From IMG/VR virus record IMGVR_UViG_3300006805_000023: a DNA stretch of 64,000 nt. One strand, written 5' to 3'. The stretch comes from a virus (taxonomy: Duplodnaviria > Caudoviricetes). The position numbers were made by a program, and so were the translations under genes. This document shows positions 1-64,000 of the stretch, in pieces. A model generated the notes under the pieces. The model made no database searches. It saw only the letters and a program-made list of their open reading frames with translations, and had not been told where the DNA came from. Numbering within the stretch: the stretch's first letter is position 1; each line of letters begins with the position of its first letter.

Positions 1-593
1 ACGATGATCGAATTCGAGTTTGGGTTGATCAACCGGATGTCGTACTCATCCTCAGCGTCCAGAGTGAACGGAGGAAGCGACATGTCCTGGTTCATGAACT
101 TAGGAGCCTCGGTGAGGTCAACGATGGCGTTGGTGCCGAGGTTGTACAGGACTACCCTGGCTGTGGACACCGTGGCGTCACTCGATGAGGAGGACGAGGA
201 TGACCCCTCGGGGTCAATGAGGTGCAGGCTTAGGCCGACGCCGACGTAGCCCCAGCGCGAGATCCCAGCAACCGGGTTGATCCGGCCAAGGGAGATCCAG
301 TCGCCGCCCGGAAGGCGCAACGACGGCATGTTGTAGGTGACTCCCCCACGGTTCCCCAAAAAGGAGATCACGGAGCGCAGGCCGATCTCAAGGACCAAGT
401 CCCGCCTGAACAGATCTCCTTCAACCCTTTGGCGCGTGTAGGCATTGACCGGGTCTTCACCGGCGGTGACCTGCAGGGCAGCGTTCGGGTTGTTGTAGGG
501 GTCGCCAACCAAGGGGTTGACGCGTGACCAATAGCTGAGCCACAGGGCTGGTGCGTTGGTGTCGAGACGGTCGATGGGTACGGGAGAGGGCAT
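1..593 (-). CDS. Hypothetical protein, probably virion-associated; truncated at window edge
   Basis: Manual translation from ATG at 593 (MPSPVPIDRLDTNAPALW...) stays open to base 1; contains a Ser run (EGSSSSSSSDA); TACTTAT motif 5 nt upstream. Confidence 0.7.
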   Translation of the reverse strand, partial: MPSPVPIDRLDTNAPALWLSYWSRVNPLVGDPYNNPNAALQVTAGEDPVNAYTRQRVEGDLFRRDLVLEIGLRSVISFLGNRGGVTYNMPSLRLPGGDWISLGRINPVAGISRWGYVGVGLSLHLIDPEGSSSSSSSSDATVSTARVVLYNLGTNAIVDLTEAPKFMNQDMSLPPFTLDAEDEYDIRLINPNSNSII

Positions 594-636
594 GCTTTAT
601 AAGTAGTTATCGGTTCTCTCTAGGAGAACACACCCA

Positions 637-1038
637 ATGAAACTGCTATCCCTACTCGCCCTCGCTGTCATGTGCCTGACGTTCAACACGTCTTGCGCTA
701 CCAAACCCGACTCCGCCAGCCTGATCAGCGCGCTCACCCCCGCTACCATCGTCGTTGTCGCCAAGAAGCCGTCCTTGGTCGCCCCTCTCAAAGAGGTGGT
801 CGCCACGGTTCAAAAGGTGACTGCCTCCGGTACCGTCACCCCTGCAGACCTCATCGCCAACTTCACCGGAGTTCAGCGCAAGTATCCTGAGCTTCTCGTG
901 GTGATCGAGCTGGTCGGAGCCGCCTACCAGGTTGCTTACACGCCCGATGCCAACAACCTTGCCACGCTTGCCGCGATTGCCTCAGCCATCCAGAAGGGCC
1001 TGCCGCCTGACCCGGAGCCAGTCATACCGGCTCAGTAA
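637..1038 (+). CDS. Putative lipoprotein / membrane protein (133 aa)
   Basis: MK + hydrophobic stretch + lipobox-like TSC; AGGAG upstream; terminator follows. Confidence 0.6.
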   Translation: MKLLSLLALAVMCLTFNTSCATKPDSASLISALTPATIVVVAKKPSLVAPLKEVVATVQKVTASGTVTPADLIANFTGVQRKYPELLVVIELVGAAYQVAYTPDANNLATLAAIASAIQKGLPPDPEPVIPAQ

Positions 1039-1064
1039 GCGATCGTTCCAGTTTGAAGTCTGTC

Positions 1065-1093
1065 AAGGGGGAGTTTCACGACTCCCCCTTTTT
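1065..1093 (+). terminator. Rho-independent terminator
   Basis: 10-bp stem AAGGGGGAGT/ACTCCCCCTT, loop TTCACG, T-run. Confidence 0.85.
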
Positions 1094-1129
1094 GTGTCTA
1101 TGTGATTTCTGAGTGGTTGCCACACCTCC

Positions 1130-4100
1130 ATGGTTCAACCCCCAGACAAGCATCACGACCTCCGCACTTACCTCCTAGACCAGGGTATCGAGGAAGCCAA
1201 GTACTGCTCTCCTGAAGAGCTGGAGCTGCTCGACACGATGCTCCACGAGATGGCTGAGGACGGCAACAGTTCCACCTACGACAGAATGATCGAGGAGGAC
1301 TATTCGCGACCTCCTCCAGACATCCAGGAGTTTGTGGAGAGCAACCAGTACCTTGGTGAGGTGTGCCGAGGCACCGACGAGGCTCCCGGCTTGTTTCCGA
1401 AGTGGCGCGAGGTGCTCTACGAGATGTTCGACGGCTCGTCCAAGTATAAGCAGCTGATTCTGGCTGGTGGGATCGGTCTGGGCAAGTCGGAAATAGCTGG
1501 AACTCCTATTCCCGTTGACGGTAAGGGCACGGTCCCGATCGAAAAAGTGCAGGTCGGTGATGTGGTACGTGGCTTGTCTGGGCTGCGCAAGGTCACAGCC
1601 ACCCACGATGAGGGTGAGCTAGAGACCCTCAGGATTAGGACCAGGCTCAACCACCAGATTGAGTGCGGCTACGAGCGCCACAGGCTCCTAGTAATGGATT
1701 GCGCCGCTCTTACCGAAAAGTGGCAGTTTGTAAACTCGTTTGCTGGGGGCGAGGTAGTCTTGCTTTATCCAGGCAACACCTTCGGCCCTAACGAATTATC
1801 TGATCTTGACGCTTTCCTCCTCGGTCTTCAAATAGCTGAAGGTGTGCGCCAGAAGAAGGTCCGTAGGTGCTTTTATTTGTCGGTGCACCGGGATGAAGCT
1901 ATCTTCTTAACCGAGACCTTCCATTTCATACACAAAGTGCCGTCTCATGCGAGACCGAACAGCAATCTGCTAAGGGTTGACAGGTACTCAGACCTACACC
2001 GTGAGGTATCACACCAACTCTGCATCGACAAAGTAGTGCCTGACTTCATCAAAGGAGCCACTCGGCGCACTATCTGCCAGTTCCTGCGTGGTTGTTTCAG
2101 CGGAGACGGGACGGCCTTTGCGCAGAGTGTCGGATACTCGACCGCGAGCAGGCAGCTTGCGGTCGATATTCAGGAGCTACTTCTGCGTCTCGGCATGCTG
2201 ACCCGATTTGAGGAGCGTGACAGCTACAACGCTGCCAGCGGCAGGCAGGGTGCTGGCTCCAATCAGCTCTGGTTACACGGCGAAGTTTCCAAGGCGCGCT
2301 TTGTCGCAGAAATCGGCTTCTTTTACCCAGAGAAGCAAGCTGCGGCTATCCTCGCGCTTAACGGGGACAGCCGCCACAACGAGCACAAGTACGGCTTCAA
2401 GATCCCACGTGCCACCGTCGATGTCCTGATCTCGCAGCAGCCTCCCGGAACAACCGGGAAGAAACACCCTGACTACGAAAAATCGCCGAGGCGTCTGCTC
2501 AAGCGGTTGCGTTCCCAGAAGTGTACTACCAGGCTCCTACGGGAGGTCCTGGCAGCTGGTGGTGTGCTCCCGAAGCTGCTCCAGCAAGTTGCCATGGGCG
2601 AGGTCTTTTTCGACCAAATCGAGTCAGTGGAACGAAACCGGGCTCACTGTTACGACTTATCTGTCGAAACGGTCGAAGACCCGTCGTTCATCTCGGCTGG
2701 CTTTATGAGCCACAACAGCTTCATTGGCTCCATCGTGGTCCTCTACAAGCTGTGCTGTGCCTTGTGCCTGCGTCACCCGCTGTCCTACTACGGGATGTCC
2801 AAGGTGACGTCCATCAACTTCAGCTACTTCTCGATCACGCAGGCCCAGGTCAAGGGTGGTACCTTCGCGGACACCATCAACATGCTAACGGAGTCCCCGT
2901 TCTTCACGGAGAACATCAAGAATCCGAGCAGCTCCCGCAAGTACTCCAGCCGCAGCATCGGGTTTAGCCGAAACCTGCGCATTGAAGCTGGTTCCCGAAT
3001 CTACGAAGCCCTCGGTCGTAACACTCTAGTGGCTCTGGTCGATGAAATCAACTTTCGACTGGAGCGCGACGCAGCCGTGGCGGCAGCCGATTTGTTCAAC
3101 GCCATTGAAAAGCGCTATAAGTCCCGTTTCCGTCACACCAAGGATGGCATGATCATCCTGATCTCATCCGCGAAGGCCGAGAACGACTTCTTGTCCTCCC
3201 ACATCCGCAAGTCCCGCCACGACCCCACGGTCAAGATCTGCGAGTTTCCATGGTGGGAGGTGGTCGGACCGTGCCGCATGAAGTACTCAGGCCAAAAATT
3301 CTGGGTGGACATCGGGGACAACATCAGCCCAGCCGCGATCCTGCAGCCAGGCCAGGAGAAGAACCTCGCAGCCAGCCGCCTCATCCACGTGCCAGAAGAG
3401 CACCGGGAAGACTTCGAGGGAGCTGGCGGGATCGACCGTGCCATCCGCGACGTCGCCGGTGTAGCTACGGGACGTGTTGCCAAGCTGTTCCCGAACATGA
3501 TGCCGCTCATCAACTGCATCCGGGACGGCCTGCACAACCCGTTCAAGGCCGACGTTCTACCATTGTCTCTGACCTCCCTGCACCAGTTGGCCGACTGCCT
3601 CAAAACCGGCGGTCACGGCAACCAGGCAGGGGAGCAGCTGGTGCAGTTCAGGCATGGCAAGCTGCAGCCTCTACGTCACCCGACGATGCCACGCTTCCTG
3701 CACATCGACATCAGCTCGGGCGCTCAGGACAACTGCGGGATTGCAATGGTCCACCCGTTTGCCACTTCTAAGGTCGAGCGCACCTCGATGCACAACCAGA
3801 TGCGCGAAATGCTGGTGCAGCCTCTGATTGAGATCGACTTCGCGATCGGGCTCAAGCGTGAGACTCCGTCGGACCCGCTCGACTTCGGCAAGATCCGAGC
3901 TTTCATCCTGTGGCTGCGCGCCTGCGGCTTCGACATTCGAAGGATCACCTGCGACTTGCGCTCCATGTCTCAGGAAATGCGCAACATCCTCACCAAGATG
4001 GGGTTCAGGGCCGAGTACCTGTCGTGCGACAAGACCAAGGCACCCTATGAGTCGCTCCGGATCGCGGTCTTGGAAGGACGCCTCCACACCGGAGATCTGC

Positions 4101-4411
4101 CCTGCTTCTTGATGGAGATGTCCAATCTGGAGGACACTGAGGACAAGGTTGACCATCCCGCCAACTTCACGGTTGAATGGAAGCCAGCGATACCGTTCGG
4201 GATGGTCCTAGGTGGTCCGGCATCTAAGGACATCGCGGACGCCGTGGCAGGTGCCTGTTACAACTGCGTGACCGACGTCGAGGGCATGGTCGGTCTCAGC
4301 CTCCCGGATTCTCACACCGAGTACATGGAGAAGCTGCTCACAGCCTTCCCCAACCCGCTCAAAGACACCTTCGAGCTTCCGCATGAGTCAGACATCCAGG
4401 TGTTTGACTAG
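1130..4411 (+). CDS. terL: Terminase large subunit containing an intein
   Basis: Walker A GGIGLGK(S), Walker B LVDE, nuclease motifs LHIDISSG and DIADAVAG; N-terminal PxIxEF..YLG pattern. Confidence 0.85.
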   Translation: MVQPPDKHHDLRTYLLDQGIEEAKYCSPEELELLDTMLHEMAEDGNSSTYDRMIEEDYSRPPPDIQEFVESNQYLGEVCRGTDEAPGLFPKWREVLYEMFDGSSKYKQLILAGGIGLGKSEIAGTPIPVDGKGTVPIEKVQVGDVVRGLSGLRKVTATHDEGELETLRIRTRLNHQIECGYERHRLLVMDCAALTEKWQFVNSFAGGEVVLLYPGNTFGPNELSDLDAFLLGLQIAEGVRQKKVRRCFYLSVHRDEAIFLTETFHFIHKVPSHARPNSNLLRVDRYSDLHREVSHQLCIDKVVPDFIKGATRRTICQFLRGCFSGDGTAFAQSVGYSTASRQLAVDIQELLLRLGMLTRFEERDSYNAASGRQGAGSNQLWLHGEVSKARFVAEIGFFYPEKQAAAILALNGDSRHNEHKYGFKIPRATVDVLISQQPPGTTGKKHPDYEKSPRRLLKRLRSQKCTTRLLREVLAAGGVLPKLLQQVAMGEVFFDQIESVERNRAHCYDLSVETVEDPSFISAGFMSHNSFIGSIVVLYKLCCALCLRHPLSYYGMSKVTSINFSYFSITQAQVKGGTFADTINMLTESPFFTENIKNPSSSRKYSSRSIGFSRNLRIEAGSRIYEALGRNTLVALVDEINFRLERDAAVAAADLFNAIEKRYKSRFRHTKDGMIILISSAKAENDFLSSHIRKSRHDPTVKICEFPWWEVVGPCRMKYSGQKFWVDIGDNISPAAILQPGQEKNLAASRLIHVPEEHREDFEGAGGIDRAIRDVAGVATGRVAKLFPNMMPLINCIRDGLHNPFKADVLPLSLTSLHQLADCLKTGGHGNQAGEQLVQFRHGKLQPLRHPTMPRFLHIDISSGAQDNCGIAMVHPFATSKVERTSMHNQMREMLVQPLIEIDFAIGLKRETPSDPLDFGKIRAFILWLRACGFDIRRITCDLRSMSQEMRNILTKMGFRAEYLSCDKTKAPYESLRIAVLEGRLHTGDLPCFLMEMSNLEDTEDKVDHPANFTVEWKPAIPFGMVLGGPASKDIADAVAGACYNCVTDVEGMVGLSLPDSHTEYMEKLLTAFPNPLKDTFELPHESDIQVFD
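1487..2716 (+). mobile_element. Intein (410 aa) with LAGLIDADG homing endonuclease, inserted in the terminase P-loop
   Basis: Begins S-E-I-A-G-T-P after GK, ends HN followed by +1 Ser; LAGLIDADG-like blocks FLLGLQIAEG and FLRGCFSGDG; STASRQLAVDIQELLLRLG block; YDLSV block F. Confidence 0.9.
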
Positions 4412-4415
4412 GAAG

Positions 4416-4444
4416 TTGACCATCAGCCCGTCCACCAGTAAAGT
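4416..4444 (+). promoter_or_regulatory. Sigma70-like promoter
   Basis: TTGACC-17-TAAAGT, 7 nt before ATG at 4452. Confidence 0.5.
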
Positions 4445-4451
4445 TCCTGAC

Positions 4452-4745
4452 ATGGAGCCAGACCTAGACCACATCGCTGCGATCACGGAGCCAATCCTAG
4501 TAAAGGTCGTGTCGGTCGTAGCCGAGCAGTACCGCCTTGTCCTAAACGACATCCCGAAGCCACGCGTCAGGGAACTACAGCGCATGATCAGTCGCGCCGT
4601 GGCTGATAAGGACCTACTAGGGGCGGTGAACAACTCCACAACTGCTGCCATGGGCCTGGACGAGAACCTGATCGAGATGAAGCTCTACGGCATTGTGACG
4701 ACCACAATGCGCCGGTTTGTGATGAGGTTCTACATCAGCCAGTGA
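4452..4745 (+). CDS. Hypothetical protein
   Basis: ORF filling the gap between terL and the exonuclease; ATG after promoter. Confidence 0.55.
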   Translation: MEPDLDHIAAITEPILVKVVSVVAEQYRLVLNDIPKPRVRELQRMISRAVADKDLLGAVNNSTTAAMGLDENLIEMKLYGIVTTTMRRFVMRFYISQ

Positions 4746-4760
4746 TTTCTTGGCTCGACT

Positions 4761-5531
4761 ATGGATATTCTGCTGCTCGACGGGGACAACGTCTTCAGGC
4801 GTTTTTGGCACGCCAACCCACACACTGCGACAAGTAGCTGGCGCGGCCTGCTCGAAGGCTACCAGCGGCGTCTGTCGGTGCCGAAGTGCCATGTTGTCGT
4901 GGTGTTCGACGGAGAGGATACCAGAGACCACGGCGTTGAGGGCTACAAGGCTCAGCGTAAGGAGCCAGACCCGCAGATGGTGCAGGACATGCTCGAAGCC
5001 GAGCAGATTGCCAGGCCGTTTGCGCGAGTGATCAAGCAGGACGGCACTGAGGGAGACCAGGTTATGGCTGGTGTTGTCAGCTGGGCTCGCAAGAATGGTC
5101 ACAAGGTCTGGCTGGTGTCGTCCGACAAGGACATGTTGCAGCTCGTCACCGATAAGGACCCACCTGTGGTGGTGATCAGGCCGTCGATCGGTGGCTATCA
5201 GCACTATGCGGAAGCCACTGTGAACCGCTTCTTTGGGGTTAGGCCGGACCAAATCGCCTCATTCCTCACTTTGGTTGGCGACTCATCAGACAACCTCAAG
5301 GGAGTCAAGGGGATTGGCAGCAAAGGGGCTGAGTACCTGTTGTCCAAGTTCCGCAATCTGGCAGACATCTACTCCAGGCTTGATCAGGTCGATATCAAGT
5401 ACCGGCTCCTTCTGGAGGCTGCTCAAGATCTAGTGATCCCCACCTACAGGCTGGTGAAGCTGTCCCACCCCGACATCCCAATCGACACCCGGATACCGGT
5501 CGCTAAGAACCGGCTGTTTCGTCACGGTTGA
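4761..5531 (+). CDS. 5'-3' exonuclease / T4 RNase H-like flap nuclease
   Basis: LLDGDN, VVFDG, YKAQR, EGDQ, SSDKDMLQL, GDSSDNLKGVKGIG motifs. Confidence 0.9.
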   Translation: MDILLLDGDNVFRRFWHANPHTATSSWRGLLEGYQRRLSVPKCHVVVVFDGEDTRDHGVEGYKAQRKEPDPQMVQDMLEAEQIARPFARVIKQDGTEGDQVMAGVVSWARKNGHKVWLVSSDKDMLQLVTDKDPPVVVIRPSIGGYQHYAEATVNRFFGVRPDQIASFLTLVGDSSDNLKGVKGIGSKGAEYLLSKFRNLADIYSRLDQVDIKYRLLLEAAQDLVIPTYRLVKLSHPDIPIDTRIPVAKNRLFRHG

Positions 5532-6679
5532 TAGAACGGGTAGTCACAGGCGCGCTTGATCTTACGCCGACGCTCCGGCTTGCTGACTTGTGCAGCTTCT
5601 TGGTCGTAGGTGGCCTTATCGCTCTGCACTGTTACGTCGCCCTTTTTCTTGTCAAGGTGCAACAGACGCTTGGGGTTCAGCACAATATCCTGCTCGCTCT
5701 CGATCAGGACGTCCTTTTTGGAGGAGATCTCGATGTTCTCCACCGAGAACAGCTTGAGCTTCTTGTTCTTGCGGTCGAGCAGCACCGTCTGGTCGCCGTC
5801 TTTAGTGAACAGGAACACGCGCTGCTGAGTCTCGTTCACCGACACCCCGTAACCGTCCGGGGTTTGCATAGACACCTTGCCGGTCGCGTCATCCAAGACG
5901 ATCCTCTTACCGCCTGGAGTCCAGGCCTCGATGGAACCGGCGTCCACCACTCGAAGGAGGGCTCCCCGTGGCGAGGCAATCTCACACACGTTCCCGATGT
6001 CGTCAACCGTGATTTGCCAGTTACCGAAGGTATAGAGCTGCACTGCCAAATAGTCAGGGTCGGAGCTGAACGTGATGCCGCGTGCCTTGGCGGTTCCCTT
6101 TTTGGTTTGCTCCCCAATGGCAGCCTCCAAGGAGATCACGCCGCGTTCTGTGTTGAGCCAGAAGAAGTTGTCGTGGATGTCAGCCAGCACCAGGCGCTCG
6201 CGGTCCTTGCGGTCGTCCAGCTCCAGGCGTTTCTGCAGGGGCGACACCAGCACGAAGTTGTCCGGGGCGTCCTCGTCGCCACCGTCTGAATCGGACTCGC
6301 TCTTCAGATCGCCGTCCGACCGCTTCTTACCAAACAGGCTGGTCGGCCAGAACCGGTGCTTGTTGGCTCCCTTGCCGTCGATCATCGTGTCGGTGCCGGG
6401 GGCAGCTCCGAAGTACACCGGATACTCGTGATCACCGTCTTGGAACTCCACCCAGACGTCGGTGCCAACGACAGGCACCCACACCATACCGTGCTTCTTG
6501 CCGCACTCCTTACGGGGTTGCGCCCACGGCAGCTTTTTGACCGGCGTATCCTGAGAGTGGATGCCATGGACTCTCACCCTCACACGGTACAAACGTTTAG
6601 GGTCCACCCTGGCTTCGACGCGTGCCCGGTAGAGGCCGTGATAGATGCCAGCCGAGTCTGGCTGTTCGAGAAACTTCAT
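5522..6679 (-). CDS. Baseplate hub / spike protein (gp5/VgrG-like OB fold plus beta-helix repeats)
   Basis: DPKRLYRVRVRV...LPWAQP...VPVVGTDVWVEFQDGD..YPVYFG; C-terminal short beta repeats. Confidence 0.8.
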   Translation of the reverse strand: MKFLEQPDSAGIYHGLYRARVEARVDPKRLYRVRVRVHGIHSQDTPVKKLPWAQPRKECGKKHGMVWVPVVGTDVWVEFQDGDHEYPVYFGAAPGTDTMIDGKGANKHRFWPTSLFGKKRSDGDLKSESDSDGGDEDAPDNFVLVSPLQKRLELDDRKDRERLVLADIHDNFFWLNTERGVISLEAAIGEQTKKGTAKARGITFSSDPDYLAVQLYTFGNWQITVDDIGNVCEIASPRGALLRVVDAGSIEAWTPGGKRIVLDDATGKVSMQTPDGYGVSVNETQQRVFLFTKDGDQTVLLDRKNKKLKLFSVENIEISSKKDVLIESEQDIVLNPKRLLHLDKKKGDVTVQSDKATYDQEAAQVSKPERRRKIKRACDYPFYQP

Positions 6680-6686
6680 CCGTGCG

Positions 6687-6693
6687 ATACTTA
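6687..6693 (-). promoter_or_regulatory. Putative late promoter motif TAAGTAT
   Basis: TAnnTAT 7 nt upstream of hub gene ATG; recurs before many virion genes. Confidence 0.6.
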
Positions 6694-6744
6694 GGGTTGG
6701 GAGGTGGGGTTGACGACGGCCAAAATCCGTGGAAGGTTACCTGC

Positions 6745-7125
6745 ATGCAAAAAACCCAACTCAAGCAATCTCCTGTTCTCAAGCCTGCGACTCACCTCTC
6801 ACACGTGCTGGCTTGGCGCGGCACTCCGGACCGTTTCAACTTCGGCTACGCTCAAGGTGCCACGATCACATGGTCCGCAGTTAAGGGCGTCTGGGAGTTC
6901 AACTCCTACCTCAACGGTGAGAAGGCTCGTGTCTCCTACATCGAAAAGGGCGACTTCGTGTGGGAGGCCAACACGCCTCCGAACTACTTCAAGGTGGTCA
7001 ATGCGTCCAACACCATTGGCCATATGAGAAGCCTCTACGCTGAGGACGGCAAGGTCTCGAAGTGGGATGGCGAGAAGCTGGTCCCGTCCACCCTTGCGGA
7101 ACTGCTCAAGGGTACTGAGCGTTAG
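6745..7125 (+). CDS. Hypothetical protein
   Basis: ATG at 6745, 6 nt after a weak TTGACG-17-AAGGTT promoter-like site. Confidence 0.55.
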   Translation: MQKTQLKQSPVLKPATHLSHVLAWRGTPDRFNFGYAQGATITWSAVKGVWEFNSYLNGEKARVSYIEKGDFVWEANTPPNYFKVVNASNTIGHMRSLYAEDGKVSKWDGEKLVPSTLAELLKGTER

Positions 7126-7203
7126 TCTGTTGCGTTGCGTTCTTGTTCTTCCTAGCCAAGTAAAAACCAAGCACAAGACCAAGTAAAACGCAAGCAACAA
7201 GAC
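7125..7203 (+). promoter_or_regulatory. Long imperfect hairpin with CAAG repeats in SSB leader
   Basis: TGTTGC/GCAACA, TTGCGTT/AACGCAA and GTC/GAC pairings; repeated CCAAGTAAAA and CAAGCA(A)CAAGAC. Confidence 0.5.
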
Positions 7204-7216
7204 AAACACCAAGCCC

Positions 7217-8344
7217 ATGAGTTCATTCCTTAAGACTGCTATCAAGACCTCGAAGCCGAAATCCAGCGACCGCTACAAGCTTCCAGACGATAAGAAAGAC
7301 CACATCGTCCGCATCATCCCCTTCGCCGAAGGGTGCTGGTCGTTCAAAATCATCCAGCACTGGGCTCCCGACCCGACCGGCGAAAGCCAGTTCGACAAGA
7401 GCTACATCTGCCCCCGCGACCAGCCCAAGGCTTACCTCCTGAAAGAGGGCCAAGACGAGCTTCCAACTTTCAACAAGGAGTGTCCCTTCGAGCTGCGCAT
7501 CGACGAGGCCGTCGGCGAAATGGAAGGGCTCGGCGGCAAGTCCGACGAAGCCTCCAAGAAGCGCCTCCGTTTCCTGCGCTCCCTGGAATGGGCTCTCAAA
7601 GGTCAGGAGTCCTACTACATGCAGATCCTGGACCGCGAAGACCCGTCTGGTGTCCGCGACTTCTACGCGCAGCCGAAGCTGCATGACGCCATCCTCTCCG
7701 CCTACACGGACTACGCCATTGAGGCGACCGGCGTGACGGACCGCGATGCTCTGATGGAACTCAGCGACGACGAGATCCCTGACCTGTTCGATGTCCTTAA
7801 GGGACATGATATCCTGTTGCGCAAAACCCCCAAATCCACTGGTCAGGGCCACGTGTTCCACGCGCAGATCGTTGTTGCTGAGTCTCCTCTCGCCAAGACC
7901 CCAGCCGAAGTTCGCCTGCTGCAAAAGCAGCTCAAGGACCCGGTTGCCATGGTCAAGGCGCAGATCGAGGAGCAGTCCTCCGACATCGACGCAGCTCTGG
8001 AAGCAGCCGAACAGCGCGTCAAGCTCAAGCAGAACTCCAGCAAGCCCATCAAGGGCGCTGAGGTCTCCGACGATGCCCTGTTCGAAGGCCGTGGCAAGCC
8101 CGGTGGTGCTGGTCCAGCATCCCGTCCGGCCCCACGCCAGAATCGTCGCAACACCGACGACGATCTCCCGCACCTCGACCCGGTTGATAACGGCTCCGAC
8201 GCCCCTGATTTCAACGCTGGCGATGCCGACGACGACGAAGCACAGTTCACTCAGCAGGCTCCGGTCACGCCGAAGTCTACCAGTGCCTCACGCCGTCCTG
8301 GCTCCAGGATCGCCGACCAGCTCGCCGATCTCGACGCCGAGTAA
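7217..8344 (+). CDS. Single-stranded DNA-binding protein (gp32-like)
   Basis: IVRIIP, HW..YICP..CP pattern, low-complexity acidic C-terminus ending LADLDAE; adjacent to recombinase. Confidence 0.65.
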   Translation: MSSFLKTAIKTSKPKSSDRYKLPDDKKDHIVRIIPFAEGCWSFKIIQHWAPDPTGESQFDKSYICPRDQPKAYLLKEGQDELPTFNKECPFELRIDEAVGEMEGLGGKSDEASKKRLRFLRSLEWALKGQESYYMQILDREDPSGVRDFYAQPKLHDAILSAYTDYAIEATGVTDRDALMELSDDEIPDLFDVLKGHDILLRKTPKSTGQGHVFHAQIVVAESPLAKTPAEVRLLQKQLKDPVAMVKAQIEEQSSDIDAALEAAEQRVKLKQNSSKPIKGAEVSDDALFEGRGKPGGAGPASRPAPRQNRRNTDDDLPHLDPVDNGSDAPDFNAGDADDDEAQFTQQAPVTPKSTSASRRPGSRIADQLADLDAE

Positions 8345-8382
8345 TCCAGGACCTCCAACCCACATACTAACAGGAGATCCAT

Positions 8383-9621
8383 ATGGGAGACGAAAATGAT
8401 GGCGCGGTGACAGTTATCCCCCCGAAGGGGCCGCAGCAAAAGCGTGAAATGGTCGTCAAAAAGAAGACGGCACCGGACCTTGACCTCGATAGCCTGCTCA
8501 CCACAGCATGCAAGGGCAAGACCGGCGAGGACGAATCGTTCAGTGCTGTTACGATGATCGACCTGATGGCTACGCCTGAGGTCTTCGGTACCGGCATCGA
8601 ACAGCTGGACCGGATGCTCGGTGGCGGTTTTCATTGGGGTCGCATGGCGGAGTTGTTCGGACCCAACAAGTCCGGCAAGACAGAGCTGGCCCGGTTTATC
8701 TCGGCGTCGATTCTGGAAGCCGACCCCGATGTCGAGGTCTGGTATTTCGATCAGGAGTTTGCCCTCAATCCGGCGATCCTCCACAAGTATCCGTCATTGA
8801 GTCTGCGCAACGCCGCTGGTAAGCTGCGTTTCCGCCCGATCTCAGTGTCGAGTCTTGAGGAGTACTTCAAGCTGATGTACAAGGCCCTGCGCATGCTCGG
8901 CACCATCAACGAGAAGGCCATCAAAGAAGGCACTCCAACCAAGAAGATCGTGTTCGTCCTCGACTCGGTGCCAGCCCTCAAGGCCAACGCATCGGTTGAG
9001 AACGAGGAATTCGAGAAAAGCTCCCTGTTGCCGGAGCCCCGCATCTGGTCGGACCAGACCTCCAAACTGCGGCAGTACCTGGCACACGTCGGAGCCTTCG
9101 CGATCATGGTCAACCAGATCCGTGACAAGCCAGGCACCCCGTCTTACGTCGATCCGGAGAGCCCAGGCGGTCAGGCCCTCAAATTCTACGCCGACTACCG
9201 CCTTTACCTGCGGACGTCGAGCAAGTTCAGTTTCTCCAAGGGACGCTCAGTCCCGACCCGGAAGCGCAGTTCGGGCTTCTTCTCCAAAATCACGGTTCGC
9301 AAGAACAAGACCGGTCTTCCCGACCGCGAAATGGAGATGGTCATCACGTTCACGGACGCTCTCGGCAAGAAGTCGGGGATCTCGCCGGAGTGGACCCTGT
9401 TCTACTCGCTGCTGGATGCCAAGATCATCAAGTCCGCCGGTGGCAAGTTCAGGATCGCTGGTCTTGAGGAGGGCTTCACCCGCCTTGACTGGGTCAACCT
9501 CTGCGACGACCTGCTCAAGGTGGATGGCTCGGCGCTCCGGGTCGCCCTCGACACTTGGGTCGAGCGTCAGCTGTCCAACGACTCTGGAAGCGCCGGTGGC
9601 GGCGAGGAAGAAGACGAGTAA
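8383..9621 (+). CDS. RecA/UvsX-like recombinase
   Basis: TGIEQLDRMLGGG, ELFGPNKSGKT Walker A, VLDSV Walker B, NQIRDK, PGGQALKFYADYRL. Confidence 0.92.
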   Translation: MGDENDGAVTVIPPKGPQQKREMVVKKKTAPDLDLDSLLTTACKGKTGEDESFSAVTMIDLMATPEVFGTGIEQLDRMLGGGFHWGRMAELFGPNKSGKTELARFISASILEADPDVEVWYFDQEFALNPAILHKYPSLSLRNAAGKLRFRPISVSSLEEYFKLMYKALRMLGTINEKAIKEGTPTKKIVFVLDSVPALKANASVENEEFEKSSLLPEPRIWSDQTSKLRQYLAHVGAFAIMVNQIRDKPGTPSYVDPESPGGQALKFYADYRLYLRTSSKFSFSKGRSVPTRKRSSGFFSKITVRKNKTGLPDREMEMVITFTDALGKKSGISPEWTLFYSLLDAKIIKSAGGKFRIAGLEEGFTRLDWVNLCDDLLKVDGSALRVALDTWVERQLSNDSGSAGGGEEEDE

Positions 9622-9629
9622 CTGTTACC

Positions 9630-12600
9630 ATGAGTGATCCTTGGAACTGGTGCAACCCGCCGTCAGTTCCTTCCCTTGGGGAAGGGTGTCCACCTTGTTC
9701 AGGAACGGACGTCCTTCTAACCGCCAAGTATCAGCGTGACAACGCTAGCGGGTGGGGCTCAGGCCCCTCACGTTGCCTCTACCGGCTGATCTCAGCCCTC
9801 TGGCAACGCTACCACGTCCTAGGGCAAGCCAAGCCCGACTTCATCGAGAACGGGATCAGTTTCAAGGCTGGCTCCGAACTCTTCTTGAAGACCGTGGCAC
9901 TTAGAAACGGCTACGGTGAACAGCTGGCTCAGGTTCACCAGCGCATTTTGGAGGTTGGCCTGAGTTTCGCCAACCTCGATGGCACCCAGGTTACTCGACA
10001 GGACATGCTCGGATGGGGCGTCAAGGAGTCGCCCCCAAGCTACCCGGACGACTGCACGGGAGCCCTACGGGCGCTATGGAACCTGCGCTACCGCAAGGCA
10101 ACCGCCTTGCAGGTCTCTGGCGTCTTCAAATACTGCCCGTTTGATCGGAAGGGCATGGTCTCGCTCCAATGGAAGGTGCCGAGCTACATCAACTGCCGCA
10201 GGCTCGTGAATCCGCGACTGGTGTCGGCGTCGGCCACCCAAGGAACCATCACACTGTCCGGAGACGACAACTCGTTTATCCAGGTGCTGTACCGGCTCGA
10301 CCGGCCCGCCAACGCCTTTGTGCGTCAGATCAATGGAATCACACGCGTCACCCAGACCACGGGTCGCTACCTGCGCGCTTACGCCCCCAACCATTTCGAC
10401 GAGCGCCTGTATGTGGAGCGCTCTGAGCTGTCTTTCGCTACCGATGAATCAGGCAGTCTGGAGCAACAGCTTCTCACAGCCAGGCACTACATCGGGCCAC
10501 AGGCAGCCGTTACAGGGTGGAACGAGTCTCATTCCTCGGATGAGATCTCCTCCGAGGACCTCGTGCTGGCTGGGACCGACCCGGCCTTAGGCGTCCACAT
10601 CTACCCAGGGCTGAACGTCCTGATGGCTCCAGTCGATCAAGCCTATTCTGGGTTTGCGTGGCGGTTGGAGGGGAACGTAATCAAGAGGCTGGGAGAACCA
10701 GCTGACGTTACTCGGAACGTCAAGGAGGTGCCGTGGAACCGGTTGTTGTTCATGACTGACAACTCTGGGAACATGGACTTCTCGGATTTCACAAAGCCTG
10801 AATACAACGGCAAGCCCTGGAACGATCTGGACCTGATGGAGGCGGTGTTCTCCAGCTCGAACGAGCCCTTCATGACCATCGGAGGCCTCACTTACACGAA
10901 CCGAGGATCGGTGCCGTGGATGGTGCCTGGAGTCGATCAGGTGGACTTCGTGGTAGAGGGTGTGACGGTTGAGATCCCGTTTGATCAAGACGATGCCATA
11001 GGTGACGTCCCGGCGTTCGAAACTGGATTCTGGGCTCAACCGCGTCTGGTCATTATCCAGCGCTCCCCCACGGTGCGCGGATCGCTTCGAGCATGCTTTA
11101 CCGCGCCGGTTTACGAGGGCGACTCGCCGGACCCGTTGTCATGGACCGCCCGTGTTATCTGCAAGGACTCTCCGTTCAACCAGCAGGTGCAGCAAGTTGG
11201 CGGTGGAGTGCTGGTCAGCGACCTCACCTGTTTTAGCTTCGCCCTACCAGGGTTCCTGTCGGATGGCTCATTGCGGGCTGGCACCCTCAAGCTGGAGGTG
11301 CTGTTTTCGAACGGGCGCTCGTTGTCCGACTTTGTTCAGGTGTGCTCCCTCATTCCAGGCGGGGCGTTCGACCTGCCAAGCTCCAGCTCCAGCCATTCCT
11401 CGGAGTCATCACAACCGATCCCGCCGTGTCAAGAGGAGTTCGTGCGCCGGATGGTCGGTTACGAGTTTCTGAATTCAGACGCGATCGGACCTTTTGCCGA
11501 CGTTCCCCCGCCAGTCCGTGTCGTGAATGGCTCGATTCACGGGGAGGATGGCGGTGCCTTGGAGGCGTATGGGCTCGTCAACTGCCCCAGCTTCATTTTC
11601 AAGCCGCAGCGGTCTAACTGGGACTCGCGTTGGCAGCTCGCCATCTTTCACTCGTTCATCTTCCTTCGGCCAGACTTTGACGCTAGGACCTTGCCGATCG
11701 TAGGGGAGGTCAATGAGCCAGGGCCAGACCCAGGAAACCCATCCCTAGGATTCTCGTCCGTGCATTGGGACATCGAGTTTTCCAACGAGACAGGCACGTA
11801 TGGGTTCATTGACTGGGAAAAACGTCGCGGTTTCCCTTATCCAGGCGGGAGAGTGTTCTTCCAAGACTGGGAGGGTGCCAGTAACCTTTACACGAACTGG
11901 AGACTGGGAAGGACACCGGTTGTTTATCACACCACCTATTGGCCTCTTAACCTAGTGACTGAGGCTCAGATAGCTCCACTCGCCTTTTACGACGCCATGT
12001 GCGTTGACTTGGAGATCACCGATGCTGTGCCAGCCATGCCAGTGTACAACACTGATCCGTTGCTTGTCGGAGAACTGTACGCAGCCTGGAGAACCTACAA
12101 CGCAAATCCAGGGCCTTACACTGTGTACAGCCCAGTGATAGTTGACGGTCACACCCGGTCCAGGTATGACGGCCTCACTCAGGCCGGTAGAGCAGCGCGC
12201 AACTTTATCCGGGACGTGCTGGGCTTCGACATGGGCAACCTGGACTTCGGAGACGGCTTTCCAAATGGAGTCCTTGGAAACTGGTTTGCATCTGCTGTCA
12301 TCATGTGCTCTGGTAGGACGCATCCGCGCCTAGTGCAGGTTCTGGGTAACGAGGAGTTTTCGTCTGATGAACGCGAGTCATCGGGAGGCCCGGACGAGCG
12401 TTCATCAAGCTCATCGTCCAGTCAGAGCAACGCCAGTTCCTCCTCCAGCTCTCAGAGTGTCGAGTGTACCAACCAGCCGTTGGCCCCGAATCTGAGCATC
12501 TTCAACTGGATGCTCTATGAGATCACCGATCCAGTGAGAGCAAGCTGGGACCCGCGCTGGAGCCTGCATGTGGTGCACCGTCTCACGCTCAGCTCGACCG

Positions 12601-13919
12601 ACCCGACGTTCAACCCGATCGAGTGGGGCGAGAGGATCGTGGACGAAAAGCCGAACATGCACTACCAGTATGACGGACCCGGAAACGGTCTCTATCTGGC
12701 GTGGTATGCTTCGTTCCCGCTTGAGGCTGGCACCGTGCAGACTGCCGCCCTGTCGGCGTCCCGGTCTCTATTTGATCCGCAGGCACCACCGGTCCCACAA
12801 GGCAGCCCTGGACCTAATGGCCTATACGAATCGTACATCATTCAGGATGCCAGCGAGGCAGACTTCAAGTCCTTCTTCCTTGGCCTTGGAGTTGACATCG
12901 ACAACATCGACCTCAGTGGTGGCGTCGCCTCGTTGATGTGGGAGGCCTACAGCGAGGTCACTCTGGCATGTCCTGGCTGGTCTCCCTCGCTGCCGTCCGG
13001 AAGCGTTGCCCTGCAGACCTCGTCGAGTTCTTCCCTCAGCGTCCCAGAGACATCATCGTACAGCTCGGAAAGCTCTGCATCATCTGGCAGCTCTCTATCC
13101 GAGGCAAGCTCGTCATCATCGTCCAGCTCACAATCCGAGCTTAGCTCAAGCTCTTCGTCCTCCAAAAGCTCCCCCACATCAGACAGCTCGATATCCGAGT
13201 TGAGCTCGGCGTCGTCCAGTTCCTCCAGTTCCTCCTCGTCCCACAGCTCCTTGTCGGAAATCAGCTCAGCCAGCTCCCTGTCCTCCCTAAGCTCGTTGTC
13301 TGAGGCAAGCTCATCAAGTTCGTCCTCGAACTCCAGCTCCTCCTCCTCGAACTCCTCTTCGTCAAGCTCCACGGTGTGCGCCAACCAAACCCTGGCAGCG
13401 GTGTCCTCCCCCAACGGACATGCATTCAGGCATGATATCACCAACCCAGCTCTGGTTGACTGGCACCCAAGCTGGAAGTTGTCGCCGGTGTTCCTGTTTA
13501 AGTTCTCTGGGTCCTTCACCAACGCAAGCAGCGTTGTGACCTCCTACAACTGGGCATCGCGCATTCCTGGGTCTCCGCCGACCGGGTGGTCGTTTGTAGT
13601 GGTTGAAGGTGAGTTGTTCGCGACTTGGTCACGCCTGCTGACTCCGGACTTTAGCCAGACCTACCAGACGGCGGCCTTAGCCACCGTGGACGCCATGTTT
13701 GCGGCCTTGATTTCCGGATCTTCTGGATCGGATGGCAACGGCGGCTTCACGAAGTATCAGTGGGCTGCCAGTTCCACCGGAGCAAGCCGACTCGACTTCG
13801 TCACGAACACTATGGGGTTGAGCATGTCTGGTCTGAGTGGGTCAGCTCCAGGGACTTGGTTCAACGACTACAACTTCCCGGTGACGTTGTGGACCTCAAC
13901 CAACCGCTTCACCTGTTAA
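9630..13919 (+). CDS. Large (about 1429 aa) putative virion protein with poly-Ser linkers and repeated modules
   Basis: ATG at 9630 after recA stop; three Ser-rich tracts each followed by a Cys-led module. Confidence 0.7.
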   Translation: MSDPWNWCNPPSVPSLGEGCPPCSGTDVLLTAKYQRDNASGWGSGPSRCLYRLISALWQRYHVLGQAKPDFIENGISFKAGSELFLKTVALRNGYGEQLAQVHQRILEVGLSFANLDGTQVTRQDMLGWGVKESPPSYPDDCTGALRALWNLRYRKATALQVSGVFKYCPFDRKGMVSLQWKVPSYINCRRLVNPRLVSASATQGTITLSGDDNSFIQVLYRLDRPANAFVRQINGITRVTQTTGRYLRAYAPNHFDERLYVERSELSFATDESGSLEQQLLTARHYIGPQAAVTGWNESHSSDEISSEDLVLAGTDPALGVHIYPGLNVLMAPVDQAYSGFAWRLEGNVIKRLGEPADVTRNVKEVPWNRLLFMTDNSGNMDFSDFTKPEYNGKPWNDLDLMEAVFSSSNEPFMTIGGLTYTNRGSVPWMVPGVDQVDFVVEGVTVEIPFDQDDAIGDVPAFETGFWAQPRLVIIQRSPTVRGSLRACFTAPVYEGDSPDPLSWTARVICKDSPFNQQVQQVGGGVLVSDLTCFSFALPGFLSDGSLRAGTLKLEVLFSNGRSLSDFVQVCSLIPGGAFDLPSSSSSHSSESSQPIPPCQEEFVRRMVGYEFLNSDAIGPFADVPPPVRVVNGSIHGEDGGALEAYGLVNCPSFIFKPQRSNWDSRWQLAIFHSFIFLRPDFDARTLPIVGEVNEPGPDPGNPSLGFSSVHWDIEFSNETGTYGFIDWEKRRGFPYPGGRVFFQDWEGASNLYTNWRLGRTPVVYHTTYWPLNLVTEAQIAPLAFYDAMCVDLEITDAVPAMPVYNTDPLLVGELYAAWRTYNANPGPYTVYSPVIVDGHTRSRYDGLTQAGRAARNFIRDVLGFDMGNLDFGDGFPNGVLGNWFASAVIMCSGRTHPRLVQVLGNEEFSSDERESSGGPDERSSSSSSSQSNASSSSSSQSVECTNQPLAPNLSIFNWMLYEITDPVRASWDPRWSLHVVHRLTLSSTDPTFNPIEWGERIVDEKPNMHYQYDGPGNGLYLAWYASFPLEAGTVQTAALSASRSLFDPQAPPVPQGSPGPNGLYESYIIQDASEADFKSFFLGLGVDIDNIDLSGGVASLMWEAYSEVTLACPGWSPSLPSGSVALQTSSSSSLSVPETSSYSSESSASSGSSLSEASSSSSSSSQSELSSSSSSSKSSPTSDSSISELSSASSSSSSSSSSHSSLSEISSASSLSSLSSLSEASSSSSSSNSSSSSSNSSSSSSTVCANQTLAAVSSPNGHAFRHDITNPALVDWHPSWKLSPVFLFKFSGSFTNASSVVTSYNWASRIPGSPPTGWSFVVVEGELFATWSRLLTPDFSQTYQTAALATVDAMFAALISGSSGSDGNGGFTKYQWAASSTGASRLDFVTNTMGLSMSGLSGSAPGTWFNDYNFPVTLWTSTNRFTC

Positions 13920-16003
13920 GTGACGACCGGCCCCAGCTGAGAAGCCGACAGGTACTCCGTCATCAGTGAGTTGGTCTTCTCGATGCCAGAGAGAATGCGC
14001 TCAAGCAGAGTTTCCGACCTAAACTGCGAGGTGTTCGGTGAGCTGGCCTGGCTCTTGTCGTCCTGGCCCTTCCCTGGGTTGATGCCACGCTGCTTGACTT
14101 GCTGCTTGATCGCCATGGAGTCCTTCATGACTTGCTTGACTTCCATCTCCAGGCGCTGAGCCTCAGAAAACCGAGTTTCTGCTTCTCTGAGAGCTGCAGC
14201 ACTGTCTGAGGCCTGCGAAATCGCACGCTCCAGCAGGATCACCTGACCGACAGGGTTCTTTACGCCCTCCCAAACACTGCCGAGCACGCCCCTCCCCTTA
14301 GCACCGGCGATCTCCTGATCCTTCTGCTGGCCGGATTGCAGCGCCGTCGAAATGCCACCGATCGTGTACCCAGCGAGAACGGCCAGAGGGCCAGCGGCCC
14401 GCATCATTCCGCCAGCAGCAGCCGCACCACCAGTCGCGGCTGCCCCTCCAGTAGCGCCTCCAAGACCCATCAGGCTAGGCAACAGACGGCCAAGACCGCC
14501 AGCGCCTACCAGCTTAGACAACAACAGGGTGCCGCCAGCTATGGCTGCCCCTCCACCCAGATTACTTCCTATCCCGCCAACCGTCCTTGCAGTGTCTTGC
14601 AGGTCGGACCGCGAGACGTCCATCCCGATACTGTTACCGAGCTTAACCAGACGCTCCGCCATACCATCCCAGAAGGTGTTGATCTTAGCTCCGTACTGTT
14701 CGACGGCCTCACCCATGGTGCGCGTCGAGTCAAAAAACTCACGCATTTTGACCTCGCTCTTTCCGAGGTACGGATCAACGATCGACTTCCCGTCGCTGCG
14801 ATTCTCACTAAGGGCTCCCACGCGGGACGAGGCGTCCTTCATGGAGGCGTACTTTGAGATGTCCATGTCGAGCAGCTTAAGCCACTGCGAGGCCAGCTCC
14901 TGCGACCCGTAGAACCGATCTGACTGGTTCTGATTGTCGAACTGCAACTTGCCTGACTGGTTCTTACGGTACTCCTCCAGGCTGAATTGTGGGGCTTGCC
15001 TCTTCAGCATGTCCTCGACCAGAGTAGCAAGTTGCTCAGAGGCCTTTAGGTCGTTGTTCTTGGAGCGAGCCTGAAGGTTGTGAGCTGCGACCGGGTCAAT
15101 GCCGAGGACCGCAGCCGTCATAGCGTTGTCCTGCATTCCGTGGGCTCCCTCACGTGCCATCAGGTTGCCTGCATACTTCTTGAAATCGAAGCTGGCCCGT
15201 TCCATCAGGCCAGCCGTCGTGATGAGACGCTGAGCGTAAGAGAAGCGATCTTTCTTATCTTGCCTGTTGATCTCTTCGAGGTTGTTGGTCAGAACCGCAA
15301 ACGCCTTGTCACCATTGAGGCCGAACTCACTGGCTGCTTGGGCTATGGTGTTGAACAGCTTCTCGGTGGTGCCCTCATCGAACTGAAGGTCAGACAGAGC
15401 TGTCTTGAACATGGCCGCAGTCGAGGAGTCACTCATCCCAGACATGCGCTGCGACACCAAGGCAGCGTGTTCGAGGCGAGTGGCTTCCTGAGTCAGCCTG
15501 TTACGCGTGTTTGAGGCGTCGGCCAGCACATCCTCAAAGAAGCCACGTCCCATCTCGCGCACTCGGTCGCTGTGGTCCATCATGTTCCTACCGGCGGCCT
15601 TGTAGGCCGCGTCCATCCCGGCGATGATCTGAGACGCCCCCGACATCGACGTGCCGGTTAGAGCCTTAATAGCCTTTGCCTCGTCCTCAAGGGCCACCGC
15701 CCTCTGCTTGTACATTGTGAGGTTTTGCGTCGCTGCCGACATCCCACCCCTCAGCTGCTTTTGGATCTCATCATTCCAGGACACTGAGGTACGGATTATC
15801 TTGAGCAAGGAGTCAGTCAGCTTCCCAATGGCAGCTCTGGTCTTGCCGGTCCTCTCTTCATTATCCTCCAGTTCGTCGTTCAGCTCCCCCACTCCTCTGG
15901 CAGCATCGCGGCCATGACGAGCCAGAGGCGCGATGTTGTTACGAATGACCGGGGCGAGTGCCGCCAATTCGCGTCCTAGGTCTCCAATTTCAGTTACGAG
16001 CAT
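13916..16003 (-). CDS. Tape-measure-like / tail-associated protein
   Basis: Alpha-helical Ala-rich composition, Gly/Ala hydrophobic stretch near C-terminus; late motif upstream. Function inferred from composition. Confidence 0.5.
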   Translation of the reverse strand: MLVTEIGDLGRELAALAPVIRNNIAPLARHGRDAARGVGELNDELEDNEERTGKTRAAIGKLTDSLLKIIRTSVSWNDEIQKQLRGGMSAATQNLTMYKQRAVALEDEAKAIKALTGTSMSGASQIIAGMDAAYKAAGRNMMDHSDRVREMGRGFFEDVLADASNTRNRLTQEATRLEHAALVSQRMSGMSDSSTAAMFKTALSDLQFDEGTTEKLFNTIAQAASEFGLNGDKAFAVLTNNLEEINRQDKKDRFSYAQRLITTAGLMERASFDFKKYAGNLMAREGAHGMQDNAMTAAVLGIDPVAAHNLQARSKNNDLKASEQLATLVEDMLKRQAPQFSLEEYRKNQSGKLQFDNQNQSDRFYGSQELASQWLKLLDMDISKYASMKDASSRVGALSENRSDGKSIVDPYLGKSEVKMREFFDSTRTMGEAVEQYGAKINTFWDGMAERLVKLGNSIGMDVSRSDLQDTARTVGGIGSNLGGGAAIAGGTLLLSKLVGAGGLGRLLPSLMGLGGATGGAAATGGAAAAGGMMRAAGPLAVLAGYTIGGISTALQSGQQKDQEIAGAKGRGVLGSVWEGVKNPVGQVILLERAISQASDSAAALREAETRFSEAQRLEMEVKQVMKDSMAIKQQVKQRGINPGKGQDDKSQASSPNTSQFRSETLLERILSGIEKTNSLMTEYLSASQLGPVVT

Positions 16004-16007
16004 CGTT

Positions 16008-16014
16008 ATAGGTA
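16008..16014 (-). promoter_or_regulatory. Putative late promoter motif TACCTAT in a 15-bp divergent gap
   Basis: 4 nt upstream of ATG 16003. Confidence 0.55.
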
Positions 16015-16018
16015 ATGG

Positions 16019-17542
16019 GTGCTGGATCTCCCCGTGGTGTTTTTATTGGAAGCGATGAGCGATCTTACCAGTTTCACCCTCTTCAACACCCTGCAGCAGG
16101 GACTCGGCATCACCTTCTATATCGACTGGGAGTTGCACACGTTCATGCTCGGCAGTCTGGAAACTTCAACGTTCCAGGCCAGCCTGCTCCACCCAGATAC
16201 TGAAGCCTTGATCGAGAAGGGGTACCTGAGAAACGTCAAACCGATCGCTGACCAGATCGCCCCGCCGCAGCCTAAGCTGTCTCCGCTGGTGTGGGGAGGC
16301 GACTGGAAGCCAGGAGTCTGGAAGCGCGGCACTATGGTGCGTCACAACGGCGTGCTGTGGATTGCCAATCAAGACAACAGCACGGTGCCGTCCGTCATGG
16401 ACCAAACATGGGCACCAAGCGCCGGAGCCGGTGATGCAGCTGCTCACGCGGCAAGAATGGACAACCCACACGCCGTCACGGCTGACCAGACCGGCTCCAT
16501 CCAGACCAAGTCCCGTGGCGTTCCGGGTGGCGTGGCCCCGCTCGATCAGGGCGGGAAGATCGCCGCGTCTTTGCTCCCCGACCTGCTGCAGATCGCAGCC
16601 ATCCTGGAGACCTACCAACTCAGGCACCAACACAACACAGACAAGGGGCTCGATCTCGGCGGTGCCTACGAGGTGCTGGCGTCGGAGATCAAGCAACACC
16701 TTAACGACCGGACCACCAACCCGCACGCCGTCACACTATTGCAGCTCGGAGGCGTGGCAAGCACCCTCCTCGGAACTCCTGGCGGTGTGGCTACCCTCAA
16801 CGGATCTGGAAAGCTCACCGCGTCGCAGTTCCCAACGATGCGTCTGACCGATGTGTTTCTGGTTGATAGCATCGCCCAGCGCGACGCCTTGGCCTCCTCG
16901 CTCGGAGTGGGTGACACCGTGGTTGTTAAGTCCCCATACGGTGTTTACTTGTGGAACGGGGCGTCCTTCTCGACCATGACTGCTGGCATCAACGTGGTGT
17001 CGGTTAATGGTCGCACCGGCGTGATGATTGAGCTCACCTCAGACGACATGCCTGAGGGTGGAGCCAACCTTTATTTCACGAACGACAGGGTCGCGGCCTC
17101 GCCAGTCGTGGCAGCGCTCACCGCCAAAGCTCATGATCGCAACAAGGATTCGTTTCTTGATTATGGAGGCCCTACCCAAGTGTCGTCGTCCTCCCTGTAC
17201 GACCACTTGCGTTCCCAAAGCAACCCGCACCACGTCACCGCTGATCAGGCCGGAGCCCTCCCTAAGGTGATCGGATTTCGCGAGCTGAATGGCGACTATC
17301 AGGTAAACAACACTGACCTAGGCATGTGTTTGCGGTTTGTGGCCGGAGCCACGATCACCTTCGCCGCCGATCTGCAGGTCGGATTCCAGGTTACCGTCGC
17401 GTCAGTTAATGGTGCCACGTTGACCCTGCAGGACGCTGGTCTTGTTTCACGTGGAACACGTTTGAACCAGACCATGGCTGCGGCCTTCGTGTACAAGCCC
17501 GAGGCTGGAATACTGGAGGCTGTTGGGGACTTCTCGGCGTGA
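16019..17542 (+). CDS. Tail fibre-like protein with carbohydrate-binding-like motif (start may be ATG 16055)
   Basis: Three NPH(A/H)VT..Q.G repeats, GGVAPLD/GGVATLN motifs, VVSVNGRTG, WKRGTMVRHNGVLW resembling CBM5/12. Confidence 0.7.
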   Translation: MLDLPVVFLLEAMSDLTSFTLFNTLQQGLGITFYIDWELHTFMLGSLETSTFQASLLHPDTEALIEKGYLRNVKPIADQIAPPQPKLSPLVWGGDWKPGVWKRGTMVRHNGVLWIANQDNSTVPSVMDQTWAPSAGAGDAAAHAARMDNPHAVTADQTGSIQTKSRGVPGGVAPLDQGGKIAASLLPDLLQIAAILETYQLRHQHNTDKGLDLGGAYEVLASEIKQHLNDRTTNPHAVTLLQLGGVASTLLGTPGGVATLNGSGKLTASQFPTMRLTDVFLVDSIAQRDALASSLGVGDTVVVKSPYGVYLWNGASFSTMTAGINVVSVNGRTGVMIELTSDDMPEGGANLYFTNDRVAASPVVAALTAKAHDRNKDSFLDYGGPTQVSSSSLYDHLRSQSNPHHVTADQAGALPKVIGFRELNGDYQVNNTDLGMCLRFVAGATITFAADLQVGFQVTVASVNGATLTLQDAGLVSRGTRLNQTMAAAFVYKPEAGILEAVGDFSA

Positions 17543-17558
17543 TTTCTTGGTGGTTCCT

Positions 17559-17960
17559 ATGGAAATCTCCGCCTCAAACCGCCTCATCCAGCCACCCGAC
17601 ATCATCATCCCAGTCGGCAACGGCATCATCGTTAAAGACACTCAGCTGTTCTGCATCGGGAACACCTCAGCTGGTGGTATCGAAATCCCGGACGCCGCTG
17701 GCGACAAGAAATACGGCATCGGCGAAGTCGTCGCGGTCGGTCCTCGTTGCGTCGAAGTCCAGGAAGGTGATTGTGTCGTGTTCCAGATCGCCTCTGGTGC
17801 TGGCATGGACCCAATCCCGAACGGCACCAGCTACCCGACCCGCTTCAAGCTGGTCGAGACCAGCCTCTGCATCGTGTGCCGCATCCCGAAGACCAAGGTC
17901 GATGCTGAAAAGGCCAAGAAGGCCGCTGAAGCCGAAGCAGCTGCAACCGCAGCCAAGTAA
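17559..17960 (+). CDS. GroES/Cpn10-like co-chaperonin 1
   Basis: PVGNGIIVK, SAGGIEIP mobile loop, GEVVAVG, EGDCVVF. Confidence 0.8.
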   Translation: MEISASNRLIQPPDIIIPVGNGIIVKDTQLFCIGNTSAGGIEIPDAAGDKKYGIGEVVAVGPRCVEVQEGDCVVFQIASGAGMDPIPNGTSYPTRFKLVETSLCIVCRIPKTKVDAEKAKKAAEAEAAATAAK

Positions 17961-17987
17961 GGCACGCAACACGACCACCTCTCCCAC

Positions 17988-18464
17988 ATGAAGAAAATCC
18001 GCCCTCCACGTCGCTACCCAGTCATCACTGAACTTAACGGGGTCGCACCGACTCCCGACACGATTCTGGTGGCCGACACGGACAAGTTTTGCCTTGATCT
18101 GGGGGAGGAGGGTATCATGCTGCCAAACGCCCTGCGCACCGACTACGACCGCACCTTTGACATCGGTGTTGTCACTTCGGTTGGTTCAGGCATCGACGAC
18201 CTCAAACCGGGCGACGTCATCACATACCGAACATACGCAGCTTACCGGCTCCCCAACGGCCTGTTCCCGCCGTTCATGTTCAAGATCGACTACTACGCGG
18301 TGATCTGCAAGCTCGGCGAAGATCCTGATTACCTCGCCGAGGCACTCGCTGTCGAAAAACAAGAACTTGAGGCTCCTCCCGATGCCAAAAAAGAACCAGA
18401 GTCCCTCCTCATCCTCCCAGGTCAGGAAGGGTACCACCGCCCCACCGGCAAGATCGTCATCTGA
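17988..18464 (+). CDS. GroES/Cpn10-like co-chaperonin 2
   Basis: GIMLP loop, GVVTSVGSG, LKPGDVITY, VICKL. Confidence 0.7.
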   Translation: MKKIRPPRRYPVITELNGVAPTPDTILVADTDKFCLDLGEEGIMLPNALRTDYDRTFDIGVVTSVGSGIDDLKPGDVITYRTYAAYRLPNGLFPPFMFKIDYYAVICKLGEDPDYLAEALAVEKQELEAPPDAKKEPESLLILPGQEGYHRPTGKIVI

Positions 18465-18688
18465 TCCGGATCTGACCAAACGCTGGTTGCAGCTTGCTTG
18501 GCGCGACGGAGCATTCCTGAGGCTTGAGCTTCAACAGCAGCTTCTCCTGATGCTGGAGATCGACGGCCCGTCACACAACGTGACGGTGCGCAATCAAGCC
18601 CTGCAGCTCGCGTGGGACAATGGCGTGTTCCTGAAACGTGAGTTCGTTCTTCAACGAGGAGTCCTTGAATACCTCGTAAGGGCAGAAC

Positions 18689-18716
18689 TTGACAAACGTC
18701 AGGAACCTGCTATGTT
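18689..18716 (+). promoter_or_regulatory. Sigma70-like early promoter
   Basis: TTGACA-16-TATGTT with TGn extension. Confidence 0.6.
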
Positions 18717-18779
18717 GGACGCGCCTCAAGAGAACACTAAGCACAGGAAACCAAGTAAATAGCTATTTAGCCACCCCGA

Positions 18780-20627
18780 ATGAACATCACAATCGACTCC
18801 AACCTTCTCAAAGAGCTTGAAAAAGCTGGGATCAAGCACCCGCTGGTGCGGCCAGACACTGACCGTTATTCGAGCGCCGCCACATTCTCCCTCTACTCTG
18901 TGTCCCCCACTTTCCGGGAGAAGCTGCAGAAGCATCTGGCGCGCAACGCGGAAAGCTCTCGTGAGCACAACAAGCTGCTCCAGAAGATCTCCCAGTTTGA
19001 GAAGGTCTGCAAGAGCCCTCGCACCTTCAAGGCCAAGCGCCTGGACGCTCTAGAGGCAGCGCTGACCGGAATCATCATGGAATCTGGCAAGAACCGTTTC
19101 TTGTGGGACCGTGACAACGGCCTCCCGTGGCTGGTGACCGGAGTCAACTACAAGCCATGCGAACGTGACTGCCCAGCTACTGTCACCGTCAGCATGGTAG
19201 CGACCCGTTGCGGTGAAAACGCCAGCCGGTCCATCGTTTACCACCAGTCCGACATCACGGACGTGCCTGATGCGATCGTCCCAAACAAGAAGACCGCCTT
19301 GGAAATCCTCGATGAGGACGAGGACGAGGAAGGCGACATCACGCTGGTCGGCGTGCCGATCCCACAGAGCGTCCATGGCATGCTCTACGCCAAGGGTTTC
19401 ATCATGGAGACGCCGGAGCTGGTGGAGGCCTATGAAGAGCGCATGGCGCGCTGGCGTGTGGTTTACAAGGCCTCCTATGAACAGTTCCTGTTCAAGACCG
19501 AGGACTTCAGCAGCGACACCCTGGACGTCGATGACGACCGTTGGGACTGGGACTGGAAGAAGAAACAGAAGGGCATCAGCCAGGGCGTGTTCCGGGTTGT
19601 CAACGACGTACCATTCTTCAAGTCCAGGAACAAGGCCATCGTCGAGTATAAGGCCATCCCATCGCTGGCTCGCACGGTGGATGAAACGTCCACCGAAGAG
19701 TTTGATTTGGACGAGGTCGCCAATTTCCGGATTCCAGTCCACCCCTACGTTTACGTGTTCAATCTGGAGACCCACAAGCACTCGTGGGTGCTGGCCGAGC
19801 AGATGTTCGAGTACAAGTACAACAAGCATCTGGTCGAGAAACTGATCTTACCAGAGCGCTTCAAGAAGTTGGTCAACATCCTCGCTACCAACACCGACAT
19901 TCTGAGCGCTGACATTGTGGCTGGCAAGTCCGCTGGCACGATCATCATGGCGACCGGCGAGCCCGGTCTGGGCAAATCTCTGACCGCTGAGGCCACCGCT
20001 GAGGCCAAGGGCTCCATCCTTTACAAGGTGCAGTCCGATCAGCTCGGCACTGAGCCAGAGAAGATGGAGGAGCACTTCAAAGTGATCTTCGCCCGTGCTG
20101 AGCGCTGGAAGGCAGTGCTGCTGATCGACGAGTGCGACATCTATGTTCATGAGCGTGGCACCGACATTCAGCAGAACGCCATCGTGGGGACCATCCTGCG
20201 CACCTTCGAGTATTTCAACGGCCTGATGTTCCTGACGACCAACCGCGACGTCATCATTGACGACGCCGTGATTTCACGCTGCGCTGCGGTGATCCGCTAC
20301 GAGTACCCGACGGACGAGGACGCCCACAAGCTGTTCAGCATCTTTGCCGATCTGTTCGAAATGGCGCTGCCTGACAACACTCTGGCAGAGTTCCGCAAGC
20401 AGCACCCACGGCTGTCTGGGCGCTCCATCAAAAACGTGCTGCGCCTCACGGCCCGTCGCGGCGTCAAGCTGGCCACCCTGGAGGATCTGCTGCTGTCCAA
20501 GGAGTTCGTGCCATCTGGAGGCCTCGGGCAAACGCAGATCCCGCTGACCAACACGGAACTGCTCGAATTGGTCATGCAGCGTCCAGGCCTGCTGGACCTC
20601 CTGCGCCAGTGCACCAAAACGAAATGA
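18780..20627 (+). CDS. AAA+ ATPase with large N-terminal domain
   Basis: GEPGLGKS Walker A, LLIDECD Walker B, FLTTNR sensor 1, ISRC arginine finger. Confidence 0.9.
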   Translation: MNITIDSNLLKELEKAGIKHPLVRPDTDRYSSAATFSLYSVSPTFREKLQKHLARNAESSREHNKLLQKISQFEKVCKSPRTFKAKRLDALEAALTGIIMESGKNRFLWDRDNGLPWLVTGVNYKPCERDCPATVTVSMVATRCGENASRSIVYHQSDITDVPDAIVPNKKTALEILDEDEDEEGDITLVGVPIPQSVHGMLYAKGFIMETPELVEAYEERMARWRVVYKASYEQFLFKTEDFSSDTLDVDDDRWDWDWKKKQKGISQGVFRVVNDVPFFKSRNKAIVEYKAIPSLARTVDETSTEEFDLDEVANFRIPVHPYVYVFNLETHKHSWVLAEQMFEYKYNKHLVEKLILPERFKKLVNILATNTDILSADIVAGKSAGTIIMATGEPGLGKSLTAEATAEAKGSILYKVQSDQLGTEPEKMEEHFKVIFARAERWKAVLLIDECDIYVHERGTDIQQNAIVGTILRTFEYFNGLMFLTTNRDVIIDDAVISRCAAVIRYEYPTDEDAHKLFSIFADLFEMALPDNTLAEFRKQHPRLSGRSIKNVLRLTARRGVKLATLEDLLLSKEFVPSGGLGQTQIPLTNTELLELVMQRPGLLDLLRQCTKTK

Positions 20628-21397
20628 ACCCACACTTCTGCGCCGATACTCATCTGGGTCACGCCAACGTGATCAAGCATGATCCGCGCCCATTCGAGAA
20701 CATCCAGCACCACGACCGCGTGGTGCTGGACTCGTTTCGGGCTCTGCCGACTGGCAATGAGCTGTGGGTGCTCGGTGACGTCGCCTTTACAAAGCAGGCT
20801 ATGGAGGACTTCTTCGCAGCCACGTCGCACCTGCAGGTATTCCTGATCCGTGGCAACCACGACGATGCCCTCGCCTGGAAGCAACGAGCCAAGTTTCACG
20901 CAGCCTACGAGTCCCACTATGTTAAGCGCCAGCTCGGCGAGGAGACGATCAAGTTGTATCTGTCCCATTACTCTCACCGTACATGGCGCAACTCCTGCCA
21001 CGGCTCCTACCACCTGTTTGGGCATTCCCACGGGGCGTTGGAGTCGGTCGGGCGCTCGATGGACGTCGGGATCAACTGCCTCAACTACGCCCCGATCTCG
21101 CTACTCGCGGTGCACGAACGCCTTGCAACGATCGAGCCTGAAAGCCACCACGCCAAGCAGCGCGTCAGCCACCGCTTCGTCTCCCGGATGGAGAAGGAGC
21201 TGCTCGCCAACGAAGAGCGCAAGGGCGACTGGAAGGCCTGGGAACCCAACCCAGGTGAGGCCCTGGGTGAGCTGTCCGACCACGTCGGCAAGCTCAAGGC
21301 GGCGGTCGCCGAGGGCGACAAGGCCCGCGTCTCCGAGTTTACCGCCGACGTTGCCAATCTCTCGATGATGATCGACGCCCAAAGCGGGCTCCCTTGA
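20624..21397 (+). CDS. Calcineurin-like metallophosphoesterase with C-terminal MazG-like helical domain
   Basis: ADTHLGH, VLGDV, RGNHD, SHY, FGHSHG, DVG; tail ELSDHV...EFTADVANLSMM; ATGA overlap with the AAA gene. Confidence 0.8.
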   Translation: MNPHFCADTHLGHANVIKHDPRPFENIQHHDRVVLDSFRALPTGNELWVLGDVAFTKQAMEDFFAATSHLQVFLIRGNHDDALAWKQRAKFHAAYESHYVKRQLGEETIKLYLSHYSHRTWRNSCHGSYHLFGHSHGALESVGRSMDVGINCLNYAPISLLAVHERLATIEPESHHAKQRVSHRFVSRMEKELLANEERKGDWKAWEPNPGEALGELSDHVGKLKAAVAEGDKARVSEFTADVANLSMMIDAQSGLP

Positions 21398-21419
21398 CAC
21401 TCCAAGCACCCACACGCCC

Positions 21420-22100
21420 ATGAGCACCACCACGACTCCAACGCCCCACGGGGCAATCATAGCAATCGAAGGCCTGGAGGGTGTTGGGAAATCCACTCAA
21501 GTCGTCTTGCTGGCTGATGCCTTGATGCGCCTCGGCTACGACGTCAAGACGCCACGGGAGCCAGGCGGGACGGGTTTTGGCGAGGAGGTGCGTCGCATTC
21601 TGAAGAATGGGGAGTACAAGCCGGTGCCGAAGGCCGAGCTGCTCATGTTCGAGGCCAGCCGTGCTCAGTTGATCGAGTCCATGCAGGACCATTTGGAAAA
21701 GGGTGGCATCCTGATCATGGACCGGTTCATCTGGTCCACCCTAGCCTACCAAGGAGCTGGCCGTGGCCTCGATTCTGTGGATATCAGGTTCCTCAATTCC
21801 TTCGCGACGTCCGGCGTGCATCCTGACTTGGTGGTGGTGCTCGACCTCACGGTTGCGGAATCGCGTGGCCGGTTGTTCAAGCGGAACGACATCACGGACA
21901 ACTTCGAGTCCCTTGCAGATCCGTTCTTCGAGCGTGCCAGAAACTGCTTCATCGAACTGTGCGCCGAGCACTCCGGGCGCTCCATCTTGCTCGACGCCAG
22001 GCAAGAGGTGCCGGTCATCCACACGCGTATTCTGGAAAAGACAGTGTCGATGCTATCGGCCAAAGGAGTCGTCCCGTCCTCTTCCTCCTGCCAGGCCTGA
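21420..22100 (+). CDS. tmk: Thymidylate kinase
   Basis: IEGLEGVGKSTQ, REPGGT, DRFIWSTLAYQG. Confidence 0.9.
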   Translation: MSTTTTPTPHGAIIAIEGLEGVGKSTQVVLLADALMRLGYDVKTPREPGGTGFGEEVRRILKNGEYKPVPKAELLMFEASRAQLIESMQDHLEKGGILIMDRFIWSTLAYQGAGRGLDSVDIRFLNSFATSGVHPDLVVVLDLTVAESRGRLFKRNDITDNFESLADPFFERARNCFIELCAEHSGRSILLDARQEVPVIHTRILEKTVSMLSAKGVVPSSSSCQA

Positions 22101-23057
22101 TCACCCGACTGGCGTAACTGCCTGCTTGTTGTAGAGGATCATATGCCTCACACCGCTCTGAAGCGGATCTGTCACGTAAGCGTCGTAAAACTTCGCCATG
22201 TTGGCAACGAACGCGTCTGGACTGCTCTTGTAAAAGTCAGCTGATACGCTCTGGACAGCTTCAGCCATCCCCTGCCTGAACACCACGTCGATGAACGCTT
22301 TTAGGCCGCGCTTGACGTTGCCCTCGCCGTCAGCGTCCCAGTCCCACATCGTCTCTCCGACGTCAGGGGCAGCCATGACGAGAGCGCTCGTGATCCGTGC
22401 GCTAAATCTGGTCTTGTCGGAAAGAACTCGGGCACCTGGGTTGAGCCTGAACTGGTTGAGCTTGCCGTAGTAAGAGGCGTCCTCACGGTTGCTCGTCAGA
22501 TACCACCCAGGACCACGTTGATGATAGGCCTGCGACTGCCCGTCTGTGTCGGTGTTGCCAAACACTCCAGGAACATCGGTGCCACGGTACCACGGGATGC
22601 TGCTTGGGTCGAAGGCCTCAGTCAGCAAGGACTCCGCGAGAATGTCGGCCCGTTTGACCGGCGTGATCTGGACGTCGTCGGCCTCGAACACCACGCCTGG
22701 AATCTTGGTCCAGGAATAGCCGCTGCCGCGTTCGTACACGTGCGGAGGGATGTCAACCTCGAAGGCCTCACGATCGTCGTAGGCGTACAGGTAAGCGTGG
22801 TCGTCTCCGTCCTGCCCTCCCTCGGTGGTGTCGATCCCAGCGTGGGCTAGGATGCTGGCGATTTCAGACGCGATCTCGTCGCAGGCCCCGCCACCGCCGA
22901 ACTCCTCGTCCATCCCGTCTTCGTCTTGGTTCCAGGCGTCGTATACCGCTTGGGCCGCCTTCGCCATCGCCGGTGTCAGTTGTCTGATCCGGTCGTGCAA
23001 ACTAGACTGCTGGGCTCCTTGGTGGATTTCGAGCAGGGTGCGGCGAATGCTTGTCAT
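22101..23057 (-). CDS. Putative head-packaged protein with C-terminal ADP-ribosyltransferase-like domain
   Basis: ATG 23057 (MTSIRRTLLE); WYRGT...GPGWYLTS...A.YYG pattern; TAGATAT motif 12 nt upstream. Confidence 0.5.
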   Translation of the reverse strand: MTSIRRTLLEIHQGAQQSSLHDRIRQLTPAMAKAAQAVYDAWNQDEDGMDEEFGGGGACDEIASEIASILAHAGIDTTEGGQDGDDHAYLYAYDDREAFEVDIPPHVYERGSGYSWTKIPGVVFEADDVQITPVKRADILAESLLTEAFDPSSIPWYRGTDVPGVFGNTDTDGQSQAYHQRGPGWYLTSNREDASYYGKLNQFRLNPGARVLSDKTRFSARITSALVMAAPDVGETMWDWDADGEGNVKRGLKAFIDVVFRQGMAEAVQSVSADFYKSSPDAFVANMAKFYDAYVTDPLQSGVRHMILYNKQAVTPVG

Positions 23058-23079
23058 AAGGGATTTCTGATATCTAGCC

Positions 23080-24396
23080 TTGAAGTGCTCATCCTGCAAC
23101 TCCCCGTCTAAGTCGCACAAGTCTGGCAAGTGCTCCGACTGTCGCCGTGATGGTTTCAAGGAAAGGTCACTGGCGATCTGGGACGACGCGGACGCCAAGG
23201 CTGCATGGGCAAAGTCGTGTACCTTCAAGCCGCGCTCAGCGCTGAACCAGCAGGTCGAGACTCTTCTAACCCGGCTCAATATTCACTACATCACCGAACA
23301 CGTCATCGGGCCATGGTCATTCGACGTGTTTATCCCGCACTGTGGCCTCCTGATCGAGTGCCAGGGCGAGTATTGGCACACGGTGTCCCGCAAGGAGCGC
23401 GCCGACCGGGCCAAGGCCACTTACGTGGAGTCGTACACCAAGCTGCGACTCCTGGAGGTGTGGGAGGTCGAGTTTTACAAGCAGGGGAGGCTGGAGTACC
23501 TGGTCAAGCGCGCCCTCGGACTCCTGGAAGTGCCTCCGCAGAGCAGCGTTGACTTCACGAAGCTCGACTGCCGGGTGGTTGATCGCCGCGACGCCAGCCA
23601 GCTTTACGGATCATCCCATTACCTTGGATCGTGCCGTGGCCGCTGGCACTTTGGTCTTTATCTGGGCGACCTTTTGATTGGCGCTTGTTCGTTCGGTCAG
23701 TTTCAGCGTAACGAGCAGACCCTCAAATACGAAGGAGCGTCGGAGCTTACCCGGTTCTGCATCGATTCGGCTTATCAAGTCAAGAACCTGGGGTCGTGGT
23801 TCCTATCACGCTCCCTCAAGCTCATCGGGGGTACCGTCGTAACCTATGCGGACCGCACCCAGGGGCATGACGGAGCGCTGTACAAAGCCACTAACTTCAC
23901 ATTCAGTCACGAGGTACCAAGCGATTACCACTACGTCGATCCGGGTGGTTGGGTGTTGCATAAAAAGACTGTCTGGAACCGGTCGGTGTCCATGAAGATG
24001 ACCGAGGCCGAGTATGCAGCTAAGCATGAGTTGTCGAAGAAATGGGGAGCTGCCAAGCTGTGCTTCATCTTCACGGGGACGCCTGCCCGGACGCACAAGA
24101 ACAAACCGCCAGTGCTGCAGCCGCGCAAGGTAGTCAGCGAGGTTGTCGGGAAGGTGGCTCAGCCCGTCCTTGATGTTGCCTTGATTCAGCAACTCAAGCT
24201 CGGCGGGACCTCTGCGGGAGCCCTGGCAACTCAGTTTAGCGTGTCCAGGGCTATGATCTTCCACACTGTGAAGCTTAGGCTCGTTGACTGTCACGAACAC
24301 GGTAAGCTCTGGTCCAAGAAGGACTCCTGCCCGAAATGCCGTGCTGTCCAGGGCTCTAAGGCTGGTGGTAAATGGGTCAAGGACGCGATGTCTTGA
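23080..24396 (+). CDS. Fusion of a DUF559/Vsr-like PD-(D/E)xK nuclease and a Mom-like GNAT domain
   Basis: WSFDVFIP..LIECQGEYWH; HYLG...ELTRFC...TYADRTQGHDGALYKATNF; N- and C-terminal Cys clusters. TTG start uncertain. Confidence 0.65.
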   Translation: MKCSSCNSPSKSHKSGKCSDCRRDGFKERSLAIWDDADAKAAWAKSCTFKPRSALNQQVETLLTRLNIHYITEHVIGPWSFDVFIPHCGLLIECQGEYWHTVSRKERADRAKATYVESYTKLRLLEVWEVEFYKQGRLEYLVKRALGLLEVPPQSSVDFTKLDCRVVDRRDASQLYGSSHYLGSCRGRWHFGLYLGDLLIGACSFGQFQRNEQTLKYEGASELTRFCIDSAYQVKNLGSWFLSRSLKLIGGTVVTYADRTQGHDGALYKATNFTFSHEVPSDYHYVDPGGWVLHKKTVWNRSVSMKMTEAEYAAKHELSKKWGAAKLCFIFTGTPARTHKNKPPVLQPRKVVSEVVGKVAQPVLDVALIQQLKLGGTSAGALATQFSVSRAMIFHTVKLRLVDCHEHGKLWSKKDSCPKCRAVQGSKAGGKWVKDAMS

Positions 24397-24403
24397 TACA
24401 GAT

Positions 24404-24437
24404 GAGCCGGAGGTGCTCCCGAATTCACCTCCGGCTC
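24404..24437. terminator. GC hairpin between convergent genes
   Basis: 12-bp stem GAGCCGGAGGTG/CACCTCCGGCTC; no clear U-tract. Confidence 0.55.
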
Positions 24438-24504
24438 GCTGCTTATGGCCCTTGGGACCGATCCAACCTAGTTAAGTCGGTCCCATGGGAATGTGTTTCA
24501 CGGC

Positions 24505-25932
24505 TTAGCTGCCGAAGCTGGTCGGCATGTTGCTGATGCGGACCGTCGAGTAGTACTTGTTGTTGATCATCGCCTTGCCGTAGCTGGAGGCGAAACCGCG
24601 ACGGCTCATGAAGTCGTCCAGCTCGACCGTTGGGGTCGTGAAGAGCAACAGCCAAGGAGCGAAGACGTAGCCCGTGCGGACGAATTCGTTGCCCTTGTAG
24701 CCGACGAGGGTTTCGGTGACGGGGTAACGGGTGTCGCCGTAGAGGTCGAGACGACCCAGCTTGCCCATTTCGTGCGCACCTTCGATCTCGGCGTCGTCGT
24801 TCTTCGCTTCGAAACCAGCGAGGGTCTCGACGATGTTGGAAGCCTGCTGGCCGAGCAGAGCCCAGTTCGCACGAGCACGGTTGGTGCCACGGGCGATGAA
24901 GCTGGAAGCACCGACGAGGGCGTCGATGAAGGACAGCTTGTGTTCCTGGAAGCTGATGTAGCTGCCGGTCGGGATGTTCGCGGACCAGTTGAAGGTACCA
25001 GCGCCAGCCTGCTTGCGGACGTCTTCGATCAGCTGACGGTCCACTTCCCAGTGGAGGTGATTGGTCACCGCTGGAGCCAGCATCGACTCAGCGTTCACCT
25101 TGTGGAGAGCGTCGAGAGCCATTGCGGCCTCACGGGTCCAGCGAGCGCGCAGCTTGCGGGTTTCCGCACGGATCGGGCGGCTCTGGAGCTCAAGGTCCAC
25201 CTGCTGGGACTCAGGGTTGAGTTCCTGGTGGTAGTTGTAGCTCACTTCGACCGCCGTGCCATCAACTGGCAGGCCGACGTCAGAGATCGACACTTCACCG
25301 GTCGCGTAATCGACGGAGCCTTTGGCAACCGAAGCCACGTTGTACATGATGCCGTCGCCGCCATCACGATAGACCGCCGTGTCGGCGACCAGCTGCAGGG
25401 TGCCGGGGATCAGAGGGGTGTAGGCCAGGCTGCCGGAGGTGGCAGAGCTGGACACCGCACCGAGCATTTCGGAGGTGACGCGGTCGCCGGAGTCCGTGTA
25501 ACGGTCAGCGTGGCCGGTCAGCGCATCCCAGATCTTGGAGCCGCGAGGGGTGTTGCCCTTGTCCTTGCCGGTCACGAAGTTCGCGAAGAAGATCAGACCG
25601 GTTGGGCCGTCGAGTGGCTGCACCGTGAAGAGCTTCTGGGCGATCAGGTTTTCCGACATGATCGAGATCATCGGCATGGCGTACTTGTCCCAAGTGCCAA
25701 TGTTGGTGCTCGTGGTGTTTTCCACCATGCCGTTGTTGATGGCATTGCGGTAGTTTTCGAGCATGTTGGCAGCGAAAGCCTTGGTGTAGTCGTCAGGAAG
25801 GCCATCGACCATTTCCTTCCAGCCCTTGGCTTCCATGATGTTGCCTTTGGAACCGACGCCCATGGGGGTTTCGGCGAGTTTGATGCCTCGAACGAGAGTC
25901 TCGACGAGTTTGGAGTTGTCAACGTGTGTCAT
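24505..25932 (-). CDS. Major capsid protein (T4 gp23-like)
   Basis: VQPLDGPTGLIFF, IRAETRKLRARWT, EVDRQLI, GYVFAPWL, RGFASSYG patterns of gp23. Confidence 0.92.
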   Translation of the reverse strand: MTHVDNSKLVETLVRGIKLAETPMGVGSKGNIMEAKGWKEMVDGLPDDYTKAFAANMLENYRNAINNGMVENTTSTNIGTWDKYAMPMISIMSENLIAQKLFTVQPLDGPTGLIFFANFVTGKDKGNTPRGSKIWDALTGHADRYTDSGDRVTSEMLGAVSSSATSGSLAYTPLIPGTLQLVADTAVYRDGGDGIMYNVASVAKGSVDYATGEVSISDVGLPVDGTAVEVSYNYHQELNPESQQVDLELQSRPIRAETRKLRARWTREAAMALDALHKVNAESMLAPAVTNHLHWEVDRQLIEDVRKQAGAGTFNWSANIPTGSYISFQEHKLSFIDALVGASSFIARGTNRARANWALLGQQASNIVETLAGFEAKNDDAEIEGAHEMGKLGRLDLYGDTRYPVTETLVGYKGNEFVRTGYVFAPWLLLFTTPTVELDDFMSRRGFASSYGKAMINNKYYSTVRISNMPTSFGS

Positions 25933-25977
25933 TGCAGTGGGTAGCGTTTAGCTTGGGTGGGTGGTGAGTGCTTGGGG

Positions 25978-27888
25978 TTACTTCTTCTTGGGCTGAGCGC
26001 GACGAAGGGAACCGAGGAGACTGACCGACTCATTCAAGTCCTCAGCCGGAGGGGCAGGAGGAGCAGGAGGAGCCGGAGGGGTACCACCGGGTTTCGGGGC
26101 GCTCTCATTGAGCTTGGAAGCGGCGGCTTTGACAATGCGGTCCGAAGCTTCTTCAAGCTTGGTGTAGACCTTGATGCCCTCAAGTTCAGCCTTGTTGGCT
26201 TCGTAGAGTTCGGGCTTGATCTGCTTGAACAGCTGACGGCCCATCTCGGTCATGTCCTTGTTGTACTTCGTCGCGAGCTTCCGAGCGGCCTGTTCGTACA
26301 GGTCACCACCTTCACCGCGTTTGCCACGGTTACTTTCCTTGAGAGTCTTGTGTTCCTGGATCAGCGTTTCCGTGGCGGCGTTGAGGCGCTTGGTGCGGTT
26401 TTCGTTGATCTGCAGACGGCGCTGGAGCTTGGCGATGCCACGCTTGGCCTCGGGGAGGGTCGCAGGCTCGGGGATTTCTTCGAACGGCTCCTCACCGCCA
26501 GCTGCGTCATAATCGACGGGATCGGTGGCGACGCCGTCGGCGTTGGCTTCGAGTTCGTCGGCGAGTGCCAGAGCGGCTTCAGCGTCCACGCCACCTTCAG
26601 CGGAGGTGCGGAGCATGTCGGCGGCCTTGATCAGGAGGTCCGCAGTGGCGGAGCCTTCTTCGTTGCCTTCGTCTTCACCGCCAGGGGCAGGAGGAGCAGG
26701 AGGAGCGCCAGCGCCGGGGGCGGGAGGAGCAGGAGGGGCCGGAGGGGCGTCTTCTTCGTTCTCGTCGAGGCGGGTCGCGAAAGCGGTGAGGCGAGCGTTG
26801 GCGTCTTCGATGATGAGTTTGACATCCGGGTCTTCACGCATCAGGGCAGCAGCCTTGACGCGCATGGTGTCGATGGACTCAAGAAGCGCAGCCTTGTCGG
26901 AGGTCCTGAGTTTGGTGAAGTCCGTCTGGGCAAGACGGATGGCGTTGGTTTTAAGCTCGCGGGCTTCGATGAGTTTGCTCATTTCGGTGGTATTTTGCGT
27001 TGGTGTTGGGGCGGAGATTGGGGCGGGAACTGGTGCAGGAGGCGTCGGAGCGGTCTCGACGATCTTCTCTTTCGGTTTGAGAGCTGCGGCAGCTTCAGTG
27101 ATGCATCCCAGAGCGCTGGAGACTGAATCGAAGGTGCCGAAGTTGAGGGCGTCGTTGCCAGCGAACTTGAGCTTCCCGTCCTGACCTTCGATCAGAGAGA
27201 GTTTGCCGAACGCGCTGGAGACGACCGATACCAGAGTGCGGTTGATCGCGGATTCCTGGATGTCTTCTTCTGGACTTGGAAGGGTTGGAGCACGACCGGC
27301 GGCAACTTCCTGAATGTTCCTTGGGATGGCGCGCTGCACGGATGGCGTGAAGACCACGTCCCACGTTTCGAGCATGAAGTCCTCGTTGACGTCCAGGAAA
27401 CCTTCGGCCTGAGTGGTGGTGCCTGAGCCACGGCTGGAGACACCCCAGCGGACACGGGCTTCGATGAGGGACCGCAAGAGGTTACCCTGCGGCGTCGGCA
27501 GGACCTCAAGGGTGCCAAGGATGTCGCCTTCGCGCAGTTCACCCTTCGATTCGGCAATTTCAGACTCGGTGGCAAGCCAGACCTTGGTTACGACGTGGGA
27601 GGCCTCAGCCATCCTGGTCATACCGTCTTCTGGGTGCTCGATCATCCCAAGGACACCGCGCTCGGCGAGCATCTTGGAGAAGTCACTGCCGGGGGCAAGG
27701 TTCTTCTCCCAGAGCTTCTTGCCGTAGCGGCGACCGTTGAGGTTGGTCTCCACATGGTTTTGAAACACGCCAGTCGCCTGGAAAGTGGTGCGACCGGCTG
27801 CTTCGTGCAGCTGAATCGGGCCGTATTGACGGAAGCCGCTCTTTGAGAGGGACTCCTGTACTGTCTGCCATTCACTGAGTTTAATCAT
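25978..27888 (-). CDS. Prohead protease (gp21-like) fused to scaffold-like coiled-coil/Pro-rich domain
   Basis: NLNGRRY, GMIEHP, SHVV, TPQGNLL, GVSSRGSG, WDVVFTPS; start 27888 supported by TAGGTAT 7 nt upstream. Confidence 0.85.
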   Translation of the reverse strand: MIKLSEWQTVQESLSKSGFRQYGPIQLHEAAGRTTFQATGVFQNHVETNLNGRRYGKKLWEKNLAPGSDFSKMLAERGVLGMIEHPEDGMTRMAEASHVVTKVWLATESEIAESKGELREGDILGTLEVLPTPQGNLLRSLIEARVRWGVSSRGSGTTTQAEGFLDVNEDFMLETWDVVFTPSVQRAIPRNIQEVAAGRAPTLPSPEEDIQESAINRTLVSVVSSAFGKLSLIEGQDGKLKFAGNDALNFGTFDSVSSALGCITEAAAALKPKEKIVETAPTPPAPVPAPISAPTPTQNTTEMSKLIEARELKTNAIRLAQTDFTKLRTSDKAALLESIDTMRVKAAALMREDPDVKLIIEDANARLTAFATRLDENEEDAPPAPPAPPAPGAGAPPAPPAPGGEDEGNEEGSATADLLIKAADMLRTSAEGGVDAEAALALADELEANADGVATDPVDYDAAGGEEPFEEIPEPATLPEAKRGIAKLQRRLQINENRTKRLNAATETLIQEHKTLKESNRGKRGEGGDLYEQAARKLATKYNKDMTEMGRQLFKQIKPELYEANKAELEGIKVYTKLEEASDRIVKAAASKLNESAPKPGGTPPAPPAPPAPPAEDLNESVSLLGSLRRAQPKKK

Positions 27889-27895
27889 TGCTCGG

Positions 27896-27902
27896 ATACC
27901 TA
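27896..27902 (-). promoter_or_regulatory. Putative late promoter motif TAGGTAT
   Basis: Directly upstream of the protease-capsid unit. Confidence 0.6.
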
Positions 27903-27950
27903 TGACGCCCTGACCGGAGACTCGCTCTGAGTGCAACCTGATGCGCTCCG

Positions 27951-28364
27951 TTAAGCCTCGTCTGTACTGACCGGCAATGGGCGCATCGGAGACGGCGCAA
28001 CGCGTCCGGCTAACACGGACTTAGGCATGACAACTGGAGGGGCGTCTGGGAAGCCCGGTTCCAACTTGACGTAGGCCTGGCTGAAGTTCCAGATGTGTTG
28101 AAGCGACTTCTCGGCACGCTCTTTAGTAACACCGAACCTAGCCAGCTTCTGCAGCACCTGAGGGTCGTCCCCCATGATCGAGACCGTCTGACCACCATTC
28201 CACATCACCCTGAACATGGGCGACATTGGACGGCGTGTCAGTAGCACGTAACCAGGGTTTGGAACCTTCGGCACCCCGAACGGCACCTTGTAGTACTCCC
28301 GCTCTGGCAAGTCCAGAGTGTGACGCATCAGGGCGTCCTGCAGGAGATAATTCTTGAATGGCAT
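27951..28364 (-). CDS. Hypothetical protein in head module
   Basis: ORF co-oriented with head genes. Confidence 0.6.
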   Translation of the reverse strand: MPFKNYLLQDALMRHTLDLPEREYYKVPFGVPKVPNPGYVLLTRRPMSPMFRVMWNGGQTVSIMGDDPQVLQKLARFGVTKERAEKSLQHIWNFSQAYVKLEPGFPDAPPVVMPKSVLAGRVAPSPMRPLPVSTDEA

Positions 28365-28373
28365 AGCCGTAGG

Positions 28374-28997
28374 CTAGTTGAACATTGACGCCAGCAAGTC
28401 CTCAAGAGCTTGCTTGGTCGAGGACTCCGTGACCTGGACTCCCCCAAACAGCCACGTGCCAGCAGCTGCCTTGAAATCGTCCATCATAGCCCCGCTGTAC
28501 ACCGACAGCAGCGGAGTCAGGCTGAACGGCCTCTTGCCAGACACGAAGTCGGCGGTTGACGGGTGCTCAGCCAAGGGGACGCCGTGGGCGTAGCCGCCGG
28601 ACTTCACGAGAGCGTTGGTAATGTGGATGGCGACCAGACGCGAGACGGCGTCGGAAAACTTCTGATAGACAACTCGGAGCGGAACACCAGAGTTGATGTG
28701 GTGCTCGATTTGTTCGATCGTGCGAGCCCGTGGAGTAACGAGCTTGTGCTGCCAAGTCAGACGGCTGCGCGGAGTCATCCGGTCCCAATAGGCCTCAAGG
28801 AATGACTGCGTGACCAAATAATGGGAGTCCTCGCCCTTGTCGAGGCACTCCTGAGCGATGTACACGACGTTCTCGACCTTGTCGTAGTAGCTGAACCTGC
28901 CGTTGATTCCGGGCGAGATCTTGTGCGGCGATGAGAACAGGTCGCTGGCTTTGATGTGGGAACGCAGCATCCCCATATAAGTGTTGAGGTCAGACAT
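28374..28997 (-). CDS. Hypothetical protein in head module
   Basis: ATG 28997 overlaps the upstream stop (coupling). Confidence 0.6.
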   Translation of the reverse strand: MSDLNTYMGMLRSHIKASDLFSSPHKISPGINGRFSYYDKVENVVYIAQECLDKGEDSHYLVTQSFLEAYWDRMTPRSRLTWQHKLVTPRARTIEQIEHHINSGVPLRVVYQKFSDAVSRLVAIHITNALVKSGGYAHGVPLAEHPSTADFVSGKRPFSLTPLLSVYSGAMMDDFKAAAGTWLFGGVQVTESSTKQALEDLLASMFN

Positions 28998-29817
28998 AAC
29001 GGGGAGGAGTTGGAGGGGACGGTGGCCTTGGTCCGGTCGAGGTGCTGGGTTGAGTTCCAGGCGGTGCTGGCTTGCCGTCTGGCTGGTCGGACCCGATCTC
29101 CTTGGTCGGGACATCTTCGGTCCCCTGATCTGGATGATCGGGGTCAATGACCGTGGTCCTAGTGGCGTCAGACTTCACGACCTGTCGCCTTCTAGTGTTG
29201 CCGTTCTGGACTGTGATGACCGGCTCCCCCGGCTTCGGCGGTGGGTTGGTTTCGAACAGGGCCGACATCAGCCTTGGCCCAGCCTGAACGGAGTCCCTCA
29301 AGCCCAGCTTCGACGCGAGGCCCTGAACCTCACTAGGAGGCTGCTCTTCTTCCTTGCCTTTGCTTGGGGCTGCATCTTTCGAGGGGCTGGCTGTGTCTTC
29401 ATTGTCGTCGCCTTCTGGTGGAGCATCTGGGACTTCTTCTGAGTCGGGAATTTGGACGCGCAGGCGCTGCAGACCCTCGAGGGTCTGTCGCATGTACTTG
29501 GAAAGCTCCGTGTCAGCGCTTCCCAGGATGTCCTGAATCTTGGCGACCAGTCCTGGGATCTGCTGCGAGGGGTCAGTCTGGGGGTCCGGCTTGAACTGAT
29601 GCATGGCACCCACCAGAGCTTCGATAAGCAGCTTCTCTTCGCTCTCTGCCGGGAGAGCACTGCTTGACAGGGCGCGTTCGTTCAGGAACTGGGTGGCGGT
29701 AAGCCACACGTCGCTGTACGACTTGTAAGCGTCATTTTCAAGCAGGATGGCGTGCAGCCTGCTCGTGCCGCTGCTTGCCCCCTTCGTTTCACTCAACAGG
29801 CACCTAAGGAGTCTCAT
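28990..29817 (-). CDS. Putative internal head protein with Pro-rich C-terminus
   Basis: MRLLRCLLSE leader; TAGTTAT 5 nt upstream. Confidence 0.6.
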   Translation of the reverse strand: MRLLRCLLSETKGASSGTSRLHAILLENDAYKSYSDVWLTATQFLNERALSSSALPAESEEKLLIEALVGAMHQFKPDPQTDPSQQIPGLVAKIQDILGSADTELSKYMRQTLEGLQRLRVQIPDSEEVPDAPPEGDDNEDTASPSKDAAPSKGKEEEQPPSEVQGLASKLGLRDSVQAGPRLMSALFETNPPPKPGEPVITVQNGNTRRRQVVKSDATRTTVIDPDHPDQGTEDVPTKEIGSDQPDGKPAPPGTQPSTSTGPRPPSPPTPPRYV

Positions 29818-29834
29818 TGGTGATAACTAGGGGA

Positions 29835-30293
29835 TCACACTGGTGGGTGGCTTGGATAGTCGAACGGCGGGGTTTCGTCGTTGATCGTGCCGACCTTCGG
29901 ATCGGTCGGATGTAGGAACACACTGAATGCAACGGAGGCCGCCCCGCGAACCATCAAAGAGGTGACGCCATCGTTACCGGCCACGCCTGCGGCCAGGAAC
30001 TCGATGTCGGTGAACCAGTCGTCGAAGGAGACCGTGACGGACTGCTGCGGAACGACGGTGTTGATCTGGGAACTGCCGACCTTGACGCCGTCCTTCATGG
30101 AACGCAGAGTGAGTTCCACCGGCTTACGCCCGACGTTGGTCAGGTGAATCTCTGCCTTGATGCGTGGCACAGGCGTTGCTAGGGTAACACCGTTGCGGGT
30201 CAGCCCCTGCAACACGCTGTTGCCGTCTTGGGTCAGTCGAAGGAACACGCCTTCACCGGTCAAAGTCTGTAGCTGAGGAAGTGGGCTGGTCAT
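29835..30293 (-). CDS. Hypothetical beta-rich virion protein
   Basis: TAGCTAT 5 nt upstream; first gene of the minus-strand head cluster. Confidence 0.55.
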   Translation of the reverse strand: MTSPLPQLQTLTGEGVFLRLTQDGNSVLQGLTRNGVTLATPVPRIKAEIHLTNVGRKPVELTLRSMKDGVKVGSSQINTVVPQQSVTVSFDDWFTDIEFLAAGVAGNDGVTSLMVRGAASVAFSVFLHPTDPKVGTINDETPPFDYPSHPPV

Positions 30294-30332
30294 CCCGAAT
30301 AGCTACGACGAGGTTGGTTTTGCGGGGGGGAC

Positions 30333-30360
30333 TTGACAGGCGCTCCGGATGTGCTAAGTT
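30333..30360 (+). promoter_or_regulatory. Sigma70-like early promoter
   Basis: TTGACA-16-TAAGTT with TGn. Confidence 0.7.
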
Positions 30361-30395
30361 TCACCCGTCCGCTTAAACAGCACTCCCATCACACT

Positions 30396-31103
30396 ATGAT
30401 CACTGCCATCTCAATCGCCCCGACCTCCACCCCAGCCCCGACCCTCCCACCGGCTGACCTCACCATTGAGCTCTACCGGGCCGAACTCTCCAGAGACTTG
30501 GCCCTCATCGCCGAGTTCAACGGCGAGAGCGACAGCAAGCTGCGTCGCGAAATCGCCTCCAGCAACAGCCGTCGCTCCCACCTCATCATGGCACGCACCG
30601 CGATCCGCAAGTGGACTGAGAACGAGGCCCCGGCGATCCTGAAAGGCGACGTTCACATCAAGATGATCGGCGGCAAGGAAGTCGTCGATCCCTACGTCAA
30701 GCTGTCCAAGGACCTCAACCTGGACTCCCGTTTCTTCCAGATTCCGTCGGCCATCAAGGCACCGAAGGTCAAGGGGGTGACGGAGGCGCAGACCGCTGCC
30801 AGCAACATCCAGGCACGCTTCCGCAAGCTGCGCGAGGTCTCTTGCATGGACTGGCACTTCAAGCTGGAATGGATCACCGACATGACCCTGCGCATCCGCA
30901 TCGCCAAGCTGATCTGGTGGGACATGGCGAATACTCTCAAGAACCAGAACTGCGTTCTTACGGAACTGGTGAACGCTCCTATCACAACCGCTCAGGTTAT
31001 GGCCTACACGGAGGAGCAGGTCGCCTTCGAATTGTGGCGTCTGGGCTGGCCTGCAACTATGGCAGCCGACCGCGCCTTCCACGCCCAAAAACCACAGAAA
31101 TGA
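30396..31103 (+). CDS. Hypothetical early protein
   Basis: ATG 30396 downstream of early promoter; strong codon bias. Confidence 0.7.
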   Translation: MITAISIAPTSTPAPTLPPADLTIELYRAELSRDLALIAEFNGESDSKLRREIASSNSRRSHLIMARTAIRKWTENEAPAILKGDVHIKMIGGKEVVDPYVKLSKDLNLDSRFFQIPSAIKAPKVKGVTEAQTAASNIQARFRKLREVSCMDWHFKLEWITDMTLRIRIAKLIWWDMANTLKNQNCVLTELVNAPITTAQVMAYTEEQVAFELWRLGWPATMAADRAFHAQKPQK

Positions 31104-31492
31104 GAGCACCTGAAGACTCCTACCCTCTTGAGCCCGTGCCGGACGCAGAGCTTGACGACATCATCGGGCGCTTCTATCTGAAGAGGGAGGAGTTTGCGGC
31201 AGCGTTCGAGCTGTCCAAGCTCGCTGTCGCCCTCGGAGTGAACGACCGTTGTCCGTGCGGCTCTGGTCGTAAGGTCAAGAAGTGTCACGGCGGGCTCCAC
31301 GCCGAGAAGATCGAGACCCGGTTCCGCCGGTCAGAGGCAGCTCTGCGCACTTCTCCCTACGACTGGCTCAGCGCGGTTGACCCTCAGAACTACCCACCAT
31401 CTTGGCAACTCAGTCACAGCGCTACGCGGGGGTTGCTTGCCATGTCAGCCATGGCTGCCTGGAGCATGGGAGGAGGCCGCGCCCGTTGGTAG
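31100..31492 (+). CDS. SEC-C motif protein
   Basis: GVNDRCPCGSGRKVKKCHG; ATGA overlap with previous gene. Confidence 0.75.
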   Translation: MRAPEDSYPLEPVPDAELDDIIGRFYLKREEFAAAFELSKLAVALGVNDRCPCGSGRKVKKCHGGLHAEKIETRFRRSEAALRTSPYDWLSAVDPQNYPPSWQLSHSATRGLLAMSAMAAWSMGGGRARW

Positions 31493-31930
31493 TCAGGCCG
31501 CCAGTTTGTGAGCTTGACTGCGTTCCCATCTTGGGTTGAACGGCATCCCCTCAGACTCAGCCCTGCGCTCCATGGCGTCATTGTTCAAGATCCGCTGCAG
31601 CATTTCTTGGCGGCAATGTTCCAGAAACACGCTCTTGACCTTTTCCGGGCTCCCCCTCAAACACCTCACCACTGCTTTGTTGCGCATCCAATGCCAGTCC
31701 ACCAACACTCCCGGCAAACTGTGACGGGTGGCGATCACTGCCTGCTCAGTTCTCCCCTTGTCAATCGGACTGAGGCAAACGAACTCACCTTCGCGCATCA
31801 CCTCTTGATTGCAATGCTGCAGGTCGTCGCCGATCGTCACTGACCAGCCGGTAGTCCGCAAAACCTCAGGGAGTTCTGCAGCAAATAGTTCTTCAACAGG
31901 GTCTTCGTGTGGGGTCGAGTATTCTGACAT
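31493..31930 (-). CDS. Hypothetical protein
   Basis: ORF filling the gap, AT-rich upstream. Confidence 0.5.
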   Translation of the reverse strand: MSEYSTPHEDPVEELFAAELPEVLRTTGWSVTIGDDLQHCNQEVMREGEFVCLSPIDKGRTEQAVIATRHSLPGVLVDWHWMRNKAVVRCLRGSPEKVKSVFLEHCRQEMLQRILNNDAMERRAESEGMPFNPRWERSQAHKLAA

Positions 31931-31998
31931 GATAATAACTTACCCAGAAATCGGGGAGCCCCCTGATCAGTCGGTGAAACCGCCTTGTCATTCAGCAC

Positions 31999-32027
31999 TT
32001 GACAAGCGCTAAAGTCTGTGTTAGATT
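31999..32027 (+). promoter_or_regulatory. Sigma70-like early promoter
   Basis: TTGACA-17-TAGATT with TGn; ATG 5 nt later. Confidence 0.75.
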
Positions 32028-32032
32028 TCTGC

Positions 32033-32899
32033 ATGTTCAACAAATACAAGACCTCCCGTCAGCTGGAAACCCTCGCCGGTCAGATCACCGGCTCCACCCT
32101 CAAGTATCAACCAGAGAGCTATGAACCCTCCTACAAGGCTTGGTCCGACTTCTATTACACGTTCCCCGGCTGGAACACCACCGCCAGCTTCGTGAAGCGC
32201 TTCGAGAAGCTGGCGACCTTCTTCCCTCAACTGGAAGAACAACGCCCCGTGCTGGTTCAGGTGCTGGAGCTGGCAAAGCAGCTGGCCGAATTCGCGGCCT
32301 CCGAAAAGACTCGCCTCGCCGCCAAGCGCGCCAAGCTGGCTGAACCCAAGCCAGTGCTGGAGTCCGGCGTCAGGCTCGAACAGGCCGACCCCGAAGTCGT
32401 CAAGACCCTTCTGGAAGGACTCGCCTCCAACCGCGCTGCCTTCATCGAAAGCGCCCGCAACAACAAGGCCGAGCAGATCAAGGCCACCCTCGTCAAAGCT
32501 CTCGACGGCACCTTCGCCGCCAGCATCAGCGCTCACAGCAGCCTCCGCTCCCAGGTCTTTGCCGAATGGGGCCTTTACAATGACGACGCCACCTGCGAGA
32601 AGCTCGCCGCCAGACTCAGCAGCCAGAAGGTGGTGGACGGCTACCTCACCAAGGCTCAGAAGGAAGCCGAATTCGAGTTCGATTCCTACGTGATCAAGCT
32701 GGCTGGTAAAGTGACCCGCGAGGGCGCGACCAAGGTCTTGAAGGCTACCATGGTGGGCAACGTCTGGGCCGGAGTCCTCTCGGTCGAGACCGACACCAAC
32801 CACCAGACCTGGAACACTCAGTGCATCCTCAACACTTCCCCTCTGGGCAAGTTGTTCCACCAGTGGCCCACCATTCTGAAAAGCCTGACGGCCAAGTAA
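32033..32899 (+). CDS. Hypothetical early protein
   Basis: ATG 32033; strong codon bias. Confidence 0.7.
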   Translation: MFNKYKTSRQLETLAGQITGSTLKYQPESYEPSYKAWSDFYYTFPGWNTTASFVKRFEKLATFFPQLEEQRPVLVQVLELAKQLAEFAASEKTRLAAKRAKLAEPKPVLESGVRLEQADPEVVKTLLEGLASNRAAFIESARNNKAEQIKATLVKALDGTFAASISAHSSLRSQVFAEWGLYNDDATCEKLAARLSSQKVVDGYLTKAQKEAEFEFDSYVIKLAGKVTREGATKVLKATMVGNVWAGVLSVETDTNHQTWNTQCILNTSPLGKLFHQWPTILKSLTAK

Positions 32900-32908
32900 G
32901 TATGCGGC

Positions 32909-33334
32909 GTGAAGAACATCGTCGCCGCCGGAATCTGTTATTACTGCCCCTCAACCGGAAAGGTCTTGTTGGGGCAGCGCGGTGCGGACAGTGATGGGGG
33001 CTCCGGCGAGTGGGCAGCCTTCGGCGGTAAGCTCGAAGACGGCGAGACTCTGATACAATGCGCAGTCCGCGAGGTTCAGGAGGAGACCGGTTATAAGGAG
33101 TCCAAGCCGATGGCGCTCCGCCTCAACTACCGCTCGACCTGGACCCACGGCGACGTCCGGGTGGTGTTTTACTGCTTCATGCAAGCAGTGCCTGCCGAGT
33201 TTAAGCTCCCACAGCTCGACCAGACAGAGCACTCCAAAGCGGGCTGGTTCCCGGCGGACAAAATGCCAGCTGGGCTGCTCAAGCCGTTCGCCAGCAACCT
33301 CGACGTGGGAGCCCTCAAGCGCCTGAAGGTCTAG
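32909..33334 (+). CDS. Nudix hydrolase
   Basis: Canonical Nudix box GGKLEDGETLIQCAVREVQEETG. Confidence 0.9.
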   Translation: MKNIVAAGICYYCPSTGKVLLGQRGADSDGGSGEWAAFGGKLEDGETLIQCAVREVQEETGYKESKPMALRLNYRSTWTHGDVRVVFYCFMQAVPAEFKLPQLDQTEHSKAGWFPADKMPAGLLKPFASNLDVGALKRLKV

Positions 33335-33369
33335 CTTGCTGAGGCGGTCGGCCTCGATTACTTTGTGGG

Positions 33370-34494
33370 ATGACCTCCCGTTATCAGGACCCCAAAATCG
33401 CCGAGATCTTCTCGGAAGACCGCAAGTATACCCTCTGGCTCCTCATCGAGGAGGCCTTGGTTAAAGCCCTCGCTCCGGAGGATGTCAGCAGACCGTTCTC
33501 GTCCTTCATCCAGGGGCTCCAGGGTGTTAATCTGACCAGCTTCATCAACGCCTGCAAACACGAGGAGCAAGGTACCAACCACGACGTCGGGGCGTTCCTG
33601 AACGTGCTGGAAGCCAGGGCTGACGGCTGCGTTTCTACCTTCCTGCATCGCGGCTTCACATCGTCCGATGTGGTTGACACTGCGACCAGTCTGCAGATTC
33701 ATGCTGCCCTCAGGCATATCGAGTGGCTCAAACACGACTTCAAGGAGGCCATCACGAACTCTGGAGACGCCGCGTGCGTCGGCTATACCCACGGGATGCC
33801 AGCCGAGGCGATGTGCCTCAGTGCGCGCTGGCAGCGCTGTTTCAACGAGCTGCGCGACCTACCACGGATCAAGCCGCATCTGACTGGACCACTCGGAGAC
33901 GCCAAGCATCTTGACATCGACACCAGGATCGAGCTGGCACGACTTCTCGGTTTCCATAACGATGGTGGAAAAGGCAGAGCGCCAGCCCAGCCCAACTACA
34001 TGCAGTGCTCGGAGCGGTCGGACTTTGCCAGACTGGCGTCGTCCATCGCGATCAACGGGAGCGTGCTTGCCAAGATGGCGCTCGACATGCGCCTGTTAGT
34101 GTTCAAGGGCGAAATGGGACGGGAAAAGGGGCACCACGAAATGGGCTCATCCGCGATGCCTCACAAAACCAACCCAGCTGATCTCGAAAAGGTTTGTGGT
34201 CTGGCCCGTGTGTTACGCGGCAACGCCATGGTCGCCATGGAGAACATTGAGCTCTGGTTGGAGCGCGACATCAGCCACAGCTCGACCGAGCGCATGTGGC
34301 TTCCCGACTCCTTCCACCTTTACTGCCACATGTTGACCATTATGACCAAGGCCGTCGTGAACTACAAGCCGACCCACGAAATGGGAGAGGCTCTAGTTGA
34401 TAATGAGAAGGACCTGCACACCGCAGCCAACGTGGTTCTGCTGCAAAAGCAGGGGATGGGACGCCGTGCCGCTTGGCTCAAAGTCAAAGGTTAA
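33370..34494 (+). CDS. purB: Adenylosuccinate lyase (compact, 374 aa)
   Basis: TNHDV, HRGFTSSDVVDT, THG, GSSAMPHKTNP signature, ERDISHSSTER. Confidence 0.88.
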   Translation: MTSRYQDPKIAEIFSEDRKYTLWLLIEEALVKALAPEDVSRPFSSFIQGLQGVNLTSFINACKHEEQGTNHDVGAFLNVLEARADGCVSTFLHRGFTSSDVVDTATSLQIHAALRHIEWLKHDFKEAITNSGDAACVGYTHGMPAEAMCLSARWQRCFNELRDLPRIKPHLTGPLGDAKHLDIDTRIELARLLGFHNDGGKGRAPAQPNYMQCSERSDFARLASSIAINGSVLAKMALDMRLLVFKGEMGREKGHHEMGSSAMPHKTNPADLEKVCGLARVLRGNAMVAMENIELWLERDISHSSTERMWLPDSFHLYCHMLTIMTKAVVNYKPTHEMGEALVDNEKDLHTAANVVLLQKQGMGRRAAWLKVKG

Positions 34495-34979
34495 CCGACG
34501 TCTCCGGGAGGGCTCGTCGGCACTGGCTCCGGCGATCCAATGAAGTTCTCCCAAGAGGGAAATGGGAGGGAGCCAGCTGGAACGTTGGCAAGGAACCACG
34601 TCCAGCCCTCGTGCAGCCAAATCAACGTGGCCTCAACAGTTTGTTGCCCGTTGGTCTTGAACGGGGACTTGAACAGCTTCTCCAGGCTCCCTACCTCCAA
34701 ACGCAGGACCGGGACCGTCTCATACCCGAACTTCTCCTCCAGAGCGATCCGCCAGATGTTGGCGAAGTTGTCGTCCCCGTAGTACATGCAGCGTCCGGCC
34801 TCTTGCAGGGCCGGAAGTCCGGCTATCGCCAGATACTTGAAAAAGGCCAGGACCGTCGGGTAATGGAACCGTTTCCCGTACTGACCAAGCCACCCGGTGT
34901 TGTCATCCTGGACCGGCGAAGCCGTGTACAGCAGGGGCAGCGTGGTGTACGGGTTCGAGACTGGGTCAAACTGGTTCAC
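34491..34979 (-). CDS. Hypothetical protein downstream of tail tube
   Basis: Co-oriented ORF, GTG start. Confidence 0.55.
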   Translation of the reverse strand: MNQFDPVSNPYTTLPLLYTASPVQDDNTGWLGQYGKRFHYPTVLAFFKYLAIAGLPALQEAGRCMYYGDDNFANIWRIALEEKFGYETVPVLRLEVGSLEKLFKSPFKTNGQQTVEATLIWLHEGWTWFLANVPAGSLPFPSWENFIGSPEPVPTSPPGDVG

Positions 34980-34999
34980 TCAGTCGGGATTGGGAAGGC

Positions 35000-35563
35000 C
35001 TAGACGTCCAGGATCTTAGGATAGCAGATGTCGCAGGACAGCTCGACGTTGATCATCGCCGGAGCGTCGGACTCGTGGTCGAACTCGTCCGGGGTGAGCT
35101 TCTTGATGAACAGGCCACGGCAGACCCACACGCGGTTGCGGTAGGCACCAGAGTCAACGATGCCAGGGGCAGCAGCCGGGTCCATCCCAGGAGGGAGCAG
35201 CATCAGGCTGCCACGTCGCTTGTAGTCGCGAGCGCGACCGATTGCGCCGGTGGCTGGGTTGTACACCTGCCTGAACCAAGCAGCCAGGCGATCCAGCACG
35301 TCGGTGTCAAGGTAGTCGTAGAAGGAGATCGCCATGTTTTCAGCCGACTCCATGGCACCCGCATATTTGACGGGAGTGTTGAAGGCCTTGATGGCTGGGT
35401 TGGTAACGCCGATCCCTGGAGGACGCACGTTCTTAACAGACAGAACCAGCAAATCACCTCCGGTGTCGGGGATGATGAGCGCGAAGTTGGATTTGCGTTG
35501 CGGTTCGAACGCTCCGTTCTGAGCCAACAGCGAGTTCCCAGCGAAAGGTGACATGAGTGCCAT
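35000..35563 (-). CDS. Tail tube protein (T4 gp19-like)
   Basis: FEPQRKSNF, VKYAG, ISFYD, W..QVYNPATG, DYKR.G.L, W.C.GLF; TAACTAT 6 nt upstream. Confidence 0.8.
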   Translation of the reverse strand: MALMSPFAGNSLLAQNGAFEPQRKSNFALIIPDTGGDLLVLSVKNVRPPGIGVTNPAIKAFNTPVKYAGAMESAENMAISFYDYLDTDVLDRLAAWFRQVYNPATGAIGRARDYKRRGSLMLLPPGMDPAAAPGIVDSGAYRNRVWVCRGLFIKKLTPDEFDHESDAPAMINVELSCDICYPKILDV

Positions 35564-35569
35564 ACGCTG

Positions 35570-35593
35570 ATAGTTACAGACGCTTCTAAATAT
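35570..35593. promoter_or_regulatory. Divergent pair of putative late promoter motifs (TAACTAT on -, TAAATAT on +)
   Basis: Both lie in a 39-bp gap, 6 and 9 nt before their ATGs. Confidence 0.6.
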
Positions 35594-35602
35594 CTGCAGA
35601 CT

Positions 35603-36028
35603 ATGCTTCCCCACACCAAGATTCTGGTTGAGATTACTAAGCTGACACGAGCCCTGCAGGCTGACACCAACCTGTACCCAGTCACAATCATGATCAGGGC
35701 TACCCCGTCGGGAGTCTTGGAGGCTGGAGTGAAGCGCGACAATGATCAGCACGAAATGGCGCAGACGCAGCGAGCCATCCAGCACTACGTCAACAAGTTC
35801 TCCAAGGCCAGGGCCGCTGCCAATCCAGACCAGACTCTGAGGCGCAGGCGTCCGACCGGTGGTGGCTCGATTGTTCAGGTTGAGAACCCTCAGGCTGCCC
35901 TGCGCGAGCTTGCCAAGCTGATGGGAGGTGCGATGAGCGGACCCGATCGTGGCCAGCTCAGCATGAGCGTCCAAGCCAAGTCCCAAGAAGACCTGCAGCG
36001 AGTCTTCGACTCCCTGCACTCAGTATAG
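35603..36028 (+). CDS. Hypothetical protein
   Basis: ORF with late motif upstream. Confidence 0.6.
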   Translation: MLPHTKILVEITKLTRALQADTNLYPVTIMIRATPSGVLEAGVKRDNDQHEMAQTQRAIQHYVNKFSKARAAANPDQTLRRRRPTGGGSIVQVENPQAALRELAKLMGGAMSGPDRGQLSMSVQAKSQEDLQRVFDSLHSV

Positions 36029-36066
36029 GGATTGCGGTTGAGACAGGCCGCGTTTTTATTACACGA

Positions 36067-36366
36067 ATGAGACTCATTGCAATCCTCACAGAAACCGCGC
36101 CCCCGGCTCAGCAACCCTCGGTCGTCGTTGACCTGACCCGCCTCAGCCGCAGACGTGGGGCTTACTCTGGCGTGGCCGTGATCGGCGACGAGTCCAAGGA
36201 GGCTTACGGGACGGACGGCTCTGTGTCCAACATCATGGATGAACTCACCCAGAAACTGGAGAATGACCTGGGCGGTTACTTCGACGATGACGTCACTCTC
36301 CGCTGTGGCAGGAAGTACAGGGTTAGCAGGCAGGGTGAGGCTCTTGTGAGCCAGGTCATTCCTTAA
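36067..36366 (+). CDS. Small protein with head-targeting-like leader
   Basis: MRLIAILTE N-terminus. Confidence 0.55.
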   Translation: MRLIAILTETAPPAQQPSVVVDLTRLSRRRGAYSGVAVIGDESKEAYGTDGSVSNIMDELTQKLENDLGGYFDDDVTLRCGRKYRVSRQGEALVSQVIP

Positions 36367-36373
36367 TGGGGGA

Positions 36374-36402
36374 TTGACAAGCGCTAGAGTGCGTGCTAGG
36401 TT
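36374..36402 (+). promoter_or_regulatory. Sigma70-like early promoter
   Basis: TTGACA-17-TAGGTT with TGn; ATG 5 nt later. Confidence 0.75.
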
Positions 36403-36407
36403 CCTGA

Positions 36408-37325
36408 ATGAAGGAACGATTCACAGACAAGGTTTTCAAAGACGAGCAGATGAAGATGATCCGTTGGGCCGACGGCGTCCTGACCAAGTACCAGAAGGAA
36501 GGCTATTCTATGACGGTGCGTCAGCTGTTCTACGCCGCCGTCAGCATCAACTTGCTCCCGAATGTTCAGCCTGAGTACTCGAAGCTCGGGGACTTGCTGA
36601 CAGACGCCCGACTGGCTGGCTACCTCGACTGGGACGCTATCGTGGACCGTGGCCGCATGACCCGCGAGATCGACACCTACGAGTCTCCGCTCGCTATCAT
36701 GCGGCAGACGGTCAGCCGGTTTAAGACCGACAAGTGGCAGAGCCAGTCCAACTACGTGGAGGCCATGATCGAGAAGCAAGCCCTGGAAGGCGTGGTGGCT
36801 CCGGTCTGCGCTAAGCTCGAAATCCCGTTCACCTCTAATAAGGGCTACGCATCTTCGACGATCGCTTACGACGTTGCCAAACGCTTGCAGGAGCGTCGTC
36901 GGGCCGGTAAGATGGTGCACATCCTCTACGCCGGAGACCATGATCCATCTGGGCTCGACATGGGGCGCAACCTCAAGGAGCGCTTGGAGCTGCTCAGCGA
37001 CGGGACCGTTTACATCCACCGGATCGCCCTGAACCGCGACCAGATCGACCATCACCACCTCCCCGCCAACCCTGCAAAGGATAAGGACCCGCGCTATCCA
37101 GCTTATAAGGAACTCCATGGTAAGGACTCCTGGGAAATGGACGCCCTGCCCCTCGAAGAATTGGCTGGAGTCTTCACGAAGTCCGTCATGCAGCTGCGCG
37201 ACGAGCGCCTCTGGCAGCGCGACTTCCAGGCTCAGGAGGAAATGCGTGACCAGCTGCAGGCTATGCAGGAAGAGCTTGAGCCCACGAAGAAGGGTGGCGA
37301 CGACTTCAAGTTCCGCCCTCTCTGA
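36408..37325 (+). CDS. TopoVI-A/Spo11-like TOPRIM protein (DUF2399-like)
   Basis: TVRQLFY winged-helix Tyr, IEKQAL, KGYAS, YAGDHDPSG, RIALN, WEMDAL. Confidence 0.75.
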   Translation: MKERFTDKVFKDEQMKMIRWADGVLTKYQKEGYSMTVRQLFYAAVSINLLPNVQPEYSKLGDLLTDARLAGYLDWDAIVDRGRMTREIDTYESPLAIMRQTVSRFKTDKWQSQSNYVEAMIEKQALEGVVAPVCAKLEIPFTSNKGYASSTIAYDVAKRLQERRRAGKMVHILYAGDHDPSGLDMGRNLKERLELLSDGTVYIHRIALNRDQIDHHHLPANPAKDKDPRYPAYKELHGKDSWEMDALPLEELAGVFTKSVMQLRDERLWQRDFQAQEEMRDQLQAMQEELEPTKKGGDDFKFRPL

Positions 37326-37332
37326 TAAGGAC

Positions 37333-37361
37333 TTGACAAGCGCAAGATTGTGTGATAAGTT
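37333..37361 (+). promoter_or_regulatory. Sigma70-like early promoter
   Basis: TTGACA-17-TAAGTT with TGn. Confidence 0.75.
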
Positions 37362-37393
37362 TCACCCGGCTTTCTAATCACGACTCCCACAGC

Positions 37394-38287
37394 ATGAACA
37401 GCGACTCCACCGAACCCGAACTCTACGACTCCGACGATCAGGAACCCTCAAGCTCCAGCTCCGCCGGAGGCGAAGAGGCCAAGCAGAACCTCCGCAAGCT
37501 CCACGAGGTGGCTGACGGGGATGCCGCCAAGCTCGTCAAGATGCTGGTGCTGGCTCAGAACAGCAACAGCGAAGGCGAGCGCACTGCTGCCCTCAAAAAG
37601 GCCAACGAGTTTGCGATCAAGAAACAGATCGACCTCGCCAGCATCGAAATGGAAGGCCTGGGTGAGACCAAAGGTCAAGCTGGGCTCTCCAACGAGCCTT
37701 TCGTGTCCACCAAGCACAAGACCGCCAAGAAGGACTGCCGCCGTCCCCCTTGCCACAAGTTCCTGAGCTGGCTTCTGGTCCGTCACTTCCGGGTGGATAT
37801 CCTGACTCATGGCAAGTGGGCTGCCTCCACGATCACACTCATCGGACGTCAGTCGGACGTGTCCTTCGCGATCTACGCCTATGACTTTCTGGTCGAGACC
37901 TTCAACCGTCTGTGGCGCGCTTACAAACAACGCACCAGCGCCAACCCAAGCGACCGCAACGCTTACTTTTACGGCCTCTACTGCCGTCTCCACGACACAC
38001 TCGTGAAAAGCACCGAAGAGACAATCCGTCAGGAACTGGCTCAGTTCTCTGAGGAGACTAAGGCTGCTCAGAAATGGGACGTCATGGTGATCGAGGAGAA
38101 GGACCTGCTCCAGCAGGCCACCAAGGATCACCACCCGACCGTCAAGTATGTGAAAGGTCCTGACATCGGACCCATCACCGACAAGAACATCATGTATGAC
38201 GGCATGGAGGACGGTAAGAAGATCGAGATTAACCGCCCCCTTGACAAAGACAGCCAGAAAGCCGAAAAGTCCGCCCTACCAGAATGA
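37394..38287 (+). CDS. DUF2786-like domain protein
   Basis: KLVKMLVLA.NSNSEGE..AALKKA..FA.K..ID; IGRQSDV; AYFYG; YMDGMEDG-like end. Confidence 0.65.
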   Translation: MNSDSTEPELYDSDDQEPSSSSSAGGEEAKQNLRKLHEVADGDAAKLVKMLVLAQNSNSEGERTAALKKANEFAIKKQIDLASIEMEGLGETKGQAGLSNEPFVSTKHKTAKKDCRRPPCHKFLSWLLVRHFRVDILTHGKWAASTITLIGRQSDVSFAIYAYDFLVETFNRLWRAYKQRTSANPSDRNAYFYGLYCRLHDTLVKSTEETIRQELAQFSEETKAAQKWDVMVIEEKDLLQQATKDHHPTVKYVKGPDIGPITDKNIMYDGMEDGKKIEINRPLDKDSQKAEKSALPE

Positions 38288-38661
38288 TGCTCATCTTCTC
38301 CAGACCTATGACATGTGCGCTCCTCATGGCGAGCACGCACTTGTTAGCGAGGGACGGTCAGGTTCTGCTCGGAGTCGAGCTGGAATCTGACCGGGAGAAG
38401 ATGGACGCAGCCCTGAAGGCAGCGGCTATCGAGTGGGAAGATGCCAAAAATAAGGCCGCCCTGATGTGGGACAGCGACTGGCTCCCACCTGAAAACTCTC
38501 CGTGGCTGCCTGACTGGCAGTCCCTGAACGAACTTCGTCACCCGGTGTTCTTGCCGGTGTCGATGGACACTAAACATACTTTGGCACCAGCGATAAGGCG
38601 CTTCCTCCTATACGGCAGTATGGCGACAAGGGGCACGGCTGCGTACCGTGTAAAAACCTAG
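38284..38661 (+). CDS. Hypothetical protein
   Basis: ATGA overlap with previous gene. Confidence 0.5.
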   Translation: MMLIFSRPMTCALLMASTHLLARDGQVLLGVELESDREKMDAALKAAAIEWEDAKNKAALMWDSDWLPPENSPWLPDWQSLNELRHPVFLPVSMDTKHTLAPAIRRFLLYGSMATRGTAAYRVKT

Positions 38662-38674
38662 TGTATGTGCAAGA

Positions 38675-38712
38675 GCGGGAGGGCTGACAACAGTCCTCCC
38701 GCGTCTGTTTTC
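38675..38712 (+). terminator. Probable terminator hairpin
   Basis: GCGGGAGGGCTG-ACAA-CAGTCCTCCCGC then GTCTGTTTTC. Confidence 0.6.
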
Positions 38713-38724
38713 TAGATTCGTCTT

Positions 38725-40305
38725 ATGCTGCCCTCCACCTCTCCCGTCCCCTCCCCACACGATCTGGTTTACCTTGAGCTGATGCGCCGTATCCGAGCGC
38801 ACGGTGACTACCGGATGGAACGCACCGGCACTGGTGCCTATTCGTTGTTCGCCCAGCAACTGCGCTTCGACCTGACGGACGGTAGCTTCCCGCTGCTGAC
38901 TACTAAGAAGGTCCACCTGCGCTCGATCATCCACGAGCTGCTCTGGTTCCTGAAGGGCGACACCAACATCAAGTACCTCAACGACAACGGCGTGACGATC
39001 TGGGATGAATGGGCCAACCCGGACGGCGACCTAGGACCTTGTTATGGCTATCAATGGCGTCAATGGGGGGAGTGGTCCACTCAGCGTTTGGAAAAGAAGG
39101 CACCTGTCGTTAAACGTCTGGAGGATGAAATCCCGCCTTTCTGCGACTACGATGTTTCCCTCCCTGAAGCCCCGGTCATTACCGATGCTGGCAAGGACGA
39201 GCGCAACCGCGCTCTCGTAAAGGTCGTGTTTCCACGTTCCTGCTACTCGTACACGATTCGAAAGGACCACGCCGAGAGGGGAGTGCGCGACCCCTATGCA
39301 CCGTCGAAGTGCGGAGTTGGCTGTCTCGGCGAGGATGAGAGGACGCTTGGGATTCCGGAGACAGTCCTCAAAAACCTCATCGCTTGCTGGAACAAAATGA
39401 TGGAACGCTGCTACGATCCGAAGTGCAAGGAATACAGGTTCTATGGTGCCATCGGAGTCAAGGTGTGCCGTCGCTGGCTCTGCAGATCCGCCTTCCTGAG
39501 CGACGCCACCAAGCTCCCGTGGTTTGAGCAAAAGTCGAAGGATCTGGCTGGATACCAGCTAGACAAGGACCATCTGGGAGACAGCACTTATTACTCGCCG
39601 ACCACCTGCGCTTGGGTTCCTGAGTGGGTTAACTCGGCTTACGCTCATACGCAGCCCTTCGTGGCGACAGCTCCGGACGGCACAGAGTATTATCACATTT
39701 CGCCTAGCGTGTTTGGCTCGATGCATCAATTGTCGGGGCATTCGATCTGCCGTTGTTTGCGTGGTGAGAGGCCTCACCATTTCGGCTGGAAGTTCTGCCC
39801 TGTTGAGGATCGAGGTCTGCGCTTTAGCTCCCCCACTGATCAGATCAAGCAGCTGGTCGAGGGCATCGTCAAAAGCCCTTACGGGAGACGCCACATTGTG
39901 TCGGCCTGGAATGTGAAAGACTTGCCCACGATGAAGCTCCCACCCTGCCATTGCCTGTTCCAATGCTTCGTCTCCTCGAAGGGCCGCCTGAGCCTCCACC
40001 TTTACCAGCGCTCCGCTGACTACCTGCTGGGCGTCCCCTTTAACATCGCGAGCTATGCGTTGCTGCTGCTCATGCTGGCTCAGGCCACTGGGAACAAGCC
40101 AGGCGAGCTGGTCATCACGTTCGGCGACGTCCACCTCTACTCCAACCATCTGGAGCAGGCCGACCTCCAGCTGTCCCGCGCCCCGTTCGGAGCGCCTCGA
40201 ATGGAGATCGGTGACTCAAAGGACATCTTCGGTTTCAAGTATGAGGACTTCAAACTGCTGGACTACACCTCCCATGCTTCCATCAAGGCCGCCATCGCCG
40301 TTTAG
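38725..40305 (+). CDS. thyA: Thymidylate synthase with in-frame endonuclease insertion
   Basis: RTGTG, FPLLTTKKV, ELLWFLKG, IWDEW, RRHIVSAWN, LPPCH, YQRSAD..LGVPFNIASY, GDVHLYSNH. Confidence 0.93.
   Translation: MLPSTSPVPSPHDLVYLELMRRIRAHGDYRMERTGTGAYSLFAQQLRFDLTDGSFPLLTTKKVHLRSIIHELLWFLKGDTNIKYLNDNGVTIWDEWANPDGDLGPCYGYQWRQWGEWSTQRLEKKAPVVKRLEDEIPPFCDYDVSLPEAPVITDAGKDERNRALVKVVFPRSCYSYTIRKDHAERGVRDPYAPSKCGVGCLGEDERTLGIPETVLKNLIACWNKMMERCYDPKCKEYRFYGAIGVKVCRRWLCRSAFLSDATKLPWFEQKSKDLAGYQLDKDHLGDSTYYSPTTCAWVPEWVNSAYAHTQPFVATAPDGTEYYHISPSVFGSMHQLSGHSICRCLRGERPHHFGWKFCPVEDRGLRFSSPTDQIKQLVEGIVKSPYGRRHIVSAWNVKDLPTMKLPPCHCLFQCFVSSKGRLSLHLYQRSADYLLGVPFNIASYALLLLMLAQATGNKPGELVITFGDVHLYSNHLEQADLQLSRAPFGAPRMEIGDSKDIFGFKYEDFKLLDYTSHASIKAAIAV
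39067..39834 (+). mobile_element. HNH-type homing-endonuclease-like domain inserted in frame in ThyA
   Basis: WNKMMERCY...YGAIGVKVCRRW, LDKD, YSPTTCAWV..VN, C-terminal SICRCLRG..HFGWKF; about 256 aa between QWRQW and TDQI. Confidence 0.8.
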
Positions 40306-40384
40306 TCCTAATGGTGAGTTTCAAGTCTATCAAGACAACTCACAAGGCCCAGTCGTCATAGCTCAACACCCATTTCCTCCACTC

Positions 40385-41131
40385 ATGCAAGACCAAACTA
40401 CCATCCCAACTCCTGCCGACGAGCAGGGCATCGAAATCCCACAGCCAGACGGAGCTGTGTCCGTTGTCGCCGACCCCTCGGGCCGTTTCGACTTCACCCA
40501 GGACTGGACCCGCCAGTTTCGCGGCAATGATCGCAAGTTCATGCAGAAGCACATGCTGGACTTCGCGGCTAAGACGGGCAGACCCATCCGCTATCTTGAA
40601 ATCGGCGTCTTTGAAGGCCGCAGCGGCTGCCACGTTCTGGACCACTACCCGGACCTGGAGTACACCGGCATCGACCTGTGGCAGACCAGCGGTCTGTCGC
40701 CGATCTACTACCCGTCCAAGGATGACACCGCGATCGGTGCGATTGAAGAGCGCGCCCGCAAGAACCTTGCCCTCTTCGAAGCTCAGGGCCGCAAGGTCAG
40801 GACCATGAAGGGCCAGGCCACCCGCTGCGTCTCCGAACTGCTCGAAGCCGGTGAGCGCTTCGACTGGATCTACATCGACGCCGCCCACTTCGCCCTCAAC
40901 GTGGTCGCTGAGGCCGCGATCGCCTGGCAGATGTTGGAAGTCGGCGGTTTGATGCTGTTCGACGACTACAAGGACCGTGGAGCCCGCAACACCACGCTGT
41001 CTGGTGGTGAGGCGTTTCTGCAGCTCGTGAACGCAGAGCGCCTGTTCCAGAATCACCAGCTCGGCGTCATCAAGAAGTCGGAGTCCCAGACTCAGCCGCT
41101 TTATCGGGCGCAGAAGCTTGGGAGTGAATAA
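40385..41131 (+). CDS. Class I SAM-dependent methyltransferase (Methyltransf_24-like)
   Basis: YLEIGVFEGRS, FDWIYIDAAH, GGLMLFDDY. Confidence 0.85.
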   Translation: MQDQTTIPTPADEQGIEIPQPDGAVSVVADPSGRFDFTQDWTRQFRGNDRKFMQKHMLDFAAKTGRPIRYLEIGVFEGRSGCHVLDHYPDLEYTGIDLWQTSGLSPIYYPSKDDTAIGAIEERARKNLALFEAQGRKVRTMKGQATRCVSELLEAGERFDWIYIDAAHFALNVVAEAAIAWQMLEVGGLMLFDDYKDRGARNTTLSGGEAFLQLVNAERLFQNHQLGVIKKSESQTQPLYRAQKLGSE

Positions 41132-41738
41132 GCCCCTCAGCCTTCTCAACAACAGCGATAGCCGCTCCGAGCTGAGTACCAGCCAGGAGCGGCTCAACTG
41201 CTGCGATGACGTGTAGGGCCTCTCCGACCTTAGCGCTGCTCAGAGTCGGCCTAAGCTCCTCGACCTTCTTGAAGAGATCCCAGAACCAGCCCTTTGGGCC
41301 GAAGGCAGCCACTGCGTTACCCATGGTCTCGGCCTTCGAAAAACGGGTGTGGCACTGGTAGAGCCTGGTGCGGAAATGCAGGTGCACCTCCCACGGCTCC
41401 GGAGGGTTTGGCAGAGCACCGCCGAGCTGTTCCTTCAGCCACGGCGAGCCACCCGTCAGGATGTCACACAGGAAGTCATGCTCAAGGGCAGCCAGGGAGC
41501 AGGTGCCGTCCGGCATGTAGTAGAACGGGAACCCCCAGAAGATCGGCGGCACGCTGGCCTTGTCGTAGATGTAGCCCTTCGGGATCTTGTAGATCCGGCT
41601 CGGGCAGAACGCCAGAGTGAACTCGTGATCCTCCTGAAGCTCCCATTTAGGACCCTCAGAACCAGGCCAGAGAGGCCAGAACGGATCTGGATCTCGAACG
41701 GCTTCTACCCATGGGTGCTTGAATTCTGTTGTCTGCAT
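41070..41738 (-). CDS. DUF1353-like protein
   Basis: IPKGYIYDKASVP..FW...AALEHDFL; TAGGTAT 6 nt upstream. Confidence 0.65.
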   Translation of the reverse strand: MQTTEFKHPWVEAVRDPDPFWPLWPGSEGPKWELQEDHEFTLAFCPSRIYKIPKGYIYDKASVPPIFWGFPFYYMPDGTCSLAALEHDFLCDILTGGSPWLKEQLGGALPNPPEPWEVHLHFRTRLYQCHTRFSKAETMGNAVAAFGPKGWFWDLFKKVEELRPTLSSAKVGEALHVIAAVEPLLAGTQLGAAIAVVEKAEGLIHSQASAPDKAAESGTPTS

Positions 41739-41773
41739 ACCATAATACCTAACGTTGATTTCTCACTGACCCT

Positions 41774-43066
41774 ATGGCACCCGCTACAACACCACTCCCA
41801 CAAAACGTCCTCCCACCACGCGTCCTCAGCCCCGGCAAGATCGCCGCAGTCCTGGATGCTGGCTACGGCTCCTCTTCCAAAGGCCTCGTGTCGGCCTGGA
41901 TCACCAAGAACGAGCGCCCTGACTTCCTGCTCACCGCCAACGGTCGCAATTCCTCGCACACCGTGGTGGATAACTCCCTGAAGGCCTCCCGCGAGGCCAT
42001 GACACCATGCCAGCTCAAGGGCGAGTTCGTCTTCAAGGTCCTGCCGGTCGGAGCCTTCTACAACAAGTGGAAGGGCTACAACCCGATCATCTACATTGGC
42101 CCCGGTGCCGCTTTTACGGTCGAGGACCTCGTCAAGGAAATGAAGGCCTGCGAGCTGGACAAAACGCAGGTCTGGGTCCACCCGCTGGCATCGGTCGTCA
42201 CGGAGGCCGACATCGGCTATGAAAACGGCACTTGGGACTTCGACGGCAACCCACGCCCGCAGATCGACCACGACTCCGGCACCACCAAGCACGGCACCAC
42301 GGGCTCCGGCGTCGGAGCAGCTCGTGCCAAGAAGTCTCTGCGCAAAGGCAAGCAGTGGTATGATGTCTCCGACCAGCCTACGATGGGGCAGAGCGGCCTG
42401 ATGTTCGCCGACACCTTCGAAGAGGCCGTCCTGAAGCGCCTGGCTCTCGGCAAGACCGGCCTGCTGGACGGTTCTCAGGGTTACCTGCTGAGCCTCTACG
42501 GGAAGTTCTTCCCACACTGCACTTCACGCCCCGTCACCCTGGCCTCATTCTTCGCCGACATCAACCTCCCGGTCAGTGTGATCGGCAACGTCTGCGCGGT
42601 GGCCCGCACCTTCCCAATCCGGATCGCCAGCGTGCGCTATTTCCTGGACAACCAGCCCGTCACCCTCGCCGAGAAGGTCGAAGCGGAGTCGAGGGGCCTG
42701 TTCGTCAATACTGTGGACTCCAACTCCGGTGGCTGGTATCAGGACCAACGCGAGTTGACTTGGGAGCAGGTCAGCGAACAGGCCGGACGCCACATCGAGC
42801 CTCAGCTCACCAGTCTGACCAAGCTGCCACGTCGGATCGCCACGTGGTCCAAGGCCGCGATCCGCGATTTCCTGCTGCACAACGCCCCGCCGTGCGGCTG
42901 CAAGACTTACTTGTTTGTGACCTTCACGAATTATCTGAAGGGCTCCGAGATGAAGCACTGGATGCACCAGAACATCCATGAACTGGACGACGCCGTAACC
43001 GAGGTGCTACTGTCCGACTCCCCGGAGACTGACAGCGTGCTGCCACTGGTGCGGGACTTTGAGTGA
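41774..43066 (+). CDS. purZ: Divergent PurZ-type (adenylosuccinate synthetase family) ligase
   Basis: DAGYGSSSKG (Ser at the PurA catalytic Asp position), NSSHT, KVLP, DGSQG..LSL..FFPHCTSR, ARTFPIR, SGGWYQDQRELTWEQ, TSLTKLPRR, TFTNY. Confidence 0.8.
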   Translation: MAPATTPLPQNVLPPRVLSPGKIAAVLDAGYGSSSKGLVSAWITKNERPDFLLTANGRNSSHTVVDNSLKASREAMTPCQLKGEFVFKVLPVGAFYNKWKGYNPIIYIGPGAAFTVEDLVKEMKACELDKTQVWVHPLASVVTEADIGYENGTWDFDGNPRPQIDHDSGTTKHGTTGSGVGAARAKKSLRKGKQWYDVSDQPTMGQSGLMFADTFEEAVLKRLALGKTGLLDGSQGYLLSLYGKFFPHCTSRPVTLASFFADINLPVSVIGNVCAVARTFPIRIASVRYFLDNQPVTLAEKVEAESRGLFVNTVDSNSGGWYQDQRELTWEQVSEQAGRHIEPQLTSLTKLPRRIATWSKAAIRDFLLHNAPPCGCKTYLFVTFTNYLKGSEMKHWMHQNIHELDDAVTEVLLSDSPETDSVLPLVRDFE

Positions 43067-43088
43067 TCGGCGTCCCTTTTTGGTAGGA

Positions 43089-43147
43089 CGTAACAGGCTG
43101 TGCTGGGACAGGTAGGAGGCTACCTTCTCAGCACTTCCTATTTTACG
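43089..43147 (+). other. Long multi-segment RNA hairpin downstream of purZ
   Basis: CGTAA/TTACG, AGG/CCT, GTGCTGGGA/TCTCAGCAC, AGGTAG/CTACCT, loop GAGG. Confidence 0.5.
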
Positions 43148-43185
43148 GTCTGGGCCTGGAACTAAAACGGACGTCGTCATGCAGA

Positions 43186-43192
43186 TAACTAT
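43186..43192 (+). promoter_or_regulatory. Putative late promoter motif TAACTAT
   Basis: 5 nt upstream of ATG 43198. Confidence 0.6.
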
Positions 43193-43197
43193 CCAGT

Positions 43198-43464
43198 ATG
43201 CTAAAGCTTGTCGAATGCCTGACCGAAGACACCCACCCGCCACGGTTTTCCAGGGTCCAGCGAGTTGAACACGACCTCGCCTGCCCTCATTGTGGCGACA
43301 AGATGGGAGAGAAGGACTTTAGTTTCGGCTTCGATGCAACGTCCGGCATGTGGTATCACACCTGTGGTGACGGCGGCAGCAGGCGCATGATCCGCTCCAC
43401 CGAGGAGCAGGAAAAGCAGAGTGCTCAGGCTGCTGCTTACTGGTCAAAAGGAGGCTTCCGGTGA
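43198..43464 (+). CDS. Small Zn-ribbon-like protein
   Basis: CPHC...HTC; MLKLVECLTE leader. Confidence 0.6.
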   Translation: MLKLVECLTEDTHPPRFSRVQRVEHDLACPHCGDKMGEKDFSFGFDATSGMWYHTCGDGGSRRMIRSTEEQEKQSAQAAAYWSKGGFR

Positions 43465-44135
43465 AGTTTGAGAACCGACCACAGCTTGGCTACGACCGCA
43501 CCCTCCTGCAGGGAGTCAGCATCGAGGACCTGATCTCACTACCGATCGAGAAGTTCCCGACCTCCGGCCTGACAGATCTGCGCGAGACCCTGTTGATCAT
43601 TGAGGACTGCTACCGCAACATGCCAGTCCTGACCGTCAAGGAGAAGGTCGACGGCGAGGTTGACAAGGTGTATCTGGAAACGGTCGGACGTGACACTTTC
43701 ACGCGAGTGATCGACATGCCGATCTGGGTTGACCAGACCATCCCACAGACTCGACGCGAGAAGTACGGCGAGACGACGCTGCGCCCCACGACGCTATCGT
43801 TTGCCACGGTAGTGCTGGCACGCTTCAACTACTACCCACGGGCCGGTGACGTGGTGTTGTGGTGCGACCAGCTGTACGAGATCACCAGGGCCTACGTCGA
43901 TCCGCGTGACTTTTTCCATCAGACTACCTTCCCTCTTTACGTGCGCTGCGACACCAGAATCGCCAACTACGACAGCCGCGATCTTGGCAGCCATTGCGGC
44001 TCCAGCGACGCCAAGACCACCACCGCCGGAGCCCCGTCTCTGACCACTCCGAACGACCAAGGACCACTCGGGGGCACGTTCAGGTATGACAATGATGGCA
44101 ATCAGGGTCCGCTGCCTACTCTGATGTCTCCGTGA
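43461..44135 (+). CDS. Neck / head-completion protein (T4 gp14-like)
   Basis: EKYG, PRAGDVV, LYEI, FFHQ resemble the gp14 pattern. Confidence 0.5.
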   Translation: MKFENRPQLGYDRTLLQGVSIEDLISLPIEKFPTSGLTDLRETLLIIEDCYRNMPVLTVKEKVDGEVDKVYLETVGRDTFTRVIDMPIWVDQTIPQTRREKYGETTLRPTTLSFATVVLARFNYYPRAGDVVLWCDQLYEITRAYVDPRDFFHQTTFPLYVRCDTRIANYDSRDLGSHCGSSDAKTTTAGAPSLTTPNDQGPLGGTFRYDNDGNQGPLPTLMSP

Positions 44136-44138
44136 CAG

Positions 44139-44145
44139 TAGCTAT
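44139..44145 (+). promoter_or_regulatory. Putative late promoter motif TAGCTAT
   Basis: 6 nt upstream of baseplate wedge ATG. Confidence 0.6.
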
Positions 44146-44151
44146 CCTCGA

Positions 44152-46548
44152 ATGTCCACTCTGATCACCGACCTCACCCAGCGCGACTACGACGCACATG
44201 TCCTAGCCCTGATCGCACGCGCTCGGGAAACCTCACCCGGACTCTGGAACTCGTGGTTTGAGGGCGACCTTGGCAAAGTCTTGGTTGACCTGATCGCGTG
44301 GGACAACAACGTGCTCGGTCTGATCGCCGATCAGCAGGTGCGCGAAGTGTCAGTTGACACCCTGCGTTTGCGTGAGTCGATCCTCCATCACGTGAGGCTC
44401 CACGGCTACTACGTTCGCCGCAACACTCCGGCTTCTCTGCGCGTCCAGGTTCTCGCCAGTTCAGCGCCAACTGCCCCAGACGTCCTACGCATCCGCAGCG
44501 GCCAGCGTGTCAATGCTGCAGACGGGAGCGTTTGGGAAGTGTCATCCGACTTCACGGTCAACTCAGGTGAGCTCTATCCGCGCACCGTGGTAACGTCTTA
44601 CGGGGAAATCGTGGTTCCCTCAGTCAACTCCGCTGGCGCTCAAGTCAACACGACCGCTCTGGTCTGCGTCCGCAAGGGTGAGTCATTCGCCACGCTGGTC
44701 GATCTGGAGCGCAATCGCCTCCCCAGCGACACCGGATTCGGCCCCAAGGTCGCTGCTGGCATGGTGCTGCGTCTCACTTCCCAGCTGCTGGGCTCGGCGT
44801 TCGGCGACGGCCCCGACATCACCAGAGATGAATACGCGGTTCTGTCGGTCGGCGGTTTGCCAGGCGACCGGGCTACCGGCTCAGTGCTCTACCTTGACCG
44901 TCCGTGGGACTTGGATGACTGGGTCGGCAAGTGGTCCATCGAAGACCGCACCATCGTGATCTCAAACGCTGAGACGATTGTGGAGACCTTCACGCTGGAC
45001 ACCGACCCATCACTCAGGGTGAGTGCTGCCATCCAGGGCTCGTTCGGACCGATCGTTGACTCGGGGGTCGAGGCCTTCAAGCGAGCTGGTGTGCTGGGCG
45101 CTACCCTGGAGGCCGCCTTCAACGGCTCCGGAATCAGTGTGTTGGTCAATGGTGTGTTGTGGGACGAGACGGCCTCCCTGCTGCTCGAAGGCTCGGCTGC
45201 TCAGGTTTATCAGGTGGACTTCGATCAAGACGACAAGGTCACGATCACGTTCGGCGACGGCGTGCGCGGTGCTGTTCCTCCAGCTGGCACCGTCACGATT
45301 CAGTACCGGGTCGGTGGTGGCGTCAGAGGCAACATCACGCCAGGCAACTTCCAAGGGGTCGTCACCGCATCCTCCTCCTCGCCGCTGTCCAATCAGGGCG
45401 TGTCCCTGACGCTTGCCAACCCCTACACGTTCGGCAACGGTGGGCAGGAGCGCGAGGGACTGGAAGCCATCAAAGCCAACCTGCGCAACTTCATCCGGGC
45501 CAACGACCGTGGGGTGTCGGATGAGGACTACGAGTCTCTGGCTGGCAACTTCACATCTGGCGGAGGCAGGATCGCCCTGGCTCGTGCCGTTCGCCGCACC
45601 AACACAGTGCCTAGGGAGCAAAACCTGATCTGGGTGCACGCCTGGGTTAAGGGTCCGGGTGGAGCGCTGATCGCCCCTGATCTGCAGCTCAAGACCGCCC
45701 TACTTGAATACCTCAATCGCCGCAAGATGGGGACTGACGAGGTTGTGATCGTGGATGGCCAGACAGTGCCAGTCCCGTTGATCCTGCGTTACCGCTACCG
45801 CAAGGGAGTGCCTCTTTGGGAGGCTAAGGAGGCTGTGGACGGCGCTGTTGCGACGGTCATGGAAGCACAGCTCCCCGGCAGAGACCTCGATTTGTCCGAC
45901 CTCTATCTGGCAGTACGCAAGCTCAACGTCATCGAGTCCGTGGTGTTCGACCACCCGGCTGCCATCCTTGAAGCCGGACCGGATACTCTGTTCGGCAACT
46001 CCGTGGTGCGCGGCGTCATGACTCAGCTGTCGTCCCCGGCTCGCTTGGGTGACAGCTCCATCGTGGTGGCTGACTACTCGATCTTCGGAGCCGGTCAGAC
46101 CGTCATGATCTACGAGGCCAACAAGACCCCAACGGTTGCCGTGGTTGACCAGGCCGCGTCTGGCGTGGTGAGCTTCCGGAGTGGCGTTTGTCAGGCCGAA
46201 TACACGAACGCAGCCGAGGTGTACAACACCCCCTACGCAGCCTACGGGTGGAACTCAGAGCGCCCCGTCACGGTGTTCGTCCGTTACTCCTCGAACCTTG
46301 AGCCAGGAATGCTCGACCAGCCCATCAGGTTCGCTCTGGAGACCTACTTCAACCGCAGGCTTCGCCCCGGCAAGTCGCTCCGCCGGTCCGTTCTGGAGCA
46401 ACTCGTGGCACAGATTTCCGGGATCTCCGCCGTGTCGGTGTTCCTGAACCGCTACGACTCGCAGGTCGAGGAGGTCACAGTCACCACCGACGAGCAGGTA
46501 GTTATGGCGGGGCTCGTCGTCAACGGGGTCTCGCTCCAGGCAACTTGA
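44152..46548 (+). CDS. Baseplate wedge protein (T4 gp6 / baseplate J-like)
   Basis: RDYD, LVDLIA, RES, ITFGDGVRGAVPP, YRVGGGVRGN, GG.EREGLEAIK, RGVS.EDY. Confidence 0.85.
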   Translation: MSTLITDLTQRDYDAHVLALIARARETSPGLWNSWFEGDLGKVLVDLIAWDNNVLGLIADQQVREVSVDTLRLRESILHHVRLHGYYVRRNTPASLRVQVLASSAPTAPDVLRIRSGQRVNAADGSVWEVSSDFTVNSGELYPRTVVTSYGEIVVPSVNSAGAQVNTTALVCVRKGESFATLVDLERNRLPSDTGFGPKVAAGMVLRLTSQLLGSAFGDGPDITRDEYAVLSVGGLPGDRATGSVLYLDRPWDLDDWVGKWSIEDRTIVISNAETIVETFTLDTDPSLRVSAAIQGSFGPIVDSGVEAFKRAGVLGATLEAAFNGSGISVLVNGVLWDETASLLLEGSAAQVYQVDFDQDDKVTITFGDGVRGAVPPAGTVTIQYRVGGGVRGNITPGNFQGVVTASSSSPLSNQGVSLTLANPYTFGNGGQEREGLEAIKANLRNFIRANDRGVSDEDYESLAGNFTSGGGRIALARAVRRTNTVPREQNLIWVHAWVKGPGGALIAPDLQLKTALLEYLNRRKMGTDEVVIVDGQTVPVPLILRYRYRKGVPLWEAKEAVDGAVATVMEAQLPGRDLDLSDLYLAVRKLNVIESVVFDHPAAILEAGPDTLFGNSVVRGVMTQLSSPARLGDSSIVVADYSIFGAGQTVMIYEANKTPTVAVVDQAASGVVSFRSGVCQAEYTNAAEVYNTPYAAYGWNSERPVTVFVRYSSNLEPGMLDQPIRFALETYFNRRLRPGKSLRRSVLEQLVAQISGISAVSVFLNRYDSQVEEVTVTTDEQVVMAGLVVNGVSLQAT

Positions 46549-46573
46549 CAAAATCGCTAGCCCAGTTTATTTT
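46545..46573 (+). promoter_or_regulatory. Sigma70-like promoter
   Basis: TTGACA-17-TATTTT; ATG 5 nt later. Confidence 0.55.
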
Positions 46574-46578
46574 ACGAG

Positions 46579-47295
46579 ATGAGACTCCCAGACTTCGCCG
46601 AATCGCTCAAACAGAAGATCGACGCCATGGCACTGCCTGGCTGGGCCTATTCGGTGAGGTTCGACTCCAACCTGATGGACTCGGTGCACGTCCGGTTTGC
46701 CGATCAACCCAAGGAGAAGTGGCCCAACGGCATCTGGCATAACGCCAACGGTTTCCTGCTCATGATTGATGAGCGAGGCAGGCAGCGCGAGGTCGGCAGA
46801 GGCCCCTACCAGATGATCGTCAGCACCATTTCCGGACTGCCCAGAATGATCGGCAAGTCAGGCACCCTCGAACAGATCGAAAAACACATCATGAGCTACC
46901 TTAATCGCCTCAAAACTCCTCCCGCCCCAAAGCCAGTCATCACCCCGGACAAAGTGGTCGAGTCCCTGCTGGAAAGCAACGGCGTCGCCTCGTTGGATGA
47001 TGAGGCAGCAGACAACATTGACGACTATTCCGTGCTGGCTTTCACGACCAGTCCGGAGCAGACTCAGGCGGCCAAGTTGAAGGCTAAGGAACTCGGCATT
47101 GAGGCCGAGCCGTTGCAGGACCTGTTGCGTCACACCAGGAGAGAGTTCTGGAATCACATCCCGGATGAGGTGAAGACAAACAGAGAAGCGGTTCGTCTGT
47201 GCTGGACCCCAGTTTTGGGAGGTGAAGCCCTGGAACTTGAAGACGCCCTGAGAGGAATGAACATCTTCGCCGAAACCGAGTCCGTCCTCGACTAG
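46579..47295 (+). CDS. Hypothetical protein
   Basis: ORF after promoter; internal VVESLLES motif. Confidence 0.6.
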   Translation: MRLPDFAESLKQKIDAMALPGWAYSVRFDSNLMDSVHVRFADQPKEKWPNGIWHNANGFLLMIDERGRQREVGRGPYQMIVSTISGLPRMIGKSGTLEQIEKHIMSYLNRLKTPPAPKPVITPDKVVESLLESNGVASLDDEAADNIDDYSVLAFTTSPEQTQAAKLKAKELGIEAEPLQDLLRHTRREFWNHIPDEVKTNREAVRLCWTPVLGGEALELEDALRGMNIFAETESVLD

Positions 47296-47315
47296 CCATC
47301 TGATTTCTCGATTTG

Positions 47316-48755
47316 ATGACACAAGGAGCAGTCTTCTTCACGTGCGGGTCTAGCCATTGCGAGCGCCTGCTGGTAGCCATTCATTCACTTCGTCTGCAGC
47401 ACCCGCTGCTGCCGATCGCCGTAATGGCGCTGGACGACGGCAAGGCCCCTGCAGGGTTCTTCGATCACCTGCAGCAGGACAACGTGCAGGTGATTATGTT
47501 CGACCCGCAACCGGGATACAGTGCGCTGTGCCATAAGATCCGGTCGCTGCATTACGCCCCGTTCGACATCAACCTCTTCATCGACGCCGATATGGTCATC
47601 ATGGCTCCGCTCGATGAAGCCTTCAAGGTCGTCTCGGAGTCAAAGACTGTAGGCCTCGCCTTCGTGAACTTCGCGAACTGGCGCTCAGACGGCAACTCGA
47701 TCAGCAAGCGCATCCGGAGGTTTGCTGGGTTGATCGACAGCCACGCGATCGAAGCCGCAATCCAGCATGGCCCAGCCATCAACGTGGGTTCGTTCGTGTT
47801 CCGTCGTGGTCACCGCTTCCTGCAGGAGTGGGAGGACGGCACCGTGCTCGGAGCCAGGCACCGCGTGTTCATCCCCGACGAGATCTACGCGCAGGTCTCA
47901 TTGCCGCAGCTGGTCGCACTCGGCGAGGCTGTGGTACTCGGCCCTGAATGGGGTGAGTCGGTCCGTTACCCGGTCTGCAAAGAACCGAAGATCGTCCACT
48001 ACCACGGCGACAAGCATGATGGCAAGTATCCGCTGTGCGACGTCTGGCGCAAGATGCGCGACCAGAGCAAGTCCGGCAAGTTCCAGTACGCCGACAACAC
48101 TTTGGTGGTAGCGGTCGATGCAGCTTACTACAAGACCTTCTCCAAGTCTCTGGCGAACTGGCGTCAACACAACGTCATGAACGGCCTGCGCACCCTTCTG
48201 ATCCACGACGGGTCGTTGACTCAGGAGCAGATCGACCAGACCGGTTTCGAGCGTGCCGTGGTATACCAGAACCCACACACCAAGACCCAGCGCGCCCTGA
48301 TGCTCAACAGCTTCATGTTGTGCGCCCCGTTCGAGGTCGAGACCCCTTACTGGACCAAGCTCGATGCCGATTGTCAGGTTAGCCCGGAGACGCGCCTGTT
48401 TGAGTCCGCAAAATGGCGCGGCTACGACGTGGTGTCACACCGATGGGGCTACACCAAGCCAGCCGCTTGGGTCCCGACCTTGGAAGCATGGCGCAAGTCC
48501 AAAGGCGTCGGCAAGCAGTTCATCCAGGACTGGGAGTTTGACGCGCAGGCTGAGAATCGCACCTTCAGATCGGCCCGCATCCAGAGCTTTGCGTGCTTCC
48601 ACAACACCGCCTCATCCAGGGCCATGGCTGCTCCGGCGGTGGCCGACGGAGTCCTCCCGGTGCCTTCGCACGACACCTATCTGTGGTTCATGGCCGAGGC
48701 TCTCGGCTACAAGATCGAAAGGGTGAACTTGCACAAGTGGGGCTTCCGCCATTAA
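47316..48755 (+). CDS. Two-domain GT-A glycosyltransferase
   Basis: FIDAD DxD motif, IVHYHG, second WTKLDADC motif. Confidence 0.7.
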   Translation: MTQGAVFFTCGSSHCERLLVAIHSLRLQHPLLPIAVMALDDGKAPAGFFDHLQQDNVQVIMFDPQPGYSALCHKIRSLHYAPFDINLFIDADMVIMAPLDEAFKVVSESKTVGLAFVNFANWRSDGNSISKRIRRFAGLIDSHAIEAAIQHGPAINVGSFVFRRGHRFLQEWEDGTVLGARHRVFIPDEIYAQVSLPQLVALGEAVVLGPEWGESVRYPVCKEPKIVHYHGDKHDGKYPLCDVWRKMRDQSKSGKFQYADNTLVVAVDAAYYKTFSKSLANWRQHNVMNGLRTLLIHDGSLTQEQIDQTGFERAVVYQNPHTKTQRALMLNSFMLCAPFEVETPYWTKLDADCQVSPETRLFESAKWRGYDVVSHRWGYTKPAAWVPTLEAWRKSKGVGKQFIQDWEFDAQAENRTFRSARIQSFACFHNTASSRAMAAPAVADGVLPVPSHDTYLWFMAEALGYKIERVNLHKWGFRH

Positions 48756-48763
48756 GTATCCGG

Positions 48764-49036
48764 ATGCGAACCGCTGACCAGCTCGTTGAAAACCTCCTCA
48801 ACGAAGAGCCCAAAACCCCGGTGGTGGATTTTAATGACCCAGCCTTGCACGAGGCTGCAACCGAACATGGTGTTGCCCTGACACAAAGGCACGTCTCTTT
48901 GTGGAACAAGGAGGGCAACTTCGCCAAGATCCCGCTTCTGACGTCCCAGTTACTTGACTGGTTCTCAAACCATCGAAGCGCTGACTATTCGTTCGAGACC
49001 TACTTGGCAGAGGATCAGCCCGGAGAAGACGAGTAG
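48764..49036 (+). CDS. Small acidic protein with head-targeting-like leader
   Basis: MRTADQLVENLLNEE; TAAGTAT 4 nt upstream. Confidence 0.55.
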   Translation: MRTADQLVENLLNEEPKTPVVDFNDPALHEAATEHGVALTQRHVSLWNKEGNFAKIPLLTSQLLDWFSNHRSADYSFETYLAEDQPGEDE

Positions 49037-49052
49037 AGTTCTTAGACGCTGC

Positions 49053-50948
49053 ATGACGCAGCTCCTCGAACTCGAACTCTTTCAATTCTTCGCCCTTCGG
49101 CACGTAACCATACGACTTGACAATCAAGGACGTGTCCTAGTGGTCGGCCCCAACGGTGCCGGTAAAACCGCGATGCTGATCGAAGGCCCTTATTACGCCC
49201 TGTTCGGCCAATCCTTTGAGTACGGGCCGAGACCGGGTGACTCAGTGGGCAACCGGTTCCACAAGTCCTTCCTGACCCGCATCGACTTTGAGACCGCTGG
49301 TCAGACCTACCGGGTGATCCGGACTCAAGGAGTCAAGGAGTGCCAGGGGCTCAAGCTCAACCGCAACGGCCTGTTCCTGTTCAGGCAGGAGGAGCGCCAC
49401 CAGAGTCAGTGGGTTGATATGAGTCTGTCCAAGGCGGTTGACACCCAAGCGGCTATTGACCGGCTGGTAGGGATGACCGCTCTGACCTTCACGAACACCA
49501 CGACGTTCAGCTCAGACGTGCTGCGGCTGCCTGACTTCCCAGATGCAGAGAAGAAGCGCATCATCAACGACCTGCTCGGAGTCGGGAGCTGTGACACTGC
49601 CCTGAAGACCACCACCAAAATAATCGCCGACATCAACCAAGAGGTCACCCTCAAGGAGGCCTTGCATGCTGTCACCAACAACTCGGTGAAGGACGCAGTC
49701 AGGCGGGTAGCTTCTCTGGAAGAATCGGCCCTGGAGTGGCAGGAGGAACTGGAGCGCAAGGCGCAGGAGTTGGCCACCCGCAAGGAGCGCCTGGCTTCCG
49801 ACTTGAAGCTCAAGGAGGACTCACTGGCAGCCCTGACCTCAAAGACCGCCAGCGCCCGACTCTCCATCACAGAGTCCAAAGAGAAAATCATCGTGCACCG
49901 TAAGCGAATCAAGCGCTTGTCTGAGCTGTCCGACCAGTCCAAGCTGGACAAGCCTGGACTGGGCGACTCTGGCCGGATTCGCCAGAAGCTGGATGCGGCT
50001 AAGTCTGGGGCCTGTTCAGAGTGCGGCAAGCCGTTTGACGAGAAACTGGAGCCAGAGAAGCACGCCAAGCACGTCAAGGGGTTGCTCGATGAACTCGCGG
50101 CAGCCGTAGCTAAGGAGAAGCAGGAAATGGCTGACTGGAAGGTCACAGATGACGCCGTGAACAAGCGCAGGGCCAAAGAGATCTCGGATCTCGACACTGA
50201 GGAGTTGAGTCTGGAGTCAGCCAACGAAACGGTTATCAGGCTGGACCGACAGGTAGCAGAGACTGACGCTCGGATCTTTTCGCTCAAGGAGCAACTGGCG
50301 CAGGCCGACGAAGACCCGCCGGAGCAGCAGACCAACCCGCACGAGGCGCAGCTCAAGAAGGCCACCGAGGAGCTGGAGGAGTACCGCGCAAGTTCCGCCA
50401 CAACAGCAGAGCAGCTACAGGTCCTCAAGGAACGCTTGTCCAAGGAGAAGCTGTTCCAGGAGTTGTTCGGCAACCGTGGGTGCCGGGTCAACCGCCTGGA
50501 TGCTGCCCTGCCCTTCCTGAACGAGAAATGCGCCGAGGTGTCCAAGCAGCTGCAGACCGGAATCAACACCAGCTTCGTGATCCGTGGTGAGGACGAGTCC
50601 TACGCTAACACAGTGGAGGTCGTGGTGGACAACCCAATGGGGGCTGGTCAGTATCATGGCAACAGCGCTGGTGAGCGCCGTCTGGCCGACCTGATCATTC
50701 TGTTTTCGTTGCTCTCCCTTGCCACAGCGAGCCACGGGGCGATCGGTCAGGCCTTCTTCGACGAGACGTTCGAGAAGCTGTTCCCATCCATCAAGAACAA
50801 CGTCATGAAGGTCATCGGGGCCGTCAACCAGCAACGCAACTCCGTCTTCATCATCTCGCACGTAACCGAGGGACTGAGCCTGGAGCTGATCGACCAGATC
50901 TGGTCGGTAGCGAACGGGGAGATTGAGGTGGAAGACAGGCGAGGCTAG
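49053..50948 (+). CDS. SbcC/Rad50/gp46-like SMC ATPase
   Basis: GPNGAGKT, coiled coil, CSEC zinc hook, NSAGE signature, FFDE Walker B, ISH. Confidence 0.9.
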   Translation: MTQLLELELFQFFALRHVTIRLDNQGRVLVVGPNGAGKTAMLIEGPYYALFGQSFEYGPRPGDSVGNRFHKSFLTRIDFETAGQTYRVIRTQGVKECQGLKLNRNGLFLFRQEERHQSQWVDMSLSKAVDTQAAIDRLVGMTALTFTNTTTFSSDVLRLPDFPDAEKKRIINDLLGVGSCDTALKTTTKIIADINQEVTLKEALHAVTNNSVKDAVRRVASLEESALEWQEELERKAQELATRKERLASDLKLKEDSLAALTSKTASARLSITESKEKIIVHRKRIKRLSELSDQSKLDKPGLGDSGRIRQKLDAAKSGACSECGKPFDEKLEPEKHAKHVKGLLDELAAAVAKEKQEMADWKVTDDAVNKRRAKEISDLDTEELSLESANETVIRLDRQVAETDARIFSLKEQLAQADEDPPEQQTNPHEAQLKKATEELEEYRASSATTAEQLQVLKERLSKEKLFQELFGNRGCRVNRLDAALPFLNEKCAEVSKQLQTGINTSFVIRGEDESYANTVEVVVDNPMGAGQYHGNSAGERRLADLIILFSLLSLATASHGAIGQAFFDETFEKLFPSIKNNVMKVIGAVNQQRNSVFIISHVTEGLSLELIDQIWSVANGEIEVEDRRG

Positions 50949-50953
50949 TTTTC

Positions 50954-51841
50954 ATGATGGACCGAAAGATTATCATCGGGGGCCTCCCCCACCACGGCAA
51001 GACCACCATAGCAGGCATCATCGCGAGCAGGTTCGGAGTGACCTTCGCGAACACCTCGGACACCATCTACGAGCAGGTCGCCAAGGACTACGGCAAGACC
51101 GTCGAGGAGGTCCACGCGATGGATAAGGAGAAGCTGCGCCCGGAGCTGATCTTCGTGGGCGACACTCTGTGCAAGGTGCACGGCCTGGCCTATCTGACCC
51201 TGAAGCAGCTCGAAAAGCACGACGTGGTGTGCGGCGTCCGCAAGCCGCAGGAGCTGGCTCTGGTCCGGGCCGCCTATCCCAACTGCCTGTTTCTATGGGT
51301 GATCCGCCCCGGCTATCCGACGATCAAGGATAGCACCCAGCTTTCCCACAAGGACGCTGATCTGGTGATCATGAACGCGGGATCGGTCTCCGACCTGGAG
51401 TCACAGGTAACGTCTGGACTGGTCAACAACAGCCTGGGTCTGAGCCACCCCGGCAACAGCTTGTGGAACCTGCTGCACTGGTTCGCCTTCCAGCGTGACT
51501 GGAACGCACTGGAGCGCACCAACTTCATGCAGGCCTTTGAAACCCTGCTGTTCATCACCGGCAAGTCCTGCCCGTGCGCCATCGAGTTCCAGGCGATCAA
51601 GAAGGTCCTTCCGCCTCCGGCTGGGCACGACGAGTTCTGGAACTGGACTTTGCTGGTGCACGACTGGGTCAACTATAAGCGCGGCGTGCCTACCCACTGG
51701 GACTGGACCCAGGGCCATCCAGGGTTCAAGATCCTCAAGGAGGCGTTCTCATCTGGAACCGCCGAAGGCATCCTGTCCGGCACCTCTGTCCCAACCCAAC
51801 CAGCAACCGACCTCACTTACTGCGCGCCATGCTCAAAATAA
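50954..51841 (+). CDS. dNMP kinase-like P-loop domain fused to an Erv1/ALR-like sulfhydryl oxidase domain
   Basis: GGLPHHGKTT, GVRKPQE, IMNAGSVSDL; then GNSLWNLLHWFA, CPCAIEF, W..LVHDWVNYKRG, terminal CAPC. Confidence 0.65.
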   Translation: MMDRKIIIGGLPHHGKTTIAGIIASRFGVTFANTSDTIYEQVAKDYGKTVEEVHAMDKEKLRPELIFVGDTLCKVHGLAYLTLKQLEKHDVVCGVRKPQELALVRAAYPNCLFLWVIRPGYPTIKDSTQLSHKDADLVIMNAGSVSDLESQVTSGLVNNSLGLSHPGNSLWNLLHWFAFQRDWNALERTNFMQAFETLLFITGKSCPCAIEFQAIKKVLPPPAGHDEFWNWTLLVHDWVNYKRGVPTHWDWTQGHPGFKILKEAFSSGTAEGILSGTSVPTQPATDLTYCAPCSK

Positions 51842-52602
51842 CAACCAACAGCCTCAACCAGGAGCAGCTTAAGGAGCTGTTCGGAAACCACCTCGAAGTG
51901 TGCGTGTCAGTCCACAACTTTGAGCGTCGGTGGTGCTGGCAGCTGTCCAGCCTGCTCGAACAGGGAGCGCCGGTCCTGGTGACGGCAGCCTACATTATGG
52001 GCACCGGCACTCCGATGGTGTCAGAGGTGGCCGATTACTTCAACGCGATCAACCCTGGTAATCTTTACGTGCGCACCATGATGTACCCGGATCACGAGCG
52101 CTTCCAGTTTCGCGGTCTGGTTCGCACCGATCAAGTCAAGGTATCGGTCGGTAAGCGCCTGCTATTCACGGACGCTGACATGCTGGTACCCCCTGGCTGG
52201 TGTGAGGCCGCACTCAACCCTGAGTTCCCGGACCACCTTTGCTTGCACACGGGACGGTACTCCACGCTCTTGGACGAGACCAACCGGGTTGTAAATGGTC
52301 TGGAGTACCCGGTGCGCGTCGTGAGTGCCTGGGACACAGTGTCCGGAATGGAGGCTGTCAGGATGGCCGACATCGGTGCCGGATTCTGCCAGATCATCGG
52401 CGGCGACTTCATCCGCGACCGTGGCTACTACGTCAAGGAGGAGGAGAACCGCGACGGGCGCTGGGAAAAACGTGCTGTGTATCGCTCAGACAAGCAGTTC
52501 CGAGTCTCCACGGGCAAGCAGGCGGTACCACTCCCTTACATGTTCCATCTTCAACATGAGCGCGACACCACAGCAGGCTGCCACCTTACCCACCAGCGCT
52601 AA
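51829..52602 (+). CDS. GT-A (GT2-like) glycosyltransferase
   Basis: LLFTDADM DxD motif, GFCQI, FHLQH. Confidence 0.7.
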   Translation: MLKITTNSLNQEQLKELFGNHLEVCVSVHNFERRWCWQLSSLLEQGAPVLVTAAYIMGTGTPMVSEVADYFNAINPGNLYVRTMMYPDHERFQFRGLVRTDQVKVSVGKRLLFTDADMLVPPGWCEAALNPEFPDHLCLHTGRYSTLLDETNRVVNGLEYPVRVVSAWDTVSGMEAVRMADIGAGFCQIIGGDFIRDRGYYVKEEENRDGRWEKRAVYRSDKQFRVSTGKQAVPLPYMFHLQHERDTTAGCHLTHQR

Positions 52603-52897
52603 GCCGCTGGTCCTAGCCTGGACGGCACCGGCACCCCCGGATTCAACCTGCAGCTACGATCACTCCACGGCGGAGACGCTGTTTGGGCGCTTCTTGATAA
52701 CCTGGAAGGGCTGGAAGATTCTGCCCGAAAATCTGGCGTGGGGTGAGAGCCCAGGCGATCCTGGATACACGCTTGATGAGACCCCGTGGGGTGAGTTTGA
52801 GTGCAGGGGGTGGGACTCCCTAGAAGAAGTCCAGAGGTGGGCGGAGGACGAGCTGGAGCGTCGGATGCGGCTCCAGCTCGAAAAGTTCACCGCTTAG
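52556..52897 (+). CDS. Hypothetical protein
   Basis: Trp-rich ORF (YDH...ITWKGWK); start uncertain. Confidence 0.5.
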   Translation: MSATPQQAATLPTSAKPLVLAWTAPAPPDSTCSYDHSTAETLFGRFLITWKGWKILPENLAWGESPGDPGYTLDETPWGEFECRGWDSLEEVQRWAEDELERRMRLQLEKFTA

Positions 52898-53910
52898 AGG
52901 ATCGAGAGCCTGCTGGTTGACAGGTGTTCCATGACGTCCTTGCGATCCTGATCACACCACCGGCAGTCGGCCATGTTTTGAAACACCAGATCGTGCTCCT
53001 TGGCGACGTTGGTACCCAGAAGCACCGGGTTGTCAGAGTTGATGGTGACTGGGATCTGCAGGCGTGCTGCCACAACCAGGGCCGTGTTAAGCTCCTGCTT
53101 GGAGATGGTCTCAGTCCGCAGGCAGGCCGTCGGGCAGACCTCGAAAGTGACCTTGCGCAGCCGCTCCATCTCTGGCTCATTCAGCTTGATGTGAGCAAGC
53201 GATTTGAGCAGGTCCAGGCCGTGGCCGATCCGCGTAACGCCCCCGATGACGTCCAGGACGTTCAGGACGTTCATCCCAGTGTCACGTGCTTCACCGACGT
53301 GGTAGGTCAGGAACAGACCCTTTGAGTAGGCTTCGTGGAGGGGAGGCAGCATGTTCCTGGCAATCCAGTCCTTGTCGCGCTCCTGACCGGTCTCGGTCCC
53401 GCAGATGTCGAAGCCGTCGGCACCGGCCTCAATGGCAGCACGCACGGAGCCCCACAGGACCGAGACCGGTTCACGCCGGTCCGCGCACACGATCAAACGG
53501 GTCGAAATCCCGTGGCAGTCACCGGCGTCGCTGAGTCCCTGACGGGCCGCCCGGATCAGTGGCACCAGCATGTCTGGGCCACGCCGGTAGGGATCGAAGC
53601 GCATGTCGATGTGCTGCAGCTTACCGCCGGTCATCAGGTACTGGTGGACCACGGCCTCGAAGCATGAGCGCCTCACGGCGTCCGGACCCTGCTGAATGTC
53701 CTCCACCATGGCGTGAGGACCGCTCTTACGGCTCAGAAACTCATCATGAGTGGTCGTGTTGTGCTTGGTCTTGGTCATCAATTCCTCCAGTTCAATCGAG
53801 CTGAGCATGGCCAGCTTGCGCCCGGACCGGTAGGCCAGCTCCCAGAGGATGTGTGGTGGAGTTGAGCCACCGAGGTGGCAGTGAAAGTCACAGTATTTAG
53901 TTTGCTGCAT
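52894..53910 (-). CDS. Adenosine/AMP deaminase-family amidohydrolase
   Basis: DFHCHLGGS, MRFDP, GFDICG, TYHVGE, RIGHG, EVCPT, INSDNP. Confidence 0.85.
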   Translation of the reverse strand: MQQTKYCDFHCHLGGSTPPHILWELAYRSGRKLAMLSSIELEELMTKTKHNTTTHDEFLSRKSGPHAMVEDIQQGPDAVRRSCFEAVVHQYLMTGGKLQHIDMRFDPYRRGPDMLVPLIRAARQGLSDAGDCHGISTRLIVCADRREPVSVLWGSVRAAIEAGADGFDICGTETGQERDKDWIARNMLPPLHEAYSKGLFLTYHVGEARDTGMNVLNVLDVIGGVTRIGHGLDLLKSLAHIKLNEPEMERLRKVTFEVCPTACLRTETISKQELNTALVVAARLQIPVTINSDNPVLLGTNVAKEHDLVFQNMADCRWCDQDRKDVMEHLSTSRLSIL

Positions 53911-54877
53911 AGACGGTTCCAAGTTTGATGCGTTCCTCGATTTTTGTGCGGTTGACTTCGGCCAGTTTCTCCACTGTGATCCCAAGCTCGTTGGCGGTGG
54001 CTACCAGATAAAACAGCACGTCGCTAAGCTCGTCAAGCATCCGGTCTTTTGCGCGGTGGCCGAGATCACTGGCGCTGACCTGGGAGCTGTTGATACGGCG
54101 CATCACCTTTTGAACCACTCCGAGGACCTCGCCGCCTTCGCTGGCGAGCCCGGAGGTCGTGTAAACCAGTCCGGACGGGTACTGGGCTACTCGTTTGACC
54201 CAGCCCTGGTAGGCGTCGAGCTGAGCAATCATGGTGTCCTCCTCAAGGGTGAACTCCATCGTGCAGCCACGGTCCGGCGGTGGCGAGGTGCGCAGCCGCA
54301 TCCCGAAGGACACCGCCTCCTTGGCGAGGAAGGCCACCAAGTGCGTGCTGGTGAGGTCTGAGTCCTGCACAGTGAGCACTCCAGTTTCCAGCTCGACCGT
54401 GGCGGTCGGGAAGTTCTTCTGCAGCAAGATGGCGAGCTTGCCAGCTACCACCTGAAGGGACGGCCCGAATGACACCGTGGCCCCGTTCTCGAACAGAGAT
54501 GAGAGGTCTGGGCGCGTGTAGCCCTCACCCTTGATCCACTTACCAGTAGGGTCGGCCAGATGGCCGGTCTCCGGGTCGCCCTTGGTGCAGTTTGAGCGGT
54601 GCACCTCGTCCCAGGCCAGCTGCATCACCGGAGCGATGCCGAGCCGGTTGGCAAGCTGGAAGATGAACACCAGCGCGTCGATCAGACAGTCGGTCGTGTG
54701 GGTCAGGCGCTCCCGTTCCGTCGGGAGGTCCTTGGCCTCGTCCAGCTCGGTCTGCAGCTCCTCCTTGAAAAAGGCCTGGTAGGTTTGAACGACGCTGGCG
54801 TCGAAGACGGGTTTGCCTGCCAGCGGGATTCTCCACTTTTCGGCAAAGGCGCGGATGTCGGATAGTTGATTGACCAT
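53897..54877 (-). CDS. Tandem MazG-like (all-alpha NTP pyrophosphohydrolase) two-domain protein
   Basis: Domain 1 EELQTELDE..IDALV..DEVHRSN..K..GKWIK..Y..PDL; domain 2 GLASEGGEV..DELSDVLFY..N..KIEER; overlaps deaminase start by 14 nt. Confidence 0.8.
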   Translation of the reverse strand: MVNQLSDIRAFAEKWRIPLAGKPVFDASVVQTYQAFFKEELQTELDEAKDLPTERERLTHTTDCLIDALVFIFQLANRLGIAPVMQLAWDEVHRSNCTKGDPETGHLADPTGKWIKGEGYTRPDLSSLFENGATVSFGPSLQVVAGKLAILLQKNFPTATVELETGVLTVQDSDLTSTHLVAFLAKEAVSFGMRLRTSPPPDRGCTMEFTLEEDTMIAQLDAYQGWVKRVAQYPSGLVYTTSGLASEGGEVLGVVQKVMRRINSSQVSASDLGHRAKDRMLDELSDVLFYLVATANELGITVEKLAEVNRTKIEERIKLGTVYAAN

Positions 54878-54901
54878 CCACACCAGAAAGCACTATAAGC
54901 C

Positions 54902-55510
54902 TTAGTCGTCGCCAGGCGAGCTGGAGGAGTTGGACGAACTGGAGCTGGAGCTGTTCCTGGAGCTGGACGAACTGGAGTTCGAGGAGTGCGAGGACGGGCT
55001 GGAGGAACTGTCCGAACTACGGGAGCTGCTAGAGGAGTTGGAGGAGTTGGAGCTGCTGGAGGAGTTGGAGCTGCGGGACGACGGAGAACTCGAAGAGCTG
55101 TTGATGGAGCTGGTCGAGCTGCTGGATGAGCTGGAACTGCTGGACGAGTTCTGCGAGGAGCTGGAGGACTCCAGGAACCGGTAGTCAAGCACGTCTGCCT
55201 CGTGGGCGTCCTGAATGCGCTTGACGGCGTGCGTGAAGTCCTGCTCGGAGAAGATCTTGACGACCAGCTGGCCGTTGCCCTGGGTCGTGACCAGCTCGAA
55301 CTTCGTGAGAGAGGTGAGCTCAATCAGCTGCTCCGCCCTGGCACCCAGGGAGATGCTCTGAGACACGGTCCCGTTGGGGAGACGCACGTCCAGGTTGATG
55401 AGCGAGCTTGACTTGGAGGTCAGAGTCAGCTTGAAGTCAGCTGCGACGGTGGACAGGACGCGCAGCAGCACGTCTGGAGTTGCTTCGATCTGGAGGGTGG
55501 CGCGTTTCAT
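54902..55510 (-). CDS. Protein with about 85-residue Ser-rich C-terminal tail
   Basis: Globular N-terminal part then SSSSQNSSSS... to the end. Confidence 0.7.
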   Translation of the reverse strand: MKRATLQIEATPDVLLRVLSTVAADFKLTLTSKSSSLINLDVRLPNGTVSQSISLGARAEQLIELTSLTKFELVTTQGNGQLVVKIFSEQDFTHAVKRIQDAHEADVLDYRFLESSSSSQNSSSSSSSSSSSTSSINSSSSSPSSRSSNSSSSSNSSNSSSSSRSSDSSSSPSSHSSNSSSSSSRNSSSSSSSNSSSSPGDD

Positions 55511-55522
55511 GAAAGAGAGGAG

Positions 55523-56311
55523 GTGTTAGAGTCTGGCCAGCTTGGAGGAGGCGGCAGCCGCCAGACGCCTGGCTTCTTCATTGCTCGGGGCATGCCCGCC
55601 ACCGCCGTGGCGCTTCTGCTCCTTCTGGTTCTTCTTCCGGCGAGCTTCGGCAAGGTTCCTCGCCATGATGTTGACGTCGCCTTCACCGGCGTCCAGAGGG
55701 ACGAAGCCGGATTCGTTGAGGGGTCCGGGAGCTGGGCCTCCGGCGAGACTGCCCATGTTGAGCATCGCCATGGCACGGGACTCAGCGGTGCTCTGTGGCA
55801 TCGGTGCTGGCTGCGGAGCCGGAGTGGGAGCTGGAGCCGTTTGAGAAGGAGCTGGGGCTGGCGCGGGGGCAGGAGCTGCCGGTGGAGCCTGCACCCCGAT
55901 CACACGCTGCGCTTCGGAGGTCGAGATCGGGGAGCTGTGTCCTGGAGTAAGGTCGGGAGCCACCAAGGCCAGAGCGGCTGGCAGCATGCCGTTTTCGTAT
56001 TCGGCCTGGCTCTGGTTTTGCAGCTGCTGCTCGCCGCCTGAACCGCCACCACCTTCGTCCGGGTCGATCTCAAGGCCAAGGGCCGAGGCGTCACCAGTCG
56101 TGAACTGACCTTGAACGAACACACCACTGGAGGACCTCTCACTGAGGAGCCTCTTCAGAGCAGCGGTTTCCTGCGGACCAAGGGTGAGATAACCGTTGGA
56201 CTCCATGACGAGCTTGCGCACCCGGCTGACGTTTGCGCGCTCGTCCAAGGGAGGGGTCCTCGATGAGGAAGGGGCGCTGGTACCGAGAAGGGTGTTGAGG
56301 AGGAAGCTCAT
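55523..56311 (-). CDS. Pro/Ala-rich hypothetical protein
   Basis: TAGTTAT 8 nt upstream; LVMES and LNES motifs. Confidence 0.6.
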
Positions 56312-56384
56312 AGGCGTGGATAACTAACCAGCACGACGCAAGTGCCTCACATAGCTAAGGCTCGGTGTGTCCGGAGCGCACCCA

Positions 56385-56413
56385 TTGACAAGCGGCAGAT
56401 CCTGGTATAAAGT
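56385..56413 (+). promoter_or_regulatory. Sigma70-like early promoter
   Basis: TTGACA-17-TAAAGT; ATG 5 nt later. Confidence 0.7.
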
Positions 56414-56418
56414 TGAAC

Positions 56419-56706
56419 ATGTCCCCGCTTCGCCCTATCAATCAAACCTTCAAGTCAGCGGCATCTCAGCACCGCCGTTACGTCTGGCGTGCCATCACGG
56501 CCAAACTGGCGTCGTTCTTCGTCGCCTCCATCCCGGCCCTGCTGTTCCCAGTGGCTCTCGTGACCCAGGTGGAGGACAAGCAGTCCACCCTGGTTCTCAC
56601 GTTCTCCCTGCTGGTGTCGATTGCCAGCCTGCTGGCTCAAGCCAAGCTGTTCCGCTTCCTGATCGACCTCACCCTGAAAAACAACCCCGATGAAAGCCCT
56701 CTCTAA
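56419..56706 (+). CDS. Small two-TM membrane protein
   Basis: Two hydrophobic stretches. Confidence 0.6.
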   Translation: MSPLRPINQTFKSAASQHRRYVWRAITAKLASFFVASIPALLFPVALVTQVEDKQSTLVLTFSLLVSIASLLAQAKLFRFLIDLTLKNNPDESPL

Positions 56707-57097
56707 CTCCCAACTCACCCGTTCCGGCTGGTATTACTTCGAGCCCACCGTCAACGCAGTAGGAAACCGCTCCCGCTTTGTTCACATTGAGGACGACTGC
56801 CTGGATGAACTCAAAAACGGCTGGCCGAAGTCCTCTCGCGGCTCCTACTATGGCCCGGTCAGCATCTTCGATCTCAAAGACGAGCACAAGACCACCGGCC
56901 TGACCGAGTGGGTCGAGCCCACCCAAGCCCAGCGTGCTGTCATGATCTACCAGGACACTGCCACCGGCGAGTACTCGTGCTACCCAGCTCTCGGAGAACT
57001 GCCCCGCGAGCCAAGCGTCGAGGCAGTGGATGGCCCAACTTGGATCGCCAGCACCCTTAACCGGCTCCGTAAAGCACTACCGAAGGCACTCGCATGA
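56690..57097 (+). CDS. Hypothetical protein
   Basis: Overlapping operon ORF. Confidence 0.6.
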   Translation: MKALSNSQLTRSGWYYFEPTVNAVGNRSRFVHIEDDCLDELKNGWPKSSRGSYYGPVSIFDLKDEHKTTGLTEWVEPTQAQRAVMIYQDTATGEYSCYPALGELPREPSVEAVDGPTWIASTLNRLRKALPKALA

Positions 57098-57447
57098 ACA
57101 ACCTCACCGCGCTACTCAAGACCGTCGAGCTTGATGAAAGCCACTTCTCCGACTGGGGTACTGGGGAGTCCGGTTACCTCCAGCTGTCCGATGTCGAGGA
57201 GCTGCTCCAGAAGCTCATCGTCGAAAACTCCTGCGTCGGCAAGCATGGTAAGCACGAACTCGTCAGCATCTTCAGCCAGAACGACGGCCCGGATGGTGTC
57301 TCCAAAGAAGTGCGCTGGTGCAGCCGCTGTGGCGCGGTCGTGATTGATCGCGACGACGGTAGCCGCACCTTCCCAGGTGCAGCTATGAAAATGCGCCACT
57401 CCACATTGTCCCAAGCCGTCCACAACCTCACCCAGATCGCCCCATGA
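57094..57447 (+). CDS. Hypothetical protein with Cys/His motif
   Basis: C.GKHGKH...WCSRCG; ATGA overlaps. Confidence 0.6.
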   Translation: MNNLTALLKTVELDESHFSDWGTGESGYLQLSDVEELLQKLIVENSCVGKHGKHELVSIFSQNDGPDGVSKEVRWCSRCGAVVIDRDDGSRTFPGAAMKMRHSTLSQAVHNLTQIAP

Positions 57448-58040
57448 AAACCGCCCTGCTTGTCTCCCTCTCGCTGCTTCTCGCCTCATGCTGCTACGAC
57501 TCAGCACAGCTCACCGTTTCGACCGGACCCAGCTACCGCAACCCGCTGCTGTGGAACCGCCCCAACCTGACGTGGGCAGTTGACTATTCGACGGTGCCGG
57601 TCGGGTTGTCTGGGCGGTGCGGCCTGGACGGGGCGGTGCAGGAGTGCTTGCGTCCGTGGGAGTCCTCTGGCGTGTTCCGCTTCACCCAGGCCACACAGGG
57701 CGTCCGGCCCGACATCAGGATCGGCTTCCGTGATCTCGGCTGCAACAACGACCACGCCGGTCGGGCCGGGTTTCCGTGGACTGCTGATCGCGGCCAGATC
57801 TGGCTCAACTCCCAGCAAAACTGGAGCACCGGCTGGTCGTTGACGGCCTGCCAGCTGGGCGACTGGCTGCCGCATGAAGTCGGCCACTCTCTGGGCCTGC
57901 TGCACACCAGCTCGTGCAGCTCTTGCATGCAAGAGCATGGACCCTATGGGAAACCGACCCACCACGACCTGCAGACGCTCCGCCGCGTCTATGCGCCAAC
58001 GACCGTGGTGCACCCGGTGTTTGGGCCGTTGGTCCGTTAA
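57444..58040 (+). CDS. Matrixin/M10-like zinc metallopeptidase lipoprotein
   Basis: Lipobox LLASC; HEVGHSLGLLH..M zinc motif; DIRIGF. Confidence 0.85.
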   Translation: MKTALLVSLSLLLASCCYDSAQLTVSTGPSYRNPLLWNRPNLTWAVDYSTVPVGLSGRCGLDGAVQECLRPWESSGVFRFTQATQGVRPDIRIGFRDLGCNNDHAGRAGFPWTADRGQIWLNSQQNWSTGWSLTACQLGDWLPHEVGHSLGLLHTSSCSSCMQEHGPYGKPTHHDLQTLRRVYAPTTVVHPVFGPLVR

Positions 58041-58054
58041 GCTGAATCCAGGCA

Positions 58055-58083
58055 TTGCGCGGAGGGTCCACGCAGTTTACTTT
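58055..58083 (+). promoter_or_regulatory. Sigma70-like promoter
   Basis: TTGCGC-17-TACTTT. Confidence 0.45.
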
Positions 58084-58115
58084 ATAACCGTCATAACGGC
58101 TATAACAACCATAAC
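58084..58115 (+). repeat. Four ATAAC direct repeats at 9-nt period
   Basis: ATAAC at 58084, 58093, 58102, 58111. Confidence 0.8.
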
Positions 58116-58125
58116 GAACACCATC

Positions 58126-58275
58126 ATGAACCGACCCGAAAACCAAGGATGTGACCCTGGCAACCTCGTGCACAAACTCATCTGCTTCTCCGTGCTGCTG
58201 ATCCCACTCGCGGCAGTGCTCGAAAACAAGTCTGGGCAGTTCGCTGCCTTCCTGCGCATCTTCGTCCCCTACTGA
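58126..58275 (+). CDS. Small hydrophobic peptide (49 aa)
   Basis: ATG after repeats; one hydrophobic segment. Confidence 0.45.
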   Translation: MNRPENQGCDPGNLVHKLICFSVLLIPLAAVLENKSGQFAAFLRIFVPY

Positions 58276-58278
58276 ACC

Positions 58279-59421
58279 ATGAAAACCCTCGTCATCCTGT
58301 CCACCATTATCGGCATCGCCATCGGCGTGGGTTCCGCCTGCGCAGCCCCGACCCCTCACGTGACCGCCACGTGGGGAGGAGACTATGTTAAGCTCATCGA
58401 GATCAAGACCGGCAAGACCTGGCTTGAGTCCTACGACGACTTTTTCGCCAAGTGCGGCAAGCACAAGCCGTCTGAGCTTGGCGTGAAGGTCATGGGGCGT
58501 CTGCCAAGCTGGTATAAAGGGAGAGGGTCACAGCCACCCAAGACACGCGGCCTGAAACCAGCCCCTCCAGAAGAGCCGGTTGTCGCACCCCTCATTGAAT
58601 CAGGCAGCAACCCGGTCAACCCACTACTGCCTGACATCGCACCAAAGACAATCGGCTTGCTCGATGCCTTCAAGTCGATGATAACCGGTGCCGAGCCGGA
58701 GTTCACCATGGGTGAGGACCAGCGCCAGCGAATCGTCCCAGAGACGGAAGGCTACACCTTGATCCCAGGAATGGAGAAGCCAGCCGCCCGCACCAGAGGG
58801 CTTAAGAAGGAGCCGGAGCCAAGCATCTCCGACAGGGTTGTCGCAACAATCGACGGCGTGAAGGTTTACTCGCTCCTGACCGAGGACCCGGCACCAAGCA
58901 CGGAGCCAGCCAGAAAGTCAGGAGTCATTGCCGGTAACGCCGTCACGATCACCCCAACCTACGACGTGAGGTATCCGGCTGTCGTCACCCCCTACGCACT
59001 CGATGCCCTGTTCAAAGGCGAACTGGCGGGGATGGGCGAGGTCTTCATCCGCGAGGCCAAGAAGAACAACATCTGCCCACTGTTCCTGGCTGGCGTAGCA
59101 ATGCACGAGTCCGACTCTGGCAAGAGCTACCTGTGCCGCAACAACAAAAACGCCTTCGGCTCCTACGACTCCAAGCACAAGGTGTATCGGTCGTTCCCGA
59201 ACATTGAGGCTTCCATCGCCTTCACGGCCTCTCAGCTCAACAGCAGCCTTTACGTGCTCAACAAGAAGAAGATGTGCCACACCATCAGGCAGATTCATGA
59301 TGTTTACTGCCCGATCGGAGCTGGCAACGACCCCAAGAAGGTCAACAAGTTCTGGTCGAGCGGCGTCGTTTACCACATGCAGCGCTTTCTTGGACCCACC
59401 GTTTACGTAGCCTCCAACTGA
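58279..59421 (+). CDS. Secreted protein with C-terminal glucosaminidase/lysozyme-like domain
   Basis: Signal peptide; F..EAKKNNI.PLFLAGVAMHES..G....NAFG; YCP.GA.NDP..VN.FW. Confidence 0.7.
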   Translation: MKTLVILSTIIGIAIGVGSACAAPTPHVTATWGGDYVKLIEIKTGKTWLESYDDFFAKCGKHKPSELGVKVMGRLPSWYKGRGSQPPKTRGLKPAPPEEPVVAPLIESGSNPVNPLLPDIAPKTIGLLDAFKSMITGAEPEFTMGEDQRQRIVPETEGYTLIPGMEKPAARTRGLKKEPEPSISDRVVATIDGVKVYSLLTEDPAPSTEPARKSGVIAGNAVTITPTYDVRYPAVVTPYALDALFKGELAGMGEVFIREAKKNNICPLFLAGVAMHESDSGKSYLCRNNKNAFGSYDSKHKVYRSFPNIEASIAFTASQLNSSLYVLNKKKMCHTIRQIHDVYCPIGAGNDPKKVNKFWSSGVVYHMQRFLGPTVYVASN

Positions 59422-59425
59422 CTCA

Positions 59426-60196
59426 ATGAACATCATCACACACCACCCCATGACAACCAGCGAAGCCTGGGGCGTCGGAATCGCCATCGCACTGTTTATC
59501 ATCGGCTTCGCCTTCTTCCTGATGTGGGTTCACACCCGCCCGGTTTCGAACGACCGCCCCAAGACGCCTAAGGAGCCCAGCGTGCAACCGGACCTTGTCG
59601 GGGAGCGCTTCTGGAGCCACGAGGAGCGAGACGACCTCCTGCATCTGGTGGAGCGGCTGCACCGCGTCTCCGGGGAGGTCCTGGAGGGACTGAAGACTGA
59701 CTCTGAGGCCGACTGCGGTCATCTCATCCTGGAGCTACTGCCCCGGATTGCCTGGCAGACCGGCGAGCGCTACATCAAGATCATCGAGGGTGAGGCGTCG
59801 CAGAATCTTGGGATCTGGTATCAGGCCCAAGACGGGAGATGGTTCAAAGACCTCGAAATGGTGCGTCGTCCGAGGTGCGTCTCAATGCTGGGACGCCGTA
59901 TCATGACGATCAACGACGACCATGAGCGGCTGCAGCTCAACGCCGGTCCGTTCGACCTTCGCTGGGACAAAATCGCCTGGAAGCCAATGGAGACGCTGCC
60001 CGACAACACCTGGGTGGTCCTGCGGCACGAGGGCGCAGACGGCGACGAAATGCTGGTCACCGGCTACATGCTCGACGGCGTGCGCCACACGGTGACGGTC
60101 TATAACGGCTACGCGAATGGTGGGGTTGATCACGACGACTTCAAGGCCTACGGTTACTACCTTGCATGGGCACCATTGCTCGTTAATAACCTCTAG
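59426..60196 (+). CDS. Hypothetical membrane-anchored protein
   Basis: N-terminal TM segment. Confidence 0.6.
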   Translation: MNIITHHPMTTSEAWGVGIAIALFIIGFAFFLMWVHTRPVSNDRPKTPKEPSVQPDLVGERFWSHEERDDLLHLVERLHRVSGEVLEGLKTDSEADCGHLILELLPRIAWQTGERYIKIIEGEASQNLGIWYQAQDGRWFKDLEMVRRPRCVSMLGRRIMTINDDHERLQLNAGPFDLRWDKIAWKPMETLPDNTWVVLRHEGADGDEMLVTGYMLDGVRHTVTVYNGYANGGVDHDDFKAYGYYLAWAPLLVNNL

Positions 60197-60200
60197 CCTC

Positions 60201-61034
60201 ATGAAATTCCGCACCGAAAACAGCAAACACGACAGGCGCGTCAACCGTGCCTTCAACCTCGCCTGCCAGATCGTAGCCCGTGCCGCCATTGGCTTGGAAT
60301 GTGAGTCCAAACACGCCCTGCGCGCTCAGATCCGCGAGCGCCTTGGCCTGGACGTGTTCACCAAAAAGGATGACCCAAGAATCCTCGGAGACAGACGCGC
60401 CACCGGCGACGCTGCCCACCTTCTGGGACTCAGCAGGTGGTGGCAGAAAGATGAAGAGCTGCTGTTTCTGAACAGCCCCGTGGTCGGCTTATGCTGCCGT
60501 TGGCTGGAACGATCTGGAGGCAGCGTGGACATGTTTGAACTCCCATTCATCACCAAGCGCGACGTCAAAATCGGGCGCATTCGGTACCAGCTCGGCATCA
60601 CTCGCTTAGAGGACAACCTGATCGCTGGGTGCGTCTTTCAAGGAAAGGACGAAACGTGGTTCTTTGCTGGCAAGGAGAGATTGTACCAGTTCGGCGTCTT
60701 TATGAACGAGGCCACCATCCGGAAGGTCCTGGCTGAACATCACCAAAACATCGTGAGCGTTAACCCAACCTCGTCTCCCCTGACCAAGGAAGCAGCCGAG
60801 TACGTGTCAAAGCTCACCAGAAAAAGCCACCTGCGCTATCCCTGCATCAGGTCCCGCAAGTTCCTGGTCAGCGCCACGATCATCAACCGCGAGCTGCTCA
60901 GTCCAGCCGATCTCGCGAGCCTGGAACCAGCTGTCGCCAAGCTTAACGAGTGGGCAGAGGGATGGGCGGCCAAAAACGGCTTCTTCGAGCATGAGAACTT
61001 CAATGACCTGATCCGCCGCACCTTCGGAGAATGA
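60201..61034 (+). CDS. Hypothetical protein
   Basis: ATG 60201; operon position. Confidence 0.6.
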   Translation: MKFRTENSKHDRRVNRAFNLACQIVARAAIGLECESKHALRAQIRERLGLDVFTKKDDPRILGDRRATGDAAHLLGLSRWWQKDEELLFLNSPVVGLCCRWLERSGGSVDMFELPFITKRDVKIGRIRYQLGITRLEDNLIAGCVFQGKDETWFFAGKERLYQFGVFMNEATIRKVLAEHHQNIVSVNPTSSPLTKEAAEYVSKLTRKSHLRYPCIRSRKFLVSATIINRELLSPADLASLEPAVAKLNEWAEGWAAKNGFFEHENFNDLIRRTFGE

Positions 61035-61460
61035 AAAAGGTGAACGCCCTTGGTCTGTGCCGGATTCTGCGGACGCATCTGGCTTTTAGCTCAGTGCACG
61101 CAGACGTCCTGCAGGACAGGCCGTTCTACCCCACTCACGACGTCACAATCGACCAGCTGCTCGAAGGAGTGATTGCTGGCAACGGGGTGCTCCGCTTTGA
61201 CGCGGAGCACCCTAGCTCTTCTCATGAACGCAACGACCCTAAGCCATAAGCTCCAAGACCGCTATTTCGGCACCGCCGGAAAGGCCTTTCCAGTATCGCC
61301 CTCAGACCATGAGCTGCGTGCCGTGGTCGGACGGACCGAACCTGTTGCCAGGTCACGCCGCGCCCATCTGTGGCAGCTCGGAGCCAGGAGGCTCAGAGAA
61401 GCCGGACGGTTAAACCAGGCGCTTGTGCCAGGCCAGAACCCGCGCTAGGTTGTGGCCCTT

Positions 61461-62237
61461 ATGGAACCCACACCGCCTACCCCACCATGTCAGTGCTGCC
61501 CTCAGCCCAGCCTCGGCAGCTCTCTGATCGTCATCAACCACGCCGGTTCGCTCTCCCAGGAAGAGATCGCCGCCATCATCAGCAATGAGGTCTCTTCGCT
61601 GTCCGTCAGCATCGAGCGCGCTCTGCGTGCTGCCAACTACCGCAAGGAGAGCCGTCTCGCCATTGAGCGCTACGACCGTGAGCTGGGTCGCTGGTATTCC
61701 GGCCAGCGCCGTTACGCCAGAGACCACGCCCCCACCTTCATGGCAGCCCTGCTCACTCATCCTGATCCTGCAAGCACCGCCATCGAGAAGGCCAACGAGC
61801 TGTATCTGGCCCTCCATCCGAAGCCGCACGCCCCCTTCCCCGACATGGAAGCCGCACGCCGCGAATACAGCAACAACCTGCAGGCAACCGCCGGTGAAGA
61901 GGACCTCGGTCCTGAAGCTCTCGCGGCAGCGGAGGCAGCGATCGCCGCCGACCCTGAGCGCAAGGCCTTCTTGCTGCGCATGAAGGAGAGCGGAGTCAAC
62001 CTTCGCGAGCGCGTCTCCCGACTGCGCACCGCAGGGACTGGTGCCAAGGTCGCCGATCTGGCTGGATCGTCCGGAGGTGGCGACCCGGCTGCCACACTCA
62101 GCGACGCCCCTGTCGCCGCCGCTGCTCCCGCTCCTGGCTCCCAGGAATCGCTTGAGTCACCGCCGACTCCGGCCCCAGGCCCTCAGGACGCCCTGCCTGC
62201 TGACGCCAATGACTCCAGCTCCTGCAGCACCGACTAA
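61461..62237 (+). CDS. Hypothetical protein with low-complexity C-terminus
   Basis: ORF preceding convergent hairpin. Confidence 0.6.
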   Translation: MEPTPPTPPCQCCPQPSLGSSLIVINHAGSLSQEEIAAIISNEVSSLSVSIERALRAANYRKESRLAIERYDRELGRWYSGQRRYARDHAPTFMAALLTHPDPASTAIEKANELYLALHPKPHAPFPDMEAARREYSNNLQATAGEEDLGPEALAAAEAAIAADPERKAFLLRMKESGVNLRERVSRLRTAGTGAKVADLAGSSGGGDPAATLSDAPVAAAAPAPGSQESLESPPTPAPGPQDALPADANDSSSCSTD

Positions 62238-62255
62238 ACGAGCTGACTGAATGAA

Positions 62256-62285
62256 TCGGGCCGGAGGGATGACCCTCCGGCCCGA
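62256..62285. terminator. 13-bp GC hairpin between convergent genes
   Basis: TCGGGCCGGAGGG-ATGA-CCCTCCGGCCCGA. Confidence 0.7.
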
Positions 62286-62290
62286 ACTGT

Positions 62291-62587
62291 TTACAGGACG
62301 TAAACGACGACCTCGTAGCTGCCAGAATCCAGGCGCTCGATGACGACATGCCCGTACTTGCTGGTCGCCTTGCCTTTGAGGCTCTGGAGCGGAAAGTGTG
62401 ACTCCTTCTTCTGACCGTAGTTGATGCCGCCGTACTGGTACTTCTCGTGCCAGTCCTCAGCGGGGACGGCCTTGTAGCCGACCAGCTCTTGATCGGCCAA
62501 CTCGATCGCCTTTCCAAGCGTCGGCTGGTTGCCGCGCAGACGCACGACGTTGATTGCCTGAGTGATCGGAGTGGTTACGGAGGTCAT
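62291..62587 (-). CDS. Hypothetical protein
   Basis: ATG 62587 overlapping the upstream stop. Confidence 0.6.
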   Translation of the reverse strand: MTSVTTPITQAINVVRLRGNQPTLGKAIELADQELVGYKAVPAEDWHEKYQYGGINYGQKKESHFPLQSLKGKATSKYGHVVIERLDSGSYEVVVYVL

Positions 62588-62790
62588 TTGGCTGTGGTGA
62601 TACGTAGGGAAGCAAGGAAACGGCACGCTGCGTAAGTCCAGCGTGCCAGAGCATCAAGGGAACGAGTCAGGAACGGACGCCCCGTGGTGTGCAGGAACGC
62701 CACGGCTGGGGCAGCGGACAGAGCCAGGAGGACGATGGTTGGGTCGTTCAAACGGAGCCCAGAGGAGGTGATTTCGAGAGCAGATCGCAT
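62584..62790 (-). CDS. Small hypothetical protein
   Basis: ATG 7 nt after minus-strand promoter; ATGA overlap with next gene. Confidence 0.45.
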   Translation of the reverse strand: MRSALEITSSGLRLNDPTIVLLALSAAPAVAFLHTTGRPFLTRSLDALARWTYAACRFLASLRITTAK

Positions 62791-62797
62791 AGTAGGC

Positions 62798-62826
62798 AAC
62801 ATAACCCTCAACAGTCACTTTGACAA
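62798..62826 (-). promoter_or_regulatory. Sigma70-like promoter, divergent
   Basis: TTGTCA-17-TATGTT on the minus strand. Confidence 0.55.
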
Positions 62827-62834
62827 GGTAGGAC

Positions 62835-62863
62835 TTGACAAACACTAGAGTGTGTGCTAAGTT
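62835..62863 (+). promoter_or_regulatory. Sigma70-like early promoter
   Basis: TTGACA-17-TAAGTT with TGn. Confidence 0.75.
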
Positions 62864-62874
62864 CCGCCCTGCTT

Positions 62875-63507
62875 ATGAAACTCGACCCTACCACATTCGC
62901 CCTCGTCTCCACCTACAGCCCTGACTACATCACCAGCGGTGAGTTCCAGGGCGACGACAACGACCTCGCCGTCGTGGTCAGCAACGCCTGCAACAAAATG
63001 GCCGACGCCGGTTACGCCGACCTCGCCTTCAAGACCTTTTTGGACTGCACGCCCCGCAACTGCCTGCCCCCGATTGAATTCGTTAGCAACATCAAGGTTG
63101 ACTACGATGAGCGCGCTGCAAAGCATGTGAACCCAGACATCGTGGACTTCTTGGTGAGCGGCGACATCTTCGGAACGACCGCCACCACTCCGGGTGCCGT
63201 CAGCTGGGTGGTGGAGAACAGCCATCCAGGAATCGTCAACCAAGAAGCCGATGAAGCTCGGATGGCTGCCGCTGCTGTGGTGCGCGCCTGGATGAAGGGC
63301 GAGATCATGCTGAGCCGCGACGGCGGCAAGGTGCGCGCCCTGCCGAACAACAGCCTGAACCGCGAGTCGGCCCTGCTGAGCAACTCCAAGGCCGTCACCT
63401 TCCTGATGCTGGTTCTCACACGCGACATTGAGCTCGATCAAGGCCGCGTCTCGCCAGCCCGCCACGAAGCTTATAAATCCCTGTTTAGCCTGATGAACGG
63501 CAAGTGA
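62875..63507 (+). CDS. Hypothetical early protein
   Basis: ATG 62875 after promoter. Confidence 0.65.
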   Translation: MKLDPTTFALVSTYSPDYITSGEFQGDDNDLAVVVSNACNKMADAGYADLAFKTFLDCTPRNCLPPIEFVSNIKVDYDERAAKHVNPDIVDFLVSGDIFGTTATTPGAVSWVVENSHPGIVNQEADEARMAAAAVVRAWMKGEIMLSRDGGKVRALPNNSLNRESALLSNSKAVTFLMLVLTRDIELDQGRVSPARHEAYKSLFSLMNGK

Positions 63508-63575
63508 AGGGTCGGTATTGACCAGAGGTTATTTCTAACTTTCTTTAACAACCTCACTCATCCCCTTTCCCACAC

Positions 63576-64000
63576 ATGTGCTACCACGACCGCTCCACCA
63601 CTCCTTCCACGCCACGACTCATCAAGAACATGGGGCATGACCTGGAGGGAGCGCGGGCTCTGGCACGCCTCCTCAACACGCCGGGTGAAGCTCTGGCACG
63701 CCATCGCGAGTGGCATGTTGTCTCGACGGGAGGCGGCCAATATCAGGTAGCAGCGGTTCCGATGGTGGAGCTGCTCGAAAAGATCCAACGCCGCACCACC
63801 CCGCTGTCGGACGACCACCAGCAGTTTCTGCTGGCCGTCATGTGGGTCGTGCAGCACTCAGACTCAGGGCTTTCTCCTAACAAAACTATGGCCAACTACA
63901 TCTTCCGCCTTCCTTCCAAAAGCGATGTCCAAAGTACCCTACCACTCCGCGAAGCCCTCAAGAAAACGCCGCAAGCGTGGCAACGCGTCGGGCGCTCACG
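63576..64000 (+). CDS. Hypothetical protein, truncated at window edge
   Basis: Manual translation from ATG 63576 (MCYHDRSTT...) open to the end. Confidence 0.5.
   Translation, partial: MCYHDRSTTPSTPRLIKNMGHDLEGARALARLLNTPGEALARHREWHVVSTGGGQYQVAAVPMVELLEKIQRRTTPLSDDHQQFLLAVMWVVQHSDSGLSPNKTMANYIFRLPSKSDVQSTLPLREALKKTPQAWQRVGRS

Follow-up and report, generated by a model that had tools for sequence, protein, structure and literature searches.

Candidate core of a 2-aminoadenine DNA pathway from a deep, previously uncharacterized PurZ clade of large T4-like myoviruses

A 64-kb window of the ~218-kb genome of a large T4-like phage from wastewater was analyzed. On balance it appears to hold the core of a 2-aminoadenine (Z) DNA pathway that belongs to a deep and previously uncharacterized 'long PurZ' clade of large T4-like myoviruses. 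The pathway genes are spread across 21 kb and interspersed with structural genes, and the nucleotide genes considered here are the following.

20609-21397, + strand: metallophosphoesterase (phrog_547, 3e-35, on residues 3-194)
21420-22100, + strand: thymidylate kinase Tmk (PF02223, 1.2e-36; TIGR00041, 136 bits, above cut-off)
32909-33334, + strand: Nudix hydrolase (PF00293, 3.3e-20; phrog_1198, 7e-27)
33370-34494, + strand: phage PurB-like adenylosuccinate lyase, 374 aa (PF00206, 1.8e-17)
38725-40305, + strand: thymidylate synthase ThyA, split by an in-frame insert (PF00303, 2.4e-107, in two stretches; PF22083)
41774-43066, + strand: divergent PurZ-type succino-2-amino-deoxyadenylate synthetase, 430 aa (NF038379; phrog_1211, 5.7e-36; signature residues)
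50954-51841, + strand: T4-gp1-like dNMP kinase with a C-terminal Erv1/ALR-like domain (phrog_139, 6e-14; PF21448, weak)
52894-53910, - strand: ADA-family zinc deaminase, 338 aa (PF00962, 3e-27)
53897-54877, - strand: tandem MazG-type NTP pyrophosphohydrolase, 326 aa (phrog_671 and phrog_229)

Seven of the eight genes listed in the initial annotation were confirmed at their coordinates. The exception was a 'MazG-like' tail on the phosphoesterase; the proposed phosphoesterase-MazG fusion is unconfirmed because the C-terminal 78 residues match no MazG family. The gene set is not a product of chance. Homologues of three of its members are rare among 50,697 GenBank phage records (75 for the PurZ-like protein, 29 for the PurB-like protein and 2 for the window-type deaminase). 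The sequence of the window was recovered from wastewater runs at contig level only.

The PurZ-like synthetase and the PurB-like lyase

The PurZ model NF038379 gave the best profile match to the synthetase, with 161 bits versus 72 and 45 bits for PurA models, a score that lies below the curated NF038379 cut-off of 300 bits. The top PDB matches are the PurZ enzymes of PhiVC8 and S-2L. In the alignment, Y31/S33 correspond to F12/S14, T346 to T262, and F384/Y387 to F295/Y298, and S-2L PurZ likewise has a Tyr at the position of Y31. Ser33 lies within the sequence GYGSSSKG and aligns with Ser14 of PhiVC8 PurZ, the Ser found at the site of the catalytic Asp13 of PurA. This Ser is invariant across 21 homologues and is present in every aligned long-clade row, versus Asp in the row of E. 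coli PurA. The window protein and almost all of the ~120 aligned long-clade sequences have Thr262 and an ATP-type F-x-N-Y motif where PurA has Gly and KLDV; E. coli PurA displays GDEGKG and KLDV in the same alignment. The Ser at the Asp13 site, Thr262 and F-x-N-Y are reported as defining PurZ in two sources (10.1101/2025.10.22.683976; PMC12884076), and the roles of these residues are described in the former. The signature residues together with the best profile thus uphold the initial assignment and support a PurZ-type synthetase, as judged from sequence.

In a phylogenetic tree the protein falls within a separate deep clade, here called the long PurZ clade, whose 109 sequences come from large phage contigs. 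This clade lies outside both characterized groups, PurZ and PurZ0. PurZ0 and PurA are placed on the other side of the tree from it, and its join to canonical PurZ has weak support (SH-aLRT 28).

The PurB-like lyase scores 195 bits with TIGR00928, below the cut-off of 326, and its best PDB matches are all adenylosuccinate lyases, down to 4e-35. When aligned with one of these solved structures (8JBD, 4e-35), it retains both the GSSAMPHKTNP signature with the catalytic Ser and the THG motif with the catalytic His. The C-terminus is ~60 residues shorter than that of cellular PurB (374 versus 430-456 amino acids), a feature that is conserved because the L003 homologue has the same length. This 374-residue homologue adjoins PurZ in the related loci L002/L003. 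PurB-like genes are also found near long-clade PurZ in the window, in L145, in phage MaF61 and in L050-L058, so that the predicted co-occurrence of lyase and synthetase holds in at least four lineages.

The tandem MazG protein, the deaminase and adenine removal

The tandem MazG protein consists of two all-alpha domains and an alpha/beta middle part. The first domain is covered by phrog_671 (residues 5-132) and the second by phrog_229 (residues 215-322). Pfam detects the C-terminal MazG domain only (PF03819/PF12643; PF03819 with 1.4e-6 at residues 210-328), and acidic EExxE/DxxD metal motifs are visible in both halves. The structure model (pLDDT 51.6) was too poor for use. Orthology with the known MazZ proteins was ruled out, as hhalign probabilities were 2.7% for S-2L MazZ and 0.8% for the DUF5664-DUF550 protein. 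Likewise, the corresponding Pfam families PF18909/PF04447 gave no match to the MazG protein of the window but do match gp40 of SH-Ab 15497. The MazG and deaminase genes overlap by 14 nt, as read directly in the sequence, and through this overlap the deaminase is translationally coupled to MazG. Both the MazG gene and the 14-nt overlap are kept in L143, a 71%-identical relative.

The start of the deaminase gene was corrected from 53985 to 53910 from the gene call and the sequence. An AlphaFold model of the protein (pLDDT 89.6) has the TIM-barrel fold of zinc amidohydrolases, with a TM score of 0.78 to adenosine deaminases; its score with the ADA equivalog model, 102 bits, is below the cut-off of 217. 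The motifs HCH, HVGE, RIGHG and the Asp of SDNP are invariant in the alignment and correspond to HxH, H-x-G-E, GHG and Asp295. Thus, all metal-binding and catalytic residues are shared with ADA1/bacterial Add and ADAL/MAPDA, which have the same fold but less than 30% sequence identity. In contrast, the nucleoside-recognition sites are changed. ADA uses an Asp in HLDG (Asp19) to bind the ribose 5'-OH and Asp296 (in DDP) to bind N7, whereas the window protein has Gly and Asn at these sites, and Gly/Ser and Asn/Ser occupy them in the phage clade as well as in the ~50 representatives most closely related to it. Members of the family that act on nucleotides, such as ADAL and AMP deaminase, also do without the first Asp, and its loss would suit a phosphorylated or base-only substrate.

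The initial annotation had reported no DatZ-like protein, and this holds for the window: phmmer found no DatZ-, S-2L-MazZ- or DpoZ-like open reading frame in these 64 kb of the ~218-kb genome. The 33 long-clade loci with a length of 12 kb or more likewise showed no DatZ or MazZ, and none of DatZ, S-2L-type MazZ and DpoZ occurs within 10 kb of PurZ at any long-clade locus. As a control, canonical PurZ loci showed DatZ (1e-9 to 1e-20), MazZ and DpoZ by the same method. A PolA encoded 6 kb from PurZ in the relative L144 is just 20-28% identical to DpoZ, over parts of the protein, and appears not to be DpoZ-like. A different gene adjoins PurZ in 13 mid-clade loci, encoding a DmtZ-like protein of the NDT family (hhalign, 92.6% to the DmtZ domain of Hiyaa gp69), and a DUF4406 gene lies near PurZ in L146 and L144. 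DmtZ is a known dAMP-disposal enzyme of Z phages, and different Z-phage lineages have recruited different enzymes for removing dATP or dAMP (PMC12884076). Most long-clade loci are without the deaminase. In the window, L143, L002/L003 and L008 it stands in place of the NDT/DmtZ-like gene, and the two were never found together in the PurZ flanks sampled.

This pattern bears on the reading that PurZ and PurB make Z but that the MazG-deaminase pair plays no part in excluding adenine and serves counter-defense or pool manipulation, for example by destroying adenine-based signaling nucleotides or host ATP/dATP. Many phages with canonical DNA encode MazG-type enzymes, and the pair in the window is ~10 kb from PurZ. 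Moreover, members of the deaminase subgroup (HxHLG.../TDN) are encoded in a T4-like contig that lacks PurZ over 10 kb to either side, in a cellular contig, and beside an Acb1-like gene in L148. We nevertheless consider this reading unlikely. The deaminase is encoded 0.5-1.7 kb from PurZ in L002/L003/L008, where PurZ is 57% identical to that of the window and where both genes form a block with PurB-like and guanylate kinase genes (a 12-kb stretch contains guanylate kinase, ThyX, PurZ and the deaminase). It also alternates with NDT/DmtZ-like genes across the clade. Finally, it is extremely rare: of 1.8 billion representatives, three match at E<1e-30, and PHROG has no family for it. Such rarity fits a lineage-specific part of a pathway.

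Accessory genes and the predicted pathway

The initial annotation had grouped these genes, apart from ThyA, into one purine-rewiring set and proposed that the phage supplies its own lyase and kinases. Relatives do carry a lyase, a kinase or the deaminase together with PurZ. The gp1-like dNMP kinase, a candidate dZMP kinase with an Erv1/ALR-like match at residues 169-245 (PF04777, 1.6e-4), is syntenic in L004 and L143, and L002/L003/L008 carry a guanylate kinase instead. Given this recurrence, the phage would indeed bring its own lyase and a kinase. The co-occurrence did not extend to three other genes. Tmk is absent from related PurZ loci and is better viewed as a general dTTP supply unlinked to PurZ. 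The Nudix gene lies 36 nt upstream of the PurB-like gene; none of the related loci has a homologue of it close to PurZ or PurB, and a pathway role is not supported by co-occurrence. The phosphoesterase likewise shows no co-occurrence with PurZ in relatives, and we regard these three as ordinary nucleotide genes of a large phage. The insert in ThyA comprises ~230 residues with a NUMOD-like endonuclease motif; the relative L004 has a 299-residue ThyA without it.

With moderate confidence we read the window as encoding a Z-DNA pathway of greater autonomy, with adenine nucleotides disposed of by MazG and the deaminase. In the order of steps that we infer, tandem MazG would convert dGTP, and probably also dATP, to the monophosphates, and PurZ would condense dGMP with aspartate at the expense of ATP or dATP. 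The phage's own PurB-like lyase would then release dZMP, which the gp1-like dNMP kinase (guanylate kinase in relatives) and host NDP kinase would raise to dZTP, and Z would be present in virion DNA. Adenine would be excluded by MazG and the coupled ADA-family deaminase, not by the HD enzyme DatZ. The deaminase would turn an adenine compound into its hypoxanthine form, with dAMP as the most likely substrate and dAdo, adenine or dATP as possible ones.

The same genes could belong to ordinary auxiliary purine metabolism in a phage with canonical DNA. Synthetase and lyase would then work as PurA and PurB and boost the supply of (d)AMP made from IMP, and salvage and house-cleaning in this large lytic phage would fall to the deaminase, MazG, Nudix and kinases. 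Large T4-like phages carry many nucleotide genes, the Tmk, ThyA and Nudix genes are unlinked to PurZ, and the scores with the PurZ and PurB models are both under the curated cut-offs; furthermore, just 151 of 481 PurA homologues in NCBI viruses belong to the PurZ group (PMC12884076). This explanation is quite improbable in view of the synthetase itself, in which Asp13, 99% conserved in true PurA (PMC12884076), is Ser in every aligned clade member, an ATP-type F-x-N-Y stands where PurA has the GTP-specifying KLD motif, and the PurZ model outscores the PurA models by far. In addition, PurA/PurB and an adenine-nucleotide deaminase working on the same nucleotide would constitute a futile cycle, and sister lineages carry DmtZ-like genes beside PurZ. 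A double purine swap, in which MazG yields dAMP and dGMP, PurZ/PurB make dZMP and the deaminase makes dIMP that is also used, so that DNA carries Z for A and hypoxanthine (dI) for part or all of G, would be compatible with the sequence and would draw on two C6-flipping conversions encoded together, on phage-encoded kinases and on the natural replacement of dG by dI in Campylobacter Fletchervirus phages (Crippen 2019, cited in PMC8713573), but is highly improbable given that Fletcherviruses are without the window-type deaminase, that the NDT-like hydrolase of most long-clade phages destroys dAMP and makes no dIMP, and that dITP is usually removed by MazG-type enzymes.

Comparison with known Z systems

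The Z-clusters of S-2L and PhiVC8 (PurZ, MazZ, DatZ, and DpoZ or PrimPol) likewise contain a PurZ with Ser at the Asp13 site and the ATP-type F-x-N-Y. They share with the window an all-alpha NTP pyrophosphohydrolase and the presumed logic of making dZMP from dGMP while depleting dATP. The PurZ proteins are only ~27% identical, however, with that of the window being 70-90 residues longer and in a separate clade. Whereas S-2L and PhiVC8 are 40-kb sipho- or podoviruses with a compact cluster, the ~218-kb T4-like myovirus has its genes scattered, brings its own PurB-like lyase and kinase, and lacks DatZ, PF04447/PF18909 MazZ and DpoZ in the window, as do the surroundings of PurZ in the 33 related loci.

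The only GenBank phage isolate that we found in the long PurZ clade is the cultured Flavobacterium phage MaF61 (PQ858689, 167.8 kb). As in the window, its PurB-like lyase is encoded among structural genes, 10 kb from the synthetase, but its PurZ is just 29.7% identical and no ADA-family gene is present anywhere in the genome. The paper on MaF61 contains no report of DNA composition.

The closest functional analogue of the proposed MazG-plus-deaminase route is the PurZ0 system of the actinophages Ghobes, Wayne and Hiyaa (PurZ0, DutZ, DmtZ, DUF5664), in which adenine nucleotides are disposed of in two steps, from dATP to dAMP and then by destruction of dAMP (PMC12884076). Ghobes and Hiyaa are annotated with a PurB-like lyase as well, so a phage-encoded PurB is not new in itself, and lineages that are sisters to the window phage have DmtZ-like NDT genes next to PurZ. 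PurZ0 itself retains the GTP-type Asp motif (MVDS in Hiyaa), unlike the synthetase of the window. The chemistry also differs: the PurZ0 system employs a dUTPase-fold pyrophosphatase and an NDT-fold enzyme that cleaves dAMP to adenine (PMC12884076), whereas the candidates in the window have the MazG fold and the ADA (amidohydrolase) fold, and the product would be a hypoxanthine compound.

Residues and phylogeny of the PurZ-like synthetase

The profile that best matched the PurZ-like protein (41774-43066, plus strand) was the NCBIfam PurZ model, at 161 bits versus 72 and 45 bits for the PurA models; the PurZ model has a cut-off of 300 bits, and the window protein falls under it. Its nearest solved structures are PhiVC8 PurZ and S-2L PurZ. 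One study (10.1101/2025.10.22.683976) reports S14, F12, T262, F295, and Y298 as the residues that discriminate PurZ from PurA, and Ser reportedly occupies the S14 site in 100% of phage PurZ proteins (PMC12884076). The equivalents in the window protein are S33, Y31, T346, F384, and Y387. We aligned 180 sequences, including E. coli PurA, the PurZ0 of phage Hiyaa, canonical PurZ, and the window protein with its relatives. In this alignment the diagnostic motifs read GDEGKG/G/KLDV in E. coli PurA, GSEAKG/T/MVDS in Hiyaa PurZ0, and GSTGKG/T/FxNY in canonical PurZ. The window protein reads GSS.KG/T/FxN[YW], as do nearly all of its relatives.

In the phylogenetic tree, the window protein falls within a subclade of 21 sequences (support 100), itself nested in a clade of 109 sequences (support 88) that derive from large phage contigs, the longest of 354 kb, found in wastewater, lakes, and sediments. 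The cultured Flavobacterium phage MaF61 is also a member of this long clade. The canonical PurZ proteins form a group of 14 sequences (support 100) apart from it, the join between the two is weak (support 28), and PurZ0 and PurA lie on the far side of the tree. By every residue tested, the window synthetase is predicted to work like PurZ, and its phylogenetic position places it outside both characterised PurZ groups.

The window has a G+C content of 59% and densely packed genes. Its genes include a prohead protease, baseplate genes, an intein-bearing terminase, and a 5'-3' exonuclease. Since the PurZ-like protein is recorded on a 218,247-bp contig, the phage is assigned to the jumbo T4-like myoviruses. 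The following genes were also annotated:

1130-4411, plus strand, large terminase-like protein of 1093 aa with an internal LAGLIDADG intein (a similar intein-bearing protein of 1038 aa is present in the relatives L002/L003)
17523-17960, plus strand, Cpn10/GroES-like co-chaperonin
24505-25932, minus strand, T4-type major capsid protein Gp23
38725-40305, plus strand, thymidylate synthase with an in-frame insert of about 230 residues carrying an I-HmuI NUMOD-like motif
57444-58040, plus strand, matrixin-type (M10) metallopeptidase

The ThyA of the close relative L004 has 299 aa and lacks the insert. Two 261-aa open reading frames (55526-56311 and 61452-62237) were considered as paralogues, and comparison showed that they are not. 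Among 50,697 GenBank phage records, the window had no DNA-level relative and its capsid protein was at most 32% identical to any other; a pattern scan of IMG/VR likewise returned no relative. The sequencing runs that contain the window sequence, at the contig level, are wastewater metagenomes.

Nucleotide genes and their linkage to PurZ

The initial annotation listed eight nucleotide-metabolism genes in the window. Pfam, NCBIfam, and PHROGs bore out the PurZ-like protein, the two-domain MazG, and the ADA-family deaminase, together with the following:

21420-22100, thymidylate kinase (Tmk)
32909-33334, Nudix protein
33370-34494, plus strand, PurB-like lyase
50954-51841, plus strand, gp1-like dNMP kinase

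The kinase is fused to an Erv1/ALR-like domain of the sulfhydryl-oxidase type (PF04777, 1.6e-4, residues 169-245, with CPC and a terminal CAPC). The supposed MazG-like tail of a phosphoesterase (20609-21397) did not hold up, for although the phosphoesterase is real, none of the MazG families matched its last 78 residues. The gene set is far from chance, as homologues of the synthetase, the lyase, and the deaminase occur in just 75, 29, and 2 of the 50,697 phage records, respectively.

We compared 80 metagenome loci, 52 species-genome loci, and several assembly loci, searching their open reading frames with phmmer and jackhmmer. As a control, the same search detected DatZ, MazZ, and DpoZ beside PurZ in canonical loci. 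No homologue of DatZ, S-2L MazZ, or DpoZ was found within the 64-kb window, which for DatZ confirms the earlier observation, and neither DatZ nor an S-2L-type MazZ was found in any of the 33 long-clade loci of at least 12 kb. In L002/L003/L008, whose PurZ is 57% identical to that of the window, genes for a PurB-like lyase, a guanylate kinase, ThyX, PurZ, and an ADA-family deaminase cluster within about 12 kb, the deaminase only 0.5-1.7 kb from PurZ. The PurB-like lyase recurs in L002/L003, L145, MaF61, and L050-L058. Phage PurB was already known from the annotation of the PurZ0 phages Ghobes and Hiyaa, and we found no discussion of it in the literature. Co-occurrence with purZ was seen for the PurB-like lyase, the deaminase, and guanylate kinase but not for the Nudix protein, Tmk, or the phosphoesterase. 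In the window, only 36 nt separate the Nudix gene from the PurB-like gene downstream, yet by phmmer and jackhmmer neither it nor Tmk nor the phosphoesterase had an equivalent close to PurZ or PurB among the relatives; we treat all three as ordinary nucleotide-metabolism genes of large phages.

Other neighbours of PurZ were found elsewhere in the clade. In 13 loci of a sister subclade, PurZ is adjoined by a 209-aa protein with a YLAGP...D...GTxEE pattern, which hhalign aligns with the NDT-fold DmtZ domain of gp69 from Streptomyces phage Hiyaa (probability 92.6%). This DmtZ-like gene (8667-9293 in L014, with 12 further loci in alignment A2) sits directly upstream of PurZ, as part of a conserved block in which three unknown genes also occur. 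L146 and L144 have a DUF4406 protein close to PurZ. We take DUF4406 to be a member of the NDT-like clan; the label NDT-like, for it and for the mid-clade protein, is based on Pfam and on clan membership, and hhalign of the L146 protein against the mid-clade NDT-like profile matched the N-terminal YLxGP motif alone. In the sampled flanks (10 kb, small numbers), the deaminase never occurred together with an NDT-like gene. L144 (PurZ 49% identical) also encodes a family-A DNA polymerase (1848-4361) that includes a 3'-5' exonuclease domain; it lies with DnaB 6 kb upstream of PurZ and is not DpoZ-like, with just 20-28% identity to DpoZ over parts.

Species-representative genomes yielded only distant PurZ0-like genes, many in Acidobacteriota chromosomes, and gave no hint of the host. 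Dozens of such chromosomal contigs (L093-L139; Terriglobia, Bryobacteraceae), the largest of 5.5 Mb, carry a gene for a PurZ0-like synthetase of roughly 360 aa in which the Asp13 site is Ser or Gly (motif G[SG]EGKG) and a GLDY motif is present. These enzymes may represent a PurZ0-like family of cells or prophages.

At 23080-24396 (plus strand), the window encodes a protein that combines a Pfam Mom domain with a weak REase-like N-terminus. Such a protein directly adjoins PurZ in six divergent loci (L002/L003, L011, L030, L040, L062, and L068), with genes at these positions:

L002, 8516-9880
L011, 9118-9960
L030, 8372-9910
L040, 8026-9876
L068, 9088-9909

We considered this adjacency as a further base-modification step and rejected it because the protein also matches homing-endonuclease PHROGs and its Campylobacter phage homologues are multi-copy Hef-like homing endonucleases. 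The gene is probably a mobile endonuclease aimed at the PurZ neighbourhood, and the adjacency more likely reflects insertion of a mobile element next to a conserved gene.

The MazG-deaminase pair

The tandem MazG (53897-54877, minus strand) retains acidic metal motifs in both halves. It was not assignable to a known MazZ type: neither S-2L MazZ nor the SH-Ab 15497 enzyme with DUF5664-DUF550 is specifically homologous to it, and its close homologues are confined to the immediate relatives of the window. Its AlphaFold model (pLDDT 51.6) was too poor for a fold search. The deaminase gene (52894-53910, minus strand) starts at 53910 rather than 53985, and its ATG falls within the MazG gene, 14 nt from that gene's end. 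The same 14-nt overlap is present in L143, where the deaminase is 71% identical and PurZ is 9.5 kb away.

The deaminase has no PHROG family, and only three representatives among 1.8 billion matched it at E<1e-30. Its confident AlphaFold model (pLDDT 89.6) superimposes on adenosine deaminases with a TM score of 0.78. In Foldseek, adenine deaminase, ADAL, and CRISPR-associated ATP deaminases rank close behind, such that nucleoside-, base-, and nucleotide-acting relatives are not separable with this model. All metal and catalytic residues are retained. Gly in the window and Ser in L002 take the place of the Asp that contacts the ribose 5'-OH (HLDG), and Asn and Ser, respectively, that of the N7-binding Asp (DDP). 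Because these changes are common to the roughly 50 nearest representative relatives, the window deaminase belongs to an ADA subgroup without characterised members. Presumably, by comparison with ADAL and AMP deaminase, an enzyme that lacks the Asp for 5'-OH binding would be suited to a substrate that is phosphorylated or consists of the base only. The subgroup is also present in a cellular contig and in another T4-like phage contig (L149, 9217-10942), in which an HxHLGG/TD. deaminase gene overlaps an RmlD-like epimerase gene beside a capsid gene, with no PurZ within 10 kb. We found no link in the literature between an adenosine-deaminase-family enzyme and PurZ.

A candidate variant of the Z pathway

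We somewhat favour the reading that the MazG-deaminase pair acts with PurZ, the PurB-like lyase, and the kinase in a variant Z pathway. Such a pathway is plausible and would exceed the known ones in autonomy. The residues and the loci of relatives support this part of the original proposal; the Nudix protein, Tmk, and the phosphoesterase proved unlinked to it. MazG followed by the deaminase could convert dATP to dAMP and then dIMP, or deamination could come first, and the phage lyase and kinase would free the dGMP-to-dZTP branch from host PurB and Gmk.

A role of the MazG-deaminase pair unrelated to adenine exclusion is unlikely. We consider it slightly less probable still that the enzymes serve ordinary salvage. 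A double purine swap, in which MazG would supply dGMP to PurZ and PurB for dZ and dAMP to the deaminase for dI, with phage kinases phosphorylating both, giving a genome of Z:T and I:C pairs that sequencing would read as ordinary A and G, seems very improbable.

To our knowledge, the phages linked to Z-DNA up to now are small sipho- and podoviruses that carry PurZ or PurZ0 together with DatZ, MazZ, DutZ, or DmtZ. If correct, the favoured variant pathway would add a large, deep third PurZ clade, extend adenine replacement to jumbo T4-like myoviruses, and be largely host-independent through its phage-encoded lyase and kinase; its enzymes would be added parts for Z-DNA production in engineered cells. 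As MaF61 is in culture, the central claim is directly testable by nucleoside mass spectrometry.

Two tasks are common to Z-phage lineages, which have recruited various enzymes to perform them (Poubanne et al., 2026; PMC12884076). MazZ, DUF550-DUF5664, or DutZ converts dATP and dGTP to monophosphates, and DatZ, or DmtZ cleaving dAMP, removes adenine nucleotides (PMC12884076). This scheme would accommodate another convergent pair, namely a pyrophosphatase of the MazG fold whose gene is translationally coupled to that of an ADA-fold deaminase; if the pathway is real, the amidohydrolase-fold deaminase would be a new convergent answer to adenine exclusion.

Follow-up and report, generated by a model that had tools for sequence, protein, structure and literature searches.

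Does a large, T4-like myovirus replace the adenine of its DNA with 2-aminoadenine (Z)? The question is raised by a PurZ-like gene on a 218,247-bp contig of a gp23-type (T4-like) myovirus from wastewater. The window analysed here is a 64-kb stretch (64,000 nucleotides) of this contig; gene content was read within it. To our knowledge, Z-genomes have so far been documented in small sipho- and podoviruses only. Public runs that carry this DNA are wastewater and freshwater metagenomes. The gene is located as follows:

41774..43066, + strand: PurZ-like synthetase of clade W, predicted N6-succino-2-amino-2'-deoxyadenylate synthase; 430 aa, ATG start

The ORF is of coding type, with a GC3 of 0.82, and an independent JGI contig gives the identical call. 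Its product exceeds the cut-off of PF00709 (44.5 bits, cut-off 27) and matches PHROG 1211 (E 6e-36). The top NCBIfam model is PurZ (NF038379), which leads by a wide margin with 161.3 bits, a score below its curated cut-off of 300 bits; the PurA models TIGR00184 and NF003295 reach 45 and 72 bits against cut-offs of 395.55 and 368, respectively. By sequence as well as by fold, the best PDB matches are phiVC8 PurZ with dGMP and ATP, and S-2L PurZ. The AF2 model of the protein has a pLDDT of 94 and a TM score of 0.82 to 6FM1. Together with the phylogeny described below, these HMM, structural, and fold comparisons place the window protein in the PurZ radiation, not in PurA or PurZ0.

For this PurA-superfamily protein, the preliminary description had listed a set of motifs, each of which is located in the 430-aa ORF: the P-loop GSSSKG (residues 32-37), NSSHT (residues 59-63), DGSQG (residues 232-236), SGGWYQDQRELTWEQ (residues 318-332), TSLT (residues 346-349), and TFTNY (residues 383-387). 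Contrary to that description, the protein extends past TFTNY by 43 confidently folded residues. The patterns given there for PurA (GDEGKG, Asp333) and PurZ (GSTGKG, NFxNY) agree with the aligned references, which comprise E. coli PurA and the PurZ proteins of phiVC8, S-2L, SH-Ab 15497, and PMBT28.

The residues that distinguish PurZ from PurA are conserved throughout clade W. S33 replaces the catalytic Asp13 of PurA in 15/15 members, and the P-loop Ser is present in all 165 aligned homologues covering the P-loop. T346, which corresponds to phiVC8 T262 and is Gly in PurA, is found in 15/15, as is each residue of the ATP-type pocket, F384, N386, and Y387 (K, D, and V in PurA). In phiVC8 numbering, S14, T262, F295, N297, and Y298 are all kept in 15/15; the roles of these residues in dGMP and ATP specificity were taken from an earlier report (bioRxiv 2025.10.22.683976). 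The retention of all five favours ordinary PurZ chemistry. At the site of phiVC8 F12 the protein has Y31; the substitution is conservative, and it varies inside the clade. Asn386 occupies the position of the GTP-specifying Asp of PurA and PurZ0. Moreover, the catalytic K, H, Q, and RR are retained as K36, H62, Q235, and R353-R354, and are included among 38 columns invariant over 29 homologues.

The 15 clade W members, at 42-81% identity, also keep NSSHT, DGSQG, and T-F-x-N-Y along with the Ser at the Asp13 position, and 13/15 have a non-Gly residue (S/A) in the P-loop. Because of this conservation, the motif departures do not reflect chance or sequencing error. The clade-private changes, R58, S60-S61, D232, T383, and the P-loop S/A, are located near the active site at normally fixed positions. 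A scan for the Ser-only pattern showed that bacterial chromosomes, too, commonly carry short PurA-like genes of the Ser type (bacterial and MAG genes), so that Ser alone is no proof of a Z-genome. Many homologues of the window synthetase are interrupted by inteins, an invasion as in replication-essential genes, which we count for the essentiality of the PurZ-like gene. Homologues of 750-1200 aa were considered as fusions to PurB or another enzyme; this was rejected, as they contain intein (Hint + LAGLIDADG) insertions.

The phylogeny with PurA, PurZ, and PurZ0, calculated on a balanced 71-row subset of 181 rows, bears out the earlier suggestion of a distinct PurZ clade. Clade W is monophyletic (support 100/100, 15 members) and is located inside the Ser+Asn PurZ clade (100/99) with the PurZ proteins of phiVC8, S-2L, SH-Ab, and PMBT28. 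PurZ0 and Asp-type PurA fall outside the latter; the PurZ0 clade of Wayne and Ghobes (100/97) is earlier-branching and excludes the window synthetase. The grouping of clade W with PurA is rejected by the AU test (p 0.0008). Clade M, which includes the cultured phage MaF61, is the sister of clade W (96/96), and the two form a large-phage superclade parallel to and separate from all characterised PurZ. Relatives in viral contigs were obtained by an alignment-based scan, a single-sequence scan having given no match. A PurZ0-type query aimed at archaeal PurA returned about 3,700 close phage-type proteins only, and the Asp-type archaeal PurA sequences of the tree were taken from a separate genome search.

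Seven further genes of the window are related to nucleotide metabolism:

33370..34494, + strand: PurB-like adenylosuccinate lyase; 374 aa, TIGR00928 E 1.6e-57
32909..33334, + strand: NUDIX hydrolase; PHROG 1198 E 7e-27, weak MutT-type NCBIfam matches
53897..54883, - strand: two-domain MazG-like nucleotide pyrophosphohydrolase; PHROG 671 and PHROG 229, Pfam MazG and MazG-like
52894..53910, - strand: adenosine-deaminase-family (ADA-like) protein; 338 aa, PF00962 E 3e-27, TIGR01430 E 4e-29
50954..51841, + strand: dNMP kinase-like protein; PHROG 139 E 6e-14, weak Pfam DNMK match
21420..22100, + strand: thymidylate kinase (nucleotide-pool context); PHROG 761 E 3.5e-31
38725..40305, + strand: thymidylate synthase interrupted by an HNH endonuclease domain; PHROG 160 E 1e-99

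Catalytic motifs are intact in the PurB-like, MazG-like, ADA-like, NUDIX, and dNMP kinase-like products. The PurB-like protein matches adenylosuccinate lyases in the PDB (E 4e-35) and keeps the GSSAMPHKTNP signature loop, THG, and NHD, while its C-terminus is about 60 aa shorter than that of cellular PurB. The NUDIX gene precedes the PurB-like gene in the same orientation, with a gap of 35 nt. In the MazG-like protein, PHROG 671 covers residues 5-132 and PHROG 229 residues 215-322; its similarity to S-2L MazZ is faint (E 0.28). The ADA-like gene overlaps the stop of the MazG-like gene by 14 nt. Its start is the ATG at 53910 according to both the atlas and the JGI gene calls, and the longest ORF extends to 53985. 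Alignment of the ADA-like protein with four homologues from phages shows HxH, HVGE, GHG, and the zinc-binding Asp to be invariant. A resemblance of this deaminase to RdrB of RADAR was looked for and not found, the nearest defence family and PADLOC match being CARF-ADA. KomA, an ADA-family dAMP deaminase, provides a precedent for such an activity (bioRxiv 2024.12.20.629578).

In the thymidylate synthase, HNH PHROGs match over residues 175-363, and PF00303 is found on the JGI contig; the presence of this gene implies that T is made conventionally. A Mom-family gene or domain is also present in the window. It hints that adenine N6 may still be a target, in which case A may persist. No DatZ or DpoZ homologue, and no clear MazZ homologue, is detectable within the 64-kb window of the 218-kb contig. 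Conserved gene order among relatives is mostly absent, and the pathway genes are dispersed.

The partner genes were compared across full IMG/VR records of the large-phage group (n=29) and of classical small PurZ phages (n=21). DatZ is found in 0/29 of the former versus 18/21 of the latter (Fisher p 7e-11). The reverse holds for the ADA-like deaminase (8/29 versus 0/21, Fisher p 0.015) and for the PurB-like gene (9/29 versus 0/21, Fisher p 0.0065). In the large-phage records, the deaminase is present in 8/9 at a completeness of at least 55% and in 5/5 at a completeness of at least 90%, and several complete large-phage genomes are without a PurB-like gene. Among phages with PurZ, DatZ and the deaminase never occur together, in agreement with a common function in dA exclusion. 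A reverse scan starting from the deaminase, of low sensitivity (6 loci, 4 of them inputs), showed that 2/2 further viral contigs carry a PF00709 gene, in one case within about 2 kb. Such a deaminase occurs in only 2 of 50,697 isolate phage records. Matches to family A polymerase in the large-phage group are heterogeneous and mostly weak, and are therefore uninformative on a DpoZ-like enzyme.

Judged from sequence, it is reasonably probable that the phage possesses a self-contained Z pathway in which deamination takes the place of DatZ. The proposal of a candidate Z genome, first made in the preliminary description, is strengthened by the predicted PurB-like, MazG-like, NUDIX, dNMP kinase, and ADA-family genes, and it is probable that large myoviruses, too, rewrite their purines, along a route that differs in part. 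We infer the substrates, the order of the steps, and the DNA composition in what follows; the observations beneath them are the family, clade, and residues of the synthetase, the gene content, the co-occurrence, and the absence of DatZ. The clade W enzyme would join dGMP and aspartate, with phosphate donated by ATP or dATP, to form N6-succino-2-amino-dAMP, which the phage PurB-like lyase would convert to dZMP and fumarate; unlike in the known Z-phages, this step would be phage-encoded. The phage dNMP kinase and the host NDP kinase would then raise dZMP to dZTP. In addition, the MazG-like and NUDIX pyrophosphohydrolases may convert dGTP to dGMP and dATP to dAMP, while the ADA-family enzyme, presumably co-transcribed with the MazG-like one, may deaminate dAMP or dATP to dIMP or dITP, thereby destroying the adenine nucleotide pool. 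The deaminase would thus play the role held in small Z-phages by the HD-phosphohydrolase DatZ. An ADA-type enzyme would turn Z-nucleotides back to G unless the 2-amino group is excluded. The predicted outcome is phage DNA with A largely or wholly replaced by 2-aminoadenine.

Could PurZ-type chemistry act here on another substrate, or end in another base? The clade-private changes (P-loop S/A, R58, NSSHT, DGSQG, and T383) could admit GMP, dIMP, or another 6-oxopurine; alternatively, the product may be processed further, for example by the Mom-family protein, giving a purine other than plain Z. The private substitutions are invariant at sites fixed in PurA, PurZ0, and PurZ, and the stem branch of clade W is long (0.36-0.52), which agree with such a departure, as do the sub-threshold score of the PurZ model, the Mom-family domain in the same window, and the unusual accessory set of a deaminase and an own lyase. 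However, most of the private changes are missing from sister clade M, which nevertheless has the same PurB-like and ADA-like partners, and a PurB-like lyase suits an aspartate donor with fumarate elimination, so that we consider a different substrate or base unlikely. The combined case, in which the W/M myoviruses have a self-sufficient pathway, make a base other than plain 2-aminoadenine, and remove adenine nucleotides by deamination rather than phosphohydrolysis, is decidedly unlikely; such a base might be an N6-acylated diaminopurine of the Mom type, or a purine that the enzyme forms from another 6-oxo substrate owing to the clade-private changes.

PurA, PurB, and an adenine-nucleotide deaminase constitute the purine nucleotide cycle, and the PurA-like, PurB-like, and A_deaminase proteins of the phage formally represent this enzyme set. 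They might thus form an auxiliary purine-pool module without DNA base replacement, used together with MazG/NUDIX for rebalancing A and G (deoxy)nucleotides, for host nucleotide salvage, or for interference with nucleotide-based immunity. The frequency of nucleotide-metabolism genes in large phages, the dispersed rather than clustered positions of the genes, and the Ser-type PurA-like genes of many bacterial chromosomes are compatible with this use. What makes it improbable is that in every member the Asp needed for IMP chemistry is changed to Ser and the GTP-specifying Asp to Asn, that the clade branches within PurZ and not within PurA, and that the deaminase, otherwise almost absent from phages, is mutually exclusive with DatZ across PurZ-bearing ones. 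That the synthetase is a decaying or catalytically inactive remnant of the PurA family, playing no part in nucleotide chemistry, is hardly credible: several PurA-fixed positions are substituted and the PurZ and PurA HMM scores are sub-threshold, but the 430-aa frame is intact with a strong coding bias, the 38 invariant columns in 29 homologues include the catalytic residues, the fold is very confident, conservation extends across a deep clade, and homologues are invaded by inteins.

If the self-contained Z pathway operates as proposed, whole-genome adenine replacement would reach large myoviruses and jumbo phages, whose contigs span 130-370 kb and which have different replication machinery. 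In current accounts, the lyase step is performed by the host, and the removal of dATP falls to DatZ or, in PurZ0 phages, to DutZ/DmtZ. The pathway would gain a PurB of the phage's own, adapted to the intermediate with the 2-amino group, and a third, chemically distinct adenine exclusion by an ADA-family deaminase, which would have to tell A from Z. For the production of Z-DNA in vivo, such an A-selective deaminase and a synthetase whose P-loop is altered would be valuable components. In the literature, we found no paper describing a large-phage PurZ-like lineage with its own lyase and deaminase.

Among known systems, the closest match of the window synthetase is PurZ of Vibrio phage phiVC8 (DgsS) and of cyanophage S-2L (6FM1/6FKO/6TNH, 7ODX; E 3e-25, TM 0.80-0.82). 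They have in common the Ser in place of the catalytic Asp, the Thr at T262, the F/N/Y ATP pocket, and the major clade. However, the window synthetase is only 25-27% identical to them, has about 85 residues more in four structured insertions or extensions, and differs in GSSSKG versus GSTGKG, NSSHT versus NAGHT, DGSQG versus EGAQG, and T383 versus N294. The phages differ as well, a 218-kb myovirus with PurB-like and ADA-like partners as opposed to 40-kb sipho- or podoviruses with DatZ/MazZ/DpoZ. That characterised Z-phages are mostly small sipho- and podophages, as stated in the preliminary description, is consistent with the phage database matches, which are 38-82 kb except for MaF61, and with a 2026 survey (PMC12884076).

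The closest isolate homologue is ORF141 ("putative adenosuccinate synthetase"; 29.7% identity, E 2e-40) of MaF61, a 168-kb myovirus cultured on Flavobacterium sp. B330, which provides a large-myovirus context like that of the window phage; ORF141 is not discussed in the MaF61 paper (PMC13269007). MaF61 also has a phage PurB-like gene and itself lacks an ADA-like gene; its clade M relatives carry ADA-like genes. Unlike clade W, clade M retains the P-loop Gly (GSSGKG), NA[SAG]H, EI[AG]QG, and the Asn of NFxNY.

PurZ0 (Arthrobacter phage Wayne and Gordonia phage Ghobes; 7VF6) resembles the window synthetase in the Ser at the catalytic-Asp position, the short archaeal-type scaffold, and a T at the T383 position, but it retains the GTP-specifying Asp, which is Asn in the window synthetase, and belongs to a separate clade; its partners are DutZ, DmtZ, and DUF5664 (PMC12884076). 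Archaeal PurA (P. horikoshii 5K7X/2D7U) has the same fold (TM 0.82). PurA, both from E. coli (1ADE) and archaea, shares K16, H41, Q224, and the Arg pair with the window synthetase, in which Asp13, Gly298, Lys331, and Asp333 of PurA are all replaced. Finally, the same role, removal of adenine deoxynucleotides in favour of Z, is proposed for the ADA-like and MazG-like pair as for DatZ and DmtZ/DutZ. The ADA-like enzyme would fulfil it by hydrolytic C6 deamination of the amidohydrolase type, whereas DatZ, DmtZ, and DutZ have an unrelated fold and use phosphohydrolysis or N-glycoside cleavage.

The PurZ-like synthetase is encoded by an intact ORF (41774..43066, plus strand) with an ATG start and a 430-aa product. 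With a GC3 of 0.82 it resembles genuine genes of this 59% GC sequence, and the gene calls of an independent 21.6-kb contig from a JGI metagenome include the identical 430-aa protein. All motifs quoted in the preliminary description are present in this ORF:

Motifs of the synthetase
Residues 32-37: GSSSKG
Residues 59-63: NSSHT
Residues 232-236: DGSQG
Residues 318-332: SGGWYQDQRELTWEQ
Residues 346-349: TSLT
Residues 383-387: TFTNY

The protein had been described as ending at TFTNY; instead, 43 further residues follow, which are confidently folded in the AlphaFold2 model.

The synthetase matches PF00709 in Pfam and family 1211 ('2-aminooxy adenylosuccinate synthetase', E 6e-36) in PHROGs. The top NCBIfam model is PurZ with 161 bits, which is below the strict cut-off of that model (300), followed by archaeal-type PurA (72) and bacterial PurA (45). 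Among solved structures ranked by sequence, phiVC8 PurZ (E 3e-25) and S-2L PurZ (3e-20) precede Pyrococcus horikoshii PurA (1e-15), while Escherichia coli PurA reaches only E 0.1. The AlphaFold2 model draws on 120 homologues and has very high confidence (pLDDT 94.1, pTM 0.93). In Foldseek it retrieves phiVC8 PurZ with dGMP and ATP first (TM 0.82), then S-2L PurZ, archaeal PurA and PurZ0, and finally bacterial and eukaryotic PurA.

A search of 5.8 billion proteins yielded ~39 relatives that share 30-81% identity with the synthetase; many of them lie on contigs 90-218 kb long, and the contig of the window itself measures 218,247 bp. An exhaustive profile-free search yielded 1,220 homologues. All of those aligned have Ser where PurA has its catalytic Asp; the GTP-specifying site is Asn in 133 (PurZ type) and Asp in 26 (PurZ0 type). 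The unusual motifs recur in the 15 closest members and are thus selected features. Many homologues of 750-1200 aa are split by inteins with LAGLIDADG endonucleases. Inteins usually occupy conserved positions of replication-essential genes. Many large-phage PurZ-like genes carry one or two such inteins at differing conserved sites (P0055, P0059, P0064, P0068, P0072, P0085, P0164, P0180).

The phylogeny (71 rows, IQ-TREE, support as ultrafast bootstrap/SH-aLRT) includes the characterised PurZ of phiVC8, S-2L, SH-Ab 15497 and PMBT28, the characterised PurZ0 of Wayne and Ghobes, E. coli PurA, and Asp-type archaeal-type and long-type PurA from genomes. Long PurA forms the outgroup, Asp-type short PurA is basal, and all Ser-type proteins form a single clade (100/99), in which PurZ0 (100/97) splits off earlier than the Ser+Asn PurZ clade (100/99). 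Within the latter, classical PurZ (99/98) stands beside a superclade of large phages (96/96), which unites clade W (100/100), where the window protein falls, with clade M (100/99), which includes the Flavobacterium myovirus MaF61. Forcing clade W to join Asp-type PurA worsens the likelihood by 106 log units and is rejected (p-AU 0.0008), so a grouping of the synthetase with PurA, which the preliminary description had named as fatal to its proposal of a distinct PurZ clade, is not seen; the protein instead lies in a clade of its own within the Ser+Asn radiation.

The ATP/GTP-specifying residue has returned to Asp several times within Asn-type clades (P0136 and P0147 in classical PurZ; P0067 and P0069 in clade M), therefore NTP-donor specificity may be evolutionarily labile. 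Short Ser-type PurA-like genes with GS[ET]GKG and the Asp kept in the NTP motif were matched by pattern at least 575 times across bacterial genomes and MAGs (loci L104-L183), including complete Sorangium chromosomes and Mesorhizobium and Bradyrhizobium drafts. Since such genes are common there, the Ser alone is no proof of a Z-genome (Z, 2-aminoadenine).

In phiVC8 PurZ, F295 and Y298 stack on the ATP adenine, and S14D abolishes selectivity (bioRxiv 2025.10.22.683976). All 15 clade W members have S33, T346, F384, Y387 and, at the GTP-specifying Asp position, Asn386, whereas the PurA residues there are D, G, K, V and D, respectively. W252, Y244 and P233, which also discriminate PurZ, are retained in clade W, and the window counterpart of phiVC8 F12 is Tyr. 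Clade W alone shows an invariant Arg58, Ser60-Ser61, Asp232 and Thr383, together with Ser/Ala for the third P-loop glycine; these changes may adjust either catalysis or the choice of substrate.

The window also codes for a gp23-type major capsid protein, a prohead protease, a tail tube, gp5- and gp6-like baseplate proteins, UvsX, a gp46/SbcC-like nuclease and a topoisomerase subunit. No isolate has a capsid protein more than 32% identical to this one (nearest, Bacillus SP-15 and Listeria LIS04), and runs containing the window DNA come from wastewater and freshwater metagenomes. Accessory and neighbouring genes are as follows:

Selected genes of the window
21420..22100, plus: thymidylate kinase
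23080..24396, plus: Mom-family protein, 438 aa (PF25680, E 1e-16, above cut-off), with a weak REase_MTES_1575/HNH-like N-terminus
32909..33334, plus: NUDIX hydrolase, directly upstream of the PurB-like lyase gene
33370..34494, plus: PurB-like lyase (TIGR00928, E 1.6e-57) that retains the signature loop and both catalytic His motifs
37352-38287, plus: DUF7168 protein (PHROG 421), between the PurB-like and PurZ-like genes
38725..40305, plus: ThyA, 526 aa
40055-41131, plus: Methyltransf_24-type SAM methyltransferase (JGI version 248 aa; weak PHROG 'DNA methyltransferase' match)
50954..51841, plus: dNMP kinase
52894..53910, minus: adenosine-deaminase-family (ADA-like) gene (PF00962, E 3e-27), with HxH, HVGE, GHG and zinc-binding Asp intact
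53897..54883, minus: tandem MazG-like pyrophosphohydrolase, its stop overlapped by the ADA-like gene by 14 nt

No homologue of DatZ (the dATP triphosphohydrolase of known Z-phages), MazZ or DpoZ is detectable within the 64-kb window. ThyA contains an in-frame HNH endonuclease insert of ~190 residues (175-363), with ThyA matches on both sides. Two related viral contigs (L016, L018, L091, L092) have a DUF7168 homologue (35% identity) directly next to their PurB-like gene. About 640 nt separate the methyltransferase gene from the PurZ-like gene downstream of it, and a minus-strand DUF1353 gene lies in this interval.

IMG/VR yielded 80 loci in an alignment-based scan, after which 50 full records were searched: 29 of the large-phage group (contigs up to 370 kb, many fragmentary) and 21 classical ones, mostly complete.

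Partner genes in the searched records
Large-phage group (29 records): PurB-like 9, ADA-like 8, DatZ 0
Classical small PurZ phages (21 records): PurB-like 0, ADA-like 0, DatZ 18

The groups differ in PurB-like (Fisher p 0.0065), ADA-like (0.015) and DatZ genes (7e-11), although many of the comparison records are fragments, in which absences are weak evidence. Among large-phage records with a completeness of 55% or more, 8/9 have the ADA-like gene (p 1.5e-6), as do all five with 90% or more. DatZ and the ADA-like protein therefore exclude each other as partners of PurZ-type genes, and phage-encoded PurB is characteristic of the large-phage lineage. The MaF61 genome includes a PurB-like gene, but a search of it found no ADA-like deaminase. 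In one relative the deaminase adjoins the lyase gene, and a reverse scan via the deaminase gave two additional viral contigs, both with a PF00709 gene (one within ~2 kb). Among 50,697 isolate phage records only two have a homologous deaminase: OR846589.1 (Enterococcus phage Efs 1-1-1, 139 kb; 78803-79741, 26.6% identity to the window deaminase) and PQ520147.1 (Enterococcus phage IME_EF3, 2.8 kb). The deaminase homologues in the large IMG/VR records G023 (L100) and G002 (L102) have a single in-frame TAA or TAG, which could reflect stop-codon recoding, a pseudogene or sequencing error.

The case for a Z pathway is built on the observed homology, clade, kept catalytic and specificity residues, gene content and co-occurrence. 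In such a pathway, the synthetase would convert dGMP, Asp and ATP to N6-succino-2-amino-dAMP, from which the PurB-like lyase would release dZMP for the kinases to convert to dZTP. The MazG-like and NUDIX proteins would supply dGMP and convert dATP to dAMP, and the deaminase would clear adenine deoxynucleotides in place of DatZ. The chief weakness of this scheme is its need for a deaminase that spares Z-nucleotides, which canonical ADA chemistry would turn back into G. In the alignment, phage deaminases share a D followed by N/G/S where canonical ADA has DD, and the nearest PADLOC family to the window deaminase is CARF-ADA. Nucleotide-acting enzymes of the ADA family are documented, as KomA deaminates dAMP (bioRxiv 2024.12.20.629578).

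An altered substrate or a further-modified base is an unlikely alternative that would fit both the substitutions private to clade W and the Mom-family gene at 23080..24396. Mom of phage Mu modifies adenine N6, and the position of this gene beside a putative A-to-Z pathway raises the question of which base its product acts on. It is likewise improbable that the genes form a module for the purine pool, similar to the purine nucleotide cycle, that leaves the DNA unchanged, since the Asp required for IMP chemistry is lost and DatZ and the deaminase exclude each other. A dead relic is very improbable, being contradicted by the sequence conservation and the confident fold.

PurZ chemistry is the most likely assignment. 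The 2026 Z-phage survey recognizes PurZ0 and PurZ only, in seven groups, and makes no mention of myoviruses, jumbo phages, PurB or deaminase (PMC12884076); the MaF61 paper does not discuss its PurZ-like gene (PMC13269007). Our literature search found no paper pairing PurZ with adenosine deaminase and none on PurZ in jumbo phages. Two accounts from 2025, one a paper and one a preprint, continue to attribute the lyase step to bacterial or host PurB. Compared with these known systems, the lineage, the type of host virus and part of the proposed accessory pathway are new here.

Follow-up and report, generated by a model that had tools for sequence, protein, structure and literature searches.

A phage-encoded protein joining a T4 gp1-type kinase domain to a divergent Erv1/ALR-like domain with a CxC site

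Introduction

Oxidases of the Erv/ALR family are attributed to eukaryotes and to the large DNA viruses that infect them. Within the family, Erv2 reportedly has a CxxC active site and a C-G-C tail, and we know of no Erv enzyme that carries a CxC motif next to the flavin. On the side of nucleotide metabolism, the closest described system is gp1 of phage T4, a deoxynucleoside monophosphate (dNMP) kinase that is itself a dimer. The shuttle motifs of Erv enzymes lie on flexible segments (PMC3509050), and the residues through which yeast Erv1 contacts FAD have been listed, including G91, W95, C133, F137, H162 and V165 (PMC4721541). When present in the cytoplasm of E. coli, yeast Erv1p drives disulfide formation there (PMC8601162). 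Our search of the literature found no paper on an Erv enzyme of a bacteriophage.

Here we analyze a protein encoded by a large uncultured T4-like (jumbo) phage on a stretch of 64,000 nucleotides (IMG/VR record IMGVR_UViG_3300006805_000023; "the window" below denotes this whole stretch). What is new in this protein is the fusion of an Erv domain to a kinase, and the CxC site of that domain.

Results

The gene spans positions 50954..51841 (+ strand, stop included) and is a single continuous open reading frame of 295 amino acids (P0001), in which a dNMP kinase domain is followed by an Erv-like domain. All motifs quoted in an earlier, sequence-only reading of this DNA were found by direct reading of the translation: the helix-1 region GNSLWNLLHWFAF at residues 167-179, CPCAIEF at 206-212, WTLLVHDWVNYKRGVP at 231-246, and the C-terminus YCAPCSK, whose CAPC occupies residues 290-293 (51821-51832). 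These motifs are invariant across six proteins of 61-83% identity, and the G, W, L, C-x-C, H, D and N residues within them are invariant in 20 relatives with identity down to about 27%, so that their occurrence goes beyond chance.

The sequence-only reading had left it to be checked whether the fusion is conserved or reflects a missed stop. The same architecture is kept in seven further proteins (P0002-P0008), with identity down to 37%, and the Erv domains of all eight fall into one group with a support of 100/100 in the tree. The eight come from independent samples and assemblies, including one NCBI assembly and several Logan runs. Since eight proteins keep the fusion, we rejected the missed stop. 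There is next to no chance that the two-domain frame is an artefact, whether through a missed stop, through a frameshift or through two neighboring genes being joined in a chimeric assembly, and we found nothing in favor of one: the frame is unbroken, its GC3 is 0.83 all along, as is typical of coding frames in this window, and unrelated assemblies share the build. The conservation pattern, one well-supported group of eight, argues that the kinase-Erv fusion is under selection. Between the two domains lies a linker (residues 156-164; 51419..51445, +), with a segment of low pLDDT at residues 163-168 in the full-length model.

The N-terminal part (residues 1-155; 50954..51418, +) is a probable T4 gp1-type dNMP kinase domain. 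Its Walker A motif, or P-loop, reads GGLPHHGKTT (residues 9-18; about 50978..51004, +), and G10, H14, G15 and K16 are invariant even when non-fused phage homologs are included. A PHROGs search matched phrog_139 over residues 1-154 (E 6e-14), and the A1 profile matched the T4 gp1 structure 1DEK (E 0.0026), with a C-terminal motif block aligning to gp1; PF21448 (DNMK) scored 17.8 bits, under its cut-off of 27.1. The full-length model has an NMP-kinase fold and matches P-loop small-molecule kinases, 1DEK among them. The dNMP kinase named in the sequence-only reading is supported by the phrog_139 match, the motif block and the fold of the model. Because a PurZ-like gene lies at 41774-43066, dGMP, dTMP and dZMP are candidate substrates.

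The C-terminal part (residues 165-262; 51446..51739, +) is an Erv1/ALR-like four-helix domain of the FAD-binding type. The single P0001 sequence scored 20-22.2 bits with PF04777, under the gathering score of 27.6, and PHROGs returned no family for the domain. A profile of the 20-member family (A2), aligned over almost the full length of the domain, matched the solved structures of Erv1, AtErv1, ALR, ASFV pB119L and Erv2 with values from 8e-17 to 9e-10, and PF04777 was matched by 20/20 relatives (best E 3.9e-15). In the AlphaFold model of the domain (pLDDT 84, pTM 0.77), helices at residues 166-178, 185-203, 207-218, 225-242 and 256-267 form a four-helix bundle plus a fifth helix. The best 23 Foldseek matches all belong to the Erv family, with TMt up to 0.67, at weak E-values (0.1-1) and for a type of helical bundle that scores easily; in VIA, a wide fold search independent of Foldseek, the best 6 are all Erv family as well (Z 6.6-8.7). 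By profile and model, residues 165-262 are a true but divergent Erv1/ALR homolog, and the earlier assignment to this family stands on both the profile matches and the predicted four-helix fold.

Profile alignment of helix 1 places the motif GNSLWNLLH (51452..51478, +) such that G167, W171 and H175 correspond to G91, W95 and H99 of Erv1. The canonical flavin-proximal CxxC is not found in P0001. At its place, aligned to CNWC, CREC and CEEC of Erv1, AtErv1 and ALR, stands C206-P-C208 (TGC CCG TGC in the DNA, 51569..51577, +), so that the unusual CxC site proposed from the letters alone amounts to a deletion of one residue, located in the model at the N-terminus of helix 3. Both cysteines are invariant in 20/20 relatives and their spacing is CxC in 19/20, P0015 alone having CGSC. 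Before the CxC there is an insertion of five residues, which makes the equivalent of Erv1 Y128 ambiguous. Since no Erv enzyme with a flavin-adjacent CxC is known to us, the chemistry at this site is a prediction.

Most of the published Erv1 contacts to FAD have counterparts in the phage domain. In addition to G167 and W171, C208 is in register with C133, F212 matches F137, and H236 and V239 stand for H162 and V165. The last two belong to H236-D-W-V-N240 (51659..51673, +), which aligns with the helix-4 HNxVN motif of Erv1 (H162, N163, V165, N166); the conserved N166 and H99 have their counterparts in N240 and H175. Each of these positions is invariant or nearly so among the relatives. The exceptions in P0001 are R92, replaced by N168, and K171, replaced by V245, the latter being a feature of the fused clade. 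Furthermore, the second residue of the helix-4 motif is D in place of N in all 20 relatives; this position (N163 of Erv1, D237 of P0001) is absent from the contact list of PMC4721541.

Beyond the core lies a C-terminal tail (residues 263-295; 51740..51838, +) that ends in C290-A-P-C293 and has a pLDDT of 50-62 in the models. Six close homologs all retain the YCxPC motif, whereas the surrounding tail varies. A terminal cysteine pair is present in 8/8 fused proteins, as CxPC or, in P0007 and P0008, as CC, and in 15/20 relatives overall; the five others keep the CxC without tail cysteines. The terminal CxxC pointed out earlier is thus found on a low-confidence tail, placed as shuttle disulfides are, and C290-x-P-C293 is a candidate shuttle pair, carried by a flexible stretch beyond the Erv core.

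The domain is also predicted to dimerize. Two copies of residues 160-295 together with FAD gave a complex score of 0.83, whereas none of the 3 controls scored above 0.00, with the runs agreeing in 100% of contacts and a partner pLDDT of at least 81. The mark for this score was reached by 21/30 proteins solved as one-chain pairs and by 0/23 solved as single chains, counts that hold only roughly here because the FAD ligand was part of the prediction. The predicted interface is formed by helices 1-2 (residues 161-202). As Erv/ALR dimers have already been solved, this result may stem from resemblance to those structures.

A strong predicted dimer through the Erv helices, in a protein whose kinase relative T4 gp1 is itself dimeric, could also mean that the domain has lost its oxidase chemistry. 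It would then act as a scaffold through which the kinase dimerizes, or would bind flavin or metal, with the cysteines of the CxC and of the tail CxxC together providing four ligands for Zn or an Fe-S cluster. The missing canonical CxxC, the N to D change and the loss of the K171 equivalent in the fused clade all agree with such a role, and four conserved cysteines could build one metal site. We consider it rather improbable, however. The invariance of the G, W and H, of the two cysteines, and of the H, D and N in 20 proteins, with the flavin contacts retained, exceeds what a scaffold would require; a site built from four cysteines is not shared by all relatives, since five keep the CxC without the tail cysteines; and the pairing of relatives with cysteine-rich proteins (see below) favors thiol chemistry. 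The Erv domain most likely still binds FAD and acts as a thiol oxidase.

Some relatives of the domain are stand-alone proteins, and their genomic context is informative. At five loci that encode a stand-alone Erv protein, its gene comes immediately after that of a conserved protein of about 321 amino acids with 11-23 cysteines (3.4-7.2%), and in locus L008 it follows that of a 571-aa protein with 32 cysteines. Flanking genes at these loci mostly encode 0-1% Cys, with one further upstream gene in L003 reaching 4.2%. These cysteine-rich proteins are likely to be the substrates of the stand-alone enzymes. A Rosetta-stone link is unsupported, as the N-terminal region of one relative (P0018) has no detectable similarity to the cysteine-rich neighbor family.

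Wider searches added little. Profile searches with A1 and A3 for more loci came back nearly empty, both in IMG/VR viral contigs and in JGI metagenome contigs; a search of GTDB genomes returned only a Verrucomicrobiaceae MAG contig that was already known; and a word-indexed search with the A2 profile added only eukaryotic ALRs. A megablast query with the 13 kb surrounding the gene gave no match in phage genomes, and tblastn of P0001 and two stand-alone relatives against 50,697 deposited phage genomes gave no Erv match except a misfiled Mollivirus.

The fusion gene itself resides among genes for DNA and nucleotide metabolism. An SbcC/gp46-like nuclease subunit (48954..50948, +; phrog_77 E 3e-65, AAA_23), syntenic in L001 and L014, lies 5 nt before the ATG of the fusion. 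Downstream, a GT-A (family 2-like) glycosyltransferase of 257 amino acids (51829..52602, +; Atlas feature score 0.98) overlaps the fusion stop by 13 nt, an overlap also present in L001 and L014; its structure reaches a TM of 0.73 to Glycos_transf_2 clusters, and the gene has no match in Pfam, PHROGs or NCBIfam. The neighbors of the fusion include the SbcC-like nuclease, a deaminase and MazG in the window, L001 and L014, and a PurB-like lyase, helicases and ThyX in the distant fused locus L015. No TANNTAT late promoter was found directly before the fusion gene, the nearest being at 48753, two genes upstream. An HMM of the partner family found no cysteine-rich partner of the stand-alone type in the 64-kb window, where the large cysteine-rich proteins are intein- or HNH-bearing enzymes, and a scan of the window for thioredoxin-/glutaredoxin-type CxxC proteins retrieved only one zinc-ribbon-like open reading frame.

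This setting raises the alternative that the Erv-like domain provides redox chemistry to nucleotide metabolism and not to virion proteins. The domain might oxidize a thioredoxin-/glutaredoxin-type carrier or a phage enzyme, or it might switch its own kinase via the clade-specific cysteines C73 and C93, tying the dNDP supply to oxygen or redox state. We regard this as unlikely, though far from negligible. The surroundings of the fused clade (the window, L001, L014 and L015) are always genes for DNA or nucleotide functions, and kinase-module homologs are joined to the nucleotide enzymes MazG (in RcRudolph) and ThyX (in Ruegeria phage V13), a hint that the fusion partners of this module normally serve nucleotide metabolism. 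Moreover, C73 is kept in all aligned fused proteins and is missing from two non-fused homologs, and one stand-alone relative is encoded about 1-3 kb from genes for dCMP deaminase, ribonucleotide reductase and thioredoxin. However, C93 is lost in P0008 and present in the non-fused RcRudolph, no known step of dNTP synthesis requires a thiol oxidase, and ribonucleotide reductase requires reduced, not oxidized, carriers. T4-like neighborhoods are also mosaic, with a baseplate gene only about 4.4 kb upstream of the fusion in the window, and the closest relatives whose gene context is informative suggest cysteine-rich proteins as substrates.

Discussion

Taken as a whole, we find it somewhat probable that P0001 is a bifunctional, dimeric protein, combining a kinase with a predicted FAD-dependent thiol oxidase. 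Through this protein the phage would probably form disulfide bonds inside its bacterial host, and by analogy with the stand-alone relatives, encoded next to very cysteine-rich proteins, the substrates are probably phage proteins. Disulfides of virion proteins would be a target borrowed from the stand-alone relatives, and we put this part forward as a suggestion because the genes around the fused clade serve nucleotide metabolism and replication, and no cysteine-rich structural gene lies beside it.

In the mechanism that we propose, the N-terminal kinase would convert dNMPs to dNDPs for phage DNA synthesis, while helices 1 and 2 of the Erv domain would hold the dimer together. The flexible C290-x-P-C293 pair would accept two electrons from a substrate dithiol and hand them to the C206-P-C208 disulfide, probably that of the other subunit, with C206 as the interchange cysteine and C208 beside the flavin. 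FAD would thereby be reduced, and then re-oxidized by O2 or another acceptor. The outcome would be that disulfides form in a bacterial cytoplasm despite its reducing state, which the engineered CyDisCo system also achieves.

A bolder scenario would have a phage-specific Erv clade that swapped the CxxC for a strained CxC disulfide and, in those T4-like jumbo phages whose purine pathway is of the PurZ type, became welded to a dNMP kinase, such that the kinase or its dNTP-synthesis complex is gated by oxygen or thiol redox state and virion folding plays no part; we see only a slim chance for it. That no link between thiol redox and DNA precursors explains the conserved kinase fusion makes the fusion a concrete and testable puzzle. 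If the enzyme is active, phages can form disulfides unaided inside a reducing bacterial cell, which would be a natural CyDisCo. The CxC site would be, in addition, a natural experiment on the importance of the flavin-proximal CxxC geometry in the Erv family, and an enzyme with such a site could yield a more oxidizing catalyst for the production of disulfide-bonded proteins in bacteria.

The phage protein can be compared to several known systems. With T4 gp1 (1DEK; PF21448; phrog_139) it shares the P-loop, the NMP-kinase fold and the C-terminal block R..E...R......V.RPG....D.DLVI.N.GSL..L. Unlike gp1, its kinase domain has about 155 amino acids instead of 241, contains the clade-specific NTSDTIY and GD.LC motifs, and bears an Erv domain. 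It differs from its own stand-alone relatives in being fused to a kinase and in its setting, since it has no cysteine-rich neighbor and belongs to a block of DNA-metabolism genes in a T4-like jumbo phage.

Like the Erv/ALR enzymes of known structure (Erv1, 4E0H and 3W4Y; AtErv1, 2HJ3; ALR, 1OQC and 3MBG; Erv2, 1JR8), the phage domain has a four-helix bundle plus a fifth helix, a G..W...H motif in helix 1, a W...H.xVN motif in helix 4, an aromatic residue four positions past the proximal cysteine and a predicted head-to-tail dimer via helices 1-2. Its tail cysteine pair is on a flexible segment, as in Erv2 and AtErv1, although the order of motifs, with a CxC site and a CxxC tail, is the reverse of that in Erv2. 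Unlike these enzymes, it is phage-encoded and joined to a nucleotide kinase, has no CX16C structural disulfide, carries the five-residue insertion before the CxC, and has HD in place of HN.

The compact viral Erv enzymes (ASFV pB119L, 3GWL; mimivirus R596, 3GWN/3TD7; vaccinia E10R; baculovirus Ac92) are likewise virus-encoded and meant for a reducing cytoplasm, and R596 and Ac92 carry extra fused domains, as the phage protein does. Those viruses infect eukaryotes, and their enzymes keep the CxxC and are linked to virion morphogenesis, whereas the phage protein has a bacterial host, a CxC site and a metabolic kinase as its partner. In the wide fold search ASFV pB119L is the best structural match to the phage domain (Z 8.7); by sequence, the cellular Erv1/ALR enzymes (about 1e-16) are nearer to the phage family than pB119L (3e-10) or R596 (1.5e-5) are.

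A continuous gene encodes a kinase-Erv fusion

The ORF at 50954..51841 (+) runs for 295 codons plus a stop in a single frame without interruption, and its GC3 of 0.83 is typical for the coding frames of the window (59% G+C). Every motif quoted for this region by the sequence-only reading is present in the encoded protein, P0001: the P-loop GGLPHHGKTT (aa 9-18), the helix-1 motif GNSLWNLLHWFAF (aa 167-179), CPCAIEF (aa 206-212), WTLLVHDWVNYKRGVP (aa 231-246), and CAPC (aa 290-293), two residues ahead of the stop. That reading had raised the question of a missed stop, which is answered by the one continuous frame and by a two-domain build kept in eight proteins, collected from close homologs and from an exhaustive search of cluster representatives. 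Six of these share 61-83% identity, and the Erv part of the other two is ~37-45% identical. The fused proteins originate from different samples and assemblies, and their Erv domains form one group in the tree (support 100/100). The fusion is thus real and selected, and the chance that the two-domain ORF is an artefact is negligible.

As proposed from the sequence, the N-terminal half is a predicted dNMP kinase. Residues 1-154 match phrog_139 (deoxynucleoside monophosphate kinase; E 6e-14), a six-homolog profile aligns the block VCGVRKP.EL...R....LFLWVIRPG...D.DLVI.N.GS..DLE to T4 gp1 (1DEK), and AlphaFold modeling of the whole protein (pLDDT 78) yields a P-loop NMP-kinase fold. The Pfam DNMK model gives this half 17.8 bits, below its cut-off of 27.1; it is a small, divergent gp1-type kinase. 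Homologs of the kinase module are also fused to MazG in the cultured Rhodobacter phage RcRudolph (L012:1892-3016) and to ThyX in the cultured Ruegeria phage vB_RpoP-V13 (L013:2483-4003); since both records are named by the partner only, the gp1-like half is unannotated there.

The C-terminal half has the Erv/ALR fold

Taken alone, this half scores 20-22 bits against PF04777 (cut-off 27.6), and 1.84 billion cluster representatives, searched exhaustively, yielded only 16 relatives. Three of them represent fused proteins (279-300 aa), and most others are stand-alone (100-150 aa). In a 20-sequence alignment of the family, G, W, L, C-x-C, H, D and N are invariant, and all 20 members match PF04777. 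The alignment profile matched the solved chains of yeast Erv1 (E 8e-17), Arabidopsis Erv1 (2e-16), ALR (about 6e-15), ASFV pB119L (3e-10) and Erv2 (9e-10). AlphaFold, run with this alignment, produced the expected helices (Erv domain pLDDT 84, pTM 0.77). The best 23 Foldseek matches were all Erv-family; their by-target TM reached 0.67, at E values of only 0.1-1. When 48,161 chains were scanned independently of Foldseek, the best 6 were again all of this family (Z 6.6-8.7). A four-helix Erv fold, whose absence would have refuted the sequence-only reading, is what was found; the Erv1/ALR-like assignment therefore holds, and we regard homology and fold as practically certain.

Two copies of residues 160-295 folded with FAD gave a dimer score of 0.83; none of three controls exceeded 0.00. 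Because Erv dimers have already been solved, this score may reflect likeness rather than independent evidence. The 0.83 mark was reached by 21/30 proteins solved as one-chain pairs and by 0/23 solved as single chains, counts that are only approximate here because the FAD ligand was included. The runs agreed in 100% of contacts, with partner pLDDT of at least 81, and the predicted interface (helices 1-2, residues 161-202) is the usual one for the Erv family.

PF04777 has been reviewed as occurring in only a few bacterial groups and in dsDNA viruses (PMC10598087). Our literature search turned up no description of an Erv enzyme encoded by a phage, and tblastn with P0001 and two stand-alone relatives against deposited phage genomes returned no Erv match.

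Active-site residues and the cysteine tail

We compared P0001 with yeast Erv1, guided by a published list of its FAD contacts (PMC4721541) and by the profile alignments. Erv1 G91, W95, H99, F137, W157, H162, V165 and N166 are kept, as G167, W171, H175, F212, W231, H236, V239 and N240. The changed positions are R92 (N168), N163 (D237, with D in 20/20 relatives) and K171 (V245, with V in the fused clade and K in most stand-alone relatives). The unusual CxC site noticed from the sequence was borne out: CPC (C206/C208) aligns with the CxxC of Erv1 (C130/C133), one residue short. C208 is in register with the flavin-proximal cysteine; the exposed interchange cysteine, C206, is the one shifted, one residue closer. 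CxC is found in 19/20 family members and CGSC in one.

Past the fifth helix the tail is poorly ordered. The six close homologs finish with YCxPC, the two fused proteins that are more distant finish with CC, and 15/20 relatives carry a terminal cysteine pair. In cellular Erv enzymes the shuttle disulfide takes the form CxC, CxxC or Cx4C and sits on a flexible segment (PMC3509050), and by analogy the P0001 tail fits such a role. We consider it quite improbable that the Erv-like domain is a non-catalytic scaffold or metal site. We moderately favor P0001 being a bifunctional, dimeric protein, a kinase joined to an FAD thiol oxidase, in which dithiol electrons would pass from the C-terminal cysteine pair to the CxC site and on to FAD.

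Genomic setting

The window derives from a large uncultured phage, and the longest contig with the fusion protein is 218 kb. The SbcC/gp46-like nuclease subunit gene (48954-50948, +) ends 5 nt ahead of the fusion ATG, and a GT-A (family 2-like) glycosyltransferase gene (51829-52602, +) overlaps the fusion stop by 13 nt, an overlap kept in relatives. The glycosyltransferase was identified only via Atlas features and structure, with no match in Pfam, PHROGs or NCBIfam; it may act on protein or, just as well, on DNA. Also nearby is a baseplate-wedge protein (44152-46548, +; best match). Close fused relatives are syntenic with the window; the distant fused protein P0008 neighbors a PurB-like lyase, helicases and ThyX. 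With 23 copies vs 8.5 expected, TANNTAT elements are overrepresented in the window, and one at 48753-48759 (+), on the stop of a 480-aa gene, lies upstream of a block of a small gene, the SbcC-like, the kinase-Erv and the glycosyltransferase genes, which it may drive.

The window that holds the kinase also contains a PurZ-like synthetase (41774-43066, +; phrog_1211), an adenosine-deaminase-like gene (52894-53985, -; best match) and a double MazG (53897-54883, -; best match). Together these suggest a 2-aminoadenine-type purine pathway, with dZMP as a possible substrate of the fused kinase. Such a neighborhood could also accommodate a redox role of the Erv-like domain inside nucleotide metabolism, self-regulation of the kinase included; we hold this to be unlikely, with cysteine-rich genes lying beside the stand-alone Erv genes (see below).

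Candidate substrates

For the favored thiol oxidase, the gene neighborhoods of stand-alone relatives point to a dedicated disulfide-rich substrate. At five stand-alone loci the gene directly upstream of Erv belongs to one ~321-aa family (L003:5033-5998, L006:2850-3836, L009:4030-4995, L005:1-570 and L007:1-372), with 11-23 cysteines in the complete proteins; together with the CxC-type Erv gene it closes a same-strand gene block. The family is undescribed, with no Pfam or PHROG match, and is likely to be the dedicated Erv substrate. The protein encoded upstream of Erv at L008 has 32 cysteines in 571 aa, and a 359-aa gene further upstream at L003 is also cysteine-rich (4.2% Cys), while flanking genes at stand-alone loci are mostly 0-1% Cys. 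P0018, another relative, carries an N-terminal region with cysteines fused to its Erv domain.

The fused clade shows no comparable partner: no homolog of the ~321-aa family was found within the 64-kb window, whose large cysteine-rich proteins are enzymes bearing an intein or HNH. A 1093-aa protein with 24 cysteines and a weak terminase-large-subunit match (1130-4411, +) has an internal LAGLIDADG domain (residues 316-396) and is probably intein-bearing. A 438-aa protein with 15 cysteines (23080-24396, +) combines a Mom-family DNA-modification domain (PF25680, 1e-16) with additional matches to HNH/homing-endonuclease PHROGs. A thymidylate synthase (38725-40305, +; PF00303, 2e-107) is interrupted by ~190 aa containing an HNH endonuclease (residues about 175-363), which looks like an intein or homing-endonuclease insertion. 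A matrixin-type zinc metalloprotease domain (57444-58040, +; Peptidase_M10, 3e-12; 8 cysteines in 198 aa) adjoins a glucosaminidase-domain protein (58279-59421, +), and both are probably lysis or cell-wall enzymes.

Comparison with known Erv/ALR enzymes

Compared with Erv1, P0001 carries a 5-residue insertion ahead of the cysteines, and it is missing the CX16C structural disulfide. In Erv2 the order of the motifs is the reverse of that in P0001, which combines a CxC site with a CxxC tail. Because the defining CxxC is absent, we class the domain not as a canonical member of the Erv/ALR superfamily but as belonging to a divergent branch with CxC.
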